A DNA stretch of 64,000 bases, taken from the IMG/VR virus record IMGVR_UViG_3300045988_167652; one strand, written 5' to 3'. This document shows positions 1 to 64,000 of this stretch, one piece after another (the stretch's first letter is position 1; every line of letters starts with the position of its first letter). The stretch comes from a virus. A program made the position numbers and the translations under genes. The notes beneath the pieces are model-generated. The model was not told the origin of the DNA and did not search any database. It saw only the letters and a program-made list of their open reading frames with translations.

Positions 1-1
1 T

Positions 2-289
2 AAAGATGGTAAATTGATAGCTGACATGGAATATTTCTTCTATAATAATCGTACTGGTGGAGCATAGCATCATTATCCTAAAATGTTTGAATCAACTTTG
101 ATGGTTGATCCTTCTCATGAATTTGATATTCTTGACATTGGTTATTATCAATCTGGTGAAGGTATTAATTCTGACAGGTCTGAAGTTGTTCTTACTATAG
201 TAATGGATGAGACAGCTAAACCTAATTTAAGTGATGATGTAAAAACAGGTATTAATACTGTTCTCCCTGCCGATAAACAATTACCGTGA
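2..289 (+). CDS. C-terminal part of a late (virion-module) protein; 5' end outside window; TAG read as sense
   Basis: Frame 2 is open from nt 2. The only interruption is TAG at 65-67. It ends at TGA 287-289, followed directly by TAA, and a strong hairpin terminator follows. Identity (capsid-related?) cannot be decided from this fragment. Confidence 0.6.
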
Positions 290-317
290 TAATTAATTTT
301 AACTAAGTAAAGTATTT

Positions 318-354
318 AAGGATAGTAGATTTAATTCTGCTATCCTTATTTTTG
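318..354 (+). terminator. Rho-independent terminator after the first late gene
   Basis: 8-bp stem AAGGATAG (318-325) / CTATCCTT (340-347), followed by ATTTTTG. Confidence 0.7.
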
Positions 355-470
355 TATTTAATAATAAATAAAAATAACATATAAATTAATATAGTATGAT
401 ACACTTTAAATAGTTACAAATAACTCCTGATAATAAGAAAGTTATTATTGAAGCATCCATATCTTAGTCT

Positions 471-980
471 ATGCCTTTTAAAGGATTTTATATAGATGAA
501 ATATTTATAGAACCATATCAAAACTTTACAGACACTCAAACTATGAGTAATAACAAAACTCCTTTTTCTTTAAAAATACACAAAGAAAAGAAGATAAAAC
601 AAGTTAGATTAGAATTGACAAGTATAGATTTTACTAATTACTCCATTAAAAAAGGTGATTTATTATTTGTATATGTAAGAGTAAAATTCATTAAAGAAGA
701 TGCTGGGAATGTTATTCCTACATGTACTTAGGATAAAGAAGTTACTATAGGAGTAGCTTATAATAAATATGATATATACCATAAGATTATAAGCTATATT
801 AAAGAACTTGATTGTTGTGAAGTGCCTAAACATTTTATTAATTGGTATCTTAGATGGAAAGCCATAGAAATAGCTGAAAAAACTTGTAATTATTCTTCTT
901 TAGTAGAATTATGGAAGAAGTTTTCAAGAAGTCCTTTAAAAGGAAATAAGTTAAATTCAAATTGTGGATGTAATGGATAA
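471..980 (+). CDS. Hypothetical late protein (169 codons), one in-frame TAG
   Basis: ATG at 471. Track ORF 471..731 stops at TAG 729-731. The same frame stays open and protein-like to TAA 978-980, with no TAA/TGA in between (read codon by codon). Confidence 0.6.
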
Positions 981-1035
981 TCAAATATTTAACTCTTTAG
1001 ATTAGTACTTTAAGACCTTATCGAATTATGGTTAT

Positions 1036-1218
1036 ATGAGTTATGACCATACTTATGATATGATGCTTATGATTATTGTTCAAGATATTATTACTAACTT
1101 TGCATGTATAATAACTTAGGAAGACTATCAAATGATGAGTTCTTTACTTGAGTGTAAATATGGAACTTCCTGTTTAATGCCTTATCCTGAGTTTAGAAAA
1201 TGTAATAAAACAAAATAA
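1036..1218 (+). CDS. Small hypothetical protein (60 codons), one in-frame TAG
   Basis: ATG 1036, TAG at 1117-1119, TAA 1216-1218. It fills the gap between neighbouring genes. Short, so weakly supported. Confidence 0.35.
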
Positions 1219-1225
1219 TAATATC

Positions 1226-1909
1226 ATGACTTACGGAGAAGCTGTTTATATGATTCTTGATCAATTGAAACTAACATCCGATGATGCTAATTTTAATGAA
1301 AATCATGTTATATTCTTACTTAATAAGTATAGAGCTTTAGCTATTAAAGAAGAATATGAAAGAACTAAAAAGGAACTTGATGAATCAAATAAACAATTAT
1401 TATGTTTAGATTTAATTGAAGTTCCGGCTATTTCAGGAGAAGTATGTGAAGAAGGAACTTATCTTAGAAGCGTAAATAAACTTCCTAAAATTTTAAATCT
1501 TCATCATAATGATATTCAAGTTACTATTATGGATTATTTTAATAGTAACATATCATATGTTTCAGTAGATAGATTTAGATGGGTAGGACATAATAAATGG
1601 CTAAAAAATATTATTTATGCTACTATAGCTCCTGATAATTATGTTTATTTAAAATCTGATAATCCACAGTTTCTTTATCTTGAAAAAATAAAATTATCAG
1701 CCATATTTGAAGACCCTGAAAAAGTACAAGATTTATTATGTGATAAAGAAAATTTTGATACTATATGTGATATACTCGAAAGAGATTTTCCTGTAGAAAT
1801 GGCATTAGTTCCTTCCATACTTGAAAGAGTAAGAAGAGAACTTTATCAATCTTTATATAATAAAGAAGATGAAAATAATAATGCAAAAGATGATTTAGCT
1901 GAAAGATAA
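1226..1909 (+). CDS. Virion-module protein of unknown function (227 aa), TAG-free
   Basis: Intact standard-code ORF ending in TAA, located in the structural block. The N-terminus (ILDQLKLTSDDANFNENHVIFLLNKYRALAIKEEY) resembles small podovirus structural/adaptor proteins by eye only. Confidence 0.7.
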   Translation: MTYGEAVYMILDQLKLTSDDANFNENHVIFLLNKYRALAIKEEYERTKKELDESNKQLLCLDLIEVPAISGEVCEEGTYLRSVNKLPKILNLHHNDIQVTIMDYFNSNISYVSVDRFRWVGHNKWLKNIIYATIAPDNYVYLKSDNPQFLYLEKIKLSAIFEDPEKVQDLLCDKENFDTICDILERDFPVEMALVPSILERVRRELYQSLYNKEDENNNAKDDLAER

Positions 1910-1954
1910 ATTAAAATATAAACTAAAAGACAGTATAGATAATATAGTACAAAT

Positions 1955-2677
1955 ATGGATGGAAATAAGGTAGGGTTTGGGGGGTATGTGGAAATAAGGC
2001 CTAATTGTAATGACATTAAATAGGAAAACAATAGTAATATTATTACAAAAAGAAAAAGAGGAAGACCAAGAAAAGGTGAAGAAGTTATAAAGAAATCAAA
2101 GAGAGGAAGGCATAAAAAAGCAGGTAGAAAAAGAAAGAAAAAACTAAGTAAATATGTAATAGTTAATCATAAAAGAATACTTAGAACTACTTATAATAAA
2201 CTCTTTGTAGAACCTGTAAAACAAACTAAACTTGGTAGATATCATAAAGTACTATATGCTTATCATTATTTTAGATATTGTAGAAAAAACTGTAGAGAAA
2301 AATATAACAGAGGAAATTCAATAAGTGAAAAAGAATTTTATAAACTTTTTAGTAGAGCTATTGAATTAATGACTGAAAGTTTATGTTAGTATCAATATCT
2401 TACCATACCTTATTTAGGAGAAATATCTATAAAACATAATAATAAAATCACTTATAATGGTAAGTATAAAAAATGTATCAATTATCCTAAAACAGTGGAT
2501 AGATTTTAGAAAACAGGAGAGAAGAAAGTAATATATTCCTATATAAAAAGAGATTATAAGATATATTTTAAATGTGGTACAAGACTATATGACAAACTAA
2601 AATTTAAACCTTCAAGATTATTGAAAGATAAAATCGACGAATATAATGAAACACTAAAAAATGAAATTAATATATAA
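1955..2677 (+). CDS. HU/IHF-like DNA-binding protein with a basic AT-hook-like N-terminal region (240 codons, 3 TAG)
   Basis: ATG 1955 is preceded by an in-frame TAA at 1940. TAGs lie at 2021 and near 2387 and 2507; the gene ends at TAA 2675-2677. It contains KRKRGRPRKG (a GRP AT-hook core). The C-terminal half (IPYLGEISIKHNNK...YKIYFKCGTRLYDKL) follows the HU/IHF beta-arm pattern. Confidence 0.5.
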
Positions 2678-2685
2678 TACATACT

Positions 2686-3345
2686 ATGGCTAATATAAGA
2701 GTTATTTTAGATAAATTATCCAGACATCCATTACTAAAGAGATTATCTTTAGATGCTGTAATTGATTATACAGTAGAATTCATGGAAAAAACAAGGGTAC
2801 TTAAAGATTTACAAGAAAAAGAAACTGATCTTGAAGTAAATAGTTATGTAGCATAGTTACCTTGTGATTTCTTTAAAATAAAAAGCATACATTATAATAA
2901 TTATGAAATGCTTCCTTCAACTTCTATAAGAATAAAAGATAAAAATGTTATTCCTACTTATAAAGTAGTAAACAGAAAACTATAGACTTCTATAGAAGAA
3001 GGAAATGTTACTTTAGAATATTATGCTATAGCAACAGACAAAGATGATTTACCTGTTATTCCTGAAAACTCTTTTTTTCAAAAGACACTGTATAGTTATA
3101 TAAAGAAAGAGGAATTTTCAATTCTTTATGATTTAGGTGAAATAAGAAAAGATGTATATGAAGATGCTTGTTAGAAATATGCTTGGGAAGTTGGTTAGTA
3201 TCAGAGTTCACAGCATGAATTAAATGATGGAACTATGTAGAATATAGCTAATATTCAAGGAACAGTTATTCCTGATAAATATAATTTCCATAAGGGTTAT
3301 GGAAATATAAACAGATCATAGAAATTAGTAATACATAATACATAA
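2686..3345 (+). CDS. Virion-module protein (219 codons, several TAG)
   Basis: ATG 2686; frame 1 is interrupted only by TAG and ends at TAA 3343-3345. The translation is protein-like (MANIRVILDKLSRHPLLKRLSLDAVIDYTVEFMEK...). Confidence 0.6.
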
Positions 3346-3395
3346 GACAACTATGAACCTACCCAACAAACTTACACATTTAAATTATTAATACT

Positions 3396-6300
3396 ATGTT
3401 AAAACAATAGCAATATATTATAAGAGGAATGCAAAGAGATGCTTCTCCAAGTAAATTTAATAAAGAATTTGCTTATGAGAATCGTAATATCAGGATTACA
3501 TGTAATGATGATAATACACTATTTTCATGTACTAATGAAAAAGGGCATTTACCTCTTACTTTACTTAATAAAACTCACGGGTGGACTACTTAGCAACATT
3601 ATCTTCCAGGTAAATGTATAGGACAAAATGTATTGAATAACTATCTTACCTTATTTACAAAAGAATATAATACGGATAGAATATACAGATTACACATGGA
3701 AAATGATATAATGTATTATTATTTTTTATTTGAAGGTAATTTAGGATTTGATGAAAACTATCCTATTGAAACTGTAGGAGTATATGAATCTAAAGATATA
3801 TAGAAAGTATATTTTGTAGATGGTAAAAATCAGGCAAGAATGATTAATATTTCAAATTCTGCTATACAAAAACATAATACAATAAGGGAAAATAATCCTA
3901 AAGGAAGTATGCTTAATTTTGTTCCTTTCTTAGAACTTAATGAACAAATTAAAGTTGAAAAAGTATATGGTTCAGGACATTTTTAGTCAGGAACTATATA
4001 GTATGCTTTTTCTTATTATAATCTTTATGGATAGGAAAGTAATATATTTCATGTAACTCCTATATATTATATTACTCATCCTGAAAGAGGTGCATCACCA
4101 GATGAAATATGTAATTGTGTATTTAAAATAGATATAAAAAATCCTGATAGGAGATTTGATTTTTTAAATATTTATTCAATTCATAGGACTGCTTACAATG
4201 GTTAGCCAGTAGTTAAAAATGTAGGTCAAATATCTGTAAAGAATGCTGTAAATACTTTTTATGATACGGGTAAAACAGGTATGTTAGTTGATCCTACTTA
4301 TTTATTATATGCTGGAGGAGAAGAATTAATTCCCTCAACTTTTGCTTATAAAGATGGTACTTTATTTATGGGGAATATACATCTTAAAAGAAAGTTTATA
4401 GATTCAAATGTTAAGAAACAACTTAAATCATATTTAAATGAAATATCTTACAATACATAGAATGAATTACATTATGTATATAATAAATATGAAGTATTGA
4501 AGTAGAGCAACACAAATAGTTCTTTATTTTCACTTAACCTTAATTCAAGATAGATTAAACATTTTAAATATCAAGAAGCAGTAAGATTAGGATTATAGTT
4601 TTAGCATAAATCAGGTAAATGGAGTGATGTAGTACATATAGGAGATTATATTATTAAAGCACCTATAAAAACTAATTATGAAAAGATAGACATACAAATA
4701 CCAGAAATAAAATATAATAAATATACAAATACGTAGTGGTTAAAAGATAATGATTATGTTAAAGTAAGAGCTGTAGTATCTTTTCCTGAAGAATAGTCAA
4801 GATTAGTATTTACTCAAGGAGTACTTAATCCTACTATTTTTAATGCTTAGGACAGATATTTAAATACTTGTTTTTCATAGTCAAGTCCTTTCTTTAGACC
4901 TTTTCCCTCATTTAAAGAGTTTGACTTTAAAAAAATAAAAAGATTTAATTTAGACTTAACTAATTTAGATAGTATAGAAGGATATATAGGAAAAATTGAT
5001 GGGTCAGCTAAAAACAGAAAAAGTGTTCATGGATTTTATTCGGAGAGTGACGATGATTTTAGAAATACTTTAATAGAATTAAATTCATTTGGAAATTATC
5101 ATATAGAAAATAATGAAATAAGTTCACTTAATTTTGAGACTAATGTATCTGAAGGATGTAATTATAATAATTATACTTAGGATTTAGCTACTTATGGAAG
5201 TCATATTCAGTTTAGACATAATGGAGAATTATATCCTAATTATAAAAGAGGATGTGAAATTCAAAATATGTACAACAAACATATCTATGAACATCATGTA
5301 TTTGATATAAAGAATACTAATTTTGATAATGATTATTTTGAAGATGCTGGAAGAAGATTTATTGTACAAACATCAGAAAACTGTTATCTGTATGATGTAA
5401 AGAATAAAAAAAAAGAATTAATAGATGAGTTTATACAAAAAAGATCACATAATTATTATGTAGATTCATCTATTATTACTATGAACTCTCCTGAAATTGA
5501 TTTTAATAATAACTATAAATCAGGAACTTTTGAAGATTTAAATCTTAGAATAGTGGGTTATGTACCTTTAACAAGTAATAATTCCGATAGTTATATTGAT
5601 TTAAAAGGCACTCCCATGAATGTATAGAACACGGGATTACTTCCCTTTAATGTTAATTCTGAAAATATTAATATGATGGGATGGAAAATGAAGGCCACTT
5701 CATTAGAATATCACGATAGATTATTTAATATAGGAACTAATTATGTAAGTAAGAATAGAAGAAGATTTGTAGAAATATATCATTGGAATAATAAATTAAC
5801 TAAAAGATGGATCAATGATAATGGTACAGCCAAACCATTCAAACGTAGGAATATAAGATTTGCAAGTGGTGATGATTATTTAAAAAGAGAGGCAGTACCT
5901 ATACCTAAACAAGCTTTTGATTTTAATCCTATATTCTTTACTTATAATTCAAACAGTCCTTATTATGGTAATGCTATTTATAGATAGAGATCACCTCTTA
6001 CAGGAAGTAAGATTATTTTGTTTAATAGAGAAAATGGGGTATATACATTAACCGATGTATTATTTCCTTCAGATGACTTTGGAACAGTAGTAAATTATAT
6101 TAATTCACAAGCATTCAGTAATGCTATCAGTGTTCCTAATAGTAATTGGATAGAATATGATCCTAATCCATAGGAAGGAGGAGGTGATGGTAATCTTGCT
6201 GCATTTCAAGCTCAAGTAGAAACTACTGTAGGAGTAATACTTCTTCCTGATGATGATTCCGGATGGAACAGTAAAAAAGAAAATGATACTAATAAAGAAG

Positions 6301-9044
6301 AAATCGATTTAAGATTTATGTTTCCTGTGTATCCTTTTCATTCAAATTCTTCCCTACTAAATGATATGAGAAATAAGGGAGAAGCACACTCTTTTCTTAA
6401 TAGTAAAATATTAGCTAATGCAAGAAGATCATCAAATACAGCATATTTTAACTATGAATATATTAATAATAAAGGAAAACATTTATGTGATTTACCTGTA
6501 ATAGATAATCAGTTATGGAATGATGAAGGACAAGTTTTACTTAAACTAAAAAGTCCTAATGATATAAAAAACAAATATAATTGGTTAATCTATAAAGGTA
6601 ATGTAGATACAGTCAGTGTAATAGGCTCTGATAATTCAGCAGATTATGTGGGATATGGAACAAGTGATATTATTTAGTAGATAGATGATTATGTGGAAGG
6701 AAGTACAGATAAAGGAGATTTATCTCATGTACTTTATAGACCATTAAACGATGTAGCTATACAGGATAGCAGATGGAATTTAAGAGATGGTTATCATTTT
6801 AAAGCTATTGAAGGTAGATTATTCCCTATAAAAGGTAGGTATCCTTTATGTATATCAAAGAGATATTTAGAATTTTCTACTAATATATTGAGATCAGAAG
6901 ACCCATAGATTAATGATTCTTATTCAGATAATTCATTTCAAAACAGTATTATTAAAAGTCAGTCATCTATTCTTGAAACATTGGCTTCAGTAAGGGTTAA
7001 TAAAAGATGGGGTAATAATGGTAGGAATGGTGGTGATATATATGCTAAAAGAAGTGCTCAGTATTGTTATACAGATGGTGTAGGAAGAACACCACATTTA
7101 AATTTAGGAGACGGTTTAATATCAAATATTTTATATAGTAATAAACCCGTACAGATTAAATATAAATCAAATTCTCATATGGTATCCGTATTAGATACTA
7201 AAGAACATAAACAATTTACTCTTCCTTCAATTATAAATAATACAAATGAGGTATCCGTATGGTCTGATGAAAGTATAAAATTCGGTACTCATTTAGTTGC
7301 TAATTATCCTGAAGACATTGAAAACAGTATAACTAATTTCTTTACTTTTTGGGATGATAAATATAAAGGAATAGATAAAAAATATATTAATGTTTCTTAG
7401 GCTATTAATGGAACTTCAGAATTAGCCGATCCTTCTTTAGGTTATTCAATTACTGATGTAAAAAATAATTTTAATGGAGAAGAATGGGAATTTGATCATA
7501 TAAGAACTATTGGTTATGGTTATTTATGGATGGGTGAATATTATAGACACCCTCCACATAAACTATCAAATTTATTTGGTGGAGATAGTGAAGAAGCATT
7601 AGCCAATAATAAATGGTATGTTGCAGGAGACAGTGAAAATATTAAAGACGGATTAATAGAATGTACTTTTAAAGAGGGAGATACTTATTATCAAAGATAT
7701 GATTGTTTAAAGACTGTTCCACAAAGTGAAGATGATCAGAATAAGATAGTGGAAATATTATCTTTTATGGTAGAAACAAGAGTTAATATTGATGGTAGAT
7801 ATGATAAAAACAAACATACAACAAAGAATACAATAGTTAGAAACACTAACTTTAACTTAATGAATTCTGCATATAATCAGCAAGATAATTTCTTTCCTGT
7901 ATTTTATCATAATAGTAATTTATATGATACTTCATATTTTCCTTCTTAGCTTATAATTTCAAAAACTAAAAATCCAAGTGAACTTGTAGACACATGGTGT
8001 AATATAACCTCAGCTAATACTTTAGATTTACTGGGAGATAAAGGAAATATTAAAGCTATTAGAAAGTTTGGTAATTCAATACTTGCTTTTCAAGATAGAG
8101 CTATAGCTCATATATTATTTAATGAAAGAGTTCAAATACCTGTTAGTGATGGTGTACCTGTAGAAATAAGTAATGGTGGAAAGTTACAGGGATATAGATA
8201 TATTAGTGATAAAGTAGGTACATCTAATAAATGGTCTATTAAAGATACTTCTAAAGGTATTTATTTTATGGATAATATGAACAAATCTTTATGTAGATAT
8301 ACTAACACCATAGAAAATTTATCGGAAATAAAAGGATTTGAAAGTTATATGAACTCTTTATATAAAGGTAATCATAGACATAATAAATCATGGATACCTT
8401 TTAATGGATAGCCTAATACTTTTATCACTTTTTATGACAGTATATTAGGAGATATATACTTTCAAAAAGAAGATGAATCATTATGTTTTAGTGAATAGAT
8501 GGATAGTTTTATGACTTTCTTTGATTATAAAGAAGTGGCTTGGATGGGTAATATATCGGATAATTTAATAGCTATAAAAAATTTTGAAGACAGAGTATAG
8601 TTATATAATTGTCATAAGGATAACTATTGTAGTTTCTTCAAAGAATGGAATTATGATACTAATACTTATATAGAAGATAATCATGATTTTTCAGTTTGTA
8701 TATTAGCTAATCCTGATATGCCTTATGATAAAGTATTCGATACTTTAGAGTGGAGAGCAGACAGTTTTAATGAGTAGAATGAACTAATAAATAATGAAAC
8801 ATTTAATACTATTATAATAGAAAATGAATATCAAAAAGCCGAATCTATATTATAGTATAAACCTTATGGTAAATCAAATCTTTAGAAGAAATTCAGAGTG
8901 TGGGGAGCTACTATACCAAGAAAAAACTATATGGAAAGAATAAGAAATACTTGGGCATATATTACTTTAAAACATAAGTATACTTTAGGCTACCCTAATA
9001 AGAAAATAGAATTACATGATATTGTTTTATCATATACTGTATAA
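3396..9044 (+). CDS. Very large tail structural protein (1,882 codons) with many TAG sense codons
   Basis: I checked frame 0 codon by codon over 3396-5267 and found 17 TAG and no TAA/TGA. Track ORFs at 5268, 5673, 6318, 6693, 6981 and 7530 are all in frame 0 and joined only by TAG. The gene ends at TAA 9042-9044. N-terminal RGMQRDASPSKFNKEFAYENRNIRI and C-terminal KFRVWGATIPRKNYMERIRNTWAYITL resemble large podovirus tail proteins (recognised by eye, not searched). Confidence 0.75.
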
Positions 9045-9066
9045 TAACTTATAATAGATTACCACT

Positions 9067-11115
9067 ATGAAAAAACTAAATAAAGGTAAGAACATAAAAA
9101 ACATAAAAGATAATTTTCATAATAACCAAAACAGTTTTAAGTTTGGTGGAATAGCTAATGTGGGAGTACAAGCTACTGGAGATATTATGACTGGAACTAA
9201 TGGTAGTTTTGCTGAAACAAAAGGATATGAAGATTAGTTTAATCAAGAATTAAATAATATAAGAAGTCAATCATTAAATAACCTTGAATTTAATAGTACT
9301 TCAGATATTATGAATTATAATTTATCTCCCGTAAGTTATAATGAACTTGATTCTATTAGTAACAATAAATTCTTTAAAGATTATATAGCTAATGGTATTA
9401 AAGGGGCTTAGGTAGGCTCAGCAGCTGGTCCTTGGGGAGCATTAATAGGAGCTGGAGTAGCATAGATTAAAGGAGGATTATTTAATTGGTATAATAGAAA
9501 CAGAAATAGAAGATTCAATGATAAATTAGCAAGTGAAGCTAATTATATTAATCAGTTAAATCGTAAAGTATATGATAGAGAAATACAAGATTTTAAAATA
9601 AATCAAAGTATGAAAGAATTACTTAATATAGCAGCTATGGGAGGAAAATTAGATATAAAAGATAAAGATATGAATAAAGAAAATAAGTTACCTGATGATT
9701 TTAGTAATGGTGTAACTGTTATTAAAAATGGTGGAACACATGAAAATAATCCTTTAGGAGGAGTACCTTAGGGAATAGGTGAAAATGGCAAGTAGAATGT
9801 AGTAGAAGAAGGAGAAGTAAAGTATAATGATTATATATTCAGTAATAGAATAGTTGCTGATAAACTCCTTCTTAAATAGTTAGGACTAACTGATAAATAT
9901 GAAGATTCTACCTATGCTTACATAGCTGATAAACTATCAAAAGAAAGTAATGAAAGACCTAATGATCCTATTAGTATAAGAGGACTTGAAAATACTTTAG
10001 GTAAATTAAGGGTAGCTTAGGAAATGTAGAAATTAAAAATTGAAGCTAAAGAAAAAGGTATTACTGTACAACAATTAATACAGGAAAAAGTTAATCAAGC
10101 AATGGAATAGAGTAATACCGATCAAAACAATGTTAATCAAACTAATGAAGATAATACTGAAAATCAAAACACATTTGCTACTGGTGGAGATACTACTAAA
10201 GGATTAAAATATGATCCTAATTTAGGATTTATGATTCCCGAAATTACTAAAGAAGCTCCTTATATTAATAGAAAACCTTATTATCTTCCTGTAAATTATA
10301 GTAACATAAATTCATTAGTACCGAACCAACTTACAACAAATCTCCCAACCTCCCAACCTTCAAAATTATCAGATTTAAATAGTGCTTTACAAACTTATGT
10401 AAATAAGAATAGTAGTAATAAATTAAATACTGTGACAAATAATAATAAAGTTAATGTAGGAGATTTAACTTCATTACTTAGGTATGCTCCTGTATTAGCA
10501 AGTATGAATGCTTTAGTTTCTTAGTAGAAACCTAATTATAAATATGCTAAAATGGCAGGAGAAGCAGGTACTACCATATCTCCTAAAATTAATAGTACTT
10601 ATAGTCCTTTCAAAGCATTAAGTACTTATGAACCTATGAATAAAATATTAGCTAATAGTTAGGCAACTGATAGAAATATTATAAATACAAGTGGAGGAAA
10701 TAGATATGCAGCTACAGCAGGATTACTTTCAAATGCTTATAATACTAATAGAGCTATAGGAGATGTATATAATAAAGCTGAGGAATATAATTATAATAGA
10801 TTATTAGATGTTATACAAAGAAATAATACTTTGAAACAACACGAGTCAAATCTTAATTTTTATGCAGATTAGTATAATTCAAAATTATAGCAGAGTAGAG
10901 ATATGGCTAAATTAGGTATTATGCAGTAGATTGATGATGCTTATAATTAGGCAAAAACAGCTAATCTAAATAACTTAACTCAGAATCTGTATAATATAGG
11001 AGAAGAAGCATATACTGCTAATCAAATAAAAAGTAATCCTGCTTTTTATTATGATTTGAATCCTTTTACAGGAACATAGAAATATAAGAAAAATAGAATT
11101 AAAGCAAGTAAATAA
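9067..11115 (+). CDS. Virion internal/ejection-type protein (682 codons), TAG as sense
   Basis: ATG 9067; frame 1 was read through to TAA 11113-11115 with only TAG interruptions. It includes track ORF 10231..10524. Features are a glycine-zipper segment (GSAAGPWGALIGAGVA) and the motif NGGTHENNPLGGVPQG. Confidence 0.65.
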
Positions 11116-11141
11116 TAATAATAGTATAATTATTGATTGAT

Positions 11142-13196
11142 ATGATAAATTATAATCCTATAAATACAGTAGTATTTAAGCCAAGAACTTATTAGGAGAT
11201 GGCAACTCCTATTATGCAGGCTACATAGGCACATCAAGATATAGAAAATCAGTTGGCTGATTTAGCAATGAAATCAGGTTAGTGGAAACATGTTTTATCA
11301 AAAGAAGATGATCCTGAAACTTATTTAAAGTATAATAACTATATAAAAAGATTGAATGAATCTATAGATTAGTTATAGTAGAACGGATTAAATTAGGCTT
11401 CAAGAAGAAGTTTATTAGATTCCAGACAAGGGTATTCTACAGATATTCTTCCTATAGAAACTTCATTTAAAAGAAGAAAAGAATACTATGATGAGCTTAG
11501 AAAAATGAAAGCTCAAGACCCTACTGTAATGACTAATTATAATAAGTTAAGTATAGATAATCTTATTAATAATCCTGATTTTAATCCTTAGTATATTAGT
11601 GGAGCTAAAGTAACTGCTTTAGTAGAAAATCAAGCTAAGAAATTAGCTAATGAATTAAAAAGTAAACCTGGATAGTTACTTCCTACAGATAATAAATATT
11701 TCTTGATGGAATATATTAAAAGAGGATATAGTGCAAATGAGATTGCTAAAGTTATTATGAATGATGAAAAAGCAAGTCCTATACTTAAAGGAATAAGAGA
11801 CAATGTATTAAATAGTTTAGGTATAAATGAATGGTCAAGTATAGATAATACTTGGGATAAAGATACCTTTACTAAAAGTATAGGAAGTTATGCTGACAGT
11901 GGTTTATATGCTGCTATAGGCAATGAAGATTATAAATTACATCAAGACCCTTATCAAATGGCTTTATTAAGTGATTGGTTAGATTCAAGAAAATAGGCAA
12001 GACAATTAGCAAGACAATCAAACAATAGAGGTAGAGGAAATAATAATAATAACAATAATACTGAACCAAAAACATTTGAATTTATATCCAAATTTCCCAC
12101 TCCTAAATCAGCTAATGCTAAAGATATTTATGATAAATGGGAAAAACTGACTAAGTATGAAAAATATCTTGAAAATATAGATGATAATACTTTTAATAGA
12201 GAAGTGGGTGGAAAAGGTAAAGCAGATGCTTATAAAAAAAGTCTAACCGAAATATTAAAAGAAAAACATCCATAGACTTTAGGTAAAACAGCTTTTGGAT
12301 TAATTCCTGTAATAGGTGGAATAGGATCAGCTATCAATTAGGGATTACCTATATTAGGCACTTCTATAGATTATGCGTTGAATAGTGGTAATACTACATC
12401 ACTTAATGCCAAAAGAGAATTTGGACAGGCTACTAATGAACAAATGGGTGGAGGATTACATTCAGAAAGATAGAAAGTATTATATAATATCAAACAAAAA
12501 AAGAAAGAACTTCAACTTCCTTTCGGTAAAGATTTTGATATGAATAATTTAAAAGACATGAAAGAATTGGCTGTTTATGATGATTATTATAAACTAAATG
12601 CCGAAACATGGAATGAAGATTTTGGTAAGTCTATAGCTTCAAATTTATTGGTACATAATCAAAAAGACAGAGATAATAAAACTTCTTCAGGAGTATACTT
12701 AGTAGAAAAAGGTAAAAAGAAATCTCCTGTATCTACTAATAATATTGTAAAAGAATTACATAATGGTAAGATTATGGGAGTAACTATCAAAGATCAAAAT
12801 AATATATTTGTATCAATAGCTGATAAAGATGGAACAGTAAAAGATTATAGTTTACCTGTTGAAGGAGTATCATCAGCTCCTATAGAATTAATGAGATTAA
12901 TGAATAAAGGATTTGATCCTAATTTAACTCCTGATGATAGAAATATTAATATAAATCAGGCTGCTAAATTAATTGTAGGAAATACTGTTCAGAATTATAA
13001 TTTTACTGAAGCTAATAACAAACAGTTTGATGCTATGAATACTTCATTAACTACAAATGAAAAAATAAATATTATTTATAATTATTTGTCCTCAACAGGA
13101 TAGTCGGATGAAGATATTAATTATGTAATAAATAATCTTACAAATGATTAGATTGATTAGATTATAGAACAAATAATAAGCAGTTCAAATAATTAA
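11142..13196 (+). CDS. Virion internal protein (684 codons), TAG as sense
   Basis: ATG 11142 in frame 0. Track ORFs 11703..11996 and 12540..13103 share this frame, and the gaps I read contain only TAG. It ends at TAA 13194-13196. Confidence 0.65.
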
Positions 13197-13207
13197 AATA
13201 AGAAGCA

Positions 13208-16200
13208 ATGGATAGAAGAACAATGAATCTTACGGATCATATCAATAAAATAACAGGTCTTGAAGGAAGAGAAGAATTAGATATAGATAAATTAATTGAC
13301 AGTCAAGATAAACAATATAAAAATAACAGTTATCTTGAAAGTCTTAAACTAACCAAAAGACCTTATCAAAATGTCCTTAATGAAAATAATTTAAGGGAAA
13401 GTACTCCTATAGAAATTGAAGGTTATGGTAATTCAGTTTATGATGAAAATATTACTTTACCTTCACAACTTAGCAATATTAATCAAGTAAGATATGATTC
13501 TTAGAATGGATTATTATAGTTAGGAGCAGGTATAACTAAAGCAGGAATAATAGGAGTAACCACATGGCTTGATGGAATGGTTGGTACTGCTGTAGGAGCT
13601 ATTTAGGCTATAGGAGATGAAGTATATTCAGATGAAGAACTTGAAAGATTAAATAAACAAGGTGAAGAATAGGGAGTTCCCGAACATTTAAGAAGAAGAA
13701 GAGCTGAAGGAATAGGTGATTTCTTTGGTAAAATATTTAATGGAAATAATCTTGTATCTTATAAACTGAATGAACTTAATAAGTGGTCTGAAGAAGCTCT
13801 TCCTGTATATAAAAGTGAAGAATATCTAAAGAATGAAGCTGAAGGAAGATGGGATAAAAATGTATTCAGTACATCTTTTATAGGAGATAATCTTATAAAA
13901 AATATGGGATTTATGGTAGGTGCAGGATTATCTGCTAAAGGAGTTTCTTCAGTAGCTTCAAAAACACTTGGACTTAATAGAGCAAGGAATGCTTTTAAAG
14001 GTGCTGTAGCTTTATTAGATAAAGGATTAGATGCTGAACAAACTTATAAAGCATTATTAAATGGTAAAGGAGTAATAAATGGTGTAAAACTTACTGATGA
14101 ATTGGCTAAACAAGCTAAAATAATTCATACAAAAGGATTACTTACAAGTACTGTTGGAAGTATAGCTGGAGCTATAGGAGAATCAAGAATTGAAGCAATA
14201 GATGGTTCAGAAGAATGGGCTAATAATGCTATACAGGAACTTGAAAACTCTAAACAAGATATGATATTTAAAGAACTTCGTAATATGCAGTAGAATAGTC
14301 CTGAATACTTTGATGAATATGGTAATATAACTGATGAAGGTAGAGAAGCTATTAATAATAGAGTATAGGAGCAGTATGATTCAGCACTTGAAAAAATACA
14401 AAAAACAAGGGCTTAGGTAGCTAATTAGATATTTATAGGTAATGCAGCATTATTATCTGTAGGAGATTTTTTACAGTGGGGTAAATTTCTTAGAGGTGGA
14501 TTTAATGTCCCTAAACAAACAAATCATATAGTAAAAAAATTAGCTAACGGTAATTACCAAATATAGAAAACAGGATTACTAAAAGGAGCTGGTAGAGTAT
14601 TGGGAAATTCTTTAGTTGAAGGTCATGAAGAAATGGCTTAGGAAGTTATTAAAAACAGCTCACAGTATTTTAATAATGGAGTACTAAAAGATTTTACTGG
14701 ACTTGATTTATCTCCAGAAGGATAGGATTCTGCCGATAATATACTTAGTGCTTATATAAAAGGAATGAATAATGTCTGGGGAAGTAAAAATAATTATCAG
14801 AATTTCTTTATAGGAGCTATCAGTTCTATGATAGGTATGCCATCAATAAGACTATCTAAAAACAAAAATATTCCTTTACCTATATTTGAAGGTAATATAT
14901 ATAATAATATTAAAGAGATAGTTTAGGAAAATAAGGATAAAAAAGAAATAGAAACATAGCTTAATAATTGGGTTAATAACTCAAAAACTAAAGAATATCG
15001 TGATGGAATGATTCGTCATATTTCGTTAGCATAGAGAATGGAAGAAGCTGCTATTCAAGATGATAAAATGGGATATGAAACTCTTAAACATGCACAAAAT
15101 GTAAGTGATGCTATTATGTTTGATAATGTAGATAGACTTGATGATTATAAAAGTAATATTCAAGCTATGTAGAATCTTACTGATGAAGATATTGAATATA
15201 TCAGACAGATTAAAACAGATAATGGAACATTATTATATGACAGTAAAACATCTGATGAATAGATAAGAGAAGGATTTAAAAGTAAATCGGAAGGTATTTT
15301 ATAGGATATAGACAGTTATGTAAAAGCTAATCAAGCATTAGAAACTTTAGCTTCTTAGTTATCAAAAAAAGAAAGAGAATTATTAGTTTATAAATAGAGT
15401 TTAATAGATAATCTTGAAAGAAGAAGAAACGAATTAATTGGCAAAGTAAATATATAGTTAGATAATATTACTAATAAAGATACAGAAGAAGCAATAGCTA
15501 TAAAGGAAAGTAATATTTATAAAAATAGAGATGTTAGTATTCCTAAAATCTTTCTATTAGGTAAATTAATAGAAAATGAAAAAACTAAACAGGCTATAGC
15601 AAAATCTTTAAATCCTTTTGAAGTATAGGATTTAATGAGAGATTATTCAGATTTTATAAAGATAGAAAATAATAGAAGAAAACTAATAGATGATCTTTTT
15701 AAATCGATTAATAATATTGATTTGGTTAAAAAAGAGGTACAAAAGGTAATAGAGAATAAAGAAGAAGAATAGGATAAAGTAGCAGCTAAAAAAGTAACTG
15801 AACAAATAAATCAAACTAATGATAAAGAAGAAAAGAAAAAAGTAATAGATGATGCTCCTATAGATATAATAGAACAGATCGATGAAGAAGATTTTGGTCC
15901 AGCTGAACAATTAGCATTAAGAAGACGAAAAAGAATAGATGAAGAAAAGAGTTTTATACCTAAAGTAAATGAAAAATTAGGTATTGAAGGATACTCTAAT
16001 GAACATTTAGTATCAGATTTTCATGTTAAAGCCATTGAAAAATTAATAGATTCTGGAGATGCTAATATAATAGCTAATAATAAAGAAGAAATAAGAGATT
16101 TTCTGTATAAAGCAGGTTACAATCCTGATCTTATTGAATAGAATTTAGATATAATATAGAAACTATTAAAGAAAATAGTAGATAAATCAGCTCTTTCTTT

Positions 16201-18643
16201 ATAGGCTAATGATATGCTTAAATAGCAGGATATAGAAAATGAAGCTAATAGACAGAAATAGGAAGAAAAAGAATTAAAATCAGAAATTGAAAAAACTGCT
16301 GAAACACTTGAAAAAGTTGAAAAACAAGAAAGAGAAAGACTACAAAAAGAAATCGATGATACAGTAAGAAGTAATCCTACTTTAGGAGAAAAAATAGATA
16401 GGGAAAATATAACTTTTGAAGAAGTGGAAGAGTTTGATTAGGTTGGTAATATTCCTAATCAAGTAGAAGAATAGAAATCACTTAATCTAAGAATAGGATT
16501 ATCAAGAAATAGTTTAGATAGAGAAGGGTATGAATCACTTAGTGAAGCATATAAAACAAGATAGATTTATGAAAACTTGGATAACTTAGATTTAAATGAT
16601 TAGGAAATATTTATTTTTACTGATGGATTTACATTAGCTAAAAATGAAGAAGGTAAATATGTTCCTGTGGAAACTCCTAATAAGATTGAAGGAGATTATT
16701 TCAGTAAAGAAACTATTAAACCTACTATATGGATAGCTACAGAAATTAATGGTAAGATATATTATTTAGGAAGTATAAATGTAAGTAGTCTTGAAAAAGT
16801 TGATCCTTATTTTAAAGGTAAAGTAAAAGAGTTATTTGATAGCTTTAATGAGGATAAAAAATATCATAGAGTTACATTTAAAAAAGATGAAGTATAGATT
16901 ACTCCTATAGTAAGATATCAAAATAATAATAAAGAAAAAGCAATTACTAAAGAAGAAATATCATCCTTAACCAAAGATAATCATCCTCCTATACTTACAG
17001 TAGTTAAAGGAGCTAAATTTGTAGGATTAAAGAAAGAACATAAAAGAACTCCTATTAAATTCAGTGATAAAACAGGTAGGGAAGGAGCAGTGTATTTATG
17101 GTTATATGATAAACATTCGGATAAATATGTTCCCATGTTAATGAGAAGAAGAAGTGTCAATGAAATACTTTCAAACAGTAAAACAGCTTTGGAAGATTTA
17201 AAAAACAGTACTTTATTTAAATCATTTAGGAATGCTTTTGACACTTCATTTAAGAAATTCTTAACTGATTCAGCTACTAAAAGAGATAATAAATTATATA
17301 TAGATAACTTTAAAGCATTGATGGATAAATTAAATCAAATCTTTGTTTTAAAAAGTGATGATCCATCAAGAAGAATTAGAATTTCTTATTCTAATGAGCC
17401 TAATGTTCCTAATACAGGATATTTAGTTATTACTAATGATACTAAAGGACAAGATAAATTCTTAGTTCCTACTATGTCTTTTACAGTAGATAAAGATGGT
17501 AATATAGCTAATTATGAAGAATTAGTAGATAATATATTAAAAGCTATACTTACTATTAATCCTTTAATACAGGTATCTAATAATGAAGTACTACTTAATA
17601 ATAACAATGAATCTTATTTAAATAGGTTAGTAGAAACAAACGTATTGACTACTAATCTTGAAAATGGGTTACAGGTAGAAGAAATTTATTTATCTTTGCA
17701 AGACAAACAAAAAAAAGAAAAAAGGAAAGAACAAATTAAAAAAGAGAATGAAAAGATAGATAACCTTTATGGTAAAACAAATACCGAATCTACTATTAAT
17801 GAATCTCAAGAATCATAGAAAATCAAAGACTTTTTAAATAGTGATAAATATGAAGGAGATTATGATATATTTCATGAAACATCCTTTTTAATATCTATGA
17901 TGAAGCCTGTAATGTTAGAATTAGGTAAACCGTTTACAGTTGAAAATATAGAATTACAGGATAAAGGTAAATGGGGAGTATATAATTTAACCTTAGATAC
18001 TAAAGGATAGTTAAACATAGAATATATAAAACCTTTAGATGAATCTATAAGTGGAACATTAACTACCGAAACAACTTAGAACTTATCCCCCCAACCCCAA
18101 CAACAAACAAATACATCTATCAAAGAAAGTAAAGAAAGTACTGTAGAAAATAAATCGAATAATAAACTTATAGAAAAAACAGATGAAGAATTATCTTAGG
18201 AGTTTGAAGATTTATTTGGTGAAGAATCATTAATACCTATAGTTTCAACTGCTTTAGTAGAATAGAAAACCAAAGAAAAAAGTGGTAATAATGAAGATAA
18301 GAAAGGTGGGAATTAGGGGGTAGGTTCTTAGCATAAAGAAAACCACATAACTAATGTATCAGAAAAGATGAGTGAAATTAAATTCAATTCTATAAATAAA
18401 AATAAAGTTGTTATATCTACTAAATATTTTGATATTGAAAATAATAATGGAAATACAAGTATTACATTAAAAGAAGATATTAATCCTACAGATAAAACTA
18501 AAGATATAATAGGTTCAATATTAAAAGAAATATCTTAGACAGATATGTAGAAATTATCAAGTAATAGTATAAATAAAGAAAAAATAAATATAGAATAGAA
18601 ATTAAATGCACTTATTCAAGATATTGAAAATTATAAATGTTAA
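13208..18643 (+). CDS. Giant virion internal (cargo/ejection-like) protein (1,811 codons), TAG as sense
   Basis: ATG 13208 in frame 2. Track ORFs 13208, 13904, 16667 and 17090 are all in frame 2. I read the intervening sequence and found only TAG interruptions. It ends at TAA 18641-18643. The protein has long coiled-coil-like Glu/Lys-rich stretches and a Gly-rich hydrophobic segment. Confidence 0.65.
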
Positions 18644-18664
18644 TTATAAATTAAATATTATATT

Positions 18665-21600
18665 ATGGCACAATGTATAACCATAACTGATGAAGATTAT
18701 AATAAAATAGCTTCAATCTTTAGTAAATACAATTTGAACATATCTAAACTTACTGCTTAGAAGTTAGTAAGTATGATTATGACAGAAAAGAAAGAACTTT
18801 TTAATGGTAGTAATTTACCTTCAGAAAGAGAGTTACTTAACTTCTATTATAATCATAATGCTTTTCAAAAAGAAGTAATCCCTATTAAAGGCTACATAAA
18901 ACTAAATGAGCAGAAAGAAATAATGTAGCTGAGAGATACTAATACTTATGAAGCTATCAAGTATTTAGCTACTAAAGATTCTATGTATAAACCTTTATTT
19001 GAATTACTTTCAAAAGAATCTTTTAAAGATTATTTTTCAGCTATTGATTTTAATATTATATCTCCTGAAAGATATTCGGGATTTTATAATAATCCAAGAC
19101 ATAGAGGATTTGGATATGGTAGATATGAAGCAGTTTCATCTTATTCAAAAGGAGGTAACGGAATAATTACTATTAATGGTAATTATAGTTATTCATCTAT
19201 GGAAGGAATATATCATACTTTAGCTGAAGAAATTATACATGCAGCTACTGTAAATGCCCTTAATTGGGAAGAAAACGGTGAGATTAAAAAGGGATTTGAA
19301 TAGATTATTAAAGTATATAACAATTATTCAAAAGATAAATTCTTTAAGAGATTTGAAGGGGATAATTATGTAGAAGAATTTATAGCAGCCGTATTTCATC
19401 ATCCTGAAATTGCACAAAGATTAAATGAAATAAGAGATGAAAAGAGTAAAACATTTTGGGAAAAAATTAAAGATTATTTTAATAGAATCTTTAATAGTAT
19501 CTTTAAAAGAATGTCTGGAGAAAAAGTAAAAGATGATTCTTTACTTGCAAGATTTGGTTCAGGATTATAGTTTTTATTTGATAATATAGAAAATAAAGGT
19601 ATAGTAAAATTAACAGGTAAAACATATAATAAAAAGAAAGATGCTGCTGAAAATGCTATCGAAAGAATTAAAGAAGTTCTTTTGGAATATGGTATTAAGA
19701 ATAATCAAAATCAAAATAAAGCTATTATAAAAGAAGGGGATACTTATACTGCTAATGCTCATATTATATATGAAGAATTTATTAACAGTACATTCAATAA
19801 AACTGAAAAAGGTATTTATCCTTTATCATTCTTCTTAGGTAATCTGTCAAGAAAACAAATATTTAAAAATGTATTTGACTATGTGAATTTCCTTATAGGT
19901 AAAGAAGATGCTCTTTAGGATATATCCGAAGAACTTTCTTATGAAGAAAGATAGAATATGGCTACTGTATAGTCATTAATTTCTTCAGGAAGACTTTAGG
20001 GAGATACTCAAGATTTACTTTAGGCTTACAAATTTATTAATAGTATAAATAATTTAGATAGTATTTATACTCCTAAACAACAAAGACAAATCAGTAAGTC
20101 TATCTTTAGTATGTTTGAAAAGAAAGTTCAAGCTATTTTAGAAAGTGAGTTGGAAGAATATCAAAATAAAATAGATAATGCTGAAAAAGAAAAAGATAAA
20201 AAAAGATTTCAAAGAATCTATAATAAGTTATCTCCTGCAAATATAATTTAGTATAGAGGAGTAGACCCAATTCTTCAAAGTATTAAGAATGATTTAATAT
20301 CTGCATACAGTAAGAAAATGTATCTTATTGATTCTATAGGATCATATACTACAGATAAACAAGAAAGAGTAAGATTATACAAAGAAGCTATTTCCAAAGA
20401 AAATATTCAAGATACAGATATACCTGAATTTCTTAAAAGAATTATTCTTTACAACAAAGAAAACTATGAAAATATTATTAATAGCTTTGAAACATTAAAG
20501 TTATATACTTATCAAAATATTAAATACATCTATGGTGGAAATCTTAGAATAACTAATAATCCTATTAATGAATTGGATGAACAGGGTAAAGAAGATATTG
20601 ATAAAGAAACACAGACTAATGAATCTTTTAGAGTAAATTTTTTAACTGTTTCAGCTTATGATAATCTTACGGAAAAAGTAAGAAAACTATTATTTACTAT
20701 TCCTGAATATCGTTTTAATGGTATTACTTATGAACCTATGATTGATATGTTAGGTTATCCTTCACATATTAATTCAAGTATGGCTTATAAAGTAATTATT
20801 GATACAGTATATGATTCATATGATATGAATGATATGATGTTTAAACTTGAACAGTTATCAAATAGAAAAGACGGTAATTATTATTGGGTAAAATATATCA
20901 TTGATAAGTTAAATAATGATTAGGATTCATAGAAACAGTTCTATAAAAACTTTAGAAAAACATTATAGAATTATGTAGTTCAGACAGTAAAGAATGGAGT
21001 ATTAATAAGTCAATCTGCTAATAAATCTATCGGTGGTAAATTCAAGGCTTTAGATATACAAAATAATATAGTTACAGGATAGCAATTTGCTGGTGAAGAT
21101 ACTGTATATAATAGTGAAGGTATTATAGAAGTAGAAAAACTTGATAATATTTACTTAAAAGTAAATGAATTATTAAGTGATTACATACAATAGGGAGAAT
21201 CTGTAGAAGCATTATGGGAATTTTTAAATAATGAAGAGAATAGAAACAAACTTGAATTATGTTTTAAAGCTGTAGGAGTTTTAATAGATGTAGATCAGTT
21301 AACTTATAATCTACAACAACAATCTGATCCTTCAAAAGTATTTAGTGAAATACTTGAAAGACTTAGTCATATTACTAATAGTTCTTCCTATTATAATAAG
21401 AATAAAGATACTTTTGAACTAAATAAATTATGGGAAAATAATGTTGGGGCTTATACAAGAATAGCTCATTTAGTTATTGATTAGGAAGCTACATCATTTG
21501 ATCCTTCAGTAAGACAACAAAATAAAACTTACTATGGATATACTGAATCTTCTTATTTTGATTCAGTAATAAGAAATTTGAAGAATCTCTATAGAAACAC

Positions 21601-24600
21601 TGTTGAAAATAATAAAGGTATAAACTATCATCAAAGAGCGTTAGATTATATAAGTAAACATTTCCTGAATGTTCCTTTCTTTAGTATATAGAAAAATAAA
21701 AAACAATTCATTTTATCAAGATGGATTAGAGAACTAACTGAAAACAATGAAGAAGGCCAAGATTTAAGAGATAATTTAAAAATCAATACCATTATTTCAC
21801 ATAATAGGAAAGATTTTAGTGATCTGGATGATGTGGAAAGAGTATTATTATAGCTTGCTGAATATTTTAATAGTGGAAATAAAGATGAAGCTAAATATGC
21901 TAATTTTGTATTACCTGCATTAGGTGATGCCTCATAGCCAAGAAGTATTACATTTAAAAGAATAAATGATATTTAGCAGGGAGATAGATTAGTAACTACT
22001 AAAGAACAAGTAATTCAAGAATTAATTAATACGGTAATACAAGAAATTAATCGTATTAATCAGACTAATCAAATTGAAGGATTGGATATAGCATACTATA
22101 AAAATAATGCCGCTAAATTTGTATTTTTCCCACAGCTTAATAAAACCATAAAAGAAATATTATCAAAAGAAGAAATTGAATCTTTAGGACTTACTAAACA
22201 TCAAGATAAAACTGTACTTGAATTAAAAACTAAAGAGAAATCAACATTCTTAATTCAATTCTTTGATAATTACTTAACCAAAGGATATGAAAAATGGGAT
22301 AATACATAGAAAGAAAGAGGATTATATGATAGTCCTAAATTTCAAGCTATCAAACCTACTTTAGGAAACCTTGAAAATTTCTATTATAATTATGTATTTG
22401 CTTAGACATAGTTACCATAGTTACTGATAACTGATTTAGCATTTGTAAAAGACCCTATTGATTATCAAAAGAGATTAAAAGCTACTATTAATGGTACAAG
22501 TAGTTCAAATACTTCTCCTTATTTTTCCGATGAAGTAAACGAAGTAAAGAAAGATAATGAAATGGCTGTAATTACTCTTAGTGATGTTAAAGTAGATACT
22601 AATACTTTTCTTAATTCTACAGGAGTAATTAAAGCATTAAAGAGAAATCCTAAACTATCGGACATAGATATTAGAAATATATTAAGTAAATTTAAGGGTA
22701 TTACAGCTACTGATGGACAGTCTTTTGTTACTCTTGATTTTATTAAAAAGATAATGCAGTCTGATGGTGAATGGACTGATATGATGTAGCAAAGTTATGA
22801 TAATCTTGTATCAGGAAACTGGGATATGAATGACTTTGATTAGTTCTATCAGGCAAGAAAAGCTATGTATAATGGAACTAATGTTCATGAGTTTACTTTA
22901 AAAGATGGAACTAAAACTACTATTAGAGTTCCTTCTTATCATAAATATTCGGAATATGTTTTACTTGCAATGTATGGAGCATTTTCATAGACAGTACTTG
23001 GTGAAAACAGTTCTATGGCTGCTATTAATAAATTTATGGTTAAGAATAACATAGACTTGTGTATGTTTGAAAGTGCCGGTAAAACAGGTAATCAAAAAGT
23101 AGTGGATATTAGTGGGTTTGAAGAATTGTCAGAAGATGAAAAAGAAACATTCCTTAATGATAAAATCCTTAAAACTAATAAAATTAAATTAGTTAGTATG
23201 GATAATTATGGTATGTAGTAGTCAAATCCTGAACATTTATATGATAACCATAGAGAACTTAGTACATAGTTAAAAAGAGCTATTATAAGCAATATTCCTG
23301 AAGATGCGGAATTTACTTTACAGAATGGTCAAAAACTAAATAAACAACAGTTTGTAGAATTATATTATGCTACTTTATTATCGGAAAAAATAGATAATTA
23401 CACAGCTAATTATGATAAACTGACTGATATGAATGCTATGTCTAAAGAATTAATATCTTAGGCACTTAGTGATAAAGAATCTTCTATTGACGATATTAAA
23501 AAACTGACTTATAATCCTTCTACAGGAAATTTTGCTATTCCTGTAGGTGAACCTCTAAGTGGTTCAAAGTTTATGTCTAAGTATTGTTCGTTAGTAAGAA
23601 ATAAAGTTATTCCTAACAGTACTGAAGGAGGTTCAATTGTTTAGGTAAGTAATTTTGGATTTATAAAAGATAAAAACTTACAGGTAAAATATAAAGAAGG
23701 ACAAGACAAATCCATTGAAAATATAGAATATATAGGATGTTATATGCCTATGTATACTAAGAAATTATTTGAAAAATATATGGATGATGAAGGTAATGTA
23801 GATATAAATAAAATGCCTGATAATGTAAAAAAATTAGTAGGTTATCGTTTACCTTTTGAAGATTTTTATTCCTTACTTCCCCTTAAAATAATTGAATTTT
23901 TACCTGAATCTTCAGGTTCTTCAATTATAATGCCTGCCGAATTACTTGCATTAACAGGTTCTGACTTTGATATTGATAAATTATATTTAGTAGTACCTTA
24001 GTTAAATAATGAAGGAGATAGAGAAGAATATGAGATAAATATGAATGATTTACAAGGTAGTATTCTTACTATGACTAAAGGATAGAGAAATAACCTTTTA
24101 CTTGATTTAATCTATTCAAGAGCCACTCATCCTACTTCATTAGAAAGAATGCTTAATGGAGGTGAATTTGAAGATTTAAAAACTGCTTCATTACTTACTT
24201 AGATTCGTAAAATTCCTAATATAGATAATATATTAATGAAAAAATGGAATATAAGTAAGATATCTCATTTATATAGAAAATTATATTCTTTAGAACAGGA
24301 CGAATTAAAAAGTATATTAAATGAATATAAAGAACCTGTTGATTGGTTTGATCCTGAAACATTCATTTATTTTAATAACTTAAATCATGCAGCTGCTGTG
24401 GCTATTGCTACTTTTGCTAATGCTAAAAGTAATGCTCACTTGCTTCCTGAATTTATTCCTCATGAACCTTTAAGCATTAATATGGGTAAAGAAAAGATAG
24501 ATAAAGTACTATCAGAATCAAAAAACCCAAAAATGATTATTAAAACTAATGATGGAGAAGTACCTTATTGGTTTACTATTACTGAAACAGTGGATAAAAA

Positions 24601-27600
24601 CGGTAAAGTAGATTCAAAAACTCATATATTCAATGAGATTAATGTACCAGAATCTTTAGACATATCCAAATATAAAAATACAGTTCATGCACTTGCAGAA
24701 TTAATTTCAGCTGCTGTAGATGCTGTAAAAGACCCTGTATTGTCATTCTTAAATCTTACTAAAGAACTAAATATAATAGCTCCCATGCTTATTAGATTAG
24801 GTATGTCTGATAAAATGATGGGATTATTTATGACTTAGCCTGTTATTGAATATATCATTAAAAAAGCGTCCTCGAATAATAGATTAAGTATGAATCAAAT
24901 CATATAGAATGTATTATATGATTTAGATTCAAAGATAGCTCAAATTGAAAGTTAGAATCCATAGAATGATAATAGAAATGTATTTATGGATACTGAAAGT
25001 ATGATTGGACATACAGGTAAAACTAAAGAATTAGAATAGTTATTAGAGAATAATAATGAATAGGAAAATAATATATACCAAGAAGATAATTTAATAAATT
25101 CTTCGGATAATTTGTTCTTCTTAAAGAAATAGTTGAATGTATTATATGTATTTAAAAATATATATGCTAAAGCCAAAACATTAAATGAATATGCTGTAAC
25201 ACATAAACCCGATTCAAAAAGCTCTATGGCTAGAGGTTCTTTATTTGATAATATAGCTAAAAAAGTAAGAAAAGAAAACTTAGTAAAAGAGTTAGGTAAA
25301 CACTTTGCTAATATACCTATATTACAAGATACATTTAATAAAGATATAATTACACCACCCTCAAAAATTGCAGGTGATAATTATGGTAAATAGATGAAAA
25401 AGTATAAAGAATAGATGCTTAAATACTTTATGAATCAAGATTTACCACTTGTACAAATGGATTATACTTTAGGTATTCTTGCGCCTATTTACTTTAATAT
25501 AAATAGATTTCCACAGCTTAGAAAGCAATTTTCTTATATAGTAGATGAAATTAGTAAACAATCTAAAAATAATCTTCTTTCAAGACAGTATGCTGAACAG
25601 GTTTATAAAATGTATTATACATATTTACTTAGTGAACCTACTAATGGATTACTTGGAGGAAAAGAAATTAAACCTGCATTCTTAGATAAAACTTTAAATA
25701 CTTATGAAGATAAAAGACAGTATTATTTAAATGGATTTGTAAAGAATCTACAAGAATATAAAAGAGCTAAAATAAATAAACTTCCAGCTGATAGAAGAAA
25801 TGCAAGAAATTCATCTTTTATTAAATTATTAGCTCCTTATAATAAAGGTATAATATTAAAAGGATAGGGTACTGCAAGAGTAGATAAAAGAGATATGCTT
25901 AATGCTGATTGGGCAAATCTTATGAAAAGTGATGTTGAATTTGAAAGAAATTTAGCAAGGGATATATTTATCTATGAATTATTTAAGAATGGAGCTGGTT
26001 ATACTCCTAATGGTATATTACAATATGCTCCTATGGAAGTTATCAGTAGTATAGAAGGATATACTGATATAGCTTTAGATAATTCCATACTCGATAACAT
26101 AGAAAATGATGATACTTACGAAGAGTTCTTAAATATATATGTAAGAAATAATTTAAGGACATTTGCTTAGGTTATTCCTGAACATGAAAATCATTATTTT
26201 AAAGATGCAAACGGATATAAACCTACCTTAAACACTGAAAATTTATCCACTACTTTTTATAATAGTGAATATAAAACCAAATATATTTAGATAGGTTAGG
26301 GAAATAATGCCGTATTCTATAAACTAAATTATGATATTGATCCTTTTACAGTAGATATTATAGATAGAGGGTATGAAAAGATCACTCCTTTAAATATGTA
26401 GTATCAATATGGTAATCCTAATGCAGTAGCTATTGATAATACATTAAAACAAGCTGGATAGAGTTCTTTAAGTACTATGAATGAAGAAGAATTATCTATG
26501 CTTGCAGGTATGAATGATCCTTTTGAAGATGCTGATATGATGGAATAGATGGCTGCTATGCAGGCTATGGAAGATAAATTATTTAGAGAATAGAATAATA
26601 AACAGTAGGAAAATACAGAAGATACTAATATTAAAGAAGTAGAAGAAGTATCTAAATAGATAGATAATATCTTAGGTAATACTACTAAAGTAGTATCTAC
26701 ATTAGAAGAAATTGAAAAATTAAAAGAAATAAAAACAAAGAAAGTAACTTTAGAGATACAACCATTTATACAGGATGGTAAGGTATTCTTTAAAATTATT
26801 CCTGTACAAAGAGGTATATAGAACTCTGTATATTTTAATGTAAGATTAGGAGAACTTCAAAATGGTATTAGAGCAGCTGATAAATTAATGGAATTTGCTT
26901 CTCAGAATGATATTTCTGTAGAACAACAATTACAAAAGGATTTAAATGCTAATGGTACTGTTACCTTTATTAATGATACTTCAAGTAAGATAAAAGCTAT
27001 TGTTTAGATAGCTAAAGAAAGTAATCTCGAACAGTTTATTAATAGGTTAAGCGAAGAATTATCTCATGCTGCTATAGCCTTTTCAAGTAATGAAGCCTAT
27101 ATTAATGAAATTATTTCACCTCTTCAAAATGATATTGAAATGGTTAAAGAAATATTAGGAGATGAATATGATAATTATTATTAGATTTATAATGGTAATG
27201 AAAGATATTTAGCTCTTGAAGCATTAGGAAAAATAGTGGGTGAAGCTACAGGAGGATTAATATCTCAAGGAACAAATATCAAAGGAAGTGTAATAGGTAG
27301 AATAATGTCTATTATAAAAGATAAATTCAGAGGATTAAATGAAGAACAATTAGTTATTATTTCTTAGATATTTAAGGATGATTCTCCTATTGTAAGAGAT
27401 ATGATTAATAATTTATTAGGAGAAATTAATGGTACACTTGCTTCAGAAGTTATGAAAGATATTCCTATGTAGATGTATTAGCTTAATTAGAAAATAAGTC
27501 TACAAGAATAGAAACATAATATAGCTTTAAAAGCTATTAATGATTTAATTGATGCCGAAATAAAACGAATTAATATTATTAAAGTTACAAAATCAAGTGA

Positions 27601-30376
27601 TATTTAGGATACTTAGGAATTAAACAGGCTTATTAAAGCAAGAAACTCTTAGGAAACTGTTAAAGGTATTCATACAAGAATAAAAGAACTTAATAATGTT
27701 CTTAGAGGGCATTTATACAGATTAAAAGAGTTAATATAGAATCAGGATGAAAGGGATGAAATAAGTGCTAAATCTTTAAGAAATATGAGAGATACTTTAA
27801 TAGCCTATCAAAAACAAGTAGATATTATAAGAGAATTTGATATAGAACTTGAAGGATTAAGTGATGAAGAACAAATAGAAATAAATAATGAATTAAAAGA
27901 AATTATAGCTGATTGTGAAGAAGTTTTGAAACGTTCTTTTAATTACTGGAAAAAGATATCCAAAGCTAAATTTATGTCTTTTGTAGGTAAAATAGTTCCT
28001 GAAGGAGTAGTAAGAATGATGAATAAAATAGATGGTTCTACTAATACTTTAGAAGATTATGTATTTACAGCTAATAGGGATATTTCTTTTTATGATAGAT
28101 GGTTAAGAGCAGCTGGTGATAGTAGAGATTTTGTAATTAGATTATATGATGATATATTAAAAAGAGCTTAGATTAACAGAGTTCATAAATCTTAGGAATA
28201 TAAAAGAAAGATAACAGCTTTACAAATAGAACTTGAACAATCTACAGGTAGTTCAGATACTTCATGGATGTATGAAAAGAATGCTAAAGGAGAAATAATA
28301 GGATTTATTAGAGAACTTGATTATACTAAATATGAAAAAGAAAGAAAACAGGCTATATTAGATATTTATAGTAATACAGATGATCCTAAAACAGCATCGG
28401 ATTTAATTAATAAATGGGTAGTAGAACATACTGAATTGGATGAAAATAATATACAAAAACCTAAAAGATCGCTTTATGGTAATCCTATATTCGATAATTT
28501 ATCCGAAGGATAGAAAAAGTATTATAAATCCATTATAACCCTTAAAAAATTAATGGATGCAACTATGAAACTTGAACCTATTTAGTATTATAAACCTATT
28601 TACATTTCAAACACTATGACATAGAGATTAAAGAATACTAAGAGTGTTTAGGATGTAAAAGATATAATGAAGAGCTGGTATGATACTAATATAGGAATAA
28701 GAAAAGATGACACTGATTATAATAAAACAGTTGCCGTAATAAAAGATTTTGAAGGAAATGTGGTACAAACATTACCTAAATTCTTTACTTCTCCTTTAGA
28801 AAATCTTAAAGATGTTTCTACCGATGTTACTTCAGCTATGATAGCCTATGCTGATACAGCAGTTAATTTTGAAGTAATGGAAGAAGCTGTGGGATAGATG
28901 GAACTTGGTAGAATTGTTCTTAGAGACAGAAAGATTTCAGAAACAAAAGATGATAAAGAATTAGTAAATAAGATTAAACTTTCAGGTTATAATATCATTC
29001 AAAAAGTATTTAAGAAAACATCCAAATCTAATTTTGAAGCAAGATTAGATGACTTTATGGAAATGAATGTTTATAATCATTATTATAAGGATGAAGGTAA
29101 GGTAGGTTAGTTATTAAATACTTTAGGTACAGTTACAGCTATTAATGGTTTAGGAATTAATGCTATTGCAGGTATATCTAACTTATTTACTGGTGGAGCA
29201 ATGTTTAATATTGAAGCTCTTAGTAATAATCATTTTAAACCTAAACATGGTATAAAAGCAGATAATATTTTCTTTAAAAATTCATTTGCTTTAATAGGAG
29301 ATGCCGGCAAAAGAGTAAAAACATCAAAAATAGCTTTATTCCTTGAACATTTTGATGTTTATCAGGATTATACCGAAAACATAAAAAATAGTAATGTAGG
29401 AACTAAGAATTGGTTACTTAGAAATATTGGATTAGATTCTATGTTTATCTATAATAAATTAGGTGAAACTTGGTTATAGGCAAGAGTACCTTTAGCTTTA
29501 GCAGTAGCTACTGAATTAATAGATAAAAATGGAAATAAAATAAGTCTTTGGGATGCTTTAGAAGTAGTAGAAACTAAGAATGATGAAGGTAAAGTTATTT
29601 CTTCAAAACTTCAATTTAAAGATGAATATGAAGGATTAGATGGAAAAAAGCCTGATGAAATTATAGCTGAAGTTATGAGAAAAAGTAATAAAATCAATAA
29701 TAATTTGAATGGTATTTATCATAAACAAGATATATATGCAGCTTAGAAATATTCAGTTGTAAGAATGGGATTTATGTTTAGAAAATTCATATTACCCGCT
29801 CTTGAATATAGATATAAAGGACAGACTTATAACTTTGACTTAAATAAAACTACTGAAGGATTTTATCATACTATATGGAGACTTAGAAAAGACATTCTAA
29901 AGAATAGAACAAATTTACTTGTATTTTATAATAGTCTTGAAGATTATGAAAAGGCTAATATAAATAAAGCATCTATAGAAGTATTACAAGTATTTATGAT
30001 ATGGTTAGCTATAGGACTTATAGGTAAAATTGATGGTGATGATGATGATGATAAAGCTTATTTAGCAAGAATAACCGAATTACAATTAAGAAGACTTTAT
30101 ACTGAAACTTCAGTGTTTACTCCTTCTACAGGAATGATTAATGAAGGTCAAAGAATACTTAAATCACCCGCTGCTTCAGTTAATACATTAGATAATATGT
30201 TAGGATTACTTGAGCTTCTTGATCCAAGAAGTTATACTACTGAACTTAAATCAGGGAGGTATAAAAGACATTCAAGAGCTTATAGAGCTATTGACAGAAA
30301 TTTACCTTTTAAACGTCATATATATAACATAGTAAATCCTGAATTATTATTACCATTCTATAAACAAGAATATTAA
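18665..30376 (+). CDS. Giant virion protein (3,903 codons) containing a two-barrel RNA polymerase DxDxD signature; TAG as sense
   Basis: ATG 18665. All 17 track ORFs from 18983 to 29765 are in frame 2, and every gap I read contains only TAG. It ends at TAA 30374-30376. GSDFDIDK sits around 23957-23980, as expected for crAss-like virion RNAPs. Confidence 0.7.
23963..23977 (+). other. DFDID candidate catalytic metal-binding motif of the virion RNA polymerase
   Basis: The codons gac ttt gat att gat at 23963-23977 lie within ...LLALTGSDFDIDKLYLVVP. The DxDxD pattern is the signature of two-barrel RNAPs. Confidence 0.6.
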
Positions 30377-30406
30377 TCAAAGCAGACACAAACGATCAAA
30401 TTTTTT

Positions 30407-30445
30407 AGGGAAGATAGTTTTATATTCTATCTTCCCTTTTATTTT
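30407..30445. terminator. Bidirectional hairpin terminator between the convergent late and early blocks
   Basis: 11-bp stem AGGGAAGATAG (30407-30417) / CTATCTTCCCT (30427-30437). It is flanked by a T-run upstream (TTTTTT, 30401-30406) and T-rich sequence downstream (TTTATTTT), so each strand carries the hairpin; the canonical stem-then-T tail is clearer on the + strand. Confidence 0.75.
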
Positions 30446-30446
30446 A

Positions 30447-31085
30447 TTATTTTGTGGTTTTAATAGGATACACATATAAACTAACAATTCTTCCATCAAT
30501 AATATTTTTTGTATATTCAAAGAATGGAAAATCTTTAATAATAGTGTCTACTACTTCAATAATATAATTATTATTTAGTGATATTTCAATACAATCATCC
30601 CCATCAACTATGAAGTTATTATATATTCTTTTTACAATATCTTCATACATTTCTTGTTTTACTTTCTTTTCATTATCTATTAGAGATAATTTTATATCAC
30701 TATAGTTTTCCCAGAAATTTGTAAGTTTTTCCTTACACTTATCAAAATCACTTTCTTCTTCTTCATTTTCTTCACCTTCATTTTTAAATACTGAATTTTG
30801 AGCATATTCAGCAGCTCTAACCATAGCTTCAATATCTATGAAAGCTTTATTAAGAGAGTCTTCTACCTCTTCTTTTCTACTTTTTCCTATAGTAGAAACA
30901 TAAGTTTCTGCTAAGTATATTTTTGTTTTAACTTCAGCTATTAAGGAATCTATATTATTTAATAAATCAGTTTTATTTTTATCGTTTCTATTACAATTTT
31001 TTATATCTTCCGACATTTTTTCAAGTTTACTGATTATGTTATTAAATTTAGTGTAAATTCTTTCTGATAATATTTTCTTGTCCAT
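30447..31085 (-). CDS. Hypothetical protein (212 aa), acidic and coiled-coil-rich
   Basis: Intact ORF with a TAA stop; last gene of the minus-strand block. Confidence 0.65.
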   Translation of the reverse strand: MDKKILSERIYTKFNNIISKLEKMSEDIKNCNRNDKNKTDLLNNIDSLIAEVKTKIYLAETYVSTIGKSRKEEVEDSLNKAFIDIEAMVRAAEYAQNSVFKNEGEENEEEESDFDKCKEKLTNFWENYSDIKLSLIDNEKKVKQEMYEDIVKRIYNNFIVDGDDCIEISLNNNYIIEVVDTIIKDFPFFEYTKNIIDGRIVSLYVYPIKTTK

Positions 31086-31092
31086 AAAATTT

Positions 31093-31923
31093 TTAATTTA
31101 ATTCTTGTATTATATTATGAAACACTGATTTAAAAAATAATATTACGTTAGAAGGCATTAATATGTTGCTTTTATATTTAATATTGTTGTTTATTATTTT
31201 AATATAGTCATTTAAAACTTCTTTTATTCCTATTAAATTAAATTCTTCATAATTCAAACTGATAAAATTATTATGATATGTGTTTGTAATATAACCAAGA
31301 AATCTTACATTCTTTTTTATAATGTTATATTCTTCTAAAGGTAAATTTATATTATTACTATTCCAAACTAATTTAGGGTGATAGTTATAATGTTCAAGTT
31401 CTTTATATAATTCATATATTTCAAATGCTCTATTTTCAAATGTAGTATCAAGTCCGTTTTTAATTACCCATTTATATAAATAGTTTACTATTATTTTTAA
31501 ATCTGCAATATGTTTACTTGAATTTGATTTTGTGTTTATACAATCTTCTTTAGCTATAATAATATCAAGTGGATCGGCTATTTTGTATGTATTTCTCAGA
31601 TATTTTATATTTTTTATTTTGACATTATCAGTATTAAAAATATCTATTAAAAATCCTGTTTCTTTATGTTTTAGTTTATATAGTTTAAATTTATAATCAT
31701 ATTCTTTTTCATCAGATTCATCAGATTCATCAGGATTTAATAATTCAAATATTTCATTATCATACCCAAATTCTCCACTACGTACAAAATCCAAATCATG
31801 TATAGGTCTTTTTAAATCTATTCCCAACATATTAAAGACAGTACTACCAGTTAATACAGTTCCAGGAATGTTATTAAATACATCATTTATTACCTTTAAT
31901 TTTATATCATCTATCTTAATCAT
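31093..31923 (-). CDS. Possible nucleotidyltransferase-fold protein (276 aa)
   Basis: The N-terminal LTGSTVFNMLGIDLKRPIHDLDFV fits the GS...DxD pattern of Pol-beta-type nucleotidyltransferases. This is a motif-level call only. Confidence 0.45.
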   Translation of the reverse strand: MIKIDDIKLKVINDVFNNIPGTVLTGSTVFNMLGIDLKRPIHDLDFVRSGEFGYDNEIFELLNPDESDESDEKEYDYKFKLYKLKHKETGFLIDIFNTDNVKIKNIKYLRNTYKIADPLDIIIAKEDCINTKSNSSKHIADLKIIVNYLYKWVIKNGLDTTFENRAFEIYELYKELEHYNYHPKLVWNSNNINLPLEEYNIIKKNVRFLGYITNTYHNNFISLNYEEFNLIGIKEVLNDYIKIINNNIKYKSNILMPSNVILFFKSVFHNIIQELN

Positions 31924-32422
31924 TTATATATAAGATTAAAGAAGTAAATAAACTCATAAATGCCCACATTTCTAAATAAAACATCCAACTCTTCCTATTT
32001 AATAAATATAATATAAGAAACATTAAAGCAATATTAAGGGGAACATACCAATATTTTATAGCTACTAAATAAATCCAAAGAATAGCAAATATCATACATA
32101 TAATAGCCGAAATAAAATGTATTTTCTTATTTATAGTTTTAAAATAAGGCGCTGTACCTACAAAAGCTAATGCACTTGCAGCTATAAAAGGTATAAATTG
32201 TAATATTTTAGGAGTATGTTCTAACCATACAGGCATTATACTAAAACATATAACATAACAAAATATAGTAAAGGCATAAGACATATTCCATTTAATATCT
32301 TTATATCCTTTTTCAAGTAGATAAAAAGAATCTGAAATACTTTTAGGTATTCCATATATAATACATATTGAAGAGATATAGAGAACAAAAAAACTAATAC
32401 CAAAATAATATAATAACTCCAT
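31916..32422 (-). CDS. Polytopic integral membrane protein (168 aa, about 5 hydrophobic spans)
   Basis: The translation is dominated by long hydrophobic segments. It overlaps the downstream gene by 8 nt. Confidence 0.65.
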   Translation of the reverse strand: MELLYYFGISFFVLYISSICIIYGIPKSISDSFYLLEKGYKDIKWNMSYAFTIFCYVICFSIMPVWLEHTPKILQFIPFIAASALAFVGTAPYFKTINKKIHFISAIICMIFAILWIYLVAIKYWYVPLNIALMFLILYLLNRKSWMFYLEMWAFMSLFTSLILYIND

Positions 32423-32448
32423 AATTTTAAATTTTTCTTTTTAATATT

Positions 32449-33045
32449 TTATTTAATCTTTCTTTTATATACTTTTATGAGTTTATCAAAAGCTTTTAAC
32501 CTTGATTCTTCATCATTATTATCCCACCAACAACCTCCTTCTTTATATTTAGCATTAAGAAAATCTTTATTAAATTCGGGAATAATAAAAGGTATAGTCA
32601 AAAAACTATGTATAGTATAAGGAAAAGATTTTGTAATACATATACACATATATGAGGCTATTCCATCTTCACATATCTTCTTAGCTTTTATAAGAGTATT
32701 AAGTATTAATTCATTTGTTATTTTATAATTCTTTTTATATATCTTACATTCATAAATACTAATAAGCTGATCTAATGCTTCTTTTCTACTTTGTATATCT
32801 TTCCTATCCCACCAAATACTATTTGCATTTCTTTTTACTCCTGTAAGAAATTCTGACGTAAATTCAGGAATAATTTCAGGAATATTACTACATAATATAG
32901 GTGTAGACCTTATAGATAAATAATTAACAATAGCAGTACCAATAGCATCACATAGATAAATTTTACTACCTGAATATATGCTATCATAAGCATTTAATAA
33001 TATATTTAATATATCCTTATTAGTTAAATTATATTCTGTTTTCAT
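32449..33045 (-). CDS. Two-module repeat protein (IPEF...WWD...SR...LI..Y family), paralog A
   Basis: It carries two internal copies: PEIIPEFTSEFLTGVKRNANSIWWDRKDIQSRKEALDQLISIYECKIY and FIIPEFNKDFLNAKYKEGGCWWDNNDEESRLKAFDKLIKVYKRKI. Confidence 0.7.
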   Translation of the reverse strand: MKTEYNLTNKDILNILLNAYDSIYSGSKIYLCDAIGTAIVNYLSIRSTPILCSNIPEIIPEFTSEFLTGVKRNANSIWWDRKDIQSRKEALDQLISIYECKIYKKNYKITNELILNTLIKAKKICEDGIASYMCICITKSFPYTIHSFLTIPFIIPEFNKDFLNAKYKEGGCWWDNNDEESRLKAFDKLIKVYKRKIK

Positions 33046-33066
33046 ATTAATTTAAATATAGACTTA

Positions 33067-33750
33067 TTAAACAACACAGTAAAAATAAAATACTTTTCTG
33101 TGAATTATTTTATTCAATATTCTCTTAACGAATAATCTTATTTTATTCAATATTCTATAATTATAAACTTTTTCTTCATATATTTCTATTAGCTTATCAA
33201 AAACTATTATTCCTTCTTCCTTATTTTTTAATTTTGACAGGTGTATTTTATTATTGTACTTTGAATTAAAAATTTCTTCACTACATTCTGGAATAAGTTT
33301 ATATAATAAACTATCAGACATATAAATACAAGATAAAGCATGTTTAAGATTTAAATGAACATTTTGATAATAATTCCTTATATATAATTCTTTTGCTCTT
33401 TTAATGAGTTCAAGGGTTTTTTTATTCTTTGGTTTTTTATCTCTTTTAAAAATTTTAAGTGTATATATGTCTATAAGTTTAGTTAATACTTCTAATCTAC
33501 TTGTTTTATCATTTATATCCCACCGTTCTTTATTGGTACTTATTTTACGTCCTACAAGAAATTTAGAGTTAAATTCTGGTATATAATTTCTTATACCTAA
33601 ATAAGTAACAAAATTAGAAGTACATATATACAAAGAATAACTAAGAGCCTCGCATAATAATATACTTCTATCATAATAAACTTTTTTATAAGCTATATAT
33701 AGAACTTCAATAATATCTTTATCAGATAATTTTATATTTTCATGATTCAT
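33067..33750 (-). CDS. Two-module repeat protein, paralog B of 32449..33045
   Basis: NYIPEFNSKFLVGRKISTNKERWDINDKTSRLEVLTKLIDIYTLKIF and KLIPECSEEIFNSKYNN...EEGIIVFDKLIEIYEEKVY match the module seen in the neighbouring gene. Confidence 0.7.
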   Translation of the reverse strand: MNHENIKLSDKDIIEVLYIAYKKVYYDRSILLCEALSYSLYICTSNFVTYLGIRNYIPEFNSKFLVGRKISTNKERWDINDKTSRLEVLTKLIDIYTLKIFKRDKKPKNKKTLELIKRAKELYIRNYYQNVHLNLKHALSCIYMSDSLLYKLIPECSEEIFNSKYNNKIHLSKLKNKEEGIIVFDKLIEIYEEKVYNYRILNKIRLFVKRILNKIIHRKVFYFYCVV

Positions 33751-33946
33751 AGTTAGGTATTAAATATAATTCTTTATTTATTTTAAAAGGACTTTCATCA
33801 CTTATTTTTACTAATATAGAATTAATAATATTGTGATATTCTGATGGAATAACGAGAGGAAAATATTTATTATTATATTTAACAGTAATAATATAATCTC
33901 CCTCTTCTATTTTATCAAGTTCATTTTGATTTTTATTTTTGTCCAT
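33740..33946 (-). CDS. Small hypothetical protein (68 aa)
   Basis: Intact ORF with a TGA stop that overlaps the start of the next gene. Confidence 0.5.
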   Translation of the reverse strand: MDKNKNQNELDKIEEGDYIITVKYNNKYFPLVIPSEYHNIINSILVKISDESPFKINKELYLIPNYES

Positions 33947-33954
33947 AATTTATT

Positions 33955-33993
33955 GTTATAAATAAAATAGGGAAGATTTATATTATCTTCCCT
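33955..33993 (-). terminator. Rho-independent terminator (minus strand) after the MazG-like gene
   Basis: 9-bp stem AGGGAAGAT (33969-33977) / ATCTTCCCT (33985-33993). On the minus strand the stem is followed by ATTTTATTTAT. The stem core matches the terminator at 30407. Confidence 0.55.
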
Positions 33994-34009
33994 AAATTAA
34001 TATATTATT

Positions 34010-34576
34010 TCAACATGTTTTACCATGTTTATATCCTCTATGTGTATTATATTCCATCTTTTGATAAACATGCCAATCAATTGGAATGTTCCAATGTTTT
34101 ACTAATAAATCAAGATAATCTAATGCCACACAAATTGAATGTGTATTATCATTTCCCCTTGAAATAATTCTTGTTACTTCAAAACATTCTTCTAAAAATG
34201 ATTTAAAGTTTGTTTTTACAATGTTAGTTTTATTTGATGGATCATCAAAATCAAGATTTATAGCTCCTGCATAATCATATAATCTGATATATACATCAGC
34301 TATTTCATCTTCAACAGTGTTTTTAATATTCTTTTTAAAAGATTCTTGTAGCCCTAAAAGTTTATTATCTCTTTGAAAGGCATCATAATCAGATTTATGA
34401 TTATTTCTATATGCTTCTACAGCTTCACAAATCTCACTAATAACAAGCATCATACTATGTTCATAAGGATGTTGTACTTCCCAAAATCCTTTTTTTACAG
34501 CATTACTGTGAGCAAGTTTTTTATATTGATTTCTTGTTAATTTACCTGTTTTAAATACTGCTTCTTTAATATCCAT
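34010..34576 (-). CDS. MazG-like all-alpha nucleoside triphosphate pyrophosphohydrolase
   Basis: GFWEV...MMLVISEICEAVEAYR...VEDEIADVYIRLYDYA matches the paired EExxE/ExxD helices typical of MazG-family NTP-PPases. Confidence 0.6.
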   Translation of the reverse strand: MDIKEAVFKTGKLTRNQYKKLAHSNAVKKGFWEVQHPYEHSMMLVISEICEAVEAYRNNHKSDYDAFQRDNKLLGLQESFKKNIKNTVEDEIADVYIRLYDYAGAINLDFDDPSNKTNIVKTNFKSFLEECFEVTRIISRGNDNTHSICVALDYLDLLVKHWNIPIDWHVYQKMEYNTHRGYKHGKTC

Positions 34577-34579
34577 ATT

Positions 34580-35020
34580 TTATTCACAATTCATTAATGC
34601 GTTATACATTCTATCTATTGCTTCTTTAGGGACTTTCCTATCTCTTCCTTCTATATTTTTCATAGCTTTTTCAGGTGTACACATAAGAAAACAGTACTCA
34701 ATTCTATAACCATTATCTAACGCTAACTTTTCAAGTTTCCTTCTTGTTTTTATATAACAATTAGTGTCATCAATGATTATAGTATTATCTCTTAATATAG
34801 CTTCTTGAATGGCTCTTAATTCAAGTTGTTTTACTAAAAATTCTTCTTCTTTAGTATATCTGTAATTAGGTTTGGTTTCCCTTATTTTATCTCTTGAAAT
34901 ATATTCATACTGTGGATTATTTTCAAGGATTTTATTAGCTGTAGTAGTCTTACCGCTACCTGGAATACCTACCATAACAATAAAGGTTCTTTCAAGATTA
35001 TTATATTTACTTATATCCAT
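34580..35020 (-). CDS. P-loop kinase-like protein (polynucleotide/nucleoside kinase-type)
   Basis: Walker A is VGIPGSGKTT, followed by ISRDKIR and IIDDTN motifs. I place the start at ATG 35020, 1 nt after the upstream TGA stop, rather than the track start at 35101, which would overlap the upstream gene by 80 nt. Confidence 0.6.
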   Translation of the reverse strand: MDISKYNNLERTFIVMVGIPGSGKTTTANKILENNPQYEYISRDKIRETKPNYRYTKEEEFLVKQLELRAIQEAILRDNTIIIDDTNCYIKTRRKLEKLALDNGYRIEYCFLMCTPEKAMKNIEGRDRKVPKEAIDRMYNALMNCE

Positions 35021-35021
35021 A

Positions 35022-35936
35022 TCATAAATCTTTAAACATATCAATAATATTATTTTTAATATCTTTTCTTTCGTATTTTCTTGTAGTAGAATTTTTAGCA
35101 TACTTACCTTCTACTAAATCAATATACATAGTAAATTCCCCTTCATCTCCCATGTAGTAAGAATTAAATGTATATTCATCCAATCTTTTTCTTAATTCAA
35201 GAGTTTCAATAGCTAAATTATCTGTTGCTACTACTTTGAAAGTTCTAAAGATTTGATCAATATTATTAACCAACATCTTTCTTTTTTCATTTAACCATAA
35301 TCCATTTTTATGGTTATATTCAATTCCTCTACCAAATAATTTATTACCTAATATAAGTAATTTATCTGGTAGAATATCTTTAAACTCAATTAAGTCTTTA
35401 TAATTTACTATTCCTTCAATAACATGTAAAACAATATTATCTGTAGATATTCCATTCTTTATAAGTATATTTAGAATGTTTTCTACATTTCTAAATTCTT
35501 TAGGATTATTAGCTGATATTCCCAAACCATGAATTAATTTTTTATATAGGAGAGAAATAAGCAAGTCAAATTCTTTTATAGAATTATGAATAGTCATATT
35601 GCATATAATATTTTTACTATTTAACTTTCCAAGAATTTTTTTTAAATTAGGATGACTAAGAGCATTTCCCCCGCCTAAGGCAATTTCTGTACCTTCTTTT
35701 AAAGTATCTAAAAACTCATAATTAAAGTTTGCATGTTTACCTTTTATAGATGAGTTTTCATGACACATAGGACATCCTACTTCACAATAATCAGTTATCT
35801 TCATATCTATACTTTCAGGAAATTCAGGAATAAATTTATCTTCTTTAGTCATTCTGATTTTAGTTCCGTCAGAATATATTTTTACAATGTAATTTCCATT
35901 AGTATATGATTGTAATAATTTTATATTATTATTCAT
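35022..35936 (-). CDS. Radical SAM domain protein, substrate unknown
   Basis: CEVGCPMC is the CxxxCxxC 4Fe-4S/SAM motif. The downstream ALGGGNALSHPN resembles the GGE SAM-binding motif. Confidence 0.7.
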   Translation of the reverse strand: MNNNIKLLQSYTNGNYIVKIYSDGTKIRMTKEDKFIPEFPESIDMKITDYCEVGCPMCHENSSIKGKHANFNYEFLDTLKEGTEIALGGGNALSHPNLKKILGKLNSKNIICNMTIHNSIKEFDLLISLLYKKLIHGLGISANNPKEFRNVENILNILIKNGISTDNIVLHVIEGIVNYKDLIEFKDILPDKLLILGNKLFGRGIEYNHKNGLWLNEKRKMLVNNIDQIFRTFKVVATDNLAIETLELRKRLDEYTFNSYYMGDEGEFTMYIDLVEGKYAKNSTTRKYERKDIKNNIIDMFKDL

Positions 35937-36177
35937 TACTTTCTAATCTTTTTCTTGTAGCTATTTCTTTATTTAAATACCAAACAGCCTTTTCTAAATC
36001 TTCAATCACCTTATCTTTATCTTTTTTATCTGCTCTTAATATATATTTAATAGCATTTCCTCTACAGAATCCTAAAAGTGATATAACTCCTGTATAATCT
36101 TCTATCACATCAATTACTTCAGTTCTTCCTGAAGTATAATGTTTAGGATGATTTACATTGTCTTTAATTTCCTCCAT
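35929..36177 (-). CDS. DUF3310-like small phage protein
   Basis: NHPKHY...IDVIE...GNAIKYILRADKK...EDLEKAVWYL matches the conserved pattern I recall for this phage family. Confidence 0.5.
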   Translation of the reverse strand: MEEIKDNVNHPKHYTSGRTEVIDVIEDYTGVISLLGFCRGNAIKYILRADKKDKDKVIEDLEKAVWYLNKEIATRKRLESNE

Positions 36178-36634
36178 AATAAATAATATGCTTAGCTTTT
36201 CCTACCCTTTCTTTAGCTACTTCTTCTACATCATACTCATCATTATCATTTCCAGTAATAATAAAACTATCATTTAGTAGAAACTTTTTAAAATCTTTTC
36301 TACTATCCATTATTTCTAATAGTTTACTTTTATCATTACTATGATCCATTCCAAAATTATCATATGATTTTCCATAAAATATCTTTGTTTCAGGAAGAAC
36401 CTCTTTTATTGCTTCTTTAAATTCTTCTTCTAAATCTAAAGACACACATAAAGAATATAAATAATTAGCTTTAGCTTCAATACCTGTTATTATTTCATAT
36501 TCCCAACCATAATCTATATAAGTTAGATACAGTTTTTTGGGAGATTTCTTAGTAGAAGAACCACTAATATAGCAAAGACAATGTGTACTTGAACTATTGG
36601 TTTCAAATATACTTCTTCTTACAGAAATTTTCAT
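36164..36634 (-). CDS. Hypothetical protein with N-terminal IFETNSSSTH motif, paralog A
   Basis: The N-terminus MKISVRRSIFETNSSSTHCL is shared with 37080..37664. Confidence 0.65.
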   Translation of the reverse strand: MKISVRRSIFETNSSSTHCLCYISGSSTKKSPKKLYLTYIDYGWEYEIITGIEAKANYLYSLCVSLDLEEEFKEAIKEVLPETKIFYGKSYDNFGMDHSNDKSKLLEIMDSRKDFKKFLLNDSFIITGNDNDEYDVEEVAKERVGKAKHIIYYGGN

Positions 36635-37059
36635 TTTCTATCATTTTTAGGTGTTCCTTTAGTCTTATCAATTAAATAATCATGGTTTTTATTTAATTTT
36701 TCATTGATAAGATTTATAGAATTATTAATAGCTTCAAGTCTTGATTTAGTAGCTTTTTCTTCTTCTTTAAGAATTCCTTTAATATGTCCTAATATATTTG
36801 AATAAGCTCTTCTATAAGCTATTTCTTTACCTTTCTTTAAATCAAAGTCATCCTTAAAACAACAAAATGATTCACCTTTAGTAATAAATTTATTAGCAAT
36901 CTTAGTACAGCCTTTCATTCTTGTATAAGCAGAATAGTTAGATTGCTTTATTAAATCTGTATCAGTAGCTACTCTATAAATAATGGTACATCTAACCCTT
37001 CTTCCTGATACTTTATACCCCCTTCTTACTTCTTTAATTTTAAATTTTACTTGATTCAT
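36631..37059 (-). CDS. Hypothetical protein (142 aa)
   Basis: Intact ORF whose ATGA start/stop overlaps the next gene. Confidence 0.6.
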   Translation of the reverse strand: MNQVKFKIKEVRRGYKVSGRRVRCTIIYRVATDTDLIKQSNYSAYTRMKGCTKIANKFITKGESFCCFKDDFDLKKGKEIAYRRAYSNILGHIKGILKEEEKATKSRLEAINNSINLINEKLNKNHDYLIDKTKGTPKNDRK

Positions 37060-37079
37060 AATTTTATTTTATTAGTTTA

Positions 37080-37664
37080 TTATACAACTTCTATGTTAAT
37101 ATCAAAGTTACCCTTATAAGGTACATCTCTTGAAATAATATAATTATCCTTTTTAATAAGTCTTTTTACTCTTAAAGTAAATGCTTTTAAATCTTCAATA
37201 ATATCATCATCAAGATTTAGTGTATTAAGACTTTCAATTCCATTATCATAAAACCCTTTACAATCATCATTAGTAAGTTCTATAACTACTTTATATCCTT
37301 CTCTTTTAAGTATCCTGCTAATCCATTTTATTTGATCAGGTATTTTTCCATTATTATAGAAACATAATATAGAATTAATTAGGAAATCAATCTTTGATTG
37401 TACTGTATATATTATTTTAATTCCTAAATAACATTCATTACTATCACTTAGTGATATGGAATTATTTCTTAAATAAATTGTTTTTTCATCATAATAATTA
37501 TCATTTAAATTAGAATCTTTAAAGTCTAAAAGGCATTCTTCTATATACTCTTTAATAATTTTATTTAATATAGTTTTTCCCTCTTTCATAGTACTTACAA
37601 AAGAGTGGGTAGAAGAACTGTTTGTTTCAAATATATTATTTCTTGTTTTTACTTTAATATTCAT
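37080..37664 (-). CDS. Hypothetical protein with N-terminal IFETNSSSTH motif, paralog B
   Basis: The N-terminus MNIKVKTRNNIFETNSSSTHSF is shared with 36164..36634. Confidence 0.65.
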   Translation of the reverse strand: MNIKVKTRNNIFETNSSSTHSFVSTMKEGKTILNKIIKEYIEECLLDFKDSNLNDNYYDEKTIYLRNNSISLSDSNECYLGIKIIYTVQSKIDFLINSILCFYNNGKIPDQIKWISRILKREGYKVVIELTNDDCKGFYDNGIESLNTLNLDDDIIEDLKAFTLRVKRLIKKDNYIISRDVPYKGNFDINIEVV

Positions 37665-38538
37665 ATCTATTTAAATGTCTTACAGTTTCATGCATAATTT
37701 CATTCTTATTAAATCCAACTGTTAATAATGAATCTATCATAGATAAATATCTTCTTAAATAACTATCTTTTTTATTATTCATAAATTCTTTATATGCTTT
37801 ATCTCTATCAGATTCTTTAACAAAGAATGAAATAAATCTATAATCAGTAATTGAAACATCAACTAATTCATATTTTATATTTATGAATGAAATATCATTA
37901 TCAAATAAAATAAAATTAAATTTTTTTGATGTACCATTTCTACTTAATGCTTTTATAGTAGTTTTAAATTTCTTATCATATTTAATACCATATACAGTAT
38001 CTCCTACAGATAAATCACCAAATGATTTTATATTTTTATTCTCAAGTTCTTTATTCATCAGATCGTATTTATTTAATTTATATTTATTTATTATTTTTAT
38101 AAGTGTTTTAGCATAAGTATTACTTTCAGCATATCCACATTTTTGTAATCCATTAGACCATGCTATATAATCACTGTTACTTAATGTTTTAAGAGATTTA
38201 TAAGCATTATGTGTACTAATTATTTTAGCATGATATATAAATGATTCTACTTTATTTTGAAATATTCTATACTGTGTATTTTTATACTTTTTATTTCCTT
38301 TTGTAGCAGTAATACCAAAATAATTATTACCTTCTTTTGCTAATTCTGATTTGCCCCAACCACTTTCAAGAATACATTGAGCAAGTACTATACTTATAGG
38401 AATATTAGTTCCTACTGTAGATATTAAAGCATATTTATAATTTTCATTTATAAATTCTTCTGTATAATTATTACTATCTGCTTTAACATTATTCATACTA
38501 ACTACTGTTAATAACCATATAAAAATTATTTTCTTCAT
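37654..38538 (-). CDS. Secreted GH73-type peptidoglycan hydrolase (N-acetylglucosaminidase family), candidate endolysin
   Basis: It has an N-terminal signal-like segment MKKIIFIWLLTVVSMNNVKA and the motif IVLAQCILESGWGKSELAKEGNNYFGI (the glucosaminidase LESGWG...NN.FGI signature). Confidence 0.8.
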   Translation of the reverse strand: MKKIIFIWLLTVVSMNNVKADSNNYTEEFINENYKYALISTVGTNIPISIVLAQCILESGWGKSELAKEGNNYFGITATKGNKKYKNTQYRIFQNKVESFIYHAKIISTHNAYKSLKTLSNSDYIAWSNGLQKCGYAESNTYAKTLIKIINKYKLNKYDLMNKELENKNIKSFGDLSVGDTVYGIKYDKKFKTTIKALSRNGTSKKFNFILFDNDISFINIKYELVDVSITDYRFISFFVKESDRDKAYKEFMNNKKDSYLRRYLSMIDSLLTVGFNKNEIMHETVRHLNRYEY

Positions 38539-38604
38539 TATCTTTTTACTTTAAAATTAATCCTACAAAAATACTAATAAAATACGACTATGATTATCAA
38601 TGAA

Positions 38605-38817
38605 TTAGTATGTCTTTCTATGTATAGTTGTAATTGATCTACCTGTAATTTCTGCTATTTGTCTTATGGTAAATCCTTTATTGTATGCATCTTTAACAAA
38701 AGAGGAAAAAGTAGGTTTTACCCTACTATTTTCTCTATCATTTAGAAATTCATCCATAGATAATTTACTATCATTTAAATATCTATGAAGTAGCTCTTCA
38801 AGTTGTTTAGTTATCAT
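38605..38817 (-). CDS. Small helix-turn-helix DNA-binding protein
   Basis: The C-terminal FTIRQIAEITGRSITTIHRK is a typical HTH. Confidence 0.45.
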   Translation of the reverse strand: MITKQLEELLHRYLNDSKLSMDEFLNDRENSRVKPTFSSFVKDAYNKGFTIRQIAEITGRSITTIHRKTY

Positions 38818-39620
38818 TCTATCTTTAATACTCTTTTAATTTCTTTAGCTAAATACTGTGCATCAGGATGAGCGTCTTTATGATTTCTTAATGATAAGAA
38901 ATATTCCCATTGACTTAAAGTACCTGTCATTATTAATTCAGTATAAGTAGCTAAAGGTAAAACATCTCTTGCTCTTTGTGGTTTGTATCCATCTTTGACA
39001 GCTTTCATATATTCTATTTCAGCTGTTTTTAAAGATTCTAACATACCACTTGAATATTCTTCATCTGTAGGATTAACATAAGTAATTTCATTACTGAATT
39101 TACCTAAACTGTAATTACAATATCTTGTACTACTTTGACTAAAACTAAATAATCTATGTCTTACAAACTCATTAGCAATAGCTCTTGAAGTCTTTATAAG
39201 TATAGTATATCTTTTAGCTAAGTTATTTTCGGGAATATATAAATAAGGAAAATTATAATCTATTTTTCCATTATTTTCCATTAATAATAAAGCATTACGA
39301 TAATCCAAAGCAAAAAGATTATAAAATACATTTTCTTTAAGAAGATAATTAATGGGAATCATATACTTTTTCCATTTTTCATAATTTCTTAAAGTACTTG
39401 TATTATGTGCTACACACTTAAAATATACAGTTCCATGCTCTAAAGGTGACTGATGCTTATTATTTTTAAGCATTTCAATAAACTTAATATAGGAATTTTC
39501 TGTAATTCTATCTTCACTTTTATAGCACACTCTACCACATTTTTCAATGTGTTTTTCTATATCTTTTAATGTGTTACCACATTGATTTATTAATTCTATC
39601 TCTTGATTTACAAATTTCAT
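38814..39620 (-). CDS. thyX: Flavin-dependent thymidylate synthase
   Basis: It carries the ThyX signature RHRLFSFSQSSTRY (RHRxxSxxxxSxRY) and is about 268 aa long. Confidence 0.85.
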   Translation of the reverse strand: MKFVNQEIELINQCGNTLKDIEKHIEKCGRVCYKSEDRITENSYIKFIEMLKNNKHQSPLEHGTVYFKCVAHNTSTLRNYEKWKKYMIPINYLLKENVFYNLFALDYRNALLLMENNGKIDYNFPYLYIPENNLAKRYTILIKTSRAIANEFVRHRLFSFSQSSTRYCNYSLGKFSNEITYVNPTDEEYSSGMLESLKTAEIEYMKAVKDGYKPQRARDVLPLATYTELIMTGTLSQWEYFLSLRNHKDAHPDAQYLAKEIKRVLKIE

Positions 39621-39633
39621 ATTATTATTTATT

Positions 39634-41661
39634 TTAATGAATCCAACAATTTCCTATCATAGGATTAGCTTTTAATTTTACTCTTTTACAGAATATAGCT
39701 CCTGATTTTTCCATACATTTCTGAACTTTATCAGCTACTAATTCTTTCATTTCTTTAGGACATTCAATAACTGATTCATCATGAACTAATATAATAATCT
39801 TAACTATTCCGAATAAATTATTTTTTATTATCCAATCAAATAAATATATCATAGCTATCTTAATAGTGTCTGCCCCGGTGGATTGCACTGGGTAATTGAC
39901 GCTGTGTTTTTCCATTTCACTTTTAACTTTGAAATATTCTCTTACAGAAACCATTTGAGCATCATTGATTTTATTTTCTTTCTTGAATTTATAATCACTC
40001 CAGAAATCAGGATAACTCATTTGTTCTTTCATTCTAACAATAATATCAAAGTTATCTATATATATTCTTCTTCTTATAACAGGATTAGTTAATATATATC
40101 CTCTAAGATTTACTAATCTCTTTTGTTCTTTCTTATAATTAGCTAATTTAGGAAAGCCTTTTATATATTCATTTTCTATTCTTTTAGCTTCACTTTCTTC
40201 AAACCCCCTTTCAACTAAAGTTTTTGCATTGCCGTCATAATTAAAAGTGAAACCTATTGATTTAGAGGCTTGTCTTAGTTTAGGGAATTTACTTTTTATT
40301 TGTTCTTTAGGTACATCTATTTGATCTCTATATACTATTGAAGCTACTAAAGAGTGCATATCTCCACCATTATTAATTTCTTTAATCATAGATGGTTCTC
40401 CAGATAATTCTGCTATAACTAAAGTTTCTTGTGAACTATAATCAGTAGAAATAATTATATTATTATCTTCAGCTATAAAACAACTTCTTGTTTCTTCGGT
40501 AGCTGGTAGATTCTGCATATTTAATTTTTCATTCGTATTACTTACATTTCCACCGCTACTCATTCTTGCAGTGTCTGTACCTATTTGTTGAAAGTTAGGA
40601 TGTATTCTTTTAGTTATAGGATGTATAGCTCTTACCCATGAATCTCCATAAGTACTTAATTCCTTTTCTATTTTTGAAAAAGTTAAATAGATAGGAATTA
40701 ATTCCGACTTATCTTTTTGTGGTTTAACTACATCTTCTTTAACCGACTTTTTTAATCTCTTTTCTTTTTTATCCCATACTTTAAGATTTAATCCTAAATC
40801 TTCAAATAAAGGAATTACTTGCTGAGGTGATTTCCAATTTATAGTACATTGGGGATTAGTATTAAAACCTAAAAATAAATCTCCTTGAGTATCTATTTTA
40901 GTAAAATTACTTTTACTTCCATATTTATTTACTACCCAAGTATTCATTGTATTTATTACTTCTTCCCTTTCTTTTTCTAATCTTTTTGTTTTTATATTCC
41001 ACTTATCTTTATCCAATCTAATTCCCATATATTCCATATAAGCAGGAATAAAAACAAATTTATTTTCAAGATAGGCCGAATTAATTAAATCCTCTTCTTC
41101 AAGTCTTTTTTCCTGTAATTCTTTTATCTTATCAAGATATTCTACATCTTTTAAAGCATAAAGAATTACTCTTTCTGTAAGTCCTTCAGTAGGAATATTA
41201 CTTCTTACTTCCTTAGACAGATTAATAGATAAATAATTCCAACATAAATCATCTAAACCTTTTCCTCTTGATGAATCAGGTAATCCTAAATAAAGTATTT
41301 GTTCTACTAAATAGGTATCATATACATTCTTTAGTATTATATCATGATGAAATAAAACTTTTAAATCAAACTTAGCATTTTGAATAATATATGTTCTATC
41401 TTCTTCAAGTTTTTCTTTTAGTATTTTTCTTTGATTATTAGTTAAAGATTGATAGTCAAAACATACTTGAATATGATTTAATCCTAATTGAACAGTTAAT
41501 AATTTATGTAGATAAGGGTCTAATCCTGAAGTTTCAGTATCTAAGGAAAGAGTATTATATTGAAATATTTCTGGAATAATTTCTTCAAAAGGTATTACAT
41601 GATATTGATTTGAAGGGTGGGTAGGTTTGTTATTGGTTATAAAAAACTTTCCTTTTAACAT
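39634..41661 (-). CDS. Family A DNA polymerase with 3'-5' exonuclease domain
   Basis: Exo I is LSLDTETSGLDP, motif A is DYSSQETLVIA, motif B is RQASKSIGFTFNYDG and motif C is LVHDES. Confidence 0.9.
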   Translation of the reverse strand: MLKGKFFITNNKPTHPSNQYHVIPFEEIIPEIFQYNTLSLDTETSGLDPYLHKLLTVQLGLNHIQVCFDYQSLTNNQRKILKEKLEEDRTYIIQNAKFDLKVLFHHDIILKNVYDTYLVEQILYLGLPDSSRGKGLDDLCWNYLSINLSKEVRSNIPTEGLTERVILYALKDVEYLDKIKELQEKRLEEEDLINSAYLENKFVFIPAYMEYMGIRLDKDKWNIKTKRLEKEREEVINTMNTWVVNKYGSKSNFTKIDTQGDLFLGFNTNPQCTINWKSPQQVIPLFEDLGLNLKVWDKKEKRLKKSVKEDVVKPQKDKSELIPIYLTFSKIEKELSTYGDSWVRAIHPITKRIHPNFQQIGTDTARMSSGGNVSNTNEKLNMQNLPATEETRSCFIAEDNNIIISTDYSSQETLVIAELSGEPSMIKEINNGGDMHSLVASIVYRDQIDVPKEQIKSKFPKLRQASKSIGFTFNYDGNAKTLVERGFEESEAKRIENEYIKGFPKLANYKKEQKRLVNLRGYILTNPVIRRRIYIDNFDIIVRMKEQMSYPDFWSDYKFKKENKINDAQMVSVREYFKVKSEMEKHSVNYPVQSTGADTIKIAMIYLFDWIIKNNLFGIVKIIILVHDESVIECPKEMKELVADKVQKCMEKSGAIFCKRVKLKANPMIGNCWIH

Positions 41662-41666
41662 AGTTA

Positions 41667-42212
41667 TTATTTATCTTTATTTTTTACCCATACTACTAAA
41701 TTATCATAATCGATAATCCATCTATTTTTTATTAAAAATGTTCCTCCAAGTATTCCATCTATCTTTATATCATATTTATCTTCAATAACTGTAAAAGAAA
41801 CTGAATCTTTTAATTCTATGAAATCATCGGATAAAACATTATTTTTTATTGAAAAATATACTCTACATACAGGATTTATATCTGTTTTATCATTTATAGT
41901 AGTTACTCTTACTCCTTTTTCAAGATATATTTTATCTTTTATAGAATCTAATATAGATTTAAATATTAAACTTCTATCTGATCCTGAATCAACAATGAAA
42001 TTATATTTTTTTCCTTCTATTTCAGCTTTTATTATAGGTATTCGTAAGGTTTCTATAGAACTTTTTACATTAATAAATTCTCCTTTTTGATTAAAGATTA
42101 AATTTTCATATCTTCTTACAGCTTGTTTATGTATATATAAGAAATATATAAAATAAAAAATTGATAATATAAATAAAAGAAAGCTTATCAATATTACATT
42201 ATTCATATGCAA
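41667..42212 (-). CDS. Membrane-anchored retropepsin-like (clan AA) aspartic protease
   Basis: It has an N-terminal hydrophobic helix (VILISFLLFILSIFYFIYFLYI), the active-site motif FIVDSGSDRSLIF (D-S-G), and a late IDGILGGTFL flap-like motif. Confidence 0.65.
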   Translation of the reverse strand: MHMNNVILISFLLFILSIFYFIYFLYIHKQAVRRYENLIFNQKGEFINVKSSIETLRIPIIKAEIEGKKYNFIVDSGSDRSLIFKSILDSIKDKIYLEKGVRVTTINDKTDINPVCRVYFSIKNNVLSDDFIELKDSVSFTVIEDKYDIKIDGILGGTFLIKNRWIIDYDNLVVWVKNKDK

Positions 42213-43278
42213 TTACATTATATCCTCTAACTTTAGGTCTGTTATTTTGATTAATAACATCCATAGAATGTTCCATTTCTCCATATTGAAGTCTTAATAA
42301 AACTTCACTCATAATATCTTGCCATTTAGGTAATGGTTTACCATATGGAGATTGAAGTCTTTCATTCATTCCTAAAATATTATTTTCAAAAGTCCATATA
42401 AGAGGTTGTCTATTTTCCTTATTAATTACTATAAACTCAAAAGGTAATATAGACCATTCTTGAAGTCCTAATTCATCTAACTTTAATCTTAAATTCTCTG
42501 AATATAAAGTAGCTTGAATCCAATAATTATAAGTATAAAAATTAAGTTCAAAATTATCTTCTATATTAGATGAAGTTTTTAAATCAATAGGAGTAATAGT
42601 TTTATTAGTAAAATCAAGTTTAATAATATCAAACATACATTTTACTTGTTTATCACCGAATCCTGTAAGTACTTTAGCCTGATAAATAATATCAGTATTT
42701 TCGTTATACTTTAGTAATTCAGTTATCTTTTCGTCTCTTTTAAGAGCTTCGACTACTTTAATAGCTAATTCATAATTTTCAAAACTTATTACTTGTTTAC
42801 CTCTACTTTCAATTCTAAAGTTATAATAAGTAGAATAATCCGAAATATATTTTACTTTAGTTTCATCTTTATAACTTTTACCATAATCTACTTCATTACA
42901 GCACTGTATAATAAATAAATTAGTAAGCTCTTCAAATTTTGAAACAGGATTCTTTTCAAGCATTAAATTAATTACTTTCATAATTCCTTCAGTAGGTAAT
43001 TTAGTATCCATTACTTTAAACTTATTACTAAAATTAATAGAATCAGTAAATAAGCAATCTACTAAACTACCAAATATCATACTATCATTTATTTTTCTCT
43101 CTTCAAATAAAGTCTTATATCCATTACTATAATAATTAGATAATTGACTGTAATGAATAGCTTTTAATCCTCTATATGCTTCTTCAGACATATCTAAAAA
43201 AGCCTTATATACAGGATGTTTTTGTTTGTTTTTAATTTCTTCTTCTTTGTTTTTAATTACATCTTCAATAATTCCCAT
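42199..43278 (-). CDS. PD-(D/E)XK superfamily nuclease (RecB/exonuclease-like)
   Basis: CMFDIIKLDF...ITPIDLKTSS fits the D...(D/E)xK core. Its position in the replication/recombination block supports the call. Confidence 0.5.
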   Translation of the reverse strand: MGIIEDVIKNKEEEIKNKQKHPVYKAFLDMSEEAYRGLKAIHYSQLSNYYSNGYKTLFEERKINDSMIFGSLVDCLFTDSINFSNKFKVMDTKLPTEGIMKVINLMLEKNPVSKFEELTNLFIIQCCNEVDYGKSYKDETKVKYISDYSTYYNFRIESRGKQVISFENYELAIKVVEALKRDEKITELLKYNENTDIIYQAKVLTGFGDKQVKCMFDIIKLDFTNKTITPIDLKTSSNIEDNFELNFYTYNYWIQATLYSENLRLKLDELGLQEWSILPFEFIVINKENRQPLIWTFENNILGMNERLQSPYGKPLPKWQDIMSEVLLRLQYGEMEHSMDVINQNNRPKVRGYNVIAYE

Positions 43279-43302
43279 AAAATCTATTATAATTGTTCAA
43301 CA

Positions 43303-43794
43303 TTAAGTCATAAGAGTACTTACCCCCCTACAACCATTACATTTCTTAATTATATCAATAGTTTCTAATATTTGAGATTTATTTCTTACTTCAAAGAAAT
43401 AAGCTCCTTTATAATTTCTATTTAAATAATCAAGAAACAATTTCTTTTTATAGGGATACACATCATTAGCGTATCCCTTTCCTTCAATTACATAAAAAGG
43501 TATTTCACTGTTAGTACTTTTAACGATGAAATCAGGTTTATAAGTAATATTTACAGGTTTAGTAGTTATTTCTCCCCAATATTTACTCTTTTTAGATAGT
43601 GGAGAGAATACTTTTATATTTTCATGTTTATGTAATTCAACTAATGTAAATACTGTTTTTTCATAGTCAAATTCCATATTATTATCCTTTAAATATTTAT
43701 AGATTACTTTATCTAAAGTACTTCTAAACTTAATTTCATCATATATTATTTCTTTAGAGTTTAATACCTTTCTATTTAATTTAAGATGATTCAT
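43303..43794 (-). CDS. Small PD-(D/E)XK endonuclease, T7 endonuclease I-like pattern
   Basis: ITYKPDFIVKSTNSEIPFYVIEGKGY resembles the PDF...E.KG catalytic core of junction-resolving endonucleases. Confidence 0.45.
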   Translation of the reverse strand: MNHLKLNRKVLNSKEIIYDEIKFRSTLDKVIYKYLKDNNMEFDYEKTVFTLVELHKHENIKVFSPLSKKSKYWGEITTKPVNITYKPDFIVKSTNSEIPFYVIEGKGYANDVYPYKKKLFLDYLNRNYKGAYFFEVRNKSQILETIDIIKKCNGCRGVSTLMT

Positions 43795-44377
43795 GTTGTT
43801 GGTATTCTATAGCTAATAATTTAATTTTTTCAGATTCTGACATAGGTTGTGTGTTGTTAATACTTAATCTAAGATCAGCTTTAATAGGGCTTTCACCATT
43901 ATTGTAAGAAATAACATATGAGAATAAAGTTTTTTTCATGAGCCAATTAAATATTCCTTGATATAAAAAACTTACTTCATTTTTACACATATATACTTCT
44001 TTGTTATTATATATCATAGAATATAATATAAGTTTATAAGTACCATTAAGGCGTTTTACCCACAGCATTTTTTTACCTATAAATATCTCTACAGTTTCCT
44101 TTTTATTTTTTAAATTCCTGTTTAAATATATTTTTACTATTCTAAAATTTGAATCATTAAATACAGTCCATAATTTAAAACTATATGCAGATATTTCCTC
44201 TGTAACCACTCTTATATCTGTAGGAATTATCGTATATAATAAGGTATTGTTTGTTATTTCCCTATTTAATATTACATATTTTTCATTTTCTCTATGTAAA
44301 AAACTATAATTATTTTTACTTATAGTGATAACCCCTAAAAAATTTTTATAACTGTTATGATTAATACTTAATGACAT
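43781..44377 (-). CDS. Hypothetical protein (198 aa)
   Basis: Intact ORF abutting the E1-like gene. Confidence 0.6.
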   Translation of the reverse strand: MSLSINHNSYKNFLGVITISKNNYSFLHRENEKYVILNREITNNTLLYTIIPTDIRVVTEEISAYSFKLWTVFNDSNFRIVKIYLNRNLKNKKETVEIFIGKKMLWVKRLNGTYKLILYSMIYNNKEVYMCKNEVSFLYQGIFNWLMKKTLFSYVISYNNGESPIKADLRLSINNTQPMSESEKIKLLAIEYQQHESS

Positions 44378-45157
44378 TTATCTTTCTATTAAAGTTAATA
44401 TATTGGCATTATACTCTCTAAACAAAGGTGGAGGAGGAAATCCTAAATGACTGTATCTAATATGTTCAACTACAGTATTACCTATTAATCCTGCACATAA
44501 AGCACAAACATAAGTAGTTTGTTTTCTATTGCAAGTTACTGCATCAGCTTCATCATCTGAAAATAAAGATTCTTCATACTTTTGAAGTGAATATTCATCA
44601 GGTAATACAGTATAAATTTGTATGGTATCAATAGACATTCTTATATCTATAAGTGCTTTATTCCTTTTAAACTCTTCCTTTACTGTTATTACTTTGTTTT
44701 TCCAATCCTCATATAATATATATCTTCCTTCCATATTATCTATACATATAAAAGTATAATCGGGAAAAGAATTTAAAATTATTGGTATATGTGCTAAGAA
44801 AACATTATGATTTGCAATATAAGTATTATTAAGACCAATATTCATATGATATATAAACTGAGTTATTACATCGGTTTTTTTTAAATTGCACATATTAGTC
44901 CCAAATAATTGACCTCCTAAATTATGTTCTTCAACTATGTCATTATCATATAAATATAATGCTTTAGGAGAGAATCTTGATAGAATAAAGGATAACCATG
45001 ATCCTACTCCACCTAATCCTACTACTATCATAGTTTTCTCTTTTAGAAATTCAACATAATCCATTCCGGAATCTCTTGAAACTTCATTATGTTTTCTATC
45101 ATAAAGCCTTGTCAAGACTTCTATAGTATGATTAATTGATTTTTCGTTTATTTCCAT
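44378..45157 (-). CDS. E1-like / ThiF-MoeB family adenylyltransferase
   Basis: The Rossmann motif is IVVGLGGVGSWLSFILS, followed by LYLYDNDIVEEHNLGGQLF and later the Cys-containing TCNRKQTTYVCALCAGLIGNTVVEH. This is the typical ThiF/E1 adenylation domain layout. Confidence 0.75.
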   Translation of the reverse strand: MEINEKSINHTIEVLTRLYDRKHNEVSRDSGMDYVEFLKEKTMIVVGLGGVGSWLSFILSRFSPKALYLYDNDIVEEHNLGGQLFGTNMCNLKKTDVITQFIYHMNIGLNNTYIANHNVFLAHIPIILNSFPDYTFICIDNMEGRYILYEDWKNKVITVKEEFKRNKALIDIRMSIDTIQIYTVLPDEYSLQKYEESLFSDDEADAVTCNRKQTTYVCALCAGLIGNTVVEHIRYSHLGFPPPPLFREYNANILTLIER

Positions 45158-46449
45158 GATTCTACTATACTTTTTACTTCTTTCATTAAATTGTTATTCG
45201 GATAATTATTTATTACTTCTTCCATACATAATAATAAATCGTCTTCTGTATATTCATTACCATAAAAGTTAAGAGCAAACATAAATCCTTCTTCTAATAT
45301 CGAATAAAGTTTATTATCCGAAACTCCATAGCTTGATAAATTTATATAGAATTTATCTAATACTTCATTAGCAGATTTACTACAAAAGAGTTCTCCTGTA
45401 GCTAAAAAACATAATATCTTTTCACATATATAATACATTTCTCCAGTTACTTCTATATTTTCTCCTAATGTATTTACTAATGAATATGTTCCATTAATAT
45501 CATAAAACTTTTTTCCTGAAGGTTTTGTATTAACTGTATTCTTATTATTTACAATGCTTGTTTCTTTCTTTTCTTTAGGATTAGTTATAGGAGCATATTT
45601 ATCCCAATAACCATATTTATCATTTATATCAGTAGTTTTATCATAATAATTATCCATGTCATCATATGAGTTATTAAACATATTATATTGACCATAATTA
45701 TTATAATGAATATTATAATTATAATTATTATGTAATTTCTTTTTAGCTTCTTCTTTCTTTCTTTTAATTTCTTTTATTTGTTCAAAGCATTCATTTGTAC
45801 TTTCTTTATTCCATTCAAGAATACAATCTCTTATTTCATAACTTTCAGAAACAGTTTCTTCTTCTTCAGTATATACTTTCTCTTTAGTTATAGGATGTAA
45901 ATATGAATTAACAGGTTTAGTAATGGTAGTAATTTTAAATCCTACTTTAGCTATAATATCCATAGCATTATTTACTATTATACTAAGAAATACGGGATAA
46001 TTACTTTGTTCAAATGCTTTAGAGTCAGTTGCAGAAAAAAAGACGTCCATCTTATTGTGGCTGTGCATGTTACCCATATAACAATCTATTAAATCATTAA
46101 CTACCATGTAATGGGTTATTTTAGGATCAGTAACATCATATTCGGTAGTTGTTTGACTTCCCACATCAAGAGGAATTAATCCTTTGACATGATAAATAAA
46201 CATATTATTTTCTTCAGTTACTGAATAAAATATAACCCCACTCCATTCTTCTGATGGTGAAGCAAAATTATATTTCTGAATTTGATCTATAATGTTATCA
46301 GGAATAATAACTTTATCTTTTAGTGTTTTACTTTTATTAGTTTTTATTTCTAATTCAGTATTATTAGGAACTGCTTTAGACGATATTTTAATAGTCTTTG
46401 AAGATTTTTTAGTATCTTTTGACTGAATCTTTTTTGTTTTATTTGACAT
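45148..46449 (-). CDS. JAB/MPN (JAMM) metalloprotease domain protein with long C-terminal extension
   Basis: An upstream Glu lies in SEEWSGVIFY, and MHSHNKMDVFFSATD fits HxHx7Sx2D. It overlaps the E1-like gene by 10 nt. Confidence 0.75.
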   Translation of the reverse strand: MSNKTKKIQSKDTKKSSKTIKISSKAVPNNTELEIKTNKSKTLKDKVIIPDNIIDQIQKYNFASPSEEWSGVIFYSVTEENNMFIYHVKGLIPLDVGSQTTTEYDVTDPKITHYMVVNDLIDCYMGNMHSHNKMDVFFSATDSKAFEQSNYPVFLSIIVNNAMDIIAKVGFKITTITKPVNSYLHPITKEKVYTEEEETVSESYEIRDCILEWNKESTNECFEQIKEIKRKKEEAKKKLHNNYNYNIHYNNYGQYNMFNNSYDDMDNYYDKTTDINDKYGYWDKYAPITNPKEKKETSIVNNKNTVNTKPSGKKFYDINGTYSLVNTLGENIEVTGEMYYICEKILCFLATGELFCSKSANEVLDKFYINLSSYGVSDNKLYSILEEGFMFALNFYGNEYTEDDLLLCMEEVINNYPNNNLMKEVKSIVESWK

Positions 46450-46451
46450 AT

Positions 46452-47612
46452 TTATAATGTATATTTATTAGTGTTAAGAAATCTGTATATATTTTCTTTT
46501 AATTTTTCATGAGTTGATATGTCTATAATATCTGGTAAATTTCCAGATACCATAAGAATATTATACAAATGTATTATCAAACATAAAAAATTAGGATCAG
46601 CTATTAAAATACAGTTATCATTATTACTATAATTATTCGACTTAATAACTTTAAATTTTATATCTTCCTTATTAAATCTTACTTTATTATCAAAAAGAGT
46701 AAAGGTAAAGTTATTTATTCTTTTATTATTTTTTATATTTTCTTTTATATATATTCTTCTATCACTTTCTACCGCTGTTATCAATAAGGATTTTATAAGA
46801 TCATATTCATCTCCTTCTAAATATTTAAGTCTGTTTAGTATAGAATTTGTAGCTACTATTAACAATTGTTCTATAGGATAATTAAATATAGAATGTATAT
46901 TGAAGTTTATATCCTTAATTTTATTTGTTTCATATAGATATAAATTTTTATCATATAATTCAAATATCACATTCGTTATTATTAAATTTATATTTTCATT
47001 ATCCAATATATTAATGTTATCATATCTATTACTTACTTTTATATAATCATGAATGGAAATTAATTTTGATTTTGTATCTGTTATTTTCGATATTCTACAA
47101 TATGCAGATTGAGTAGTCTCTATTGTAAGATATTGATCCATTAATGTGAATAAAGTAATAAACCATTCTTCTGGTAATTCCTCATTATCATTTAATAATA
47201 AATTAGAATAATTATAATGATTTATTAATGGGGAATTATTTCCTAAACAAAAGTCTCTTACAATAGTTGAAGTATTTAACTGATATAAATGAGAAAAATA
47301 AAAATCAGCATTAAATTCTTCTTCAGTTAAGGTCATTCTGATACCTTTAGGATAATATACATAACCACTATTATCTATAGTAAAACATACATATATATCT
47401 TTAATAGTATGATCTTTATTACTTTGTAAAGAGTGCATTTTAACTTCAGGATAATGAATAATTAAAGCATATTTATCACCTTTTTCATTTGAATGTACAA
47501 TTACTCTATCATTACCATAATATTTTAAGGCATAAATAAAGGCCTTACAGACTTTATTTCTGTAAGACCTTATATTTGGTAATGATTTTACTTTACTAAA
47601 CGGTAAAACCAT
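46452..47612 (-). CDS. Hypothetical protein (386 aa) in the E1/JAB operon
   Basis: Intact ORF ending 2 nt before the JAB gene start. I could not secure any recognisable motif. Confidence 0.65.
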   Translation of the reverse strand: MVLPFSKVKSLPNIRSYRNKVCKAFIYALKYYGNDRVIVHSNEKGDKYALIIHYPEVKMHSLQSNKDHTIKDIYVCFTIDNSGYVYYPKGIRMTLTEEEFNADFYFSHLYQLNTSTIVRDFCLGNNSPLINHYNYSNLLLNDNEELPEEWFITLFTLMDQYLTIETTQSAYCRISKITDTKSKLISIHDYIKVSNRYDNINILDNENINLIITNVIFELYDKNLYLYETNKIKDINFNIHSIFNYPIEQLLIVATNSILNRLKYLEGDEYDLIKSLLITAVESDRRIYIKENIKNNKRINNFTFTLFDNKVRFNKEDIKFKVIKSNNYSNNDNCILIADPNFLCLIIHLYNILMVSGNLPDIIDISTHEKLKENIYRFLNTNKYTL

Positions 47613-47630
47613 CTTTTTTTTGTTTAATGT

Positions 47631-48218
47631 TTAAAACATTCCTCTGAAAAGTTTTTTATCTTCTTCAGAAATTCCTGAAGTACAAGAATTAGATTTTGTT
47701 TTAACTTTTACTTTAATTCCTAATTCCTCTTCAATAGCTGCAAGCCTACTTTCTACTAAATTAGCCCAGTCATTAAGATTTACTGAATTACTGTTCATTG
47801 TATTAGTACAGCAATTTGATTTACCATATTTTAATACAAATCCAGCTAATATTTCAGTTTTTACTTGTGAAATATTGCCTATTTCTTTTTTAAGATTAGG
47901 ATTATTTTCAATGATTCTCTTAGCTTCAGCCATCAGTTCTTTTCTATCTACAGCAGAAGAAATCTTTTTATCTTCCTGCATCATTGAGAAGATAAGGTTA
48001 GTATAAGTAGTACCTCTAAGAACTACTTCTTTAGGAATAATCGCATCTCTATTATCAACATTAAAAGAGGATTTTGAATATCCTTCAACCATACGGATAT
48101 TTTCGTAGTTAATACCTTCATTATCCATTACATCGAGTAAATCACCTAATGTGTTAAACTCCCCACTAAATTCATAAGTTAATCCATTTTGTGGATCAAT
48201 CACTTTAATTGTTCTCAT
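47631..48218 (-). CDS. Hypothetical protein (195 aa)
   Basis: Intact ORF whose start overlaps the primase gene stop by 4 nt. Confidence 0.6.
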   Translation of the reverse strand: MRTIKVIDPQNGLTYEFSGEFNTLGDLLDVMDNEGINYENIRMVEGYSKSSFNVDNRDAIIPKEVVLRGTTYTNLIFSMMQEDKKISSAVDRKELMAEAKRIIENNPNLKKEIGNISQVKTEILAGFVLKYGKSNCCTNTMNSNSVNLNDWANLVESRLAAIEEELGIKVKVKTKSNSCTSGISEEDKKLFRGMF

Positions 48219-49240
48219 TGTTTTTTACTTTTTAAATTTAAATTTAAATCGCAGATATGTATAAGTTTATTAATAGTTTTACATAGAATTTCCTTACCAT
48301 GAATTTCATAAAGATCACTGCTATCCTTTACTTTTAAGTGATTAGGAATTTCTATTTGTGGTATATCGAATAACTTTGATATTTTATGACCATTCATTCT
48401 TCCCCAGTTTTGAGAGGCTTTAAAGTCATTATCATAAAGTATATAGATTTGGTTAAATCTGTTTTTTAATTGATTAATTATTTTTTTCTTAGGTATAATA
48501 GATTCAGCTTGTAAGGAAATTGAAGGAATACCTGTATGATAAGATATAACCATAGCATCTTTTTTTGAAGATGTAATGATTAATTTTTCTCCTTTTTCAG
48601 GTAAAGTATGCCATAATTCCCACACTGAAGAATCTTGTTTGTTAATCCATTTTTGATTTTTATTATATGGTTGATATATCTTATAACTTATCTTATTGTC
48701 TTTATTTTCTATATAAGCATAAGCTAATCTATTTGTATAATAAGGATATGTACCAGTTTTAGTATATATAAAAATCATATCTATAGGAACAACATAACAA
48801 CTCTTTAGATAATCTACAGGTAATCCATATTTACCTGTCCAAAAGTTTATATCATTCTTATCCCATTCTCTTATTCTAACTTTAATATCAATTGTTTTTG
48901 ATACTTTAGTTCTTTTTGAATGGTTTATAGTAACACATCCTTTTGAATAATTTCTAAGCATATCATTATAAATCATAGATAATGTATCTCTATAATTTAA
49001 ATGATGTTTGGTCATTAACAGATTAAATATATTTCCAGATTCTCCAGTAGCAAAATCTTTATATCTAATAGAATTATTTCTATAGTAAATACCGAATGAA
49101 GGATTTTTATCCTTTCTTAAAGGACTATTTATAAGAAAAGGAACTTGCAAAACTCCAAAATAAAATGAAAGTATTTTAAGTTCAGATACTTTTGATAAAA
49201 TATAATCCAAACTTATCGGTATTTTTCCTATAGAAATCAT
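48215..49240 (-). CDS. DnaG-like primase (degenerate zinc-finger region + TOPRIM)
   Basis: SPLRKDKNPSFGIY...YKDFATGESGNIFNLLM parallels the DnaG zinc-ribbon region but lacks the cysteines. The TOPRIM-like part is LIITSSKKDAMV...IYILYDNDFKAS (DxD). Confidence 0.65.
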   Translation of the reverse strand: MISIGKIPISLDYILSKVSELKILSFYFGVLQVPFLINSPLRKDKNPSFGIYYRNNSIRYKDFATGESGNIFNLLMTKHHLNYRDTLSMIYNDMLRNYSKGCVTINHSKRTKVSKTIDIKVRIREWDKNDINFWTGKYGLPVDYLKSCYVVPIDMIFIYTKTGTYPYYTNRLAYAYIENKDNKISYKIYQPYNKNQKWINKQDSSVWELWHTLPEKGEKLIITSSKKDAMVISYHTGIPSISLQAESIIPKKKIINQLKNRFNQIYILYDNDFKASQNWGRMNGHKISKLFDIPQIEIPNHLKVKDSSDLYEIHGKEILCKTINKLIHICDLNLNLKSKKQ

Positions 49241-49272
49241 ACTGAATAATTAAAATTATTTATGTTTTTATA

Positions 49273-50220
49273 TTAAAATGGCAGATCACTTTTACCTGTT
49301 TCAGGTTGTTTCATATTACCTAAATCAGGTAAATTAATTCCTGAAGAGGTTGAAGTTATTTCAGTAGGTTTAGCTTGTAAAACATATTTCTGAAGACCGT
49401 CATAAGTAAATTCTCCTGTAGAAAACTGTCCTATTTGTTTAGCTTCTTCTACAAATTTTAGGAAATAAGAGTAATTATTAGACCATGCTCTTTGTGTTTG
49501 TCCTGAAAGAATCTGCTGATATCCTTTATCTACATAGAATAACACTTTTACAGTGTATCCTTCAGTAAGTTTAATAAGGCTCTTCAGTTCTTTTACATCT
49601 CCTGAAGCTATCTTATTCATATTATCAATCCTACATTCAACTTTATTACCTGCATCATCTTTTTGAGCAGTATTAGCATAGTTCTTTAAGAATCTTGTAA
49701 GCTCTTCTTCTCCTGTAATACAAGGTCTTACATCATCAGGAGTAAACCAGTGCATATTATCCGGTACTCCTAATACTTTATTATTTTCTTTATCATAAGG
49801 AAGCCATGCACATTCACCATATTTGTTGATTACTTTAAGTTTATTTCCATCTTTATTAAGCATATATTTATCCCTAACAAAGAATTTAATAAATCCAAAA
49901 GTATCAACACCGTTGTTTACAGGATTATCATTAGTTCTTACTAAGAAAGTAATAACTTGAGTTACCTCACCATCTTTTTCAATAGTGTATTTAGGTTCAT
50001 TTTTACTTTCAAATCCTCTTAATTTATCAAGTTCTTCTTTAGTAGGATTAACTGCTAATACATTTACACATCCTACTCCTGTGTATAAAGAAGATTCAAA
50101 TGCTGGTTGTTCATCAGCATTATCTCCCACTGAAATAGCCATATAGATATAAGCAAACACATTTTCTTTAAATACTTTACCTGTTTTTGCAGGAGTTTTC
50201 TTTCTCAAATTAAATTTCAT
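49273..50220 (-). CDS. Probable single-stranded DNA-binding protein
   Basis: The C-terminus ends ...GKSDLPF, the acidic-hydrophobic tail characteristic of SSBs. It sits between the primase and a recombination-type ATPase. Confidence 0.5.
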   Translation of the reverse strand: MKFNLRKKTPAKTGKVFKENVFAYIYMAISVGDNADEQPAFESSLYTGVGCVNVLAVNPTKEELDKLRGFESKNEPKYTIEKDGEVTQVITFLVRTNDNPVNNGVDTFGFIKFFVRDKYMLNKDGNKLKVINKYGECAWLPYDKENNKVLGVPDNMHWFTPDDVRPCITGEEELTRFLKNYANTAQKDDAGNKVECRIDNMNKIASGDVKELKSLIKLTEGYTVKVLFYVDKGYQQILSGQTQRAWSNNYSYFLKFVEEAKQIGQFSTGEFTYDGLQKYVLQAKPTEITSTSSGINLPDLGNMKQPETGKSDLPF

Positions 50221-50245
50221 ATTATTAATATTTATGTATGATTAA

Positions 50246-50626
50246 TTACAACATTCTTTCTTGAACATTTAAATAATTATCTACAGGAACTTTTGTAGTA
50301 TCAATACTTTCTTCAGGTATTTTATGATTTTCTTCTATCATATCATTTTGTGGTACTTTTTCTATTTGACTGTTATTAATTTCTTCCACTAAATCTTTAA
50401 GTGCTTTACCACTTTCAATTTCTTTAATAACACTAAGAAGATTTCTACCGTTAAGAAAGTGTTTTCCTGTTTCTTCAGCTCTTTCAATTTCTTTCATCAG
50501 TTGTTCTTTTTCAACTTCAAGAACAGTAATTTTTTCTTGAATTGAGTTTAGTTTTCTTACTATAGATTTAGTAGAATTAATAATTCCTCCTAAAAATGTT
50601 TTTGTTAAATTGCTTGATAATTTCAT
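50246..50626 (-). CDS. Hypothetical coiled-coil protein (126 aa)
   Basis: Intact ORF with a TAA stop. Confidence 0.55.
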   Translation of the reverse strand: MKLSSNLTKTFLGGIINSTKSIVRKLNSIQEKITVLEVEKEQLMKEIERAEETGKHFLNGRNLLSVIKEIESGKALKDLVEEINNSQIEKVPQNDMIEENHKIPEESIDTTKVPVDNYLNVQERML

Positions 50627-50665
50627 GTTTTATATATTTAAATATGAATAAATGATTATACAGTT

Positions 50666-51376
50666 TTATTTTGCTATTTCTTCAGTTTCTTCTTCTTCTC
50701 CATCATAATATCTATTAAGAGAATCAAATACTAATTGTAAGTCATTAGGAATATAATCTTCTTTAAATACTCCCATAGGACTTTTGGCAGGAACAATAAT
50801 ACCATCTATAAGTACTTCATGAGTAGCAAATAAATGCTCTCTTTCTCCTTTACTTCCATGTTTAATAAATGAATAAAGAAGTGTTGAAGTAAGTTCTATA
50901 GGATTAAATTGTTCTTCCACTAATTTACCTACTGTTTTTACTTTCTTTTTTACAATAGTATTATCGGATATTACATCATCATCATGAAGCATAATAGCAC
51001 AATTTAAATCAGGTTTTGATGTTGCAATAGCATCAGTAACCATCTTAAAATGTAATGCTATTTCTGTGAATTTAGTAAATCCTGTTTCTTTAGCTCTTTT
51101 AGCAAATTCATCTACCATAATATACCTCATATCATCAATGATAAGATTCTTTATAGAATCATTAGCACTTGCCCACTCAATAATTTTAATTACATCAGAG
51201 TAGTTACTTGTACTAAATACATTTACTTTTTCTTTGTAATTTTTTCTACTTCCACCAAATGGTAAATCCTTATTTTTTACAGATTTTACCACCACTGTTT
51301 CTTTAGGATTTAAGGTTCTGATAGAAGAACTTTTACCAGAACCTGTATTACCTAAAACTATTACTAAATGTCCCAT
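50666..51376 (-). CDS. P-loop ATPase, RecA-like/Sak4 (AAA_24)-type
   Basis: The Walker A motif VIVLGNTGSGKSSS sits at the extreme N-terminus, and the Walker B-like motif is LIIDDM. Size and context fit phage recombination ATPases. Confidence 0.55.
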   Translation of the reverse strand: MGHLVIVLGNTGSGKSSSIRTLNPKETVVVKSVKNKDLPFGGSRKNYKEKVNVFSTSNYSDVIKIIEWASANDSIKNLIIDDMRYIMVDEFAKRAKETGFTKFTEIALHFKMVTDAIATSKPDLNCAIMLHDDDVISDNTIVKKKVKTVGKLVEEQFNPIELTSTLLYSFIKHGSKGEREHLFATHEVLIDGIIVPAKSPMGVFKEDYIPNDLQLVFDSLNRYYDGEEEETEEIAK

Positions 51377-51751
51377 TCAATTTTTATTAATTTTGTTTTT
51401 ATATTTGTCTTTATGTTCTTTTAAAGAGGTTAAGAAATCATACATTCCTTTTTGATTGTTCTTTAATGTGTTTATATCAGAAACTATTTTATTTCTTTCT
51501 TTTGCAAATATTTTTATTAGTTCTTCATTTGATTTATTAATTTTACTTTGTGATTTATCATATTCTATAAAATAATTCATCAATTTTACAAGGGTCTTTT
51601 GAAATGATTCAAGTTGTTCATTCAGATTATCTACTTTAATATTTAGTTCTTTATATTTGGTAGTCTGTTGTTGTCTATACAAAACAAAACTTAAAGTATG
51701 AATAATAGAATAAATAGATAATAATAATGTAATTGTAAATAATAAAGTCAT
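51377..51751 (-). CDS. Small membrane-anchored coiled-coil protein (124 aa)
   Basis: An N-terminal hydrophobic helix (LLFTITLLLSIYSIIHTLSFVLY) is followed by heptad-like sequence. Confidence 0.55.
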   Translation of the reverse strand: MTLLFTITLLLSIYSIIHTLSFVLYRQQQTTKYKELNIKVDNLNEQLESFQKTLVKLMNYFIEYDKSQSKINKSNEELIKIFAKERNKIVSDINTLKNNQKGMYDFLTSLKEHKDKYKNKINKN

Positions 51752-51771
51752 ATCATTAATAATTTTAGTGA

Positions 51772-52152
51772 TTAAATATTTTGTTTGTTTCTGTATTTTG
51801 TTTTATACATGTCATTATATAATTGCTGATATTTCTTACGAATAGTTTTTATATCGGTTCTTTGATGTTTTATAATGTTTTCAAGTGATTCAATTCTTAC
51901 TTTAAGATTGTGATTTTCTTTTTTAAATTCATCATTTAATATATTATGATTACTTATAATACTTAAAGTAGTAGAACTTAAATCTTCTTCTACATTACTG
52001 AATGCTTCTTCAATTTTTGAAAACTCTTTTTCATTACTTGATATTTTATTTTCAAGAACTTCAAATCTTTTCTTCATATTTATATAATTTATGCTTACTA
52101 AGATTAAAAGTAATACAGTTAAAATGAACAATACAATTATAATTATTTCCAT
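51772..52152 (-). CDS. Small membrane-anchored coiled-coil protein (126 aa)
   Basis: An N-terminal hydrophobic helix (IIIIVLFILTVLLLILVSI) is followed by heptad-like sequence. The architecture matches the neighbour 51377..51751. Confidence 0.55.
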   Translation of the reverse strand: MEIIIIVLFILTVLLLILVSINYINMKKRFEVLENKISSNEKEFSKIEEAFSNVEEDLSSTTLSIISNHNILNDEFKKENHNLKVRIESLENIIKHQRTDIKTIRKKYQQLYNDMYKTKYRNKQNI

Positions 52153-53357
52153 AAATTTTTAATAGTTCTGAATAATTTATTATTATTGTTTTTATTTATA
52201 ATTTCATCTGATATATTACAAAGTATAAGACTTTCTTTATTCTTTTTTATTAGTCCATATACTTCATTTAATTTCTTTTCATCATGAGGTAAAGGTAACT
52301 CTTGAAAATAAGATACTGCACCATCAAAATATAATGGACATACTCCATTACCTTCACCATCTCTTGAAGCGCATATTTCTAAAAATCTCAAGTTATCCTT
52401 TAACTTTGTTACATTATATCCCATATATTCAGGTAATTCATGTTTATAAGGAGAAAATATTCCAAGCATAATATTACAATCAAACTGTGTACTTTTATTC
52501 CAGTTTAATCCATCTCCTGAAGGTCTTATTTTTCCTGCTTTATAATTCTCTACCCCTTCATGAGTAGCTACTTGCTGTTGAATATTTACAATACTCATGT
52601 TGTATCTATCCCTTAATTCTACTCCATAATCATAAGATATTTTACCTATAGATTCCATCTTATTCATCCCTGATTCATTAGAAGTAAGACCAACATGATC
52701 CCATATAACTAATCTGTAAAGAAAAGGATTATGAGGTTCATATCTGTCAAATACTTCAACTTCTTTAGGGATACCTGTATCTCTATCTTTTACTATAACT
52801 TTCTTTTTATATATCTTACCTTCATCCACTGTTTTCGATAGAGCATGTTTATACATTCCTGTAGGATTTCTTGTAGAATTAAATTCCACATGTTCTTCAA
52901 AATATTTACATAATATCTTAAATTTAGTAGATTTAATTAAATCAAGAACATCTTTACTAAGAGGTTTAGTTTCTTTAGTAGATTGTAAGTCCATAGGAGA
53001 TACTCTTATAGTATATCCTGATAATATATAAAGAATATGACTTAACCATCTTATGTATATCTTTCTTGGAGTTTCTTCCCAAGCAAAATATAATATACGA
53101 TAATCAATTTCTTTTTGTGGATTATTAAAACAATATAATAAAGGATGATAGATAAATAAGTAAGAAGATAATTGAGTTTTAGCAGATTTAGTAGCTCCAG
53201 TAACTATATAATAAGTTCCTTGAGTCACTCCTACAAAATCATTTGAAAACCTATAAAAAGGAGAGGGAATACAATTGATTCCCCCCTTTATTATAGTTTC
53301 CCTTCTATGTTCAAGATAATTAATAGTATCTTGATACATAGTTAAAGTATCACTCAT
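52143..53357 (-). CDS. DnaB-like (SF4/RecA-fold) replicative helicase
   Basis: The Walker A-like motif is IVTGATKSAKTQ, the Walker B-like motif is LVIWDHVG, and the arrangement is DnaB-like. Confidence 0.6.
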   Translation of the reverse strand: MSDTLTMYQDTINYLEHRRETIIKGGINCIPSPFYRFSNDFVGVTQGTYYIVTGATKSAKTQLSSYLFIYHPLLYCFNNPQKEIDYRILYFAWEETPRKIYIRWLSHILYILSGYTIRVSPMDLQSTKETKPLSKDVLDLIKSTKFKILCKYFEEHVEFNSTRNPTGMYKHALSKTVDEGKIYKKKVIVKDRDTGIPKEVEVFDRYEPHNPFLYRLVIWDHVGLTSNESGMNKMESIGKISYDYGVELRDRYNMSIVNIQQQVATHEGVENYKAGKIRPSGDGLNWNKSTQFDCNIMLGIFSPYKHELPEYMGYNVTKLKDNLRFLEICASRDGEGNGVCPLYFDGAVSYFQELPLPHDEKKLNEVYGLIKKNKESLILCNISDEIINKNNNNKLFRTIKNLWK

Positions 53358-53676
53358 CTTTTACATCAAAGCCAAATTCTTTCATAACTTCTTTAGCTCT
53401 GTTAATATCTTTTTCAAGACTTTTAAGGTTGTCTATTACTTCCAGATACTCGATAAGATTGAAAGGATAAGTTGTTTTAACTGTTTCTAAGTACACTTTT
53501 GTTTTTTGAAGTTCTTTTTTTGCCGACAAAATCTTCATCTGTAATTGCAGATTGGTATCTTCCACCAAAAAACTCACTTCTTTTTGTAAGTCTGTAACAG
53601 GATTTAGTAATGTTTTTTCTTTGTAATTGATTCTTACTTCTTCCACTTTCTTCTGATTTAAATTCTTGTCTTCCAT
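53350..53676 (-). CDS. Hypothetical coiled-coil protein (108 aa)
   Basis: The translation is protein-like. It overlaps the 3' 200 nt of the upstream 750-codon ORF in another frame. Confidence 0.55.
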   Translation of the reverse strand: MEDKNLNQKKVEEVRINYKEKTLLNPVTDLQKEVSFLVEDTNLQLQMKILSAKKELQKTKVYLETVKTTYPFNLIEYLEVIDNLKSLEKDINRAKEVMKEFGFDVKDE

Positions 53677-55729
53677 CTTCTTTTGAATTAATTTTGTTAT
53701 TTATTATTTTAAAATCTTCTTTCTTAAAATCTTTATAGTCTTCTATTAAACAATATTCATTAGTATTACCGATATATTTATAATGAATAGAGAAATCTCC
53801 TGATTTTATATTACTCGTGATATATAAAGTTGTGTTATATAATTTAAAATCCTCTTTTCCTAAACTATAAATAATACTTCTACTTTCTCCCAAGACACCT
53901 TTATTTTTTATTATTTTATTCCAAAAATATTCACCTTCAATACTGTTTTTTATATTCAAAATTTCAGTTACTTCTCTAAGTACATAATCCGATAACCATA
54001 ATAGTTTGTTACAACGGTAGTAGTTAGCTTTATATAAAAGAGCTACATACGGATTGATATTGTTTTTTATACATAAATTCTTTTCTATTTCTGTTAAAGT
54101 AACTTCAAAATTATTTTGGGGATAGATAAGTTTATATTCAATCCCTTTAATACATTTAGGATTATTAAGTTTTTCTATAGATATTAATTTTTCTTCCCAT
54201 AATTCTTTTCCTGTTTTATTGTTTTTATTATACTTTGATTTAAAATATTCAGGTAATTCGTATTTGGAATTATATATCATTACATCTGTAAAGTACATTA
54301 AATCTTCTTCAAGTATTTGTTTTCCTGCATTAATATAATAGGCTTCATAATCATTTTTAAGCATTATGTTTCTAAAAAACGTTTTATTGTAGCAATAATA
54401 TTCTATTAAATCTTTTATAGTATTATTTAATACAAATAAATTAAAGTTATCTCTTTTATCTGTATTAGATAACCATAAAGAATTAATAAAACTTATGATT
54501 ACACTAATAGGATATTCATAAAATTTCTCATATATGTCAGCGGATATTTTATAATCCGAATCTTTAATAATTTTCTCTTTGTACCACTTATTAGTATAAT
54601 ATAAATATTCTTCTATTTTACTTGAATTTATAACTACTTCATTATCAAATTTAATACGTATATTATAATTTGTATCTTTAAATTTTTCGATAATTATGTT
54701 TTCCACTATTAATACTTCATCTTTTAAAGTAAAAAATTTATAGCCTATATTAAAGTAATTATTTTTAGAACATGCTTTTAATTTACATAAAATATCTTTT
54801 TCTTCTTCGGACATTGATTTTAAATATGAAATAAATCCGTATTTAATATCACTTATAAAAAATAATTTTCCTTGCTTTATGATATTATATTTATGTATAA
54901 GTGTGAATAGAGGACTTCTATCACATTTAATACTTTCTTCAATTTCTTTTTCAGTTAAATATATTCTGTTTGTTTTTACTCCTATATGTTCTTTATATAC
55001 ATAATCTTTTATTATTTTATTATTTTCTATTATTTCAGGAAGATTATTTGTAATAATAATTTCTTTTATGAATGTATTATTTTTCTCTTCTGAAGTTTTC
55101 TTTAATATGAAACTTTCTGCTTTTTTATTTATTTTTCCATAAATAATATTATCATATATGTTTTCTATATTAGATTTAATTTCTAATATTGAATTTATAC
55201 ATGTTTTATCTTCATAACTAATATCTAATTTTGATAAAATATCTACATGATTTTTTATATTTTCGGTTGTTACTTGTATGTCATATTTATAATATAGATA
55301 TAATATATTCCATATATCAGTTATTCCAATTTTTATTTTTTTAAGGGCTTCTATACTTATAAAGAAATTTTTATCAGGTAATTCATATATTATTCCAGAT
55401 TCAAAGAAAGTATTATTATTTACCTCTCCAAAATCTTTTATGATATTCAAGTTTTTATTTGGTTCTTCCATTATTTTGATCCATAATGAAGCTTTATTGG
55501 GAAATGCATAATGTGATTTACCACTTGTATACCATGAAAATCCTCTCTCAGCTTTGTTTGCACATTTATTTTTTTGAAATATTTCTATGTTAAATATATT
55601 ATCTTGTTTCATAGTTTCAATAGCCATTTGAGCTACTACTTCTATGGGAAAGTTTTTTAATATTTCCTTATTATAATCTTCAGGAATAACTGCATATTTA
55701 TTTTCATATAATACTATATATTTCTTCAT
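53477..55729 (-). CDS. Large hypothetical protein (up to 750 aa; 3' end uncertain)
   Basis: Long intact ORF. Its last ~65 codons are low-complexity Lys/Arg/Ser-rich and overlap 53350..53676. Confidence 0.6.
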   Translation of the reverse strand: MKKYIVLYENKYAVIPEDYNKEILKNFPIEVVAQMAIETMKQDNIFNIEIFQKNKCANKAERGFSWYTSGKSHYAFPNKASLWIKIMEEPNKNLNIIKDFGEVNNNTFFESGIIYELPDKNFFISIEALKKIKIGITDIWNILYLYYKYDIQVTTENIKNHVDILSKLDISYEDKTCINSILEIKSNIENIYDNIIYGKINKKAESFILKKTSEEKNNTFIKEIIITNNLPEIIENNKIIKDYVYKEHIGVKTNRIYLTEKEIEESIKCDRSPLFTLIHKYNIIKQGKLFFISDIKYGFISYLKSMSEEEKDILCKLKACSKNNYFNIGYKFFTLKDEVLIVENIIIEKFKDTNYNIRIKFDNEVVINSSKIEEYLYYTNKWYKEKIIKDSDYKISADIYEKFYEYPISVIISFINSLWLSNTDKRDNFNLFVLNNTIKDLIEYYCYNKTFFRNIMLKNDYEAYYINAGKQILEEDLMYFTDVMIYNSKYELPEYFKSKYNKNNKTGKELWEEKLISIEKLNNPKCIKGIEYKLIYPQNNFEVTLTEIEKNLCIKNNINPYVALLYKANYYRCNKLLWLSDYVLREVTEILNIKNSIEGEYFWNKIIKNKGVLGESRSIIYSLGKEDFKLYNTTLYITSNIKSGDFSIHYKYIGNTNEYCLIEDYKDFKKEDFKIINNKINSKEDGRQEFKSEESGRSKNQLQRKNITKSCYRLTKRSEFFGGRYQSAITDEDFVGKKRTSKNKSVLRNS

Positions 55730-55872
55730 AGTTGTTTTATTTTTATAAATGTTAATTACTTTGTTTGTATTGTAGAGGTTGGTTCATAATTATTTTATTG
55801 TTTATATTGTAATACATGAAACAACTATTTACCAACCCCCCTCCCCCCCCAATTTTACCTTTAATCATCTTC

Positions 55873-56037
55873 CTATTCTAATATAATAGATGTTCCTTTG
55901 AAATTTTTATATTTATTCATCAGGTTTTTCCTTATGTTATCTACTTTAATAGTAAATTCTATACAGGAAAGAATAAAATAAAGTAATCCTACTATAAACA
56001 GAAATACAATTAAACCTTTAATGTAAAATACTTCCAT
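55873..56037 (-). CDS. Possible small membrane protein (54 aa to TAG; 58 aa to TAA at 55861 if TAG is read through)
   Basis: ATG at 56037 and a hydrophobic segment GLIVFLFIVGLLYFILS. It is below the ORF-track size cut-off and is the only minus-strand candidate ORF I saw that ends in TAG. Confidence 0.3.
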   Translation of the reverse strand: MEVFYIKGLIVFLFIVGLLYFILSCIEFTIKVDNIRKNLMNKYKNFKGTSIILE

Positions 56038-56112
56038 AGGCAATTAATATGAATAATTAGTTTGACAAATATATAATGTATAATTTATTTATAGTGTTTA
56101 TACAGGTATAAA

Positions 56113-56688
56113 TTATCTTAATTCACTATTTGAAAAGTTAAATGATTGTTCTTTATTATTTTTATTTTCTATGAAAGTAAGGAGGTCTGAAGAATTTATT
56201 ATCTCTCCATTCTTATTTTCATTTTTTGATATGAAATACTTTAATGTTCTCATATAACTGTAATTTCCATTAAAAGATTGTACATATCTTTTAGCAGCAT
56301 TTAATATATCATCTTTAGTTATATGAGGATTTTTAGCTATAAACATTTCAAGTTTCTTTCTTACTTCTGAAGAATTTCCTCTCCAGTAAATATTAGTTCC
56401 TTCTTTTTTACCTTCAGGAAAGATGTTTTGAAGGGATTTTATAAAAGATAAATCTATTTTTTCTATCTTATTATGAGTATTACTTTTTGATAGTCCTTTA
56501 ACTATGTTTAAACATAAAGGATTTAAACTTCCGTCAGATAGAATATAGTTTTTTAGTTTCATAACTCTTAATATATAATCAAGAGTTGTATTATTTTTTT
56601 CTGCTATTTCTGAAGTTATTAATATAAGTGCTTCTGCTAATGATAGATTATATTTCTCTAACATAGCTTCATTAATAAAAATATTCAT
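56113..56688 (-). CDS. Hypothetical protein (191 aa)
   Basis: Intact ORF with a TAA stop; no secure motif. Confidence 0.6.
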   Translation of the reverse strand: MNIFINEAMLEKYNLSLAEALILITSEIAEKNNTTLDYILRVMKLKNYILSDGSLNPLCLNIVKGLSKSNTHNKIEKIDLSFIKSLQNIFPEGKKEGTNIYWRGNSSEVRKKLEMFIAKNPHITKDDILNAAKRYVQSFNGNYSYMRTLKYFISKNENKNGEIINSSDLLTFIENKNNKEQSFNFSNSELR

Positions 56689-56716
56689 ATATATGTATTT
56701 TTAATTGTAATTTAAT

Positions 56717-57106
56717 ATTTATGGTTTCATAATAGTGATTAGTTTAAGACTAACAAAGAATTAAAATTATTATGACAAGATAGTGAGATTAATCTTAGTA
56801 TAAATTTAAAATAAAGACTGTAATTTCATTTTATATTAAAGGAAAAAAGAAATTATATGGCTTATGGGGGTTAGTGAGCTACCTTTGTATATAAAAGTAT
56901 TCTTACAGTCTTTATAAGAAAACCTTTCTATAAAACACTTTGTTTATTTATATCTAAAATTCATAAGAATGCTGTGACCAAACGAGTATAAAAATGAATT
57001 TACGGATAAAATAAAGTTCAGTGATTATAGAAAGGTTATGATGAAAAAACAAAGTAGTTAGTAGGGAAAAAATCAAACTATGAAAAAATACTATGAAACC
57101 ATAAAT
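56717..57106. ncRNA. Candidate large structured RNA (or cruciform-rich replication element): nested perfect inverted repeats
   Basis: H1 pairs 56717-56731 with 57092-57106 (15 bp). H3 pairs 56811-56823 with 56903-56915 (13 bp) and continues inward as 56829-56836/56889-56896 (8 bp) and 56837-56842/56882-56887. H4 pairs 56921-56932 with 57026-57037 (12 bp). H5 pairs 56957-56964 with 56994-57001 (8 bp). All helices are nested without crossing, and the tract has no ORF. Confidence 0.4.
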
Positions 57107-57152
57107 AAACAAATATAAAAACCTCTACTAACATACTTTGTTTTATATTTTG

Positions 57153-57520
57153 TGGAGCTGGAAGGATTCAAACCTTCGTCCATAAGAAGTTAAATTTACT
57201 TTTTTACATGCTTAGTTTTATTTGTTTAGTATTTTAATTTGAACTATAATAAAACAAATTCATTCAAATATTACCTCTTCTTTATCACTTATTATTTTGA
57301 GGAAATGTATAAGCTATCTGTTTTAGTAATAATCTTAGATATTAAACAGATTAATTTATCTAAGATTTGCTTTACTTCTTTATGTTTTATAAAGTTTCAA
57401 GCTGCTAAGTTTAGTTTATAATCGAACTTTATTTTTAATAGTTTTATTAAAGTGTTACTATAAAAACACTGCATGATTAATAAATCTTTTCTTGTCTTAT
57501 GTCAAACATCTTTCAGCCCC
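57153..57520 (-). ncRNA. ssrA: tmRNA (transfer-messenger RNA), complete one-piece form
   Basis: The minus-strand RNA starts GGGGCTGAAAGATGTTTGAC and ends GGACGAAGGTTTGAATCCTTCCAGCTCCA. It has a 7-bp acceptor stem with G3:U70, a T-arm GAAGG/TTTGAAT/CCTTC, and no D or anticodon arm. The internal frame reads ...FDYKLNLAA followed by TGA (57397-57399). Downstream hairpins include ATCTTAGAT/ATCTAAGAT. CCA is not encoded. Confidence 0.85.
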
Positions 57521-57656
57521 TTTTATTTATTAATTTATTAAAAGATAGAAAAAGTTTTGCAGGATAATAAACATATAAATCAAATTTAAAACCTTTATCA
57601 TGAAAAAAAACAAATCAGTTAAGTTTATCCTATACTTTCTTTTACTACCTTTATTT

Positions 57657-58883
57657 TTATTGTTTTTTCTTTATGTATTCTTCTAAAGTAATTTCTTTTA
57701 CATATTTATTATCCACTTCTTTTATAGCTTTATTTAAATAGTCTTCATCCGAAGTGTTTTTATAGTAAAAGATAAATATTTTAGGTGATTCATGCCTTAA
57801 AAGCCTACCTAACTTTTGTATGAACATTCCTGTAGTACCATCAAGTTGTGTGATGATTCCTATAGGAGTATTAACTAAATTAGTTCCTTCTCTAAGCATT
57901 TTCACTGTAAAGATACGATTAATTTTGTGATTATTAAAATCACTAAGCATATCTTTATTTTTTGATTTACTATGTAAAGCATATTTACTTCCACCAAGCT
58001 CATTACATTGTTCGATATTAGTGGTAAATGCTATTATTCTTTCATCTTCATTAAAGGATTTTATTAATTTCTTTACATGTCTTGTTTTTGTTTTACCTAA
58101 GAAATTCTTTCTTCTTAATCCTTCTCTTAAAGATAATAGTGGAGAAATTCTTCCTTTTTTTGATAATTCTGAATAAGCAGATACTCTTTGATCAATATAA
58201 TCGTAAATATTTTTTACTGAATCTTCTACTATTAAAGTGGGCTTATCTTTTATGTTTTTATTTTTTTCTTTACTAATATATCTTTGTAAAGAATTAAACC
58301 TCTTCAAACATACTTCCTCCCCCCCTTTACCCTTCCTTACTTCTATTTTATCCATTAAAGTGATGGATAAAGTAAGTGGAATAAGTATTATCTCAGGAGT
58401 AGGTAAAATATTATTTTTAATGGCTTCTTTAAGTCCATATTTCATGAATTTTAAATTGTTTATAAAGCTTCTTAAAACATATTTCAAATCCCAAGATATT
58501 GTGGCTGATAACCCAATAAATCTTGTATTAGTATTGTTAGATAATATCTTTTTTAAATGTCTTATTCTTTCAGCTGATAAGTTATGTACTTCATCACAAA
58601 TAACTGTATCATATTTATTGTTTACTACCTTTTTTAGTGAAGCATAGCAAAGAATAAATATGTTTTCAGTAGAATAATTCCATTTATGAATTTCTTCTAA
58701 CCATCCATTAATGTGTGCTCTTTCTGATACTACTATAAGAGTTTTAGGATTTATACGTTTATTTCCTAAAGCACAATCTAGGCTTATCTTTGTTTTTCCT
58801 ACTCCTGTAGCAAATTCAAGTATTAAGTTATCATTGTTATTAAAGTGTTTTATAATTGTAGTGTTTAATTTCTGTCTATCCAT
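57657..58883 (-). CDS. SF2 DEAD/DEAH-box-type helicase
   Basis: Motif I is ATGVGKT, motif II is CDEVHN (DExH), motif III is LSAT and motif VI is QKLGRLLR. Confidence 0.8.
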   Translation of the reverse strand: MDRQKLNTTIIKHFNNNDNLILEFATGVGKTKISLDCALGNKRINPKTLIVVSERAHINGWLEEIHKWNYSTENIFILCYASLKKVVNNKYDTVICDEVHNLSAERIRHLKKILSNNTNTRFIGLSATISWDLKYVLRSFINNLKFMKYGLKEAIKNNILPTPEIILIPLTLSITLMDKIEVRKGKGGEEVCLKRFNSLQRYISKEKNKNIKDKPTLIVEDSVKNIYDYIDQRVSAYSELSKKGRISPLLSLREGLRRKNFLGKTKTRHVKKLIKSFNEDERIIAFTTNIEQCNELGGSKYALHSKSKNKDMLSDFNNHKINRIFTVKMLREGTNLVNTPIGIITQLDGTTGMFIQKLGRLLRHESPKIFIFYYKNTSDEDYLNKAIKEVDNKYVKEITLEEYIKKKQ

Positions 58884-58886
58884 ATC

Positions 58887-59072
58887 TTATTTAAATAATT
58901 CATGTTCTTCTATAGTTAGAATAATTCCTTGTTTTGATAAATATGGTTTATTAAGGAATATTTCATATTTCTTTTTATCCGTATTATTAGATATAACAGT
59001 TTTAGCTGATTCTTGTGTAATTGAACAATATTCTATTTTCCCTTTATCTGTCTTAATAATGTAGATTTTCAT
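58887..59072 (-). CDS. Small hypothetical protein (61 aa)
   Basis: Intact ORF tightly packed upstream of the helicase gene. Confidence 0.45.
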   Translation of the reverse strand: MKIYIIKTDKGKIEYCSITQESAKTVISNNTDKKKYEIFLNKPYLSKQGIILTIEEHELFK

Positions 59073-59105
59073 AATAGTATTTATTTAAAATTGTTTTTAA
59101 TGATA

Positions 59106-59294
59106 TTATACTAATTCGTTAATAGGAAATTCTTTAATTATAATATCATAATCTATTGTTTCATAGTAGACGTTTATTTCAATCTCTTCTACTATATCAT
59201 ATAACGATTTAATAGCATCAATAGCTTTTTTCTTTTTACCAAAACATCCTAATATTTCTTTGTTTTCATTAAGAATCACATAAATAAAATTCAT
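59106..59294 (-). CDS. Small hypothetical protein (62 aa)
   Basis: Intact ORF with a TAA stop. Confidence 0.45.
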   Translation of the reverse strand: MNFIYVILNENKEILGCFGKKKKAIDAIKSLYDIVEEIEINVYYETIDYDIIIKEFPINELV

Positions 59295-59402
59295 AATATC
59301 TTTTTTAAATGTAAATAGTTATGTAAAGCTAATTAAAAATATGGTTTTAACACAATAGTTATTAGATAATAAGATTTTCCAAACTACTAACAATATCTAA
59401 CA

Positions 59403-59723
59403 TTAAAGAACTATTTCATTTGTGTAGTATAACTTTCCTGTATATCCTCTTTCTTTGATTTCTTCTAATAGTTGTCTATTAGTAAAAGTAGCTAATTCAG
59501 GATTTTTATATACTTTATGTAGTACTCTCTTTTCTTCTTTTTGTTTTTGTACTATTGTTGTATTACTTTGTTTGGATAATTTTTTTTGGTATCTTTCTCT
59601 TGACAATCTTTTATCACATTCTTTACAATAAGAATGTCTACCAAATTTGTTTTTACCTTTAGAAAAACTACTTTCAGGTAGTTCTTGCTTACATTTTAAA
59701 CAGGTTATTAATCTTTCTTCCAT
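59403..59723 (-). CDS. Zinc-ribbon protein (106 aa)
   Basis: CLKC...(20 aa)...CKEC forms a four-Cys ribbon, followed by a basic region. Confidence 0.55.
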   Translation of the reverse strand: MEERLITCLKCKQELPESSFSKGKNKFGRHSYCKECDKRLSRERYQKKLSKQSNTTIVQKQKEEKRVLHKVYKNPELATFTNRQLLEEIKERGYTGKLYYTNEIVL

Positions 59724-59764
59724 GATTTTTATTTTTAAATTTTTATAGTATTGTACTCACTTTT

Positions 59765-60520
59765 TTATTCATTGTGTTGAGCTGTACTTTTTAAATTTGA
59801 TATTATATGATTCTCATAAATAATAACTGATTTATTAAAGTTTTTACAGTTTGTTGTTTTTTCTGCATGCACTACAGATTTATTATAAGCATTTACAGAA
59901 GCTTTTTCTTCTGCTATAATATAAGAATAATGATAACTATTAACTTCTGCACAATCTTTTGCAAATACCTTTGAAAATTCATATGCTGTTATTTTTGAAT
60001 TATGATTGGCATATATAGTTGAACTATGTTTACATATTACTTCTGAATTATTTGATGCTTCACATTTACTTGCTTTACTACATTCTATTAAAGTATTATC
60101 GTGTGCAAATACTATACTGTAATCAGTACTAAATACTTTAACATTATCATAAGCCCATATGGTAGAATGGTCATTAGCGTAAACTGTACAATTATCAAAA
60201 GCATTTATTATACTATTATTTTCACTTATTATAATAGTATTTCCTAAACAATATGCTTCTCCGTCTTTTACATGGTGTTTATCTTTTATGAATATATTTT
60301 CTTTTTCTAATTCTTCTATAGTAAAATTATCTAATAGAAATTTTATAATATTTTTATTTTTACTTGACAGTATTCCTAAATCATCTTTTAAAGCCTTTAA
60401 TAGGTCTGATAAGTTTTTATATGTTATTTTTGTATTATAAGGTATATTATATTTAATATATTCATTCTTTAACACTGTTTCTAAGTGTTTAATTCTATTT
60501 TCTTTTATTTCTTTTTCCAC
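59765..60520 (-). CDS. Octapeptide-repeat (predicted beta-solenoid) protein, paralog A
   Basis: About 18 consecutive 8-residue units with consensus (D/N)xSxVxAx, for example NNSIINAF DNCTVYAN DHSTIWAY DNVKVFST DYSIVFAH. Confidence 0.7.
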   Translation of the reverse strand: MEKEIKENRIKHLETVLKNEYIKYNIPYNTKITYKNLSDLLKALKDDLGILSSKNKNIIKFLLDNFTIEELEKENIFIKDKHHVKDGEAYCLGNTIIISENNSIINAFDNCTVYANDHSTIWAYDNVKVFSTDYSIVFAHDNTLIECSKASKCEASNNSEVICKHSSTIYANHNSKITAYEFSKVFAKDCAEVNSYHYSYIIAEEKASVNAYNKSVVHAEKTTNCKNFNKSVIIYENHIISNLKSTAQHNE

Positions 60521-60527
60521 GTTTGAT

Positions 60528-61451
60528 TTATTTTTTAATAGTTATTTTTATCTTTTCTCCATTAATTTCTGTATCAATATATTCTTGATTATTTATTTTC
60601 GTTGTTTTATTCGTATATATTGTATTATGTTGAAATAGTACTGAATTATTTTTTAATGTATAATTAGGTAATATTTCATCTTTTACATAAATTACTGAAT
60701 GATCATTCGCTATTATAGTTACGTCTCTGTCTGTTTTTGCTCTTGCATAATCAAATAATTCTATAATCGATTTATCTGATGCAAATATTGTAGAATAATT
60801 CATTGCTGTTACTTTACAATTGTCTTTTGTATATACTATCGAATTATTTCCAGCTCTTATAAATGAATTATCATGTCCTATAATTTCCGCTCTATGCATC
60901 GCACTTATATCTGATGTATCATAGGAGTAACATGTAGAATAATTCCAACATTTTACTATTGAATTGTCTCTTGCAGTTACTATAGTATTTTCCCAAGCCA
61001 GTATTAATGAATTATTATAAGCAGATACCATACAATCATCCATTGCTTCTACTATTGATTTATCAAATGCTTTTATATTTGAGTTTCCTGTAGCTTCTAC
61101 TCGTGTATTTTCAAAACAACACACTTTTTTATTATGTATTTTATGACTACCTTCTAATAATATTTCTCTTTTATGTAATTCTTCTACTGAGTACAATTCT
61201 TTAAGCAGGTTTATAATATTAATGTCTTTTTTATATATTAAAGCTATATATCTTACTATATAATCAAGAAGTTGAGATGTATTTTTAATCCTTCTTTCTT
61301 CTTTTTCATCTATTCTTAATGCTTTTATTTCTCTTATAAAGCTTAATAATATTTGTTTCTGTTCTTTAAATGTTCTCTTTTTCATATGTTTTATTTTTAT
61401 TAGTTGTAAATAGTATTTTAAATTAAAAAGTGGACAATATCTAATAATCAC
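60528..61451 (-). CDS. Octapeptide-repeat (predicted beta-solenoid) protein, paralog B
   Basis: About 18 units, for example GNSNIKAF DKSIVEAM DDCMVSAY NNSLILAW ENTIVTAR DNSIVKCW. The N-terminal region resembles paralog A. An alternative and perhaps better start is ATG 61385 (MKKRTFKEQ). Confidence 0.7.
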   Translation of the reverse strand: MIIRYCPLFNLKYYLQLIKIKHMKKRTFKEQKQILLSFIREIKALRIDEKEERRIKNTSQLLDYIVRYIALIYKKDINIINLLKELYSVEELHKREILLEGSHKIHNKKVCCFENTRVEATGNSNIKAFDKSIVEAMDDCMVSAYNNSLILAWENTIVTARDNSIVKCWNYSTCYSYDTSDISAMHRAEIIGHDNSFIRAGNNSIVYTKDNCKVTAMNYSTIFASDKSIIELFDYARAKTDRDVTIIANDHSVIYVKDEILPNYTLKNNSVLFQHNTIYTNKTTKINNQEYIDTEINGEKIKITIKK

Positions 61452-61495
61452 TATCGGATATTGTTCTATTGTTATGATAAACTACGAACTATAAG

Positions 61496-61570
61496 TGTTC
61501 CTTATTAGACTTGAACTAATACTCTTTTCCTTATGAGGGAATTGCTCTAACCTACTTGAGCTAAGGGAAC
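61496..61570 (-). tRNA. tRNA with CAU anticodon (elongator Met or Ile2 type)
   Basis: A 75-nt cloverleaf on the minus strand. Acceptor is GTTCCCT/AAGGAAC (one C-A mismatch); D-arm is GCTC-AAGTAGGTTA-GAGC; anticodon arm is ATTCC-CTCATAA-GGAAA; T-arm is ATTAG-TTCAAGT-CTAAT; discriminator is A. It lacks the three G-C pairs of initiator anticodon stems. Confidence 0.85.
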
Positions 61571-61759
61571 TATTAAATCTTATGTTTAATTGTTGTGTTT
61601 TATTTAAATGTTAATACTCTGTATTGCTCTACTATTATAAGTAAAGCAATCAAGATTAAAGCATAAAGGAATGCTTTTAATATGAATATAGTTACACTTT
61701 TTATAGTGTATTTCTTTTCTTTTTTTATTGTAAAATCAATTCCTTTAGCTATATTGTTC

Positions 61760-61942
61760 TTATAAATAATTTTCATTTTTCTTTGCTTGTTTGAATTGTT
61801 TTATTTTATTTCTTAAACCTTTTTCAAATGATTTTAATTCTTCATTTGATTGATTGTTTTCAATTATTTCGGTTGTGATAAAGTGGTTTACTATTACTCT
61901 TTCTCCTCTACTATTCTTTCTTGTAAATATTCTTTTTCTCAT
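61760..61942 (-). CDS. Small basic hypothetical protein (60 aa)
   Basis: Intact ORF with a TAA stop. Confidence 0.45.
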   Translation of the reverse strand: MRKRIFTRKNSRGERVIVNHFITTEIIENNQSNEELKSFEKGLRNKIKQFKQAKKNENYL

Positions 61943-62116
61943 AATTTTATATTTTACTTTTATTTGCTTTTTATATTTCTTTGTCAGTAATTATTTGTGG
62001 TGAAGGGTTGGATGGGTAAGGGGGGTAAGTTGTTAGTTGCTATTTTGTACATTAATTTGATAGTAAATTAAAATAAATAATAGAGAGCTTTTACACTCTC
62101 TATTATCTTTAATGGA

Positions 62117-62467
62117 TTACCATTCCTCCATTTCTTCCCAATTCCTGTCTTTACAAATAATGAAGGTTTCTTTAGGATTTCTAAGTTCTCCCGTTACTTC
62201 ATCCTTATCTGAAAGGATGCAGTGGAGTACTACCAACTCCCCTTCTAATTCTCTTAGCTTTTCAATTGAGTTGATTTCTTTTTTGTGTTTCTCTCCCACT
62301 GAGACTTCAGTCCCAGCGATATTGAAAAGCACAAAAGAATCTTGCAACCCTTCGTTGTTTGTGTAGGTAATTTCTGACTTACCCACTTTTCTACTGCCTG
62401 TTTTTGCAAGCTGGTTGTTCAAAAATTCTACAAATGACCATCTTTGAATGATTTCGCTGTGCTTCAT
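62117..62467 (-). CDS. Hypothetical protein (116 aa) in a less AT-rich segment
   Basis: Intact ORF. It is visibly richer in G/C than the rest of the window. Confidence 0.55.
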   Translation of the reverse strand: MKHSEIIQRWSFVEFLNNQLAKTGSRKVGKSEITYTNNEGLQDSFVLFNIAGTEVSVGEKHKKEINSIEKLRELEGELVVLHCILSDKDEVTGELRNPKETFIICKDRNWEEMEEW

Positions 62468-62746
62468 TTTTTTTGTTTTGCATTTAGTGCTGTGAATTAA
62501 GGTTACTGTTCCACCATCAAGTCAAATAATGTTTTAGCAGGAGAGTACTGTTCTTCGTCTCTAACATTATTAGAAGCCCTATCTAAAGATTATAATGATA
62601 GGATATATGCTTATTTATACTCTGTGCATATTAACAAGAGTTGTATTTTAGTAGTTAAATAATTTATTTTAGTAATTATTCTTTGTTATAATAATTTATT
62701 GGATGTAATCAATAATTCTCTATATTCAATTTTAAATTATAGAAAT

Positions 62747-62992
62747 TTAATAACATCCATAAAAATCTTTGGGAGAATTTGTTTTTACTCCCAAAGATTT
62801 AAGTTCTTTGTTACTTAGGGTCGTGTGAAGAAGATACCCTTTAACTGTTACCCTCAAATCTGGACAGCAAGTACATGCTGCCGAAGAATTATATATGAAT
62901 TTTTTTACATGTTTTGTTACATATGCAGAGTGATCTCTGCAATTAACAACTGAGAGTATGTCTATTGTTTTCAAGAATCTTATATTTTCCAT
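62747..62992 (-). CDS. Hypothetical Cys-rich small protein (81 aa)
   Basis: Intact ORF whose 3' end is overlapped by a strong hairpin (62763-62800). Confidence 0.4.
   Translation of the reverse strand: MENIRFLKTIDILSVVNCRDHSAYVTKHVKKFIYNSSAACTCCPDLRVTVKGYLLHTTLSNKELKSLGVKTNSPKDFYGCY
62759..62800 (-). terminator. Rho-independent terminator (minus strand)
   Basis: 13-bp perfect stem AAATCTTTGGGAG (62763-62775) / CTCCCAAAGATTT (62788-62800). On the minus strand the tail is T-rich. Confidence 0.5.
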
Positions 62993-63262
62993 ATGACTTC
63001 ATATAAATTGTTTATTTTTTAGATGATTTATCCCGATTAAATTCAATTAATCTCTTCATTGAAAAGATATAGAATTTTAATTCTATTGTCTTCATTTTGT
63101 TTGAATATTATTTTGTTTATATTGACCTTTTAACTCATAGGATTTTCTCACTATGAAACTTATAATTTTCTATAAATATAGATTATTATAAGAGGTTTCA
63201 ACTTTTATTTAATCCTCGTTTAAGTCGTTCATTAGAATATTTTCGAGGTTCATGAATAATTT

Positions 63263-63306
63263 AAAAAAATAATAGTAATAAGTTAGCTACTTTTATTACT
63301 ATTATT
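63263..63306 (-). terminator. Hairpin terminator downstream of 63700..63975 (minus strand)
   Basis: 14-bp stem AATAATAGTAATAA (63268-63281) / TTATTACTATTATT (63293-63306). It is preceded on the + strand by an A-run, which gives a T-tail on the minus strand. A second 11-bp hairpin follows at 63310-63338. Confidence 0.5.
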
Positions 63307-63699
63307 CCCATAAATAATAATGATTAGTTATTATTTATAGTGGAGCTATAGGTTTTGTTATAATTGCTCTTACTTTACTATTATAACTACATAATTGAAT
63401 AGTATATTATCCAATTAATCCTAAATGTAATCTTTTTAACTATAATATCATTGATATACTAATATTATAATTATTCTTCGGACATCAAAGACTTTTATTT
63501 AGTCCCTAATAGTACTTATGAATACTATTATTCTTCATTTTCATTACTAAATGCTATCTTAGAAAGTGTACTTTTTTCTAAGTGAATCTAATAATTTATA
63601 GAAGATTTAATTCCTAAATTGGTATGATTAAATGATTATCTCTGCGTAAATATTGTACACTATTAAGTGTTCAACACCTGAAGAAAAAGCTGGAAGAGG

Positions 63700-63975
63700 T
63701 TATAACTCCCAGCTAATCACTGCATTATTAACTCTCTGCACTCTAACATAAGTTCTTCCGTTGGTAAGACTTACTGTAGAGTTTACAATAAGTTCATCAA
63801 CCTTACAGTTAAGGCAGTTTGATGGAATAAATGCAGTAAACTCAGTTAAAACTAAAACATAAGTTTTACTTTCCACATTTAACTGAGCATTTTTAAAATT
63901 CGCTTTTATAGTCTTTAAAACATCAGCATGTGGATGGCTGATAGTCTTATTAGACTTGTTAACTTTATTATCCAT
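63700..63975 (-). CDS. Hypothetical protein (91 aa)
   Basis: Intact ORF with a TAA stop. Its start codon abuts a 9-bp tandem repeat. Confidence 0.5.
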   Translation of the reverse strand: MDNKVNKSNKTISHPHADVLKTIKANFKNAQLNVESKTYVLVLTEFTAFIPSNCLNCKVDELIVNSTVSLTNGRTYVRVQRVNNAVISWEL

Positions 63976-64000
63976 AGTTTATATAGTTTATATAGTTTAT
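63974..64000. repeat. Tandem 9-bp repeat ATAGTTTAT x3 (truncated by window end)
   Basis: Three perfect copies at 63974-63982, 63983-63991 and 63992-64000, immediately upstream (minus-strand sense) of the ATG of 63700..63975. Confidence 0.8.

Follow-up and report, generated by a model that had tools for sequence, protein, structure and literature searches.

The late virion genes of this phage very probably use UAG as a glutamine codon that is read by a phage-encoded suppressor tRNA, an arrangement that would act as a lock on late genes. The window, which is the whole stretch of 64,000 nucleotides that was analysed (IMG/VR record IMGVR_UViG_3300045988_167652), comprises about two thirds of a genome of about 92 kb with 25% G+C. 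The phage is a member of the order Crassvirales, and the nearest family is Steigviridae. The signature proteins of the order were all found (capsid, portal, TerL, ring, muzzle and cargo proteins and a giant RNA polymerase with a DxDxD motif), and the portal is 54-55% identical to that of Steigviridae. No close relative is present among 50,697 deposited phage records (no megablast match; portal at most about 55% and muzzle 35-42% identical).

The plus strand of positions 1-30376 carries eleven back-to-back genes with 197 in-frame TAG codons and no TAA or TGA over 10,018 codons. All eleven genes terminate with TAA or TGA, and among the 47 genes annotated (11 late and 36 early) none has TAG as its terminator. 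An earlier note on this DNA, made from the letters alone, had listed the gene ends as TGA at 287-289 and TAA at 978, 1216, 1907, 2675, 3343, 9042, 11113, 13194, 18641 and 30374; these match exactly the ends of the stop-to-stop ORFs obtained with TAG as sense. Its reading of 3396-5267 was reproduced (624 codons, 17 TAG, no TAA or TGA), and the peptide that it quoted, RLGLQFQHKSGKWS, was located at 4584, where both of its Q residues are encoded by TAG. The 17 standard-code plus-strand ORFs between 18983 and 29765, which it had assigned to one frame, indeed all start at 2 mod 3 and are parts of a single frame of 3,903 codons (18665-30376).

If the TAGs were true stops, the block would consist of decayed or fragmented genes or would contain sequencing or assembly errors. 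Under the standard bacterial code (code 11) the block does break into short ORFs, and the JGI gene calls are fragments. However, the stop codon counts rule this out: at the TAA plus TGA rate in the off-frames of the same late genes (0.108 per codon), a run of 10,018 codons with neither has a probability of about 10^-496. In-frame homology also carries on over the TAGs, and a cognate suppressor tRNA is encoded. Independent samples yielded at least 19 contigs that carry the same TAG-rich genes with identical TAGs, so these are not an assembly artefact. The probability that the TAGs are stops is negligible. With TAG as sense, ORFs of at least 50 amino acids cover 99% of 1-30376, compared to 45% under code 11 (97% and 24% for ORFs of at least 100 amino acids), and coverage of the minus-strand block hardly changes (95% and 94%). 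The expectation that nearly all of the virion module would go undetected in a standard-code annotation was somewhat overstated, as one late gene is free of TAG and standard-code fragments, as in the JGI calls, still match crAss Pfam families.

The late genes in the window, all on the plus strand, encode homologues of crAss001 virion proteins, including ring, muzzle and cargo proteins and the virion RNA polymerase. The auxiliary capsid protein gene (crAss_AuxCP) is cut by the window start, leaving its 3' end (2-289; one TAG, stop TGA); the identical contig L006 has the full gene, encoding 308 amino acids with Pfam match PF25650. Next are the genes for the crAss_THA protein (396-980; three TAGs, stop TAA; PF25724), for which the tblastn alignment to crAss001 gp38 crosses the TAGs, and for the crAss_THB protein (973-1218; two TAGs, stop TAA; PF25711). 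The gene for Ring protein 2 (CrAss_Ring_2, 1226-1909; phrog_9863, PF25702), whose product is 46-54% identical to relatives, is alone among the late genes of the window in lacking TAG. A 240-amino-acid basic protein (1955-2677; three TAGs) gave no match in family searches and by synteny occupies the position of the HU/IHF-like crAss001 gp42. It is followed by Ring protein 1, or "tail tubular" protein (CrAss_Ring_1, 2686-3345; six TAGs; PF24228), and by the muzzle ("stabilization") protein (3396-9044; PF25731 and PF25729), which has 31 TAGs in 1,882 codons, the earliest at codon 5, and matches phrog_28748 (E = 4.9e-75) as well as crAss001 gp44 and relatives (35-42% identity). Cargo protein 1 (crAss_CARG1, 9067-11115; 17 TAGs; PF25725) and cargo protein 2 (crAss_CARGO2, 11142-13196; 16 TAGs; PF25712) precede a homologue of crAss001 gp47, annotated as "RNA-polymerase subunit" (13208-18643; 1,811 codons, 42 TAGs; E = 7e-97 to L001 gp47). 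The last gene (18665-30376; 3,903 codons, 76 TAGs, stop TAA at 30374) joins two crAss001 homologues, with residues 1236-2556 resembling gp50 and residues 2654-3901 resembling gp49; its SDFDIDKLY motif at residue 1767 aligns with SDFDVDKLY of gp50. In tblastn searches against crAss001, cr85_1, cr126_1 and bajarodcaudo virus, all of which use the standard code, each alignment spans up to 32 TAG positions. Pfam searches with identical proteins returned Crass_capsid, CrAss_Ring_1/2/3_4, crAss_MUZ, CARG1 and CARGO2.

In homologue alignments covering 423 TAG positions, glutamine is the commonest residue opposite TAG, followed by glutamate (50) and lysine (37); tryptophan occurs once. The numbers for glutamate and lysine could be taken to mean that TAG is a sense codon for another amino acid. 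However, the maximum-likelihood residue is glutamine (lnL -1181, compared to -1250 for lysine and -1258 for glutamate), which is ahead of lysine by 68 and of glutamate by 77 log-likelihood units. Glutamine is the residue in 10 of the 30 columns where at least three relatives agree. Between strains that are 94-96% identical, TAG is exchanged with CAA or CAG at 62 of 76 variable TAG sites (21/25 and 41/51), including two-step TAG-CAA changes. The two independent tests, homologue alignments and strain-level codon swaps, support glutamine as the predicted meaning of TAG, and we give very little credence to lysine, glutamate, tryptophan or pyrrolysine. In two other crAss-like phages, proteomics reportedly validated glutamine at TAG (PMC9523058; Peters et al. 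2022).

The suppressor tRNA(CUA) lies not inside the window but about 2.3 kb past its right end, at about 66286-66358 on the plus strand in coordinates extended beyond the window. It was found on contig L012 (7618-7690, minus strand of that locus), which is 100% identical to the window at its other end but departs from it over a short stretch near 62.6-63.8 kb. The tRNA gene heads the recoded block: the first gene with TAG follows 31 nt downstream, in the same orientation. With the Rfam tRNA model the score is 68 bits, and the tRNA folds into an ordinary cloverleaf; its 5-bp anticodon stem varies among strains with fully compensatory changes. The acceptor stem and D arm match those of tRNA-Gln; two tRNA-Gln(UUG) genes on other contigs have the same nucleotides 1-25, and U1-A72 and A73 are common to the tRNA-Gln genes compared. 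Apart from tRNA-Gln and the suppressor, U at position 1 was seen in no compared tRNA of another anticodon. When whole sequences are compared, the most similar annotated phage tRNA (80.6%) is labelled tRNA-Trp, which would favour tryptophan were this residue not found opposite TAG at just 1 of the 423 positions. The glutamine identity of the tRNA therefore rests on the acceptor and D-arm match together with the protein evidence. ARAGORN labels the suppressor "tRNA-Pyl", but this label derives from the anticodon alone. The ordinary cloverleaf and 5-bp anticodon stem differ from the atypical pylT, the pyl genes (pylS, pylBCD) were absent from family searches of the window, and the aligned residues point to glutamine. 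Pyrrolysine decoding was rejected on these grounds.

The replication and early block (30447-61451, minus strand) contains 36 genes with no TAG in 9,442 codons; 29 stop with TAA and 7 with TGA. These genes include a family A DNA polymerase, a primase, helicases, an exonuclease, a Sak4-like annealing protein, thymidylate synthase and an endolysin-like peptidase. The data support confinement of the recoding to the late structural and lysis module and use of the standard code by the early genes. The only tRNA within the window, tRNA-Met (CAU; 61495-61570, minus strand), is not the suppressor, and family searches of the window found no release factor or aminoacyl-tRNA synthetase genes. The earlier note had placed the recoded block at 1-30376. 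This region belongs to the recoded block, but the true extent is greater, as the block starts some 2.3 kb to the right of the window and continues round the genome to 30376; outside the window the genes for TerL, portal and capsid and those of the lysis cassette also contain TAG. The proposal of TAG-to-glutamine recoding (code 15) confined to the virion module of a crAss-like gut phage is supported by the homologues, the strain swaps, the tRNA(CUA) and the TAG-free early block.

Alternatively, the host may permanently read UAG as glutamine, in which case infection switches nothing and the phage tRNA adds capacity only. If UAG always meant glutamine, early genes would be expected to use TAG as well; their glutamine codons are CAA or CAG 188 times and TAG never. 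Cultured relatives all grow on Bacteroides, which uses the standard code. Host-encoded suppressors have been raised as a possibility for phages without their own (Yutin et al., PMC7886860), but Borges et al. (bioRxiv 10.1101/2021.08.26.457843) find that the hosts of such phages use the standard code. We consider permanent decoding by the host very unlikely.

Decoding by the phage's own suppressor could work as follows. Host glutamine-charging enzymes would load the phage tRNA(CUA), which would then out-compete release factor 1 at UAG. On entry, the untouched host machinery would suffice for the replication genes, and the virion and lysis proteins would not be completed until the suppressor builds up. 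As the early genes would be readable at once and the late ones only with the suppressor, the recoding may be a translational lock on late genes. Suppression would be free of cost to the phage because none of its genes terminates with TAG, and it may give read-through of host genes. Two points complicate the timing. Given its place in front of the late genes, the tRNA could be made together with the late mRNAs and not earlier, and the endolysin-like gene (37654-38538) lies in the standard-code block, so that a strict model in which all lysis genes are locked does not fit. The same coding may also serve another purpose, with the suppressor damaging host or defence proteins by read-through and the late TAGs being a tolerated by-product of low G+C, as proposed by Yutin et al. 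(PMC7886860). The 25% G+C of the genome and the lack of TAG terminators in the phage agree with this. So does the even share of TAG over most late genes (about 40-57% of glutamine codons), without concentration in lysis genes. However, a timing lock predicts early genes without any TAG, as is seen here, and drift alone would not leave 9,442 codons TAG-free beside a block in which TAG makes up 43% of the inferred glutamine codons. We therefore see host damage as a possible but rather unlikely main purpose. The two purposes are not mutually exclusive.

A possible new point, located outside the window, concerns sister strains. In two contigs from independent samples (L014 and L027), the suppressor tRNA gene is interrupted between U35 and A36 of the anticodon by an insert of 1,044 nt that is identical in both and bears an HNH endonuclease gene. 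The boundaries are compatible with a group I intron, with U as the last base of the 5' exon and G as that of the insert. The flanking exons have a different, fully compensated anticodon stem, the pattern expected from homing with co-conversion. Judged from these sequence features, the insert may be a self-splicing intron, although we would put this at somewhat less than an even chance; if so, the genetic code switch of the phage would hinge on RNA splicing. Neither ARAGORN in its default intron-free mode nor the Rfam tRNA model calls the split gene. Since both fail on such genes, these might account for some of the suppressors reported as "missing" in about 60% of TAG-recoded phages.

With the default bacterial code about half of the 30-kb block is lost and the remainder shredded, so that gene calling with TAG as glutamine is needed. 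Some public pipelines do so, and some public gene calls on such contigs already read through TAG; the JGI calls are fragmentary. The recoding itself is already well documented for such phages, and the present case adds nothing to the known mechanism. The published work to which the earlier note referred states what was claimed: Yutin et al. (2021, PMC7886860) described the pattern in 243 crAss-like phages, and it was also described by Borges et al. (bioRxiv 10.1101/2021.08.26.457843).

The recoded beta (Steigviridae-related), delta and zeta groups of crAss-like phages (PMC7886860; 10.1101/2021.08.26.457843; PMC9523058) share with the present phage the gene set, low G+C, TAG only in the structural and lysis module, a standard-code replication module on the other strand and a phage tRNA(CUA) for which glutamine is inferred; such a tRNA is common but not universal in recoded phages. 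Unlike them, the present lineage has three tRNAs only, has no release factor and carries the gp50 and gp49 homologues in one frame. In crAss001 (Kehishuvirus primarius) the gp36-gp47 order is collinear with window positions 1-18643 and the virion proteins are homologous, but the standard code is used throughout, G+C is 34.5%, and gp49 and gp50 are not joined but form two genes on the opposite strand. Suppressors of the supE type in E. coli, which insert glutamine at UAG in competition with RF1, likewise have a tRNA-Gln body with anticodon CUA, and U1-A72 is common to both. The discriminator base is A73 in the present suppressor and G73 in E. coli tRNA-Gln. Whereas supE is a weak suppressor of rare mutations, the present tRNA is encoded by a phage and has about 200 codons to read within the window alone. 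The genome is a particularly clean two-code case, with TAG as 43% of late and none of the early glutamine codons, no TAG terminator and a tRNA heading the recoded block, and it extends the known cases by a Steigviridae-like lineage with low G+C and three tRNAs.

The window has a G+C content of 25.3%. When only TAA and TGA are taken as stops, the plus strand of 1-30376, which carries the virion (late) genes, resolves into eleven contiguous reading frames, at 2-289, 396-980, 973-1218, 1226-1909, 1955-2677, 2686-3345, 3396-9044, 9067-11115, 11142-13196, 13208-18643, and 18665-30376. From start codon to stop, these genes contain 197 TAG codons and neither TAA nor TGA among 10,018 codons, so the in-frame stops that the earlier note allowed it might have overlooked are absent. 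Read in its two other frames, this DNA has TAA or TGA at a rate of 0.108 per codon, and therefore the probability of finding none of them in the late genes by chance is about 10^-496. Gene calling with the two codes, which the earlier note had put forward as a check, gave the same picture: coverage of the late block by open reading frames (ORFs) of at least 50 amino acids rises from 45% with code 11 to 99% when TAG is sense (code 15), whereas on the minus strand it is unaffected by the code (94% versus 95%). The details that the note had read by eye were reproduced as well. The gene ends match exactly (TGA at 287-289 and TAA at 978, 1216, 1907, 2675, 3343, 9042, 11113, 13194, 18641, and 30374), 3396-5267 contains 17 TAG and no TAA or TGA in 624 codons, the quoted peptide is found at 4584 with TAG at both of its glutamine positions, and the 17 standard-code plus-strand ORFs from 18983 to 29765 share a single frame. 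The observation that TAG is a sense codon in this block is confirmed in full.

Two independent tests were used to find which amino acid is inserted at TAG. In the first, TAG was translated as X and the late proteins were aligned by tblastn to four relatives that use the standard code. Glutamine is the residue most often found opposite TAG (78 of 423 aligned positions, followed by glutamate with 50 and lysine with 37). When candidate residues were scored with substitution frequencies from those same alignments, glutamine again came first (lnL, -1181), with lysine (-1250) and glutamate (-1258) behind it, and of the 30 columns in which three or more relatives agree, it is the residue in 10. In the second test, we compared strains of the same phage, with 94 to 96% DNA identity, at sites where only one strain has TAG. 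For 21 of 25 such sites upstream of and within the window, and for 41 of 51 in the window genes, the other strain has CAA or CAG. Many of these differences are between TAG and CAA and require two base changes, so TAG behaves like a synonym of the other glutamine codons. Both tests agree with the claim that TAG sits where glutamine fits, and the interpretation of the late module as recoded from TAG to glutamine is supported.

TAG (197 codons) is used about as often as CAA (194) and far more often than CAG (68), and it makes up 43% of the inferred glutamine codons of the late block. Its share is fairly even, at about 40 to 57% in the late genes, with a few genes having none, and the nucleotide following TAG shows no special context compared with that following CAA or CAG. 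Three late genes are free of TAG: the Ring_2 gene (1226-1909) and, on a contig identical to the window (L006), a gene for a 394-amino-acid protein before the capsid gene (2706-3890) and one for a 344-amino-acid protein after it (5531-6565). In their neighbors, TAG accounts for 25 to 75% of the glutamine codons. These three genes could be translatable ahead of the code switch.

The only tRNA gene in the window is a tRNA-Met (CAU) gene at 61495-61570 on the minus strand. The genome, assembled from many samples, is about 92 kb in size and has only three tRNAs. Contig k119_133082, which matches the window with 100% identity across 11.9 kb at the left end, encodes just right of the window end a tRNA-Met and a tRNA with anticodon CUA (7618-7690 of that locus; about 66286-66358 on the plus strand when the window numbering is extended). 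The latter scores 68 bits against the Rfam tRNA model and folds into a normal cloverleaf; the ARAGORN label tRNA-Pyl merely restates the anticodon. It lies 31 nucleotides 5' of the first plus-strand ORF, which itself contains TAG and is followed by the terminase (13 TAG) and portal (14 TAG) genes. The recoded block thus begins at about 66.3 kb and continues around the circular genome as far as 30376. The two CAU tRNAs, at 61495-61570 (minus strand) and extended coordinates 66174-66246 (plus strand), each head one of the divergent blocks.

Whole-sequence identity of the suppressor to other tRNAs is uninformative, and only the match of its acceptor and D arm and the U1-A72 pair discriminate. Its first 25 nucleotides, which span the 5' acceptor strand and the complete D arm, are the same as in two tRNA-Gln(UUG) genes found on metagenome contigs that are unrelated, and U1-A72 and A73 are common to it and the tRNA-Gln of a standard-code relative. 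U at position 1 is absent from the tRNAs of other anticodons in the comparison set. These features tie the suppressor to tRNA-Gln. Between strains, all five pairs of its anticodon stem differ with pairing kept (AUUCU/AGAAU versus GCUGU/ACAGC), the mark of a gene whose function is maintained by selection.

In sister strains, the suppressor gene is split. Two independent assemblies of the same allele (L014, at 3338-4454, and L027) have an identical insert of 1,044 nucleotides between U35 and A36 of the anticodon; the locus lies some 2.3 kb beyond the right end of the window. The insert contains an ORF for an HNH endonuclease (Pfam HNH, 21.7 bits; cutoff, 21.4), and the anticodon stem flanking it is fully compensated. 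With U as the last base of the 5' exon and G as that of the insert, the boundaries are like those of group I introns. In Rfam scans, nothing matched a group I intron, even with E values of up to 10 allowed, and no clean internal guide sequence of at least 6 nucleotides was found, so we consider it only a putative intron. Neither ARAGORN in default mode nor the Rfam tRNA model called the split gene. ARAGORN in intron mode proposed another splice point that would give anticodon CUU; this is less likely, because its boundaries end in A rather than in U and G and because the late genes of the strain are rich in TAG. A literature search, including a review of zeta crAss-like phages, uncovered no phage suppressor tRNA described as having an intron, and the split suppressor tRNA is the lead most worth following.

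The late gene order is collinear with gp36 to gp47 of the standard-code Bacteroides phage crAss001. Contigs encoding proteins identical to those of the window carry precomputed Pfam annotations for crAss_AuxCP, THA, THB, Ring_2, Ring_1, MUZ, CARG1, and CARGO2 and, upstream of the window start, for Crass_capsid and Ring_3_4. The muzzle-sized protein (3396-9044) matches PHROG 28748 (E = 4.9e-75) and is 35 to 42% identical by tblastn to the "stabilization protein" of crAss001, cr85_1, cr126_1, and other Crassvirales. The gene at 13208-18643 encodes a gp47 homologue. The last frame (18665-30376; 3,903 codons) has a gp50-like and a gp49-like part, whose homologues are encoded by separate neighboring genes in relatives and are fused here. 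The 3,903-amino-acid protein matched no PHROGs family, and a phmmer search of its DFDID region found no match among PDB sequences. Its assignment as a polymerase therefore rests on homology to gp50 and gp49 of crAss001 and on a common motif (SDFDIDKLY in the gp50-like part, aligned with SDFDVDKLY of gp50). Near the junction of the two parts (26400-26750) there is no ATG, and the poorly conserved linker contains four TAG codons. If suppression is incomplete, these could yield both short and fused products.

The minus strand (30447-61451) carries 36 early genes without a single TAG in 9,442 codons, ending in TAA (29) or TGA (7) and never in TAG. They include genes for a family A DNA polymerase, primase, helicases, an exonuclease, a Sak4-like annealing protein, and thymidylate synthase. 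Among these replication genes are also a retropepsin-like aspartyl protease domain (41667-42212; Asp_protease_2, E = 4.6e-07) and an AAA_33/Zeta-toxin-like kinase domain (34580-35101; E = 6.9e-20), both on the minus strand. Pfam and PHROGs searches of 30 minus-strand proteins detected neither a release factor nor a synthetase, nor any enzyme that modifies tRNA. Between the divergent blocks, about 4.5 kb (from 61600 through the window end at 64000 to about 66170 in the extended numbering) has only small ORFs and is the most strain-variable part (about 82 to 85% identity versus 94 to 96% elsewhere); it is probably an early or regulatory region.

The genes form two blocks, one on each strand; TAG is absent from one and abundant in the other, it terminates no gene, and a Gln-type CUA tRNA heads the block that is recoded. 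With Pfam and PHROGs, neither a release factor nor a synthetase gene was found in the window. Based on what is known of amber suppression and on the model of Borges et al., host enzymes would charge the tRNA with glutamine, and it would then compete with RF1. Early genes could be translated at once, and virion, packaging, and lysis-cassette proteins would be completed only after the suppressor is present. Two details of this timing are uncertain, as the tRNA may be cotranscribed with the late genes and an endolysin-like peptidase (37654-38538, minus strand; PHROG endolysin families, E = 1.6e-28) is encoded in the TAG-free, standard-code block. A separate lysis cassette (DUF6549 and DUF5675), upstream of the window, is recoded. 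The recoding lock does not cover every lysis-related gene.

Recoded crAss-like phages reading TAG as glutamine or TGA as tryptophan, mostly in late genes and often with suppressor tRNAs, were described by Yutin et al. (PMC7886860). Borges et al. (bioRxiv 10.1101/2021.08.26.457843) reported the same layout in crAss-like phages and proposed that it controls the timing of late genes and lysis. Peters et al. (PMC9523058) reported proteomic validation of glutamine at TAG in two crAss-like phages. The recoding attributed to such phages by the earlier note is therefore documented, and since both mechanism and phage group have been described, this is not a new phenomenon. ENA and Logan contigs of this phage have stored gene calls that already read through TAG (muzzle, 1,882 amino acids); the JGI gene calls are fragmented. 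Contig ODIS01000021 was not mentioned in the supplements of Yutin 2021 that were searched or in the literature search. As megablast of 1-20000 against deposited phages gave no match, relatives were sought at the protein level. Portal identity to Steigviridae does not exceed about 55%, and by these comparisons the phage is one without a close deposited relative. Among relatives at about 50% portal identity, the code is not uniform: IMGVR_UViG_3300001528_000260 (L019; 30% G+C) is TAG recoded and has its own tRNA(CUA), whereas three others (L016, L017, and L018; 35% G+C) use the standard code, L016 having a tRNA-Gln(UUG). This contrast is consistent with code switches that recur over short distances and with the link to low G+C content.

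Follow-up and report, generated by a model that had tools for sequence, protein, structure and literature searches.

Organization of the five-gene block

The window, that is, the whole 64,000-nucleotide stretch of viral DNA analysed here, contains a block of five minus-strand genes, which we denoted A to E. Gene A (47631-48218) encodes a 195-aa candidate precursor of a ubiquitin-like protein (Ubl), gene B (46452-47612) a 386-aa member of a large family without known domain, gene C (45148-46449) a 433-aa JAMM/JAB (MPN+) metallopeptidase, gene D (44378-45157) a 259-aa minimal E1/ThiF-type adenylation domain, and gene E (43781-44377) a 198-aa protein that is the fifth syntenic member. All five genes end with a TAA stop codon. 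Genes A to D are tightly packed, with gaps of 18 nt between A and B and 2 nt between B and C and an overlap of 10 nt between C and D (45148-45157), and gene E abuts gene D. The initial annotation had reported the four ORFs of 195, 386, 433, and 259 aa, together with the 10-nt overlap, and all were recovered on the minus strand at the same coordinates. It treated them as a four-gene unit; the coupling of A to D is real, but the fifth gene and the wide occurrence of the block had been missed.

On one side, the block is bordered by a DnaG-type primase gene (48215-49240, minus strand), which lies outside the cassette and overlaps gene A by 4 nt, and on the other side by nuclease and PolA genes. 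The flanking genes comprise the primase (PHROG 12622 DNA primase, E = 1.2e-52), a PD-(D/E)XK exonuclease, a resolvase-like gene, and PolA, which is 38-44% identical to PolA of Steigviridae crAss-like phages. The carrier of the block is a crAss-like gut phage and the block adjoins its DNA replication genes, in agreement with the context proposed before.

In a survey of 92 related phage loci, A-B-C-D-E formed a fixed five-gene module in 70, and in most of the remaining 22 the block was cut by a contig end or carried inserts in A or C. Gene A was always the first gene of the block, and gene E immediately followed the E1 gene in 84 of the 92 loci. Genes A and B, previously put forward as candidates for missing pathway components, were found in this survey to accompany the E1 and JAB genes obligately and in fixed order. 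The same gene order was also found in nine loci from genome assemblies and in the isolates crAss001, cr85_1, cr111_1, cr128_1, Dulem virus 41, and Flavobacterium phage FpV4. The primase gene adjoins A in the first five of these isolates as well, and in FpV4 the toprim gene and A are separated by a UDG gene. The five-gene block is a fixed and widespread phage module.

Gene E is poorly conserved, with only three well-conserved positions, and had no Pfam or PDB match. Its product may serve as a target or an adaptor, or may have nothing to do with the other proteins. Conservation in the block was counted over about 30 non-redundant homologs per family, with 20-33% identity to the window proteins.

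The adenylation domain and the JAMM peptidase

Protein D carries the motifs GLGGVGS and DNDIVEEHNLGGQ and a Cys-containing C-terminal part (C209, C218, and C221), all of which had been noted previously and were confirmed. It also keeps G47xG49G50, D71, K94, D140, and R145. The residues of the E1 nucleotide site are conserved and C209 is invariant among the about 30 non-redundant homologs. D matched Pfam ThiF above the cut-off (E = 2.4e-15), and its family profile matched the PDB sequences of UBA5 (E = 2.8e-13), MccB (6e-13), MoeB, ThiF, Uba1, BubCD (3.7e-5), and Cap2 (6e-5), with known E1s aligning to only 125 of the 241 profile positions, the N-terminal ones. D is therefore an E1/ThiF adenylation domain by identity, with conserved catalytic residues, and the original E1 call is upheld. 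Canonical E1s use the Arg of the NLxRQ motif at the ATP site. D has Gly82 in its place, Gly was found in 35 of 36 homologs, and the same Arg-to-Gly change is seen in the UBA5 alignment. The chemistry of this Arg-less family could be altered, or it could rely on R28. Neither CxxC zinc motifs nor a rhodanese domain was found in D, and some homologs have N-terminal extensions that are variable, acidic, and without Cys.

The best NCBIfam matches of D were ThiF, MoeB, and TcdA models. However, all NCBIfam equivalogs scored far under their cut-offs; ThiF equivalogs reached 32-44 bits against cut-offs of 152-275, and the best ThiF match 43.5 bits against 159. Judged by these scores, D belongs to no cofactor-pathway equivalog; a placement in a cofactor-biosynthesis clade is what the initial annotation had named as speaking against its reading. 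In the PADLOC library, D matched the CBASS E1-E2 model (E = 1.5e-11).

Protein C contains a JAMM/JAB domain at about residues 45-170 (45940-46317), with the previously quoted motif E68...H129-S-H131-x7-S139-x2-D142. Outside this domain it has a Lys/Ser-rich N-terminus and a C-terminal region of ~200 residues, both without known domain. The single sequence gave an E value of 0.004 with Pfam Prok-JAB, below the cut-off, and 7e-5 with PADLOC JAB, so that the JAB assignment would be weak if drawn from one sequence. However, all 11 PDB sequence matches of the family profile were CSN5 or Rpn11-like and were in register on HSHx7SxxD. E68, H129, H131, S139, and D142 were each kept in 30-32 of 32 non-redundant homologs sharing only 20-26% identity. 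Poor conservation of these residues had been named in the initial annotation as an argument against its reading, and since they are conserved, that argument falls away. C is a JAMM/JAB peptidase by identity, with conserved catalytic residues, and is homologous to gp77 of crAss001 (BLASTP E = 5e-19). JAMM peptidases are a family tied to Ubl processing.

Proteins A and B

Protein A is homologous to gp79 of crAss001 (BLASTP E = 8e-9) and had no match in Pfam, NCBIfam, PHROG, PADLOC, or PDB. Its residues 1-89 (47952-48218, minus strand) form a Ubl-like module ending in ...K84-K-I-S-S88-A89, and residues 90-195 (47631-47951, minus strand) form a C-terminal part, delimited by conservation and by its being a separate ORF in split variants. 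The family consensus at the module end is K-K-I-x-S-G, whereas the window has Ser-Ala. Among 29 non-redundant homologs, E45, P62, and K84 are present in all and S88 in 28; at position 89, 28 of the 29 have Gly, and the window has Ala. This Ser-Gly/Ser-Ala end is the predicted site of JAB cleavage and E1 activation. The linker behind it varies in length and is followed by a conserved helical motif of ~40 residues (R92...N115-x-S/T117...L124), a charged linker that is variable, and a short C-terminal motif that is again conserved. That this part represents a helix-extended-helix DNA-binding motif is only a guess.

In three contigs (L043, L079, and L072), gene A is split by a free-standing HNH endonuclease ORF two codons past the Ser-Gly, leaving the module as a separate 91-aa ORF that extends two residues beyond it. 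No group I intron was found at these split sites, and the same search did detect introns within the JAB gene at other loci. Both halves of split A are under purifying selection, with dN/dS values of 0.10 and 0.34, the latter for the C-terminal part in the L043 and L072 copies. Protein A is thus separable at the Ser-Gly.

Protein B belongs to a family of 2,895 clusters at 50% identity (E ≤ 1e-3) and has a conserved core at about residues 45-175. S107, H108, C122, G124, and E165 are invariant, being present in 33/33 non-redundant homologs and in at least 90% of 149 diverse members, and the motif kept in the family is Ser-His...Cys-x-Gly. Within the block, an invariant Cys was found only in B and the E1. 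B in the window lacks N61, E63, and H106, which other family members conserve. B matched no family in Pfam, PADLOC, NCBIfam, or PDB, and no profile method tied it to any E2 family. We consider B a candidate E2-like carrier or transfer enzyme.

The initial annotation had guessed at a beta-grasp domain in A and an E2-like role among the two upstream proteins. For A, the ~89-residue module ending in Ser-Gly/Ala and its natural split behind Ser-Gly lend the guess indirect support, but the fold similarity was not significant: the best PDB sequence match of the module was a ubiquitin-like DWNN domain (E = 0.75), and hhalign against ubiquitin-type sequences gave P = 0.086. B has the invariant His...Cys; profile, PDB, and hhalign comparisons gave no significant sequence or structure similarity linking A to beta-grasp or B to E2 proteins. 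Foldseek matches of B were not significant, yet many were E2-superfamily entries, and hhalign also aligned B weakly with the JAB family (P = 0.043). The AlphaFold model of A had a pLDDT of 53 overall, with a strand-strand-helix start in residues 1-40 (pLDDT 66-86), and that of B was unusable (pLDDT 34). Because both models are of low confidence, a beta-grasp fold for the A module and an E2 fold for B are given here as plausible.

A proposed Ubl pathway

With moderate confidence, we propose that A-B-C-D, perhaps with E, constitute a phage-encoded pathway to process, activate, and probably conjugate a Ubl in a Bil/Bub-like arrangement. We infer its course as follows. A would be made as a precursor and cut by the JAMM peptidase C right behind the conserved Ser-Gly (Ser-Ala here), which would yield a Ubl-like module of ~89 residues with a small C-terminal residue and a free C-terminal fragment. 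The C-terminus of the module would then be adenylated by D and may move onto the invariant Cys209 as a thioester. From there, it would be handed to B at its invariant Cys122, close to which lies His108, and B would act as an E2-like carrier that delivers it to a target. The linkage would be reversible by C. Since genes A to E are co-directional, overlapping or nearly abutting, and located inside the replication module, co-expression with the replication genes is expected, and this placement makes phage or host replication or defence proteins the expected targets.

The fixed gene order, the conserved catalytic residues of C and D, the Ser-Gly of A with the natural split behind it, and the invariant Cys of B speak for the pathway. 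Some features run against it, namely the non-significant similarity of A to beta-grasp and of B to E2 proteins, the low confidence of both AlphaFold models, the Arg-less E1, the weak alignment of B with the JAB family, the loss of N61, E63, and H106 from B, and the Ala at the predicted C-terminus.

Comparison with known systems

In the BilABCD system, Ubl, E2, JAB/JAMM peptidase, and E1 are encoded by separate genes in that order (10.1101/2023.09.04.556158; PMC11601596), which equals the order of the four separate phage genes A-B-C-D if A is the Ubl and B the E2. The Bil Ubl has a conserved C-terminal Gly, with short overhangs behind it in some homologs (10.1101/2023.09.04.556158); in the A family the module likewise ends in a near-invariant Gly (Ala here), and neither system encodes an E3. 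However, the A-E genes are phage-borne and lie in a replication module, and A consists of one small module and a C-terminal part of ~100 residues instead of the two fused ubiquitin domains of Bil. Moreover, D (259 aa) consists of one adenylation domain and lacks both the IAD-AAD-CYS architecture and the canonical Arg, B (386 aa) has no detectable E2 homology, and neither A nor B matches known E2 or Ubl models at the family level.

In type I Bub systems (6E.1/DUF6527; BubAB, BubCD, and BubE), the JAB domain cuts a Ubl-E2 fusion directly behind a conserved Gly (PMC11601596). The phage block resembles them in that the candidate Ubl makes up the N-terminal portion of a larger protein and the E1 is minimal, BubCD being among the PDB matches of D. 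In contrast, Ubl-E2 and JAB-E1 are fused in Bub and all genes are separate in the phage, where the part fused to the module is short, mostly helical, and too small for an E2. Bub uses oxyester (Ser) intermediates, whereas D and B have an invariant Cys, and no DUF6527 match was found in the phage block.

The only defence-library matches of D and C were the CBASS Cap2 and Cap3 models. Cap2-type E1/E2 substrates have Gly or Ala as their last residue, Cap3 (JAB) cleaves at that C-terminus, and Ala in place of Gly lowered conjugation in CBASS (PMC10097602); the same Gly/Ala alternation occurs at position 89 of A. However, the phage block has no CD-NTase or effector gene, D lacks a fused E2 domain (Cap2 is an E2-E1 fusion), and its candidate substrate is not an enzyme but a small dedicated module. 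A known phage precedent for a Ubl module with a C-terminal domain beside a JAB is TAPI/TAPK of lambda/T1, in which TAPI carries at its N-terminus a Ubl domain with a conserved Gly at its end, linked to a small C-terminal domain, and adjoins the JAB peptidase TAPK (JAB + NlpC/P60) predicted to release the Ubl domain (PMC1779556). That pair lies in a tail module instead of a replication module, has no E1 or Cys enzyme, and showed no sequence similarity to the phage block.

A PRTRC cassette, named in the initial annotation as one example of E1/JAB pairs, was not supported. PRTRC is also a mobile-element cassette (plasmid/ICE) around a ThiF-family protein, but only D touched the PRTRC ThiF model (TIGR03736, E = 0.0048, 16 bits against a cut-off of 145). 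None of the PRTRC models matched A, B, C, or E, and no ParB gene was seen beside the cassette.

Alternative explanations

The E1 adenylation-domain superfamily is common to the phage block and to ThiS/ThiF, MoaD/MoeB, CysO/Mec+, and QbsCDE, and in Mec+/CysO and QbsD/QbsE, JAB trimming exposes the carrier C-terminus. A sulfur-carrier pathway, in which JAB trims A, the E1 adenylates it, a thiocarboxylate is formed, and B uses the sulfur for a thio-modified nucleotide, DNA base, or cofactor during replication, is unlikely. A Ubl with extension, a JAB, and an E1 are indeed the layout of known sulfur-carrier operons too (Iyer et al. 2006, PMC1779556), and the ThiF, MoeB, and TcdA matches of D, the invariant Cys of B, and the position amid nucleotide-metabolism and replication genes all fit. 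However, D lies below the ThiF, MoeB, and every other equivalog cut-off, the E1 lacks the rhodanese domain and zinc motifs, no recognisable sulfurtransferase, PP-loop ATPase, ThiG, or MoaE-type partner for sulfur insertion occurs in the viral block, and carriers end in Gly-Gly instead of Ser-Gly/Ser-Ala. Rather unlikely is that D acts on a peptide, small molecule, or nucleic acid in the style of MccB, PaaA, or TcdA, with C a general processing protease and A and B replication accessory proteins. The closest solved relatives of D include MccB, PaaA, and TcdA, and the partial alignment to known E1s, the missing Arg, and the non-significant fold evidence for A and B point the same way. This would leave unexplained the near-invariant Ser-Gly/Ala at the domain boundary of A and the natural split behind it, the strict five-gene synteny at about 20% identity, and the constant position of the JAMM gene between B and the E1.

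Phage structural proteins are targets of bacterial Ubl systems (10.1101/2023.09.04.556158), and together with the CBASS matches of D and C this would fit a cassette that mainly undoes or mimics host Ubl immunity (Bil, Bub, or CBASS Cap2/Cap3), for example with the JAB stripping host Ubl off phage proteins or a decoy Ubl saturating host enzymes. As the main role this seems quite unlikely, although it is compatible with the conjugation pathway: all related loci examined have the block at a fixed site of the replication module, family B by itself comprises about 2,900 sequence clusters, and a full E1 and Cys enzyme exceed the needs of a deconjugase. Anti-defence genes are usually accessory and variable and lie in early or hypervariable regions. 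GenBank labels of homologs, "thiamine biosynthesis protein ThiF" and "metalloprotease domain containing protein", would make D an auxiliary metabolic gene and C an unrelated metalloprotease. This is highly improbable, as no ThiS, ThiG, or ThiH is nearby and D is locked to A, B, and C within the replication module; a thiamine ThiF identity of D is effectively refuted by the failed equivalog thresholds.

The block looks like a self-contained ubiquitin-like tagging system; annotations to date go no further than "thiamine biosynthesis" and "metalloprotease". In further support of the proposed pathway, a related Arg-less E1 was also found in the jumbo phage PhiXhv-12, where it is preceded by a 140-aa ORF ending in -SGG and by an 892-aa protein with an IHPH...SLCLG motif.

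Genomic setting of the gene block

The minus strand of the window carries a co-directional gene run at 43781-49240, which begins with a DnaG-type primase gene (48215-49240) and continues, according to the ORF map, through gene A (47631-48218; 195 aa, candidate precursor of a ubiquitin-like protein, Ubl), gene B (46452-47612; 386 aa, candidate E2-like protein), gene C (45148-46449; 433 aa, JAMM/JAB peptidase), gene D (44378-45157; 259 aa, E1/ThiF-type adenylation domain) and gene E (43781-44377; 198 aa). Two gene pairs overlap, the primase gene and A by 4 nt and C and D by 10 nt; gaps of 18 nt and 2 nt separate A from B and B from C, E follows D without a gap, and TAA is the stop codon of all five genes of the block. 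Downstream of the block follow a DUF1064/resolvase-like gene, a PD-(D/E)XK exonuclease gene, an aspartyl-protease-like gene and PolA. The motifs and genes described for this region in the initial annotation were all found in place.

The window PolA shares 38-44% identity with PolA of Steigviridae crAss-like phages, and one B homolog, 94% identical, carries the source name "Crassvirales sp." No match was found when phage records were searched with the window at the DNA level. Scanning the window for promoters and terminators was uninformative, the DNA being AT-rich. On the minus strand, a hairpin with a 13-bp stem and a T-rich tail was seen at 47539-47571, which is within the 5' part of B, about 40 nt past its start codon; it may have arisen by chance, or serve for regulation or attenuation between A and B.

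The E1-like protein and the JAMM peptidase

Members of the E1-like superfamily are marked by a Rossmann-type fold, a GxGxxG loop, a ribose-binding Asp, a phosphate-binding Lys and a Mg-binding Asp (DN...R). Protein D matched Pfam ThiF above the cut-off (E 2.4e-15). A profile of seven D-family sequences found UBA5 as its best PDB match (E 2.8e-13), and further matches were MccB, PaaA, TcdA, MoeB, ThiF, Uba1, UBA3, SAE2, BubCD (3.7e-5) and Cap2 (6e-5). The nucleotide-site residues G47xG49G50, D71, K94, D140 and R145 were kept in 35-36 of 36 D homologs; across these non-redundant homologs, R28, the glycine loop, D71, D73, N79, Q83, K94, D140, R145, D171, R173 and C209-x-x-K-Q-T were kept in 34-36 of 36. 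The ThiF/E1-type identity first read from the motifs of D is thus upheld by Pfam, PDB profile and conserved site residues, and D is a member of the E1-like (ThiF/MoeB/UBA) adenylation-domain superfamily, as judged from its sequence.

In canonical E1s, the Arg of the NLxRQ motif contacts the ATP phosphates. This Arg is absent from D, which has Gly82 instead (HNLGGQ), and Gly is found at this position in 35/36 homologs; the UBA5 alignment shows the change directly, with NMNRLF opposite NlsGQly. We treat the loss of the Arg as a family-specific variant and not as a ground for excluding D from the superfamily. Known E1s align only to the first 125 of the 241 D profile positions, and the C-terminal half, which contains the Cys C209 that is invariant in 36/36 homologs within C-x-x-K-Q-T, is family-specific. 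C209 is a candidate for the active-site Cys that would form an acyl-thioester or a persulfide, and by our own comparison it may correspond to C184 of ThiF or C187 of MoeB; since the C-terminal half aligns to no solved E1, this equivalence rests on that comparison.

Many E1 homologs (L001, L016, L020, L024, L038, L068 and others among the related loci compared with the window) have N-terminal extensions of 50-230 residues, highly variable and often acidic and of low complexity; window D has none. A conserved I-P-x-N-S-x-S/T-L...T-S-R-F-S motif stands directly before the Rossmann fold in the E1 homologs. The extension of longer homologs (e.g., crAss001 gp76) was considered as a fused E2 and rejected, being variable, acidic and without Cys.

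JAMM/JAB (MPN+) proteins carry the zinc and catalytic motif E...HxHx7Sx2D on an MPN fold. Protein C has this motif, and E68, H129, H131, S139 and D142 are kept in 30-32 of 32 homologs whose identity with window C is just 20-26%, so that the intact motif on which the earlier JAB call was based is conserved in the family. All 11 PDB sequences matched by the C-family profile were CSN5 or Rpn11-like, aligned in register on HSHx7SxxD (best E 0.014). As a single sequence, C matched the PADLOC JAB model at E 7e-5 and Pfam Prok-JAB at E 0.004, the latter below the cut-off (17.4 bits against 25). From these sequence features, we assign C to the JAMM/JAB (MPN+) metallopeptidase family.

In several related phages, an interruption of the JAB gene falls in the stretch that codes for the JAMM motif, with GLIH/HSH before it and FFSGTD after it. 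The inserts at 4139-4351 of L031 and 3477-3723 of L017 are group I introns (Rfam RF00028, 69.8 and 76.4 bits, above the gathering score), the interruption at about 3980-5156 of L019 contains a LAGLIDADG-like ORF, and the JAB gene of L030 is likewise interrupted. Judging from these sequences, the catalytic motif of the interrupted genes must be restored by splicing.

Gene A as a candidate ubiquitin-like precursor

Protein A is homologous to crAss001 gp79 and had no match in Pfam, NCBIfam, PHROGs, PADLOC or PDB sequences. Its conserved part is the N-terminal ~89 residues, in which E45, P62 and K84 are invariant and which end in K-K-I-x-S-G, with the Ser and the Gly each present in 28/29 homologs. 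In the window the module (residues 1-89) ends in Ser88-Ala89, and this replacement of Gly by Ala is fixed in 18/18 close relatives of its lineage. Ubl modifiers have a conserved small C-terminal residue (Gly) that is exposed or that a peptidase can expose, and the module of A has such a residue at its end. A linker of variable length follows, and behind it lie a helical motif, charged sequence of low complexity and, at the C-terminus, a short motif.

The strongest evidence on A is a natural split of the gene. In three loci (L043, L079 and L072), a free-standing HNH endonuclease gene of 154-170 aa (2433-2897 in L043; 2236-2748 in L072) lies two codons past the Ser-Gly of A, which is therefore present as two ORFs. 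The upstream ORF has 91 aa and ends in ...KKIKSG-KF or ...KKIRSG-IC, two residues past the Gly, and the downstream ORF starts with MNTNN-MTR(T/A)EAY and encodes the remainder of A. Between L043 and L072, the two halves of A are under purifying selection (dN/dS 0.10 and 0.34). The position of the HNH gene together with this selection indicates that the A module works as a free polypeptide that ends within ±2 residues of the Gly. An Rfam search found no group I intron at the split sites, while the identical search does detect the introns in the JAB gene of L031 and L017; the insert in A was therefore rejected as a group I intron.

The hydrophobic pattern of A fits strand-strand-helix-strand-strand-strand. 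The word-indexed homolog search for the A alignment found close relatives only (at least 68% identity), and few were found by it for B. An AlphaFold2 model of A from 18 close sequences had a pLDDT of 53.3, with 66-86 for residues 1-40 (strand-strand-helix), and a Foldseek search of PDB with this low-confidence model returned noise. The best PDB profile match was a ubiquitin-like DWNN domain at a non-significant E of 0.75. In hhalign comparisons, A aligned in register over the full length with Ub, NEDD8, SUMO and ISG15, at a P of 0.086 that is not significant. Since the fold scores are insignificant and the AlphaFold confidence is confined to residues 1-40, a beta-grasp fold of the A module, as suggested in the initial annotation, is plausible only. 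The C-terminal part of A was also considered as an E2, as in BubAB, and rejected; its conserved segment of only ~40 residues was judged too short.

Gene B as a candidate E2-like carrier

No match to Pfam, NCBIfam, PHROGs, PADLOC or PDB sequences was found for B, whether with the window protein, seven diverse homologs or 101 diverse members, the lone exception being one of the 101 members that hit PADLOC "E2" at noise level (E 0.0059). The B core reads ...IIxYPEVxIxN(E/S)...R...Y-x-H-S-H-x13-C-x-G...(W/V)ES. The residues S107, H108, C122, G124 and E165 do not vary among the 33 homologs compared, and at least 90% of a wider set of 149 diverse members retain them. Besides the E1, only B has an invariant Cys in the cassette.

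A catalytic Cys about 8-15 residues past a conserved His (HPN-type motif) is a mark of E2 proteins. The arrangement in B, a His and then a Cys some 14 residues on after predicted strands, resembles this HPN...Cys layout; the H108-C122 spacing of 14 residues is within the E2 range, a motif match that is insufficient for membership. Window B has S61, Q63 and F106 where ~90% of the family has N, E and H, and with these substitutions the invariant set argues for thiol chemistry and not for a His-His metal site. We regard B as a candidate E2-like carrier.

The AlphaFold2 model of B, built from an 11-sequence alignment, was unusable (pLDDT 33.7). Its best Foldseek match in PDB had a non-significant E of 0.2, with several folds of the E2 superfamily (UFC1, RWD, Atg10, UbcH5b, UBE2R1 and Cdc34) within the top 50. 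The hhalign comparisons of B with eukaryotic E2s (P 0.38), the cassette JAB family (P 0.043, YxHSH on GLIHSH) and the E1 family (P 0.73) were all not significant. Profile libraries (Pfam, NCBIfam, PHROGs, PADLOC, PDB sequences) gave nothing consistent for E, the fifth gene of the block.

Distribution and synteny

A tblastn search found the E1 in 74-83 phage records, including crAss001 and its relatives, cr85_1, cr106_1, cr111_1, cr112_1, cr126_1, cr128_1, DAC15, PhiCrAssBcn isolates, Kolpuevirus, Dulem virus 41, bajarodcaudo virus 1 and the Fpv/FPSV phages of Flavobacterium psychrophilum. In crAss001 the block is gp79-gp78-gp77-gp76-gp75, adjoining the primase gp80. A pattern scan of IMG/VR recovered 341 contigs with an E1 relative. 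Synteny, which had been named as a check on the E1-JAB operon, was surveyed by family-HMM search in 92 loci (80 of the 341 IMG/VR loci, the annotated loci and the window). The order A-B-C-D-E was fixed in 70 of the 92, and most others end at contig ends or have A or C interrupted. With clusters drawn at 50% identity, an exhaustive profile search counted 2,895 of them for family B at E<=1e-3, and a threshold of E<=1e-10 left 2,034.

Nine genome-assembly loci likewise keep the order. Two of them have a complete A-B-C-D on a very long contig with a bacterial assignment: L099 (Bacilli MAG, 640 kb) has A-B-C-D-E and L100 (Puia sp. MAG, 374 kb) has A-B-C-D. The block on these two contigs could stem from the integration of a crAss-like element, from mis-assembly or from faulty binning. 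The other seven loci are on contigs of 3.7-111 kb, three of them phage-sized (88-111 kb).

A proposed ubiquitin-like pathway and its alternatives

The most economical reading of the block is a Ubl pathway, in which the JAB peptidase C would mature A at Ser-Gly/Ala, the E1 D would activate the released module, and B would carry and transfer it via Cys122; the JAB could also reverse the linkage. Cleavage of A, adenylation, thioesters and a target are inferred parts of this pathway. We consider this reading on balance probable, and keep our confidence close to even because the E1 is without its Arg and fold evidence for A and B is missing. The order A-B-C-D is identical to that of BilABCD, and both E1 and JAB are found here, whereas the Ubl and the E2 are candidates only. 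The Ser-Gly/Ala end of A and its split match features of several known systems. Some BilA homologs have overhangs of 2-9 residues past the Gly (10.1101/2023.09.04.556158), the substrates of Cap2 have Gly or Ala as their C-terminal residue, and this end is where Cap3 cuts (PMC10097602), the JAB domain of type I Bub operons cuts a Ubl-E2 fusion directly past a conserved Gly (PMC11601596), and the phage Ubl TAPI of lambda, which has a C-terminal domain, is encoded next to a JAB peptidase (PMC1779556).

Other readings of the E1 have to be weighed against the Ubl pathway. D might be an E1 of the MccB or TcdA type with a substrate other than A; both proteins are among its PDB profile matches, A with its Ser-Gly/Ala end accompanies D in the fixed gene order, and we judge this unlikely. 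A sulfur-carrier pathway ranks next among the improbable readings. True ThiF/MoeB cofactor enzymes would be expected to have a ThiS/MoaD partner ending in Gly-Gly and genes of their pathway close by; A aligned poorly with ThiS/MoaD (hhalign P 0.049, not significant), and no thiamine or molybdopterin genes were found in the neighbourhood. The initial annotation had left room for a cofactor-type ThiF/MoeB clade; D scores far below every NCBIfam equivalog cut-off for these proteins (22-44 bits against cut-offs of 152-376, the best being 43.5 against 159). Most records nevertheless label this E1 "thiamine biosynthesis protein", and one GenBank record "E1 enzyme family protein"; taken literally, thiamine biosynthesis is hardly credible, and our finding corrects a widespread mis-annotation. 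A mainly counter-defence role has a small probability, below that of a sulfur carrier, and is compatible with the Ubl pathway. PRTRC cassettes, also named in the initial annotation for comparison, comprise PRTRC proteins A-E and ParB alongside a PRTRC ThiF protein. Membership did not hold up: only TIGR03736 was matched (E 0.0048; 16 bits, where the cut-off is 145), and the other proteins match no PRTRC model.

More tentatively, and with a probability somewhat short of even, we propose that a large clade of Bacteroidota crAss-like phages runs its own complete Ubl conjugation cascade at the core of its replication programme. The cascade would consist of a pro-Ubl, a JAMM enzyme for maturation and deconjugation, a minimal E1 without the Arg and a Cys-dependent carrier of a new type, with A and B lacking detectable known Ubl or E2 relatives. 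If true, it would be a virus-owned counterpart of bacterial Bil and Bub, tagging phage or host proteins of replication or defence.

To our knowledge, prokaryotic Ubl conjugation has so far been described only as an anti-phage weapon of the host (CBASS Cap2/Cap3, Bil, Bub) or in sulfur chemistry. Operons of the Ubl-E2-JAB-E1 type are known from bacteria, and JAB-Ubl pairs from lambdoid tail modules. What is new is that phages of a very large clade own a putative full set, which has a fixed place in their replication module, together with two partner families without detectable known relatives and an E1 variant without the canonical Arg. What looks like the same Ubl logic is here found with phages, fixed in the replication module of human-gut viruses and fish-pathogen phages; the crAss-like carriers are among the most abundant human-gut viruses. 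In the full-text literature searched, which includes few subscription journals, no paper was found on crAss-like phages and ThiF or on Crassvirales and a phage Ubl system, and earlier mention elsewhere is possible. If the cassette conjugates, it would represent a new level at which phages control replication or host proteins, and would offer two uncharacterised families (A and B) with clear catalytic candidates and an Arg-less E1 to study. Since crAss001 (gp76-gp79) and the Flavobacterium phages are in culture, the cassette is directly testable.

A related gene set in PhiXhv-12 and other features of the window

The jumbo Xanthomonas phage PhiXhv-12 encodes a 227-aa E1 (D-family HMM, E 5e-26) that is also without the Arg (NLPNQ). 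It is the last of three adjacent genes (L101, 1739-5615), which are a 140-aa ORF ending in ...KASGG, an 892-aa protein with Cys-rich termini that contains RIRIHPHMAVPSSQESHGSLCLGSF (IHPH...SLCLG motif), and the E1; topoisomerase genes follow. The motif of the 892-aa protein aligned in register on the B core (hhalign P 0.013), and no further relatives of this E1 were found in IMG/VR. The trio is possibly a second set of Ubl, E2 and E1 in a phage, here with no JAB, and it offers a lead that the Arg-less E1 subfamily might travel in phages with Gly-ended small proteins and His...Cys-Leu-Gly proteins. An E1 match in a Moraxella "phage" was dismissed as a host MoeB gene beyond attR.

On the plus strand of the window, 27 kb (3384-30376) contain almost no long ORFs under the standard code. 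With TAG as a sense codon, five giant ORFs of 1886, 686, 688, 1813 and 3908 aa appear, which suggests that the late/structural module uses TAG recoding. Under the standard code, the genes of the minus-strand replication module, those of the cassette among them, are intact. The sole tRNA found within the window is a tRNA-Met (61495-61570), and there is no suppressor tRNA. A 181-aa ORF that starts with TTG (41667-42212, minus strand) and lies between the genes for PolA and the exonuclease encodes a retropepsin-like aspartyl protease (Pfam Asp_protease_2, E 4.6e-7) with a hydrophobic N-terminal segment. Dulem virus 41 has a "retropepsin-like protein" at a comparable place, and such a gene is unusual for a phage replication module.

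Follow-up and report, generated by a model that had tools for sequence, protein, structure and literature searches.

The DNA analysed here (hereafter the window) is a stretch of 64,000 nt with a G+C content of about 25%, and its source is, as judged from the sequence, a crAss-like phage (Crassvirales). The top tblastn matches of the SF2 helicase were found in uncultured crAss phages and Bacteroides phages, and the 191-aa gene 56113-56688 (hereafter the organizer gene) matched genes of cr116_1, IAS virus and Kolpuevirus, where the product carries the annotation 'replisome organizer protein'. The tract under study is the interval 56689-57149, from the 3' end of a phage-encoded tmRNA to the start of the organizer gene. 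It belongs to the replication module: the organizer homologue follows directly downstream of it, and a helicase is found on either side. All the genes flanking it, together with the tmRNA, are carried by the minus strand (Table 1). Among the relatives, variable gene cargo was observed downstream of this site. A neighbouring protein of 750 aa had no match in Pfam, PHROGs, NCBIfam, PADLOC or the PDB sequences.

Table 1. Features at the locus, with coordinates on the window.
Feature	Position	Strand	Remarks
Replisome-organizer-like gene, 191 aa	56113..56688	-	homologous to Crassvirales proteins annotated 'replisome organizer protein'
Probable promoter/leader region of organizer gene	56689..56805	-	unstructured; outside structured core
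Outer helix, 5' arm	56716..56731		overlaps relic start codon region
Hairpin Hd	56811..56915	+ (better-folding strand, not a proven one)	best-conserved module
Hairpin He	56921..57037	+	13-bp perfect base stem and four inner stems
Hairpin Hf	57046..57144		~20-bp stem (11 + 8, one bulge), 57-nt loop; overlooked in the initial annotation
Outer helix, 3' arm	57092..57107		within Hf loop; also overlaps competing pairing 57101-57113/56939-56951
Phage-encoded tmRNA	57150..57520	-	Rfam RF00023, 46.7 bits, E 7e-17, model positions 1-374 (full length)
Spacer, helicase stop codon to tmRNA	57521..57656	-	invariant block and TTTG...TAAATTTG match
SF2 helicase	57657..58883	-	ResIII, DEAD and Helicase_C domains

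The tmRNA score stands next to the RF00023 gathering score of 47, ARAGORN made no call at the same position, and the tag reading frame ends in ...KFDYKLNLAA-stop. The tmRNA is a neighbour of the hairpin element described below and lies outside it. A pattern search for its 3' end in IMG/VR returned the same lineage only, together with unrelated matches, one of which (L021) was recognized by eye as a tRNA cluster and set aside. Two motifs stand out in the spacer before the tmRNA, an invariant block with the sequence TTATCCTGCAAAACTTTTTC (minus strand, 57548-57567) and TTTG...TAAATTTG at 57588-57581, a match of the Bacteroidetes type. With the Bacteroidetes TAnnTTTG motif a single full match was obtained, located upstream of the tmRNA; the outgroup sequence L062 does not retain the TAAATTTG box. 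These spacer motifs may serve as a promoter; the invariant block occurs only once in the window, and therefore no phage promoter motif could be derived from it.

At the other end of the tract, the 117 nt from 56689 to 56805 fold like their shuffled counterparts (z = -0.73 on the plus strand and -0.13 on the minus strand). The complement of 56719-56730 reads ATG AAA CCA TAA, the relic start of an N-terminal extension. L062 (MIPH-YVNKNY...) and L078 (MKPQKYINNQY...) encode this extension of the organizer protein in intact form. A TCTTTG box is conserved 23 nt upstream of the relic ATG and suggests a role at the organizer gene, of which 56689-56805 would be the promoter and leader. A long structured 5' leader for 56113-56688 had been offered in the initial annotation as one alternative; this proposal would suit the first 117 nt alone, a part without structure.

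Inverted repeats and hairpins of the tract

All four helices of the initial annotation were recovered, with coordinates within 1 nt. The perfect arms extend over 56716-56731/57092-57107 (16 bp, the outer helix), 56811-56823/56903-56915 (13 bp) and 56921-56933/57025-57037 (13 bp), and AAATTCAT and ATGAATTT are complementary at 56957-56964/56994-57001. Two pairings had been overlooked: another long helix, the fifth, formed by 57046-57064/57125-57144 (19 of 20 bp) and crossing the outer one, and a competing pairing of 13 bp, 56939-56951/57101-57113. Such repeats had been considered unlikely to arise by chance, and this was confirmed: the tract contains 4 perfect inverted repeats of at least 13 bp versus a mean of 0.03 in dinucleotide shuffles, none of 1000 shuffles reaching 4, and among 277 other 461-nt windows of the sequence 265 lacked any perfect repeat of 12 bp or longer and 10 had a single one. 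The tract was predicted to fold with -108.7 kcal/mol on the plus strand (z = -7.2) and -84.3 kcal/mol on the minus strand (z = -5.4), and on the plus strand it was the top outlier among all sliding 460-nt windows of the 64 kb. For the core, 56806-57149, the minimum free energy (MFE) was -91.0 kcal/mol on the plus strand (z = -10.3), the MFE structure being identical to the centroid, and the minus-strand z was -6.8.

The tract is gene-free, as had been stated: no ORF was present even with TAG or TGA read through, and at least six TAA codons occur in every frame. Hidden coding was considered and rejected, the mini-ORFs from conserved ATGs varying in length among the relatives. The proposed Rfam comparison was run with cmscan on 56000-57800 (Rfam 15, E ≤ 10), and no family, GOLLD, ROOL, HEARO, group I/II introns, 6S and riboswitches included, matched within 56689-57149, the only matches being the tmRNA and one spurious lncRNA match inside it; a scan of the whole window at gathering thresholds returned only one tRNA. 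The earlier description of a non-random, conserved, non-coding structured element outside the known families is thus upheld. Its core is best described, from these predicted folds, as an accessory non-coding module of about 345 nt which is specific to one clade and consists of three independent tandem hairpins, Hd, He and Hf. Their pair probabilities in the plus-strand ensemble were 0.94-0.97, and in the close clade each of them was far from chance on both strands (z from -3.8 to -8.9).

The base stem of Hd is perfect over 13 bp, and its middle stem (8+6 bp) has a bulge of 1 nt on the 3' side. The hairpin further has a conserved A-rich bulge of 15 nt, AAAAAAGAAAUUAUA, and an apical stem of 8 bp which contains three G-U pairs on the plus strand, corresponding to the three T-G wobbles that had been noticed at the apex of the long hairpin. 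Its MFE was -31.4 kcal/mol on the plus strand and -20.5 kcal/mol on the minus strand, with z of -5.25 and -3.84, respectively. The same architecture is found in L062 (z = -5.6 and -4.6), and a covariance model of Hd (R1) detected the L062 copy with 64.7 bits (E 1.8e-11). A weak match of this model in L005/L028 (22.5 bits, E 0.08) lies inside a coding region and was treated as a chance hit. The apex motif GGCTWAT..TTAGTRAGC gave more than 80 hits among the matches listed, by a rough estimate about the chance rate, and was thus uninformative.

He had an MFE of -35.5 kcal/mol on the plus strand and -29.5 kcal/mol on the minus strand (z = -7.2 and -5.9). Its interior does not vary in the close clade. 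In L062 most of the interior has either been deleted or lost its pairing, the base stem and UUUAUUU/AAAUAAA being all that is left, and the MFE values are -9.7 and -13.9 kcal/mol (z = -1.5 and -2.2). As read by hand, the L062 base stem, AAUUUUUCCAU/AUGGAAAGGUU, carries two C-G to U-G changes and one U-A to C-G change, the latter on both sides.

Hf, with a pair probability of 0.94, has a loop consisting of about 75% A on the plus strand, in which CTATGAAA occurs twice in direct orientation and once as an imperfect inverted copy; the motif is kept in L062. The hairpin ends 5 nt from the 3' end of the tmRNA and has T-rich runs after it on both strands, which make it look like a bidirectional terminator. 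The intrinsic terminator pattern (a short G+C-rich stem, a loop of 3-8 nt and a U-run) was not found anywhere in 56689-57149, the Hf loop being 57 nt long. At 57050/57140 most sequences have C-G, L001 has U-G and L072 has U-A, and two further both-sided changes occur in the lower stem in L062 (three in total). In L062, both Hf and He are weak (z from -1.5 to -2.5). In L069, a 214-nt insert between Hf and the tmRNA folds into two more long hairpins, the second of which is a diverged paralogue of Hf: its stem differs, and its loop is like the Hf loop (local alignment z 2.2, 12 of 500 shuffles). Hairpin modules can evidently be gained and diverge and yet stay hairpins.

The outer helix behaved differently from these three. 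In the initial annotation it closed a multi-branch architecture of 390 nt (56717-57106) next to the tmRNA, and the helix is indeed a perfect 16-bp one in the window, its enforcement costs only 5 kcal/mol, and two of the differences seen in the relatives are G-U-compatible on the plus strand. Its pair probability in the plus-strand ensemble was nevertheless 0.002, and it crosses Hf, the pairing of which is supported by covariation. It is perfect in the window only: 10 of 11 relatives have one to three non-Watson-Crick pairs, including A-A mismatches in L068, L069 and L071 and a C-A mismatch in L064, L062 lacks the helix, and not one compensatory change was found among the relatives. The 5' arm is explained by the relic start codon, and the tract survives in genomes without the tmRNA. 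Because the outer helix is unconserved, uncompensated and of such low pair probability, the closed multi-branch model is unsupported, and a closed 390-nt RNA functionally coupled to the tmRNA is regarded as very improbable.

Conservation, distribution and copy number

A scan of IMG/VR and of JGI/ENA metagenomes yielded near-identical relatives only. Twelve distinct versions of the tract were obtained from metagenomes by a search with the organizer protein followed by contig look-ups: ten close versions (92-98% identity), the outgroup L062 (77% identity in the organizer protein and about 68% in the tract), and a third lineage, L078, represented by a short fragment only. The sequences, about 12 in all, fall into two subclades. 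The tract and the tmRNA are, on this sampling, confined to one small clade, since in 16 more distant crAss relatives (L004-L019) and in the annotated Kolpuevirus the gene upstream abuts or overlaps the organizer gene with zero gap. Of the alignment columns, 7.2% were variable in the tract; the tmRNA had 3.8%, the third codon positions of flanking genes 12-15% and the spacer before the tmRNA 20%.

Covariation was examined in the related tracts, as had been proposed for the helices, and pairing was found to be retained with both-sided changes in Hd (6), Hf (3) and the He base stem (1). As MAFFT set the L062 Hd and He stems out of register, a covariance-model alignment was used for Hd and a hand alignment for He. 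The six Hd pairs changed on both sides compare with 1.2 in shuffles (one of 500 shuffles reaching six) and with 0-2 in slid registers, all six coming from one lineage in an alignment fitted to the covariance model. Most of the both-sided changes come from the single outgroup L062, and the ten close sequences alone show no covariation; among them 95.7% of Hd is paired with zero both-sided changes. Because the interiors of He and Hf are largely lost in L062, Hd is seen as the conserved heart of the element. Selection acts on the pairing of the hairpins and on single-stranded motifs, namely the A-rich bulge and the apex of Hd and the loop of Hf.

A functional tie to the tmRNA, next to which the initial annotation had placed the tract, was not borne out. 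In L068 and L071 precisely the tmRNA is missing, the two flanks meeting at short TTTTAT(A)TTT repeats, and both genomes still carry the tract (95% identity). As the tmRNA is present in the outgroup L062, its absence from L068 and L071 is most simply read as a secondary deletion. The tract is independent of the tmRNA, and these genomes indicate that their adjacency is incidental and dispensable. An origin of the tract as a duplicate or extension of the tmRNA, or as an att-type repeat, was also rejected: in local alignments on both strands, 90 of 300 and 114 of 300 shuffles scored equally high.

The possibility that the arms are terminal inverted repeats of a mobile element present at other loci was checked, and they were absent elsewhere in the window, in IMG/VR and, for Hd, in GTDB, which argues against a dispersed element. 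No second copy of the tract was found in the window, and in IMG/VR only the orthologous locus of two relatives matched. A search with the termini of Hd alone against 185,579 GTDB species genomes returned 4 unrelated chance matches. Hd, He and Hf have no similarity to one another, and inspection of the flanks by eye revealed duplications no longer than A/T dinucleotides, a test weakened by the AT-rich DNA. These results bear on the reading of the tract as selfish or neutral palindromic DNA, i.e. MITE-like or hairpin-repeat remnants in a permissive hot spot, the arms of which would be kept by template-switch repair. Such an origin would account for base stems that are perfect terminal inverted repeats of 13-16 bp around less perfect interiors, for a site that behaves as an insertion hot spot (tmRNA gain and loss, the L069 insert, variable downstream cargo) and for the decay of the He and Hf interiors in L062. 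ERIC, REP/BIME and Correia elements are hairpin-forming palindromic repeats or MITEs, and the tract shares with them units of about 100-130 bp that are imperfect palindromes but end in perfect inverted repeats (13-16 bp), the intergenic hot spot and the variable module number (L069). Unlike them, it is present in a single copy per genome, its modules are dissimilar, no target-site duplications are evident, it evolves about half as fast as synonymous sites, and its loop motifs are conserved across 32% divergence. The selfish or neutral origin is accordingly considered improbable.

Strand, active molecule and possible function

With RNA folding parameters the core is more extreme on the plus strand than on the minus strand, as given above, and with DNA parameters the strands are equal (z = -7.5 and -7.0). 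The plus strand gives the more stable Hd in all 12 sequences and the more stable He in 11 of the 12, and the three G-U pairs on which the Hd apical stem depends are maintained in both subclades. The purine fraction of the plus strand is 0.56-0.61 in the hairpins and 0.41-0.45 in the known minus-strand features, the tmRNA included, and in the other intergenic DNA of the surrounding block. The plus-minus difference in MFE was -23 to -31 kcal/mol versus +7.7 ± 12.5 kcal/mol in the surrounding block of minus-strand genes (about 2.6 SD), and a U-rich run follows Hf on the plus strand. Wobble-type substitutions outside the Hd apex (about 10 G-T versus 7 A-C on the plus strand, or 5:3 with Watson-Crick-only helix definitions) revealed no strand bias. 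No plus-strand promoter was recognisable: upstream of Hd there was no Bacteroidetes-type -7 box on the plus strand and nothing conserved with L062, and a scan with the sigma-70 consensus gave chance-level matches only. On balance we infer that the plus strand would be the sense strand and RNA the active form.

The reading tentatively preferred, and held to be possible, is that the element is a structured RNA of the plus strand, antisense to the surrounding replication genes. Such an RNA would start in the divergent promoter region beside the organizer gene and would run as far as Hf, where stem and U-run adjoin the 3' end of the tmRNA, transcribed convergently to it. That it serves the replication module as an antisense or decoy regulator is only a guess. 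Large phage-associated structured RNAs near tRNA genes are represented by GOLLD (RF01998) and ROOL (RF03087). The tract is likewise longer than 300 nt, structured, non-coding, phage-borne and located beside a tRNA-like gene, the tmRNA. It differs from both in that it matches neither model at E ≤ 10, has three simple tandem hairpins in place of an ornate multi-junction fold, and is limited to one small crAss-like clade, in which adjacency to the tmRNA is dispensable.

All the neighbours of the tract are on the minus strand. A rival reading places the long hairpins in the transcript of that strand, together with the helicase and the tmRNA, as an array for processing, termination or insulation. 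It would release and terminate the tmRNA, protect RNA ends and isolate the upstream unit from the organizer gene with its own promoter. On this strand U-rich runs come after all three hairpins (UUUUUUCAU after Hf, UUUUCUUAU after He and UUUUAAAUUU after Hd), although such runs are expected anyway in a strand of 43% T. Hf begins 5 nt past the 3' end of the tmRNA, but its 57-nt loop, like other loops of 40-57 nt, would make a poor intrinsic terminator, and the terminator scan of 56689-57149 found none. The invariant spacer block and the TTTG..TAAATTTG match persist directly before Hf in the tmRNA-less genomes, whereas the TAAATTTG box is lost in L062. The minus-strand fold is highly non-random (z = -6.8), the wobble substitutions have no strand bias and the Hd of L068 is equally stable on both strands; against this, the tract has the opposite composition to all other minus-strand transcripts and intergenic regions, and the conserved apical stem of Hd dissolves into a 39-nt loop. 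Known counterparts are the intergenic hairpins for RNase III processing and for termination in phage polycistronic transcripts, for instance R1-R5 of T7. The likeness lies in long imperfect hairpins with internal loops between co-directional genes, followed by U-rich runs and placed directly after a stable RNA that needs release from its precursor; the differences lie in the size of the hairpins of the tract (100-117 nt, with loops of 40-57 nt) and in the better-folding, purine-rich strand, which is the opposite one. A minus-strand array is judged rather unlikely.

The equal folding of the two strands with DNA parameters is also what an element acting as DNA might display, i.e. an origin or a priming or loading site forming cruciforms or single-stranded folds beside the organizer gene. 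G-T and A-C intermediates are about equally common, the CTATGAAA motif is repeated in the Hf loop and kept in L062, and the tract lies in the replication module, next to the organizer homologue and between two helicases. Hairpin origins include the phage G4 complementary-strand origin with its three hairpins, the plasmid origin ssoA and lactococcal phage origins with repeats, and several strand-foldable hairpins in a non-coding stretch of a replication module are common to the G4/ssoA type and the tract. The tract, in contrast, belongs to a dsDNA phage with its own helicases and lacks iteron-like families (only weak two-copy direct repeats of 15-21 nt were found), its AT content is not above that of the genome, and the cumulative GC skew has no turning point there. 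There is no positional conservation in other genera either: the position is empty in L004-L019 and Kolpuevirus, and an origin would therefore need insertion. The number of hairpins varies (two extra ones in L069), and the Hd apex that is conserved depends on G-U pairs. The replication origin, named as an alternative in the initial annotation, is thus weakened by the missing iterons and skew inflection and by the absence of a gap in the 16 distant relatives, and a DNA-level element is considered unlikely.

By comparison with the known systems, the tract is a phage intergenic hairpin array or a candidate non-coding RNA outside any named family. On a more far-reaching reading the tract would encode an undescribed family of phage non-coding RNA, built of modular long hairpins with A-rich loops and antisense to replication genes; the phage, which is crAss-like, TAG-recoded and equipped with its own tmRNA, would use it as an accessory regulator or a decoy. 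This reading is speculative and decidedly improbable; if it were true, the RNA could, for example, belong to a small 'stable-RNA island' manipulating host translation or RNA turnover.

Few viruses of the human gut are as abundant as the crAss-like phages. To our knowledge, almost nothing is known of their non-coding elements, and a literature search found nothing on crAss tmRNAs, origins or structured RNAs. The narrow distribution of the tract limits its present importance, and the practical gain is a corrected anatomy, with three hairpins, clear boundaries and a covariance model. The biological meaning is that one crAss clade keeps a sizeable structured element, which is under selection, in its replication module at a site that captures a tmRNA. 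If it acts as DNA, the tract would mark a replication or recombination signal; if it acts as RNA, it would be among the first candidate regulatory RNAs of Crassvirales.

Stop-codon recoding and the tmRNA

TAG is read as sense in the plus-strand gene block (window 1-30400). Under the standard code, 24% of this block was covered by stop-to-stop ORFs with a length of 150 aa or more, versus 98% with TAG read through, the longest ORFs then reaching up to 3908 codons, and read-through of TGA gave no change in ORF coverage. The standard code is used by the minus-strand block. No suppressor tRNA was found within the window, the sole tRNA found there being listed in the following table.

Features of the window
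Feature	Coordinates	Strand	Remarks
tmRNA	57150-57520	-	full-length, 24% G+C (very AT-rich), Rfam model
tRNA-Met	61495-61570		sole tRNA found in the window
56-aa ORF and 750-aa ORF	within 53477-56043	-	cargo of the slot flanked by the organizer gene and the DnaB-like helicase
Small ORF, 106 aa	59403-59723	-	endonuclease VII / HNH-like, just upstream of the SF2 helicase

The tmRNA is carried by a crAss-like phage with TAG recoding, and ribosome rescue may conceivably be linked to the recoding of stop codons. Its Rfam score was 0.3 bits under the gathering score and it was not detected by ARAGORN; the C-terminal end of the encoded tag reads ...YKLNLAA. Among the relatives' loci, the tmRNA is present in the outgroup (L062) and precisely deleted in two others (L068 and L071). 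The literature searches turned up no description of a tmRNA in a crAss-like phage.

Other folding and matching regions

In one relative (L069), the tmRNA is separated from the gene-free tract by an extra insert of approximately 214 nt (minus orientation, locus 2328-2541). The fold of this insert (-39.5 kcal/mol) consists of two long hairpins, and in one of them an 11-bp perfect stem (AAGGACAATAA/TTATTGTCCTT) encloses an A-rich loop similar to that of Hf, the last of the tandem hairpins in the tract. Elsewhere in the window, another tract, about 700 nt long (62993-63699), is free of genes, with no ORF reaching 40 aa, and an adjacent, strongly folding region (61986-62445) is unusually G+C-rich (0.35). 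Both were among the best-folding windows of the sequence, and neither was matched in Rfam. The 17-nt perfect reverse-complement match TATGATGAAAAAACAAA between 57036-57052 and 37478-37494 (BLAST E 0.001), which is A-rich and joins the junction of hairpins He and Hf to the inside of gene 37080..37664, is probably due to chance.

The organizer gene and its neighbours

In the window clade, a 16-17-residue N-terminal extension of the organizer gene has been lost (56719-56730, complement). The short fragment of a third lineage (L078) reads ATG AAA CCA CAA..., versus ATG AAA CCA TAA in the complement of 56719-56730; CAA has been replaced by TAA in the window, and therefore translation of the organizer now begins at a downstream ATG.

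The cargo in the slot between this gene and the DnaB-like helicase was observed to differ among genomes. For the 750-aa ORF of the window, no match was found in Pfam, PHROGs, NCBIfam, PADLOC or PDB sequences. The slot holds 203-aa and 62-aa genes in L063, 389 aa in L068 and 578 aa in L070. In crAss phages that are more distantly related, the next gene (~400 aa) directly adjoins the organizer gene, without extra cargo between them. In the Kolpuevirus relative, the DnaB gene is split by a GIY endonuclease. Homing-type nucleases appear to be attracted to this replication module.

What the first reader, a model, noticed from the sequence alone, without database searches (positions are those of the whole stretch)
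57153..57520. Phage-encoded complete tmRNA in a TAG-recoding genome
**Seen in sequence.**
- The 368-nt minus-strand RNA has the canonical tmRNA ends: 5' GGGGCUGA...UUUGAC and 3' GGACG + T-arm + CAGCUCCA.
- It carries the G3:U70 alanine identity pair.
- An internal tag frame ends ...YKLNLAA and stops at TGA, not TAG.
- Several helices follow the tag.

**Established knowledge.** tmRNA rescues ribosomes stalled on non-stop mRNAs. tmRNA genes have been noted in some large phages.

**Inference.**
- Once TAG is suppressed, host mRNAs that end in TAG will be read through, which increases non-stop complexes.
- A phage tmRNA could keep ribosomes recycling, or could retarget the tagged products.
- The resume codon cannot be fixed by eye, so the exact tag length is unknown.
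Basis: partly seen in the sequence, partly recalled or inferred. Interest (0 to 1): 0.8.

Follow-up and report, generated by a model that had tools for sequence, protein, structure and literature searches.

The report
AT-rich tmRNA gene in crAss-like phage
A gut crAss-like phage that reads the TAG stop codon as glutamine carries its own complete, conserved ribosome-rescue RNA (tmRNA), but related phages with the normal genetic code carry tmRNAs too, so it is a new example of a known kind of phage gene, not a recoding-specific invention.

Summary
Window 57153-57520 (minus strand) encodes a complete one-piece tmRNA. It has a 7-bp acceptor stem with G3:U70, a T-arm, helix 2, PK1, a tag frame ending ...YKLNLAA-UGA, helix 5 and PK2-PK4 (96/96 canonical pairs). 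Default ARAGORN misses it. Rfam RF00023 aligns it end to end at 46.7 bits (cut-off 47; E 3e-17); the low score reflects 24% GC.

The genome is a ~91.6 kb Steigviridae-like crAss-like phage with TAG read as Gln. The late strand holds up to 76 in-frame TAGs per ORF, the early strand none, and a tRNA(CUA) lies just outside the window. The tmRNA sits in the TAG-free early block and is the most conserved feature of its neighbourhood in six genome copies. No SmpB is encoded, and no sampled bacterial genome has a matching 3' end.

The proposed link to recoding is not supported. A second, unrelated tmRNA type occurs in 15 other crAss-like loci, including standard-code cr106_1, where RefSeq already annotates it.

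Unusual points are a U-for-C T-loop change with a matching D-loop change, and a non-canonical resume-codon context, so the tag length is unresolved.

Verdict: a real and probably functional new member of a known kind, of moderate interest.

The parts
57153..57520 (-). tmRNA (ssrA) gene, 368 nt from G1 to discriminator A; 24% GC
   Evidence: Rfam RF00023 full-length match, 46.7 bits, E 3.4e-17. ARAGORN at relaxed threshold gives the same ends. The structure was verified.
57514..57520 (-). Acceptor stem, 5' strand GGGGCUG (G3 of the G3:U70 alanine identity pair)
   Evidence: 7/7 pairs with 57154-57160; invariant in 5 copies.
57153..57177 (-). T-arm (GAAGG-UUUGAAU-CCUUC), acceptor 3' strand CAGCUCC and discriminator A; followed by CAA, so CCA is not encoded
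   Evidence: The T-loop has U at the C56-equivalent position. The D-loop has GA instead of GG, as in three other U-variant tmRNAs.
57471..57501 (-). Helix 2, 5' strands (H2a 57495-57501, H2b/c 57479-57487, H2d 57471-57475)
   Evidence: These pair with 57181-57187, 57192-57200 and 57207-57211, 21/21 pairs. Three one-sided substitutions in relatives keep pairing.
57181..57211 (-). Helix 2, 3' strands including the conserved AAGCAUGUA element
57438..57470 (-). Pseudoknot PK1 (stems 6 bp and 5 bp)
   Evidence: invariant in all copies.
57397..57426 (-). Tag reading frame UUC GAU UAU AAA CUA AAC UUA GCA GCU UGA (FDYKLNLAA*). The start is uncertain: candidate resume codons are AUA at 57432, UUC at 57426, GAU at 57423 and UUA at 57408. 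The stop UGA is at 57397-57399.
   Evidence: One search gives the frames. One search compares the upstream context with 40 other tmRNAs. One relative has Leu->Ser (..NSAA).
57369..57402 (-). Helix 5 (outer 4 bp plus a 6-bp hairpin), overlapping the end of the tag and its stop codon
57316..57366 (-). Pseudoknot PK2 (9 bp and 8 bp)
57274..57314 (-). Pseudoknot PK3 (6 bp and 4 bp)
57220..57269 (-). Pseudoknot PK4 (7 bp and 8 bp)
57521..57570 (-). Conserved block immediately upstream of G1 (precursor leader or promoter; function not established)
   Evidence: Conserved in 5 copies while the rest of the intergenic region varies. It is unique in the window.
57657..58883 (-). Upstream neighbour: SNF2/DEAD-type helicase
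   Evidence: PHROG and Pfam hits. In cr128_1 the homologue abuts the next gene, so the tmRNA region is an insertion.
56113..56688 (-). Downstream neighbour: ORF of 191 aa, no family match
30447..64000 (-). Early/replication gene block without any in-frame TAG; it contains the tmRNA
1..30376 (+). Late/structural gene block with 1-76 in-frame TAG codons per ORF (TAG->Gln)

Best explanation
This is a genuine phage-borne ssrA gene that most likely works as an ordinary tmRNA using host factors.

Shown:
- The RNA has every structural element of a one-piece tmRNA.
- It is under purifying selection.
- It lies on the coding strand of the early, TAG-free gene block of a TAG->Gln crAss-like phage.
- The phage encodes no SmpB.

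Inferred:
- The gene is transcribed with the early or middle genes.
- It is trimmed by host RNase P at G1 and by 3' processing plus CCA addition.
- Host AlaRS charges it with alanine through G3:U70.
- It is delivered with host SmpB and EF-Tu to ribosomes stalled at the ends of broken or stop-less mRNAs.
- The ribosome then switches to the internal frame, adds a short peptide ending ...LAA, and terminates at UGA. That stop works in both the standard and the phage's code.

The benefit to the phage would be extra ribosome-rescue capacity during infection, when mRNA damage and readthrough rise. This is a general translation-support role, like the tRNA sets of related phages, not a role tied specifically to recoding.
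For: - Full-length RF00023 alignment, E 3.4e-17; a sister copy passes the gathering score.
- 96/96 canonical pairs in 15 helices, in the canonical order. 99% of cells are paired, against 40-48% in slid registers.
- The T-loop C->U change is matched by a D-loop GG->GA change. The same holds in three independent U-variant tmRNAs, which suggests the tertiary contact is preserved.
- Lowest divergence in its neighbourhood across five other genome copies. The tmRNA has 1.4% mismatch and 3.8% variable sites. Coding sequences show 2.4-5.7% mismatch (third positions 4.4-8.5%). Intergenic DNA reaches 12.6%, and the nearby tRNA-Met has 20% variable sites.
- Present in all six genome copies that cover the region.
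- The 3' end matches none of 185,579 species genomes, with either U or C in the T-loop. No integrase family was seen. It is therefore not an att fragment.
- The tag ends in LAA, like 29 of 47 comparator tags.
- tmRNA genes recur in related crAss-like phages and in huge phages (PMC7162821).
Against: - There is no expression or aminoacylation data.
- There are no compensatory double substitutions, because all copies are at least 96% identical.
- In this AT-rich sequence, 29% of shuffles give at least one comparable pseudoknot.
- The resume-codon context is non-canonical. The 40 comparators have U(-5) A(-4) A/G(-3) N Y(-1) followed by a G-initial codon. The phage's best-spaced site is UAAAG|UUC, with a purine at -1 and a Phe codon.
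- One genome has Leu->Ser at the third-last tag residue, so the degron may not be tightly constrained.
- No phage SmpB exists. Compatibility of this divergent tRNA-like domain with the unidentified host's SmpB is assumed.
Confidence: 0.7

Rival explanations
1. Recoding-specific adaptation. Once the phage's tRNA(CUA) reads TAG as Gln, ribosomes run through host genes that end in TAG and reach mRNA 3' ends. The phage tmRNA was acquired to clear these non-stop complexes and keep ribosomes available for late genes.
For: - In E. coli, suppressor tRNAs create trans-translation substrates (Ueda 2002, cited in PMC3985003).
- tmRNA acts at unassigned UAG codons (PMC6207430).
- In this genome the tmRNA, the tRNA(CUA) and heavy TAG use co-occur.
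- The tag stops at UGA, not UAG.
- This lineage carries its own tmRNA type at a lineage-specific insertion site.
Against: - A different tmRNA type occurs in 15 related crAss-like loci. These include cr106_1, which uses the standard code and has an intact, RefSeq-annotated tmRNA.
- The tmRNA lies in the early block, about 9 kb from the suppressor tRNA and on the other strand.
- The sample is a single recoded lineage.
- UGA or UAA stops are the norm for tmRNAs anyway: 40 of 47 comparators.
Confidence: 0.15
2. Modified or antagonistic tmRNA. The RNA enters stalled ribosomes but resumes at an unusual codon or inefficiently. It would then either compete with the host tmRNA (a decoy for SmpB) or mark rescued products with a phage-specific tag that has a different fate.
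For: - The resume context is non-canonical, and no candidate resume codon starts with G.
- The tag body (..DYKLN..) is unlike the GENNYALAA-type tags seen in Bacteroidota-like comparators.
- There is a Leu->Ser polymorphism in the degron.
- The phage encodes no SmpB.
Against: - The tag still ends in LAA and is followed by a normal helix 5 and three pseudoknots.
- The U-A-A core of the resume signal is present at the normal 11-nt distance from PK1.
- A pure decoy would not need a conserved coding segment and four pseudoknots.
Confidence: 0.08
3. Non-functional relic or integration-site copy. The sequence is a decaying host ssrA picked up by the phage, or an attP-type duplicate of a host ssrA end.
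For: It scores just under the Rfam gathering threshold and is missed by default ARAGORN. The base composition is extreme.
Against: - The full gene is present with all helices intact.
- It is the most conserved feature locally.
- Composition has shifted fully to the phage's 24-25% GC while pairing is retained, which requires long residence under selection.
- There is no match to any of 185,579 species genomes at the 3' end.
- No integrase was detected.
Confidence: 0.04

Closest known systems
Bacterial one-piece tmRNA (ssrA; Rfam RF00023)
   Same: Same architecture in the same order. It has a tRNA-like domain with G3:U70, GAC/GGAC junctions, helix 2, PK1, a short tag frame ending LAA plus a stop, helix 5 and PK2-PK4.
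   Different: - 24% GC, against 35-62% in 40 comparators.
- T-loop UUUGAAU with D-loop GA.
- No encoded CCA.
- The upstream resume context lacks the pyrimidine at -1 and a G-initial codon.
- It is encoded by a phage that has no SmpB.
tmRNA of Steigviridae crAss-like phages ('type 2': cr106_1 NC_055871.1 29657-29960, annotated 'transfer-messenger RNA, SsrA'; also L162, L182, L200 and others)
   Same: It is a phage-borne tmRNA in the same phage group. It lies on the early strand upstream of or within the replication module.
   Different: - No detectable specific sequence relationship: the nhmmer type-2 profile does not hit the window.
- Type 2 has acceptor GGGGCAU/AUGCUCC, GAU/AAGAC junctions, a canonical UAACU|G resume site and tags such as GNTSYKVAA and DNTYRVAA with a UAA stop.
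- Type 2 has 33-41% GC, passes the Rfam cut-off and default ARAGORN, and sits next to tRNA genes.
- At least one carrier of type 2 uses the standard code.
tmRNAs of huge phages (Al-Shayeb et al. 2020, PMC7162821), and, from memory, cluster C mycobacteriophages such as Bxz1
   Same: Phage-encoded tmRNA interpreted as support for, or manipulation of, host translation.
   Different: Huge phages often also carry SmpB, release factors and many other translation genes. This 91.6 kb phage has only the tmRNA, two tRNA-Met genes and tRNA(CUA).
ssrA 3'-end duplicates at attP sites of temperate phages and islands
   Same: They share the T-arm and acceptor 3' sequence motif.
   Different: Here the whole gene is present, no integrase was found, and no sampled bacterial genome has the same 3' end.

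Membership tests
tmRNA (RF00023, one-piece) | 7-bp acceptor stem with the G3:U70 alanine identity pair and an unpaired discriminator | tested here: met
   GGGGCUG/CAGCUCC gives 7/7 pairs, with G3:U365 and discriminator A368. All are invariant in 5 copies.
tmRNA (RF00023, one-piece) | T-arm (5 bp, 7-nt loop) plus a D-loop analogue forming the tRNA-like elbow; no anticodon arm | tested here: met
   The T-arm is GAAGG-UUUGAAU-CCUUC. The C56-equivalent is U and the D-loop GG is GA. All four U-variant tmRNAs examined show the same pairing of changes. Interpreting this as a preserved G19:C56-type contact is an inference.
tmRNA (RF00023, one-piece) | Long helix 2 closing the molecule, with GAC/GGAC junctions and the conserved CAUGC/GCAUG helix 2d | tested here: met
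   H2a has 7 bp, H2b/c 9 bp and H2d 5 bp. Three one-sided changes keep pairing.
tmRNA (RF00023, one-piece) | PK1 immediately upstream of the tag frame | tested here: met
   H-type pseudoknot at nt 51-83 with 6 and 5 bp. It lies 11 nt before UUC95.
tmRNA (RF00023, one-piece) | Internal tag reading frame with a defined resume codon (upstream U-A-A/G-N-Y, G-initial codon), ending in hydrophobic ..AA plus a stop | tested here: inconclusive
   The frame ends NLAA-UGA. The U-A-A core is present at 90-92 with correct spacing. However, -1 is G or A and the codon is UUC. GAU98 lacks the U-A core. UAAAC|UUA113 would give only LAA.
tmRNA (RF00023, one-piece) | Helix 5 and pseudoknots PK2-PK4 after the tag | tested here: met
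   All are present with perfect stems. Statistical support is modest in AT-rich sequence: the region has 11 stems of at least 7 bp against 4.2 in shuffles, and 29% of shuffles give at least one pseudoknot.
tmRNA (RF00023, one-piece) | Covariance-model score at or above Rfam's gathering score (47 bits) | tested here: not met
   The score is 46.7 bits, 0.3 below the cut-off, with a 64-bit composition-bias term and E 3.4e-17. The sister copy L007 scores 48.5 and passes. I treat this as a threshold effect of 24% GC, not as evidence against membership.
tmRNA (RF00023, one-piece) | Works with SmpB, is charged with alanine, and tags nascent chains | not testable with these tools
   No SmpB is encoded anywhere in the 91.6 kb genome. 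Host SmpB is assumed.
crAss-like 'type 2' tmRNA (as in cr106_1) | Sequence similarity to the GGGGCAU...AAGAC...AUGCUCCA type | tested here: not met
   The nhmmer profile of L162/L182/L200 finds 15 loci but not the window at E<1e-3. The acceptor, junctions and tag all differ.
attP-type ssrA fragment | Only the 3' part of ssrA, identical to a host gene, next to an integrase | tested here: not met
   The full gene is present. There are 0 matches in 185,579 species genomes. No integrase family was recorded.

The most novel reading that the evidence does not exclude
The tmRNA is part of the phage's code-switch machinery. It would be expressed before or alongside the tRNA(CUA). It would clear ribosomes that read through TAG-terminated host and early messages, or that stall at TAG while release factor and suppressor compete. 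It would do so with a phage-specific tag started at a non-G resume codon. This would make it a recoding-linked variant of trans-translation that this lineage acquired independently of the tmRNA found in its standard-code relatives.
Probability: 0.15. Interest if true: 0.7.

Novelty: new member of a known kind. Interest (0 to 1): 0.38.

Why it matters
There are three reasons.

1. It shows a blind spot. Standard phage annotation uses ARAGORN or Rfam at default thresholds and misses tmRNAs in very AT-rich genomes. Counts of phage tmRNAs, and any test of their association with recoding, are therefore biased.

2. The wider survey shows that tmRNA genes are a common accessory of Steigviridae crAss-like phages, some of the most abundant viruses of the human gut. 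The papers I could search on crAss-like or recoded phages do not discuss this. One copy is annotated in RefSeq, and one is mis-annotated as protein-coding in a cultured phage.

3. The cultured Bacteroides phage Kehishuvirus 'tikkala' carries a type-2 homologue, although its 3' end looks incomplete. This suggests that the question of what a lytic phage gains from its own tmRNA could become experimentally tractable in this group. This lineage adds a natural comparison between a recoded phage and its standard-code relatives.

Tried and rejected
- **Bacteroidota-type promoter.** TTTG-N17-23-TAnnTTTG occurs upstream at 57581-57614. It is not enriched (3 matches against 4.6 expected) and is broken in two relatives. 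I dropped it. The sigma-70 and terminator scans also gave nothing above chance.
- **Conserved upstream block as a recurrent phage promoter.** It is unique in the window.
- **Covariation.** All copies found are at least 96% identical. This held for two viral pattern scans, one metagenome scan and helicase-based locus searches. No compensatory changes were possible.
- **Donor assignment by pairwise similarity.** Identity to every comparator was 49-65% and was dominated by composition.
- **Donor or host by 3'-end pattern in 185,579 species genomes.** There were 0 hits with U or C in the T-loop.
- **blastn of the tmRNA against GenBank phages.** Only chance hits, all with E of 0.4 or higher.
- **Resume codon by position weight matrix.** No candidate scores well.
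- **ARAGORN at an 80% threshold as a survey tool.** It calls false tmRNAs inside coding regions.
- **My strict tRNA-like-domain finder.** It recovered 14/14 GGAC-type tmRNAs but missed the AAGAC-type crAss tmRNAs. I replaced it with default ARAGORN, Rfam and nhmmer.
- **cr128_1 as a standard-code carrier.** Its copy is followed by a group I intron and I could not find the 3' exon. I used cr106_1 instead.
- **Cross-tabulating tmRNA against suppressor tRNA in 60 loci.** This was uninformative, because the fetched early regions contain no suppressor tRNAs.
- **SmpB search.** It was negative everywhere.
Full report
**1. The observation**

Read on the minus strand, window 57520->57153 begins GGGGCUGAAAGAUGUUUGAC. 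It ends GGACGAAGGUUUGAAUCCUUCCAGCUCCA and is followed by CAA.

Tool results were mixed at default settings:
- Default ARAGORN finds no tmRNA, either in the window or in the local region.
- The Rfam scan of the whole window at gathering thresholds reports only a tRNA-Met at 61495-61570.
- A local Rfam search with an E-value threshold aligns RF00023 from model position 1 to 374 at 57150-57520. The score is 46.7 bits against a gathering score of 47, with E 3.4e-17 and a 64-bit composition-bias term.
- ARAGORN recovers the same ends (57152-57520) once its threshold is lowered to 80-85%. Its tag call is flagged 'not identified' and lies inside the pseudoknot region.

The near miss is therefore a consequence of 24% GC. 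A near-identical copy in another genome scores 48.5 bits and passes.

**2. Anatomy**

I numbered the RNA with nt 1 = 57520 and laid out the helices by hand. I then verified them by script.

| Element | Positions (RNA nt) |
|---|---|
| Acceptor stem | 1-7 / 361-367, with G3:U365 |
| T-arm | 344-348 / 356-360, loop UUUGAAU |
| H2a | 20-26 / 334-340 |
| H2b/c | 34-42 / 321-329 |
| H2d | 46-50 / 310-314 |
| PK1 | 51-56 / 65-70 and 60-64 / 79-83 |
| Tag frame | ...UUC95 GAU UAU AAA CUA AAC UUA GCA GCU UGA124 |
| H5 | 119-122 / 149-152 and 127-132 / 138-143 |
| PK2 | 155-163 / 181-189 and 170-177 / 198-205 |
| PK3 | 207-212 / 229-234 and 219-222 / 244-247 |
| PK4 | 252-258 / 278-284 and 262-269 / 294-301 |

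All 96 pairs are canonical. On the alignment of five copies, 99% of cells pair, against 40-48% when the 3' partners are slid by 1-3 columns.

One caution applies. In this AT-rich sequence, 29% of dinucleotide shuffles give at least one pseudoknot with two stems of at least 7 bp, although the real region has 11 such stems against 4.2 in shuffles. The strength of the case therefore rests on the end-to-end covariance-model alignment and the correct order of elements, not on any single pseudoknot.

**3. The genome**

- Reading TAG through raises the longest stop-to-stop ORF from 768 to 3,908 aa.
- The plus-strand block 1-30376 has 1-76 in-frame TAGs per ORF. The minus-strand block 30447-64000 has none in its real genes.
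- TAG positions align to Gln in 24% of cases in homologues from non-recoded relatives, against a background of 3.7%.
- No ORF of at least 100 aa ends in TAG: 42 end in TAA and 8 in TGA.
- Exact-protein look-ups place the window in ~91.6 kb contigs seen in at least 19 assemblies. These carry Crass_capsid, CrAss_Ring, crAss_MUZ and crAss_CARGO families.
- A tRNA with anticodon CUA, next to a second tRNA-Met, lies about 2.3 kb beyond window position 64000 at the head of the late-gene direction. It scores 68 bits as a tRNA.

The tmRNA lies in the TAG-free early/replication block on the coding strand. It sits between an SNF2/DEAD helicase (57657-58883) and an unassigned ORF (56113-56688). In the relative cr128_1 the homologous genes abut. 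The tmRNA and roughly 1 kb of non-coding DNA are therefore a lineage-specific insertion.

**4. Is it maintained?**

The same tmRNA is present in all five other genome copies that cover the region: two IMG/VR contigs and three ENA contigs.

| Region | Mismatch per base | Variable sites |
|---|---|---|
| tmRNA | 1.4% | 3.8% |
| Neighbouring coding sequences | 2.4-5.7% (third positions 4.4-8.5%) | 6-14% |
| Three of four intergenic regions | 7.6-12.6% | 18.5-29.4% |
| Nearby tRNA-Met | 6.6% | 20% |

Of 14 variable sites, seven fall in stems. Five of those keep pairing through G:U intermediates and two break a pair. That is consistent with the structure but is not significant by itself.

**5. Tertiary covariation**

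A separate argument comes from the tRNA-like domain. The T-loop has U where C56 is nearly universal, and the D-loop analogue has GA where the Rfam consensus has GG. Three unrelated metagenomic tmRNAs that share the U variant also have GA.

By analogy with the tRNA G19:C56 elbow pair (established tRNA knowledge), this looks like a compensated tertiary contact. That reading is my inference.

**6. Origin**

- The 3' T-arm/acceptor pattern has no match in one genome from each of 185,579 bacterial and archaeal species, whether the T-loop carries U or C.
- There is no meaningful blastn match in GenBank phages.
- Pairwise identity to 12 comparator tmRNAs, including three with the tag GENNYALAA, is 49-65% without a clear favourite. 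I recall GENNYALAA as the Bacteroidota type; this was not verified taxonomically here.
- No integrase family is recorded in the genome.

It is therefore neither an att fragment nor a recent host copy. Its composition has fully converged on that of the phage.

**7. Partner proteins**

No SmpB was found. The evidence is:
- Pfam scans of neighbours and small ORFs;
- precomputed Pfam calls for the rest of the genome;
- the last 8.4 kb of the genome, recovered from a relative's contig, which holds only large late-strand ORFs that look like tail-fibre proteins, plus small ORFs without Pfam matches.

The RNA must rely on host SmpB, EF-Tu, AlaRS, RNase P and the CCA-adding enzyme.

**8. The tag**

In 40 non-identical comparator tmRNAs the resume codon is preceded by U at -5 (37/40), A at -4 (39/40), A at -3 (36/40) and a pyrimidine at -1 (39/40). 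It starts with G in 39/40. Positions -6 to +1 are the known determinant read by SmpB (PMC3985003).

The phage RNA has no perfect site:

| Candidate | For | Against |
|---|---|---|
| UAAAG\|UUC95 | U-A-A core; 11 nt after PK1, which by my recollection is the usual spacing in E. coli (11-12 nt in the GENNYALAA comparators) | Purine at -1, polymorphic G/A; Phe codon |
| UAAAA\|AUA89 | Has the U-A-A core | Only 5 nt from PK1 |
| AGUUC\|GAU98 | G-initial codon | Lacks the U-A core |
| UAAAC\|UUA113 | Best match to the upstream motif | Would encode only LAA |

I favour UUC95, giving (A)FDYKLNLAA, but the point is unresolved.

Every option ends ...LAA-UGA. LAA is the commonest ending among comparators (29/47). 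UGA is a minority stop (3/47, against 37 UAA and 6 UAG). One genome has Leu->Ser, giving ..NSAA.

**9. Is tmRNA special to this recoded lineage? No.**

- Anchoring on the conserved Sak4 gene returned 54 crAss-like replication modules.
- Default ARAGORN and Rfam (67-75 bits) find tmRNAs in L162, L182 and L200.
- An nhmmer profile of these finds the same type in 15 loci.

This 'type 2' has a different acceptor (GGGGCAU/AUGCUCC) and GAU/AAGAC junctions. It has a canonical UAACU|G resume site, tags such as GNTSYKVAA and DNTYRVAA, a UAA stop and 33-41% GC. It usually sits beside tRNA genes.

RefSeq already annotates it as 'transfer-messenger RNA, SsrA' in cr106_1 (NC_055871.1 29657-29960). That phage's late genes are intact under the standard code.

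The window has no type-2 sequence. Its nearest GenBank relatives are cr128_1 and IAS virus, both Steigviridae/Asinivirinae, with 32-35% helicase identity. Neither is recoded.

So the window's tmRNA is a second, independent or very diverged tmRNA in a phage group where tmRNAs are common whatever the code.

**10. Literature**

- Phage tmRNAs, often with SmpB, are described for huge phages and were detected there with ARAGORN (PMC7162821).
- In full-text counts, 'tmRNA' does not occur in the crAss-like genome survey (PMC7886860), the stop-codon recoding survey (bioRxiv 10.1101/2021.08.26.457843) or the Crassvirales review (PMC10136315).
- All papers that mention both tmRNA and crAss-like phages or Crassvirales do so only in methods sections or reference lists.
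- Suppressor-driven readthrough as a source of tmRNA substrates is documented (Ueda 2002, via PMC3985003).
- tmRNA action at unassigned UAG codons is also documented (PMC6207430).

**11. Verdict**

The finding is real and the identification is right. The most likely function is ordinary trans-translation with host factors, giving the phage extra ribosome-rescue capacity (confidence 0.7).

The recoding-specific explanation remains possible for this lineage (about 0.15). It is not needed, and standard-code relatives with tmRNAs weaken it.

The gene is a new member of a known kind with some unusual details: extreme AT content, the compensated T-loop variant and the odd resume context. The practical lessons are that default tools miss such genes, and that crAss-like phages commonly carry tmRNAs. 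Interest is moderate.

Noticed in passing
L014 7618-7802 (minus strand of the locus; about 2.3 kb beyond window position 64000, on the window's plus strand): A tRNA with anticodon CUA (a TAG reader; ARAGORN labels it 'Pyl' by anticodon only; Rfam 68 bits) sits next to a second tRNA-Met at the head of the late-gene direction. Its T-stem (GAAGG/CCUUC) is identical to the tmRNA's T-stem.
   Followed up: partly
L208 9001-9304 (cr106_1 NC_055871.1 29657-29960); L162 1016-1399; L182 1697-2081; L200 1077-1467; 15 loci in all: A second, unrelated tmRNA type is widespread in Steigviridae crAss-like phages, usually next to tRNA genes. It is annotated as SsrA in RefSeq cr106_1, which uses the standard code. 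Its tags are GNTSYKVAA, GNTSYRVAA, GTSYKMAA and DNTYRVAA. Like the window's ..DYKLNLAA, they have Tyr followed by Lys or Arg, where the GENNYALAA-type tags have Tyr-Ala.
   Followed up: partly
L209 9001-9296 (Kehishuvirus sp. 'tikkala' OQ198717.1 about 87750-88041): In this cultured Bacteroides cellulosilyticus phage, the type-2 tmRNA homologue is annotated as two small hypothetical CDSs. Default ARAGORN does not call it, and its 3' acceptor strand was not seen. It may be truncated or interrupted.
   Followed up: partly
L143 7824-8490 (cr128_1 NC_055885.1): The type-2 tmRNA homologue runs into a group I intron (Rfam RF00028, 86 bits, 8221-8490). The intron starts in the T-arm region and overlaps an endonuclease CDS (8468-9028). 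I could not find the 3' exon. From memory, a group I intron in a tmRNA T-loop has a precedent in Clostridium botulinum.
   Followed up: partly
window 56689-57152: The 464-nt non-coding stretch downstream of the tmRNA is unusually conserved for intergenic DNA (2.7% mismatch against 7.6-12.6% elsewhere). It holds several inverted repeats: 56811-56823/56903-56915 (perfect, 13 nt), 56908-56933/57025-57050 and 56939-56951/57101-57113. It has no Rfam match. It could be a terminator or processing region, another RNA, or a replication element.
   Followed up: partly
L009 8726-9110, L012 342-742, L013 379-734: These environmental tmRNAs have T-loop UUUGAAU, and all have D-loop GA instead of GG. This looks like a recurrent compensated change of the D-loop/T-loop contact. 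The pattern occurs in none of 185,579 representative species genomes in this acceptor context.
   Followed up: partly
L035 2404-2752 (IMG/VR contig of 188 kb, locus GC 26%); L011 1209-1525: Other AT-rich viral or metagenomic contigs carry their own tmRNAs. L035 has the tag AKPYRLAA. L011 has a short 317-nt tmRNA directly next to two tRNA genes.
   Followed up: no
window 61495-61570: The tRNA-Met near the tmRNA is far less conserved than the tmRNA (20% variable sites). In one relative (L003) ARAGORN no longer calls it and its Rfam score drops to 36 bits, which suggests decay in part of the population.
   Followed up: no
window 30447-64000 (minus strand): The whole early block avoids TAG in frame, as sense codon and as stop. 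These genes therefore read the same under both codes. Precomputed Pfam calls in this block include ThiF (window 44378-45157), a Zeta_toxin/KTI12-like P-loop kinase, Thy1 and a glucosaminidase.
   Followed up: no
L161, L163, L172, L190: In several standard-code crAss-like loci, one ORF grows from about 446 to 724 aa (411 to 631 aa in L190) when a single TAG is read through. This could be a split gene, an intron or programmed readthrough. It is not genome-wide recoding.
   Followed up: no
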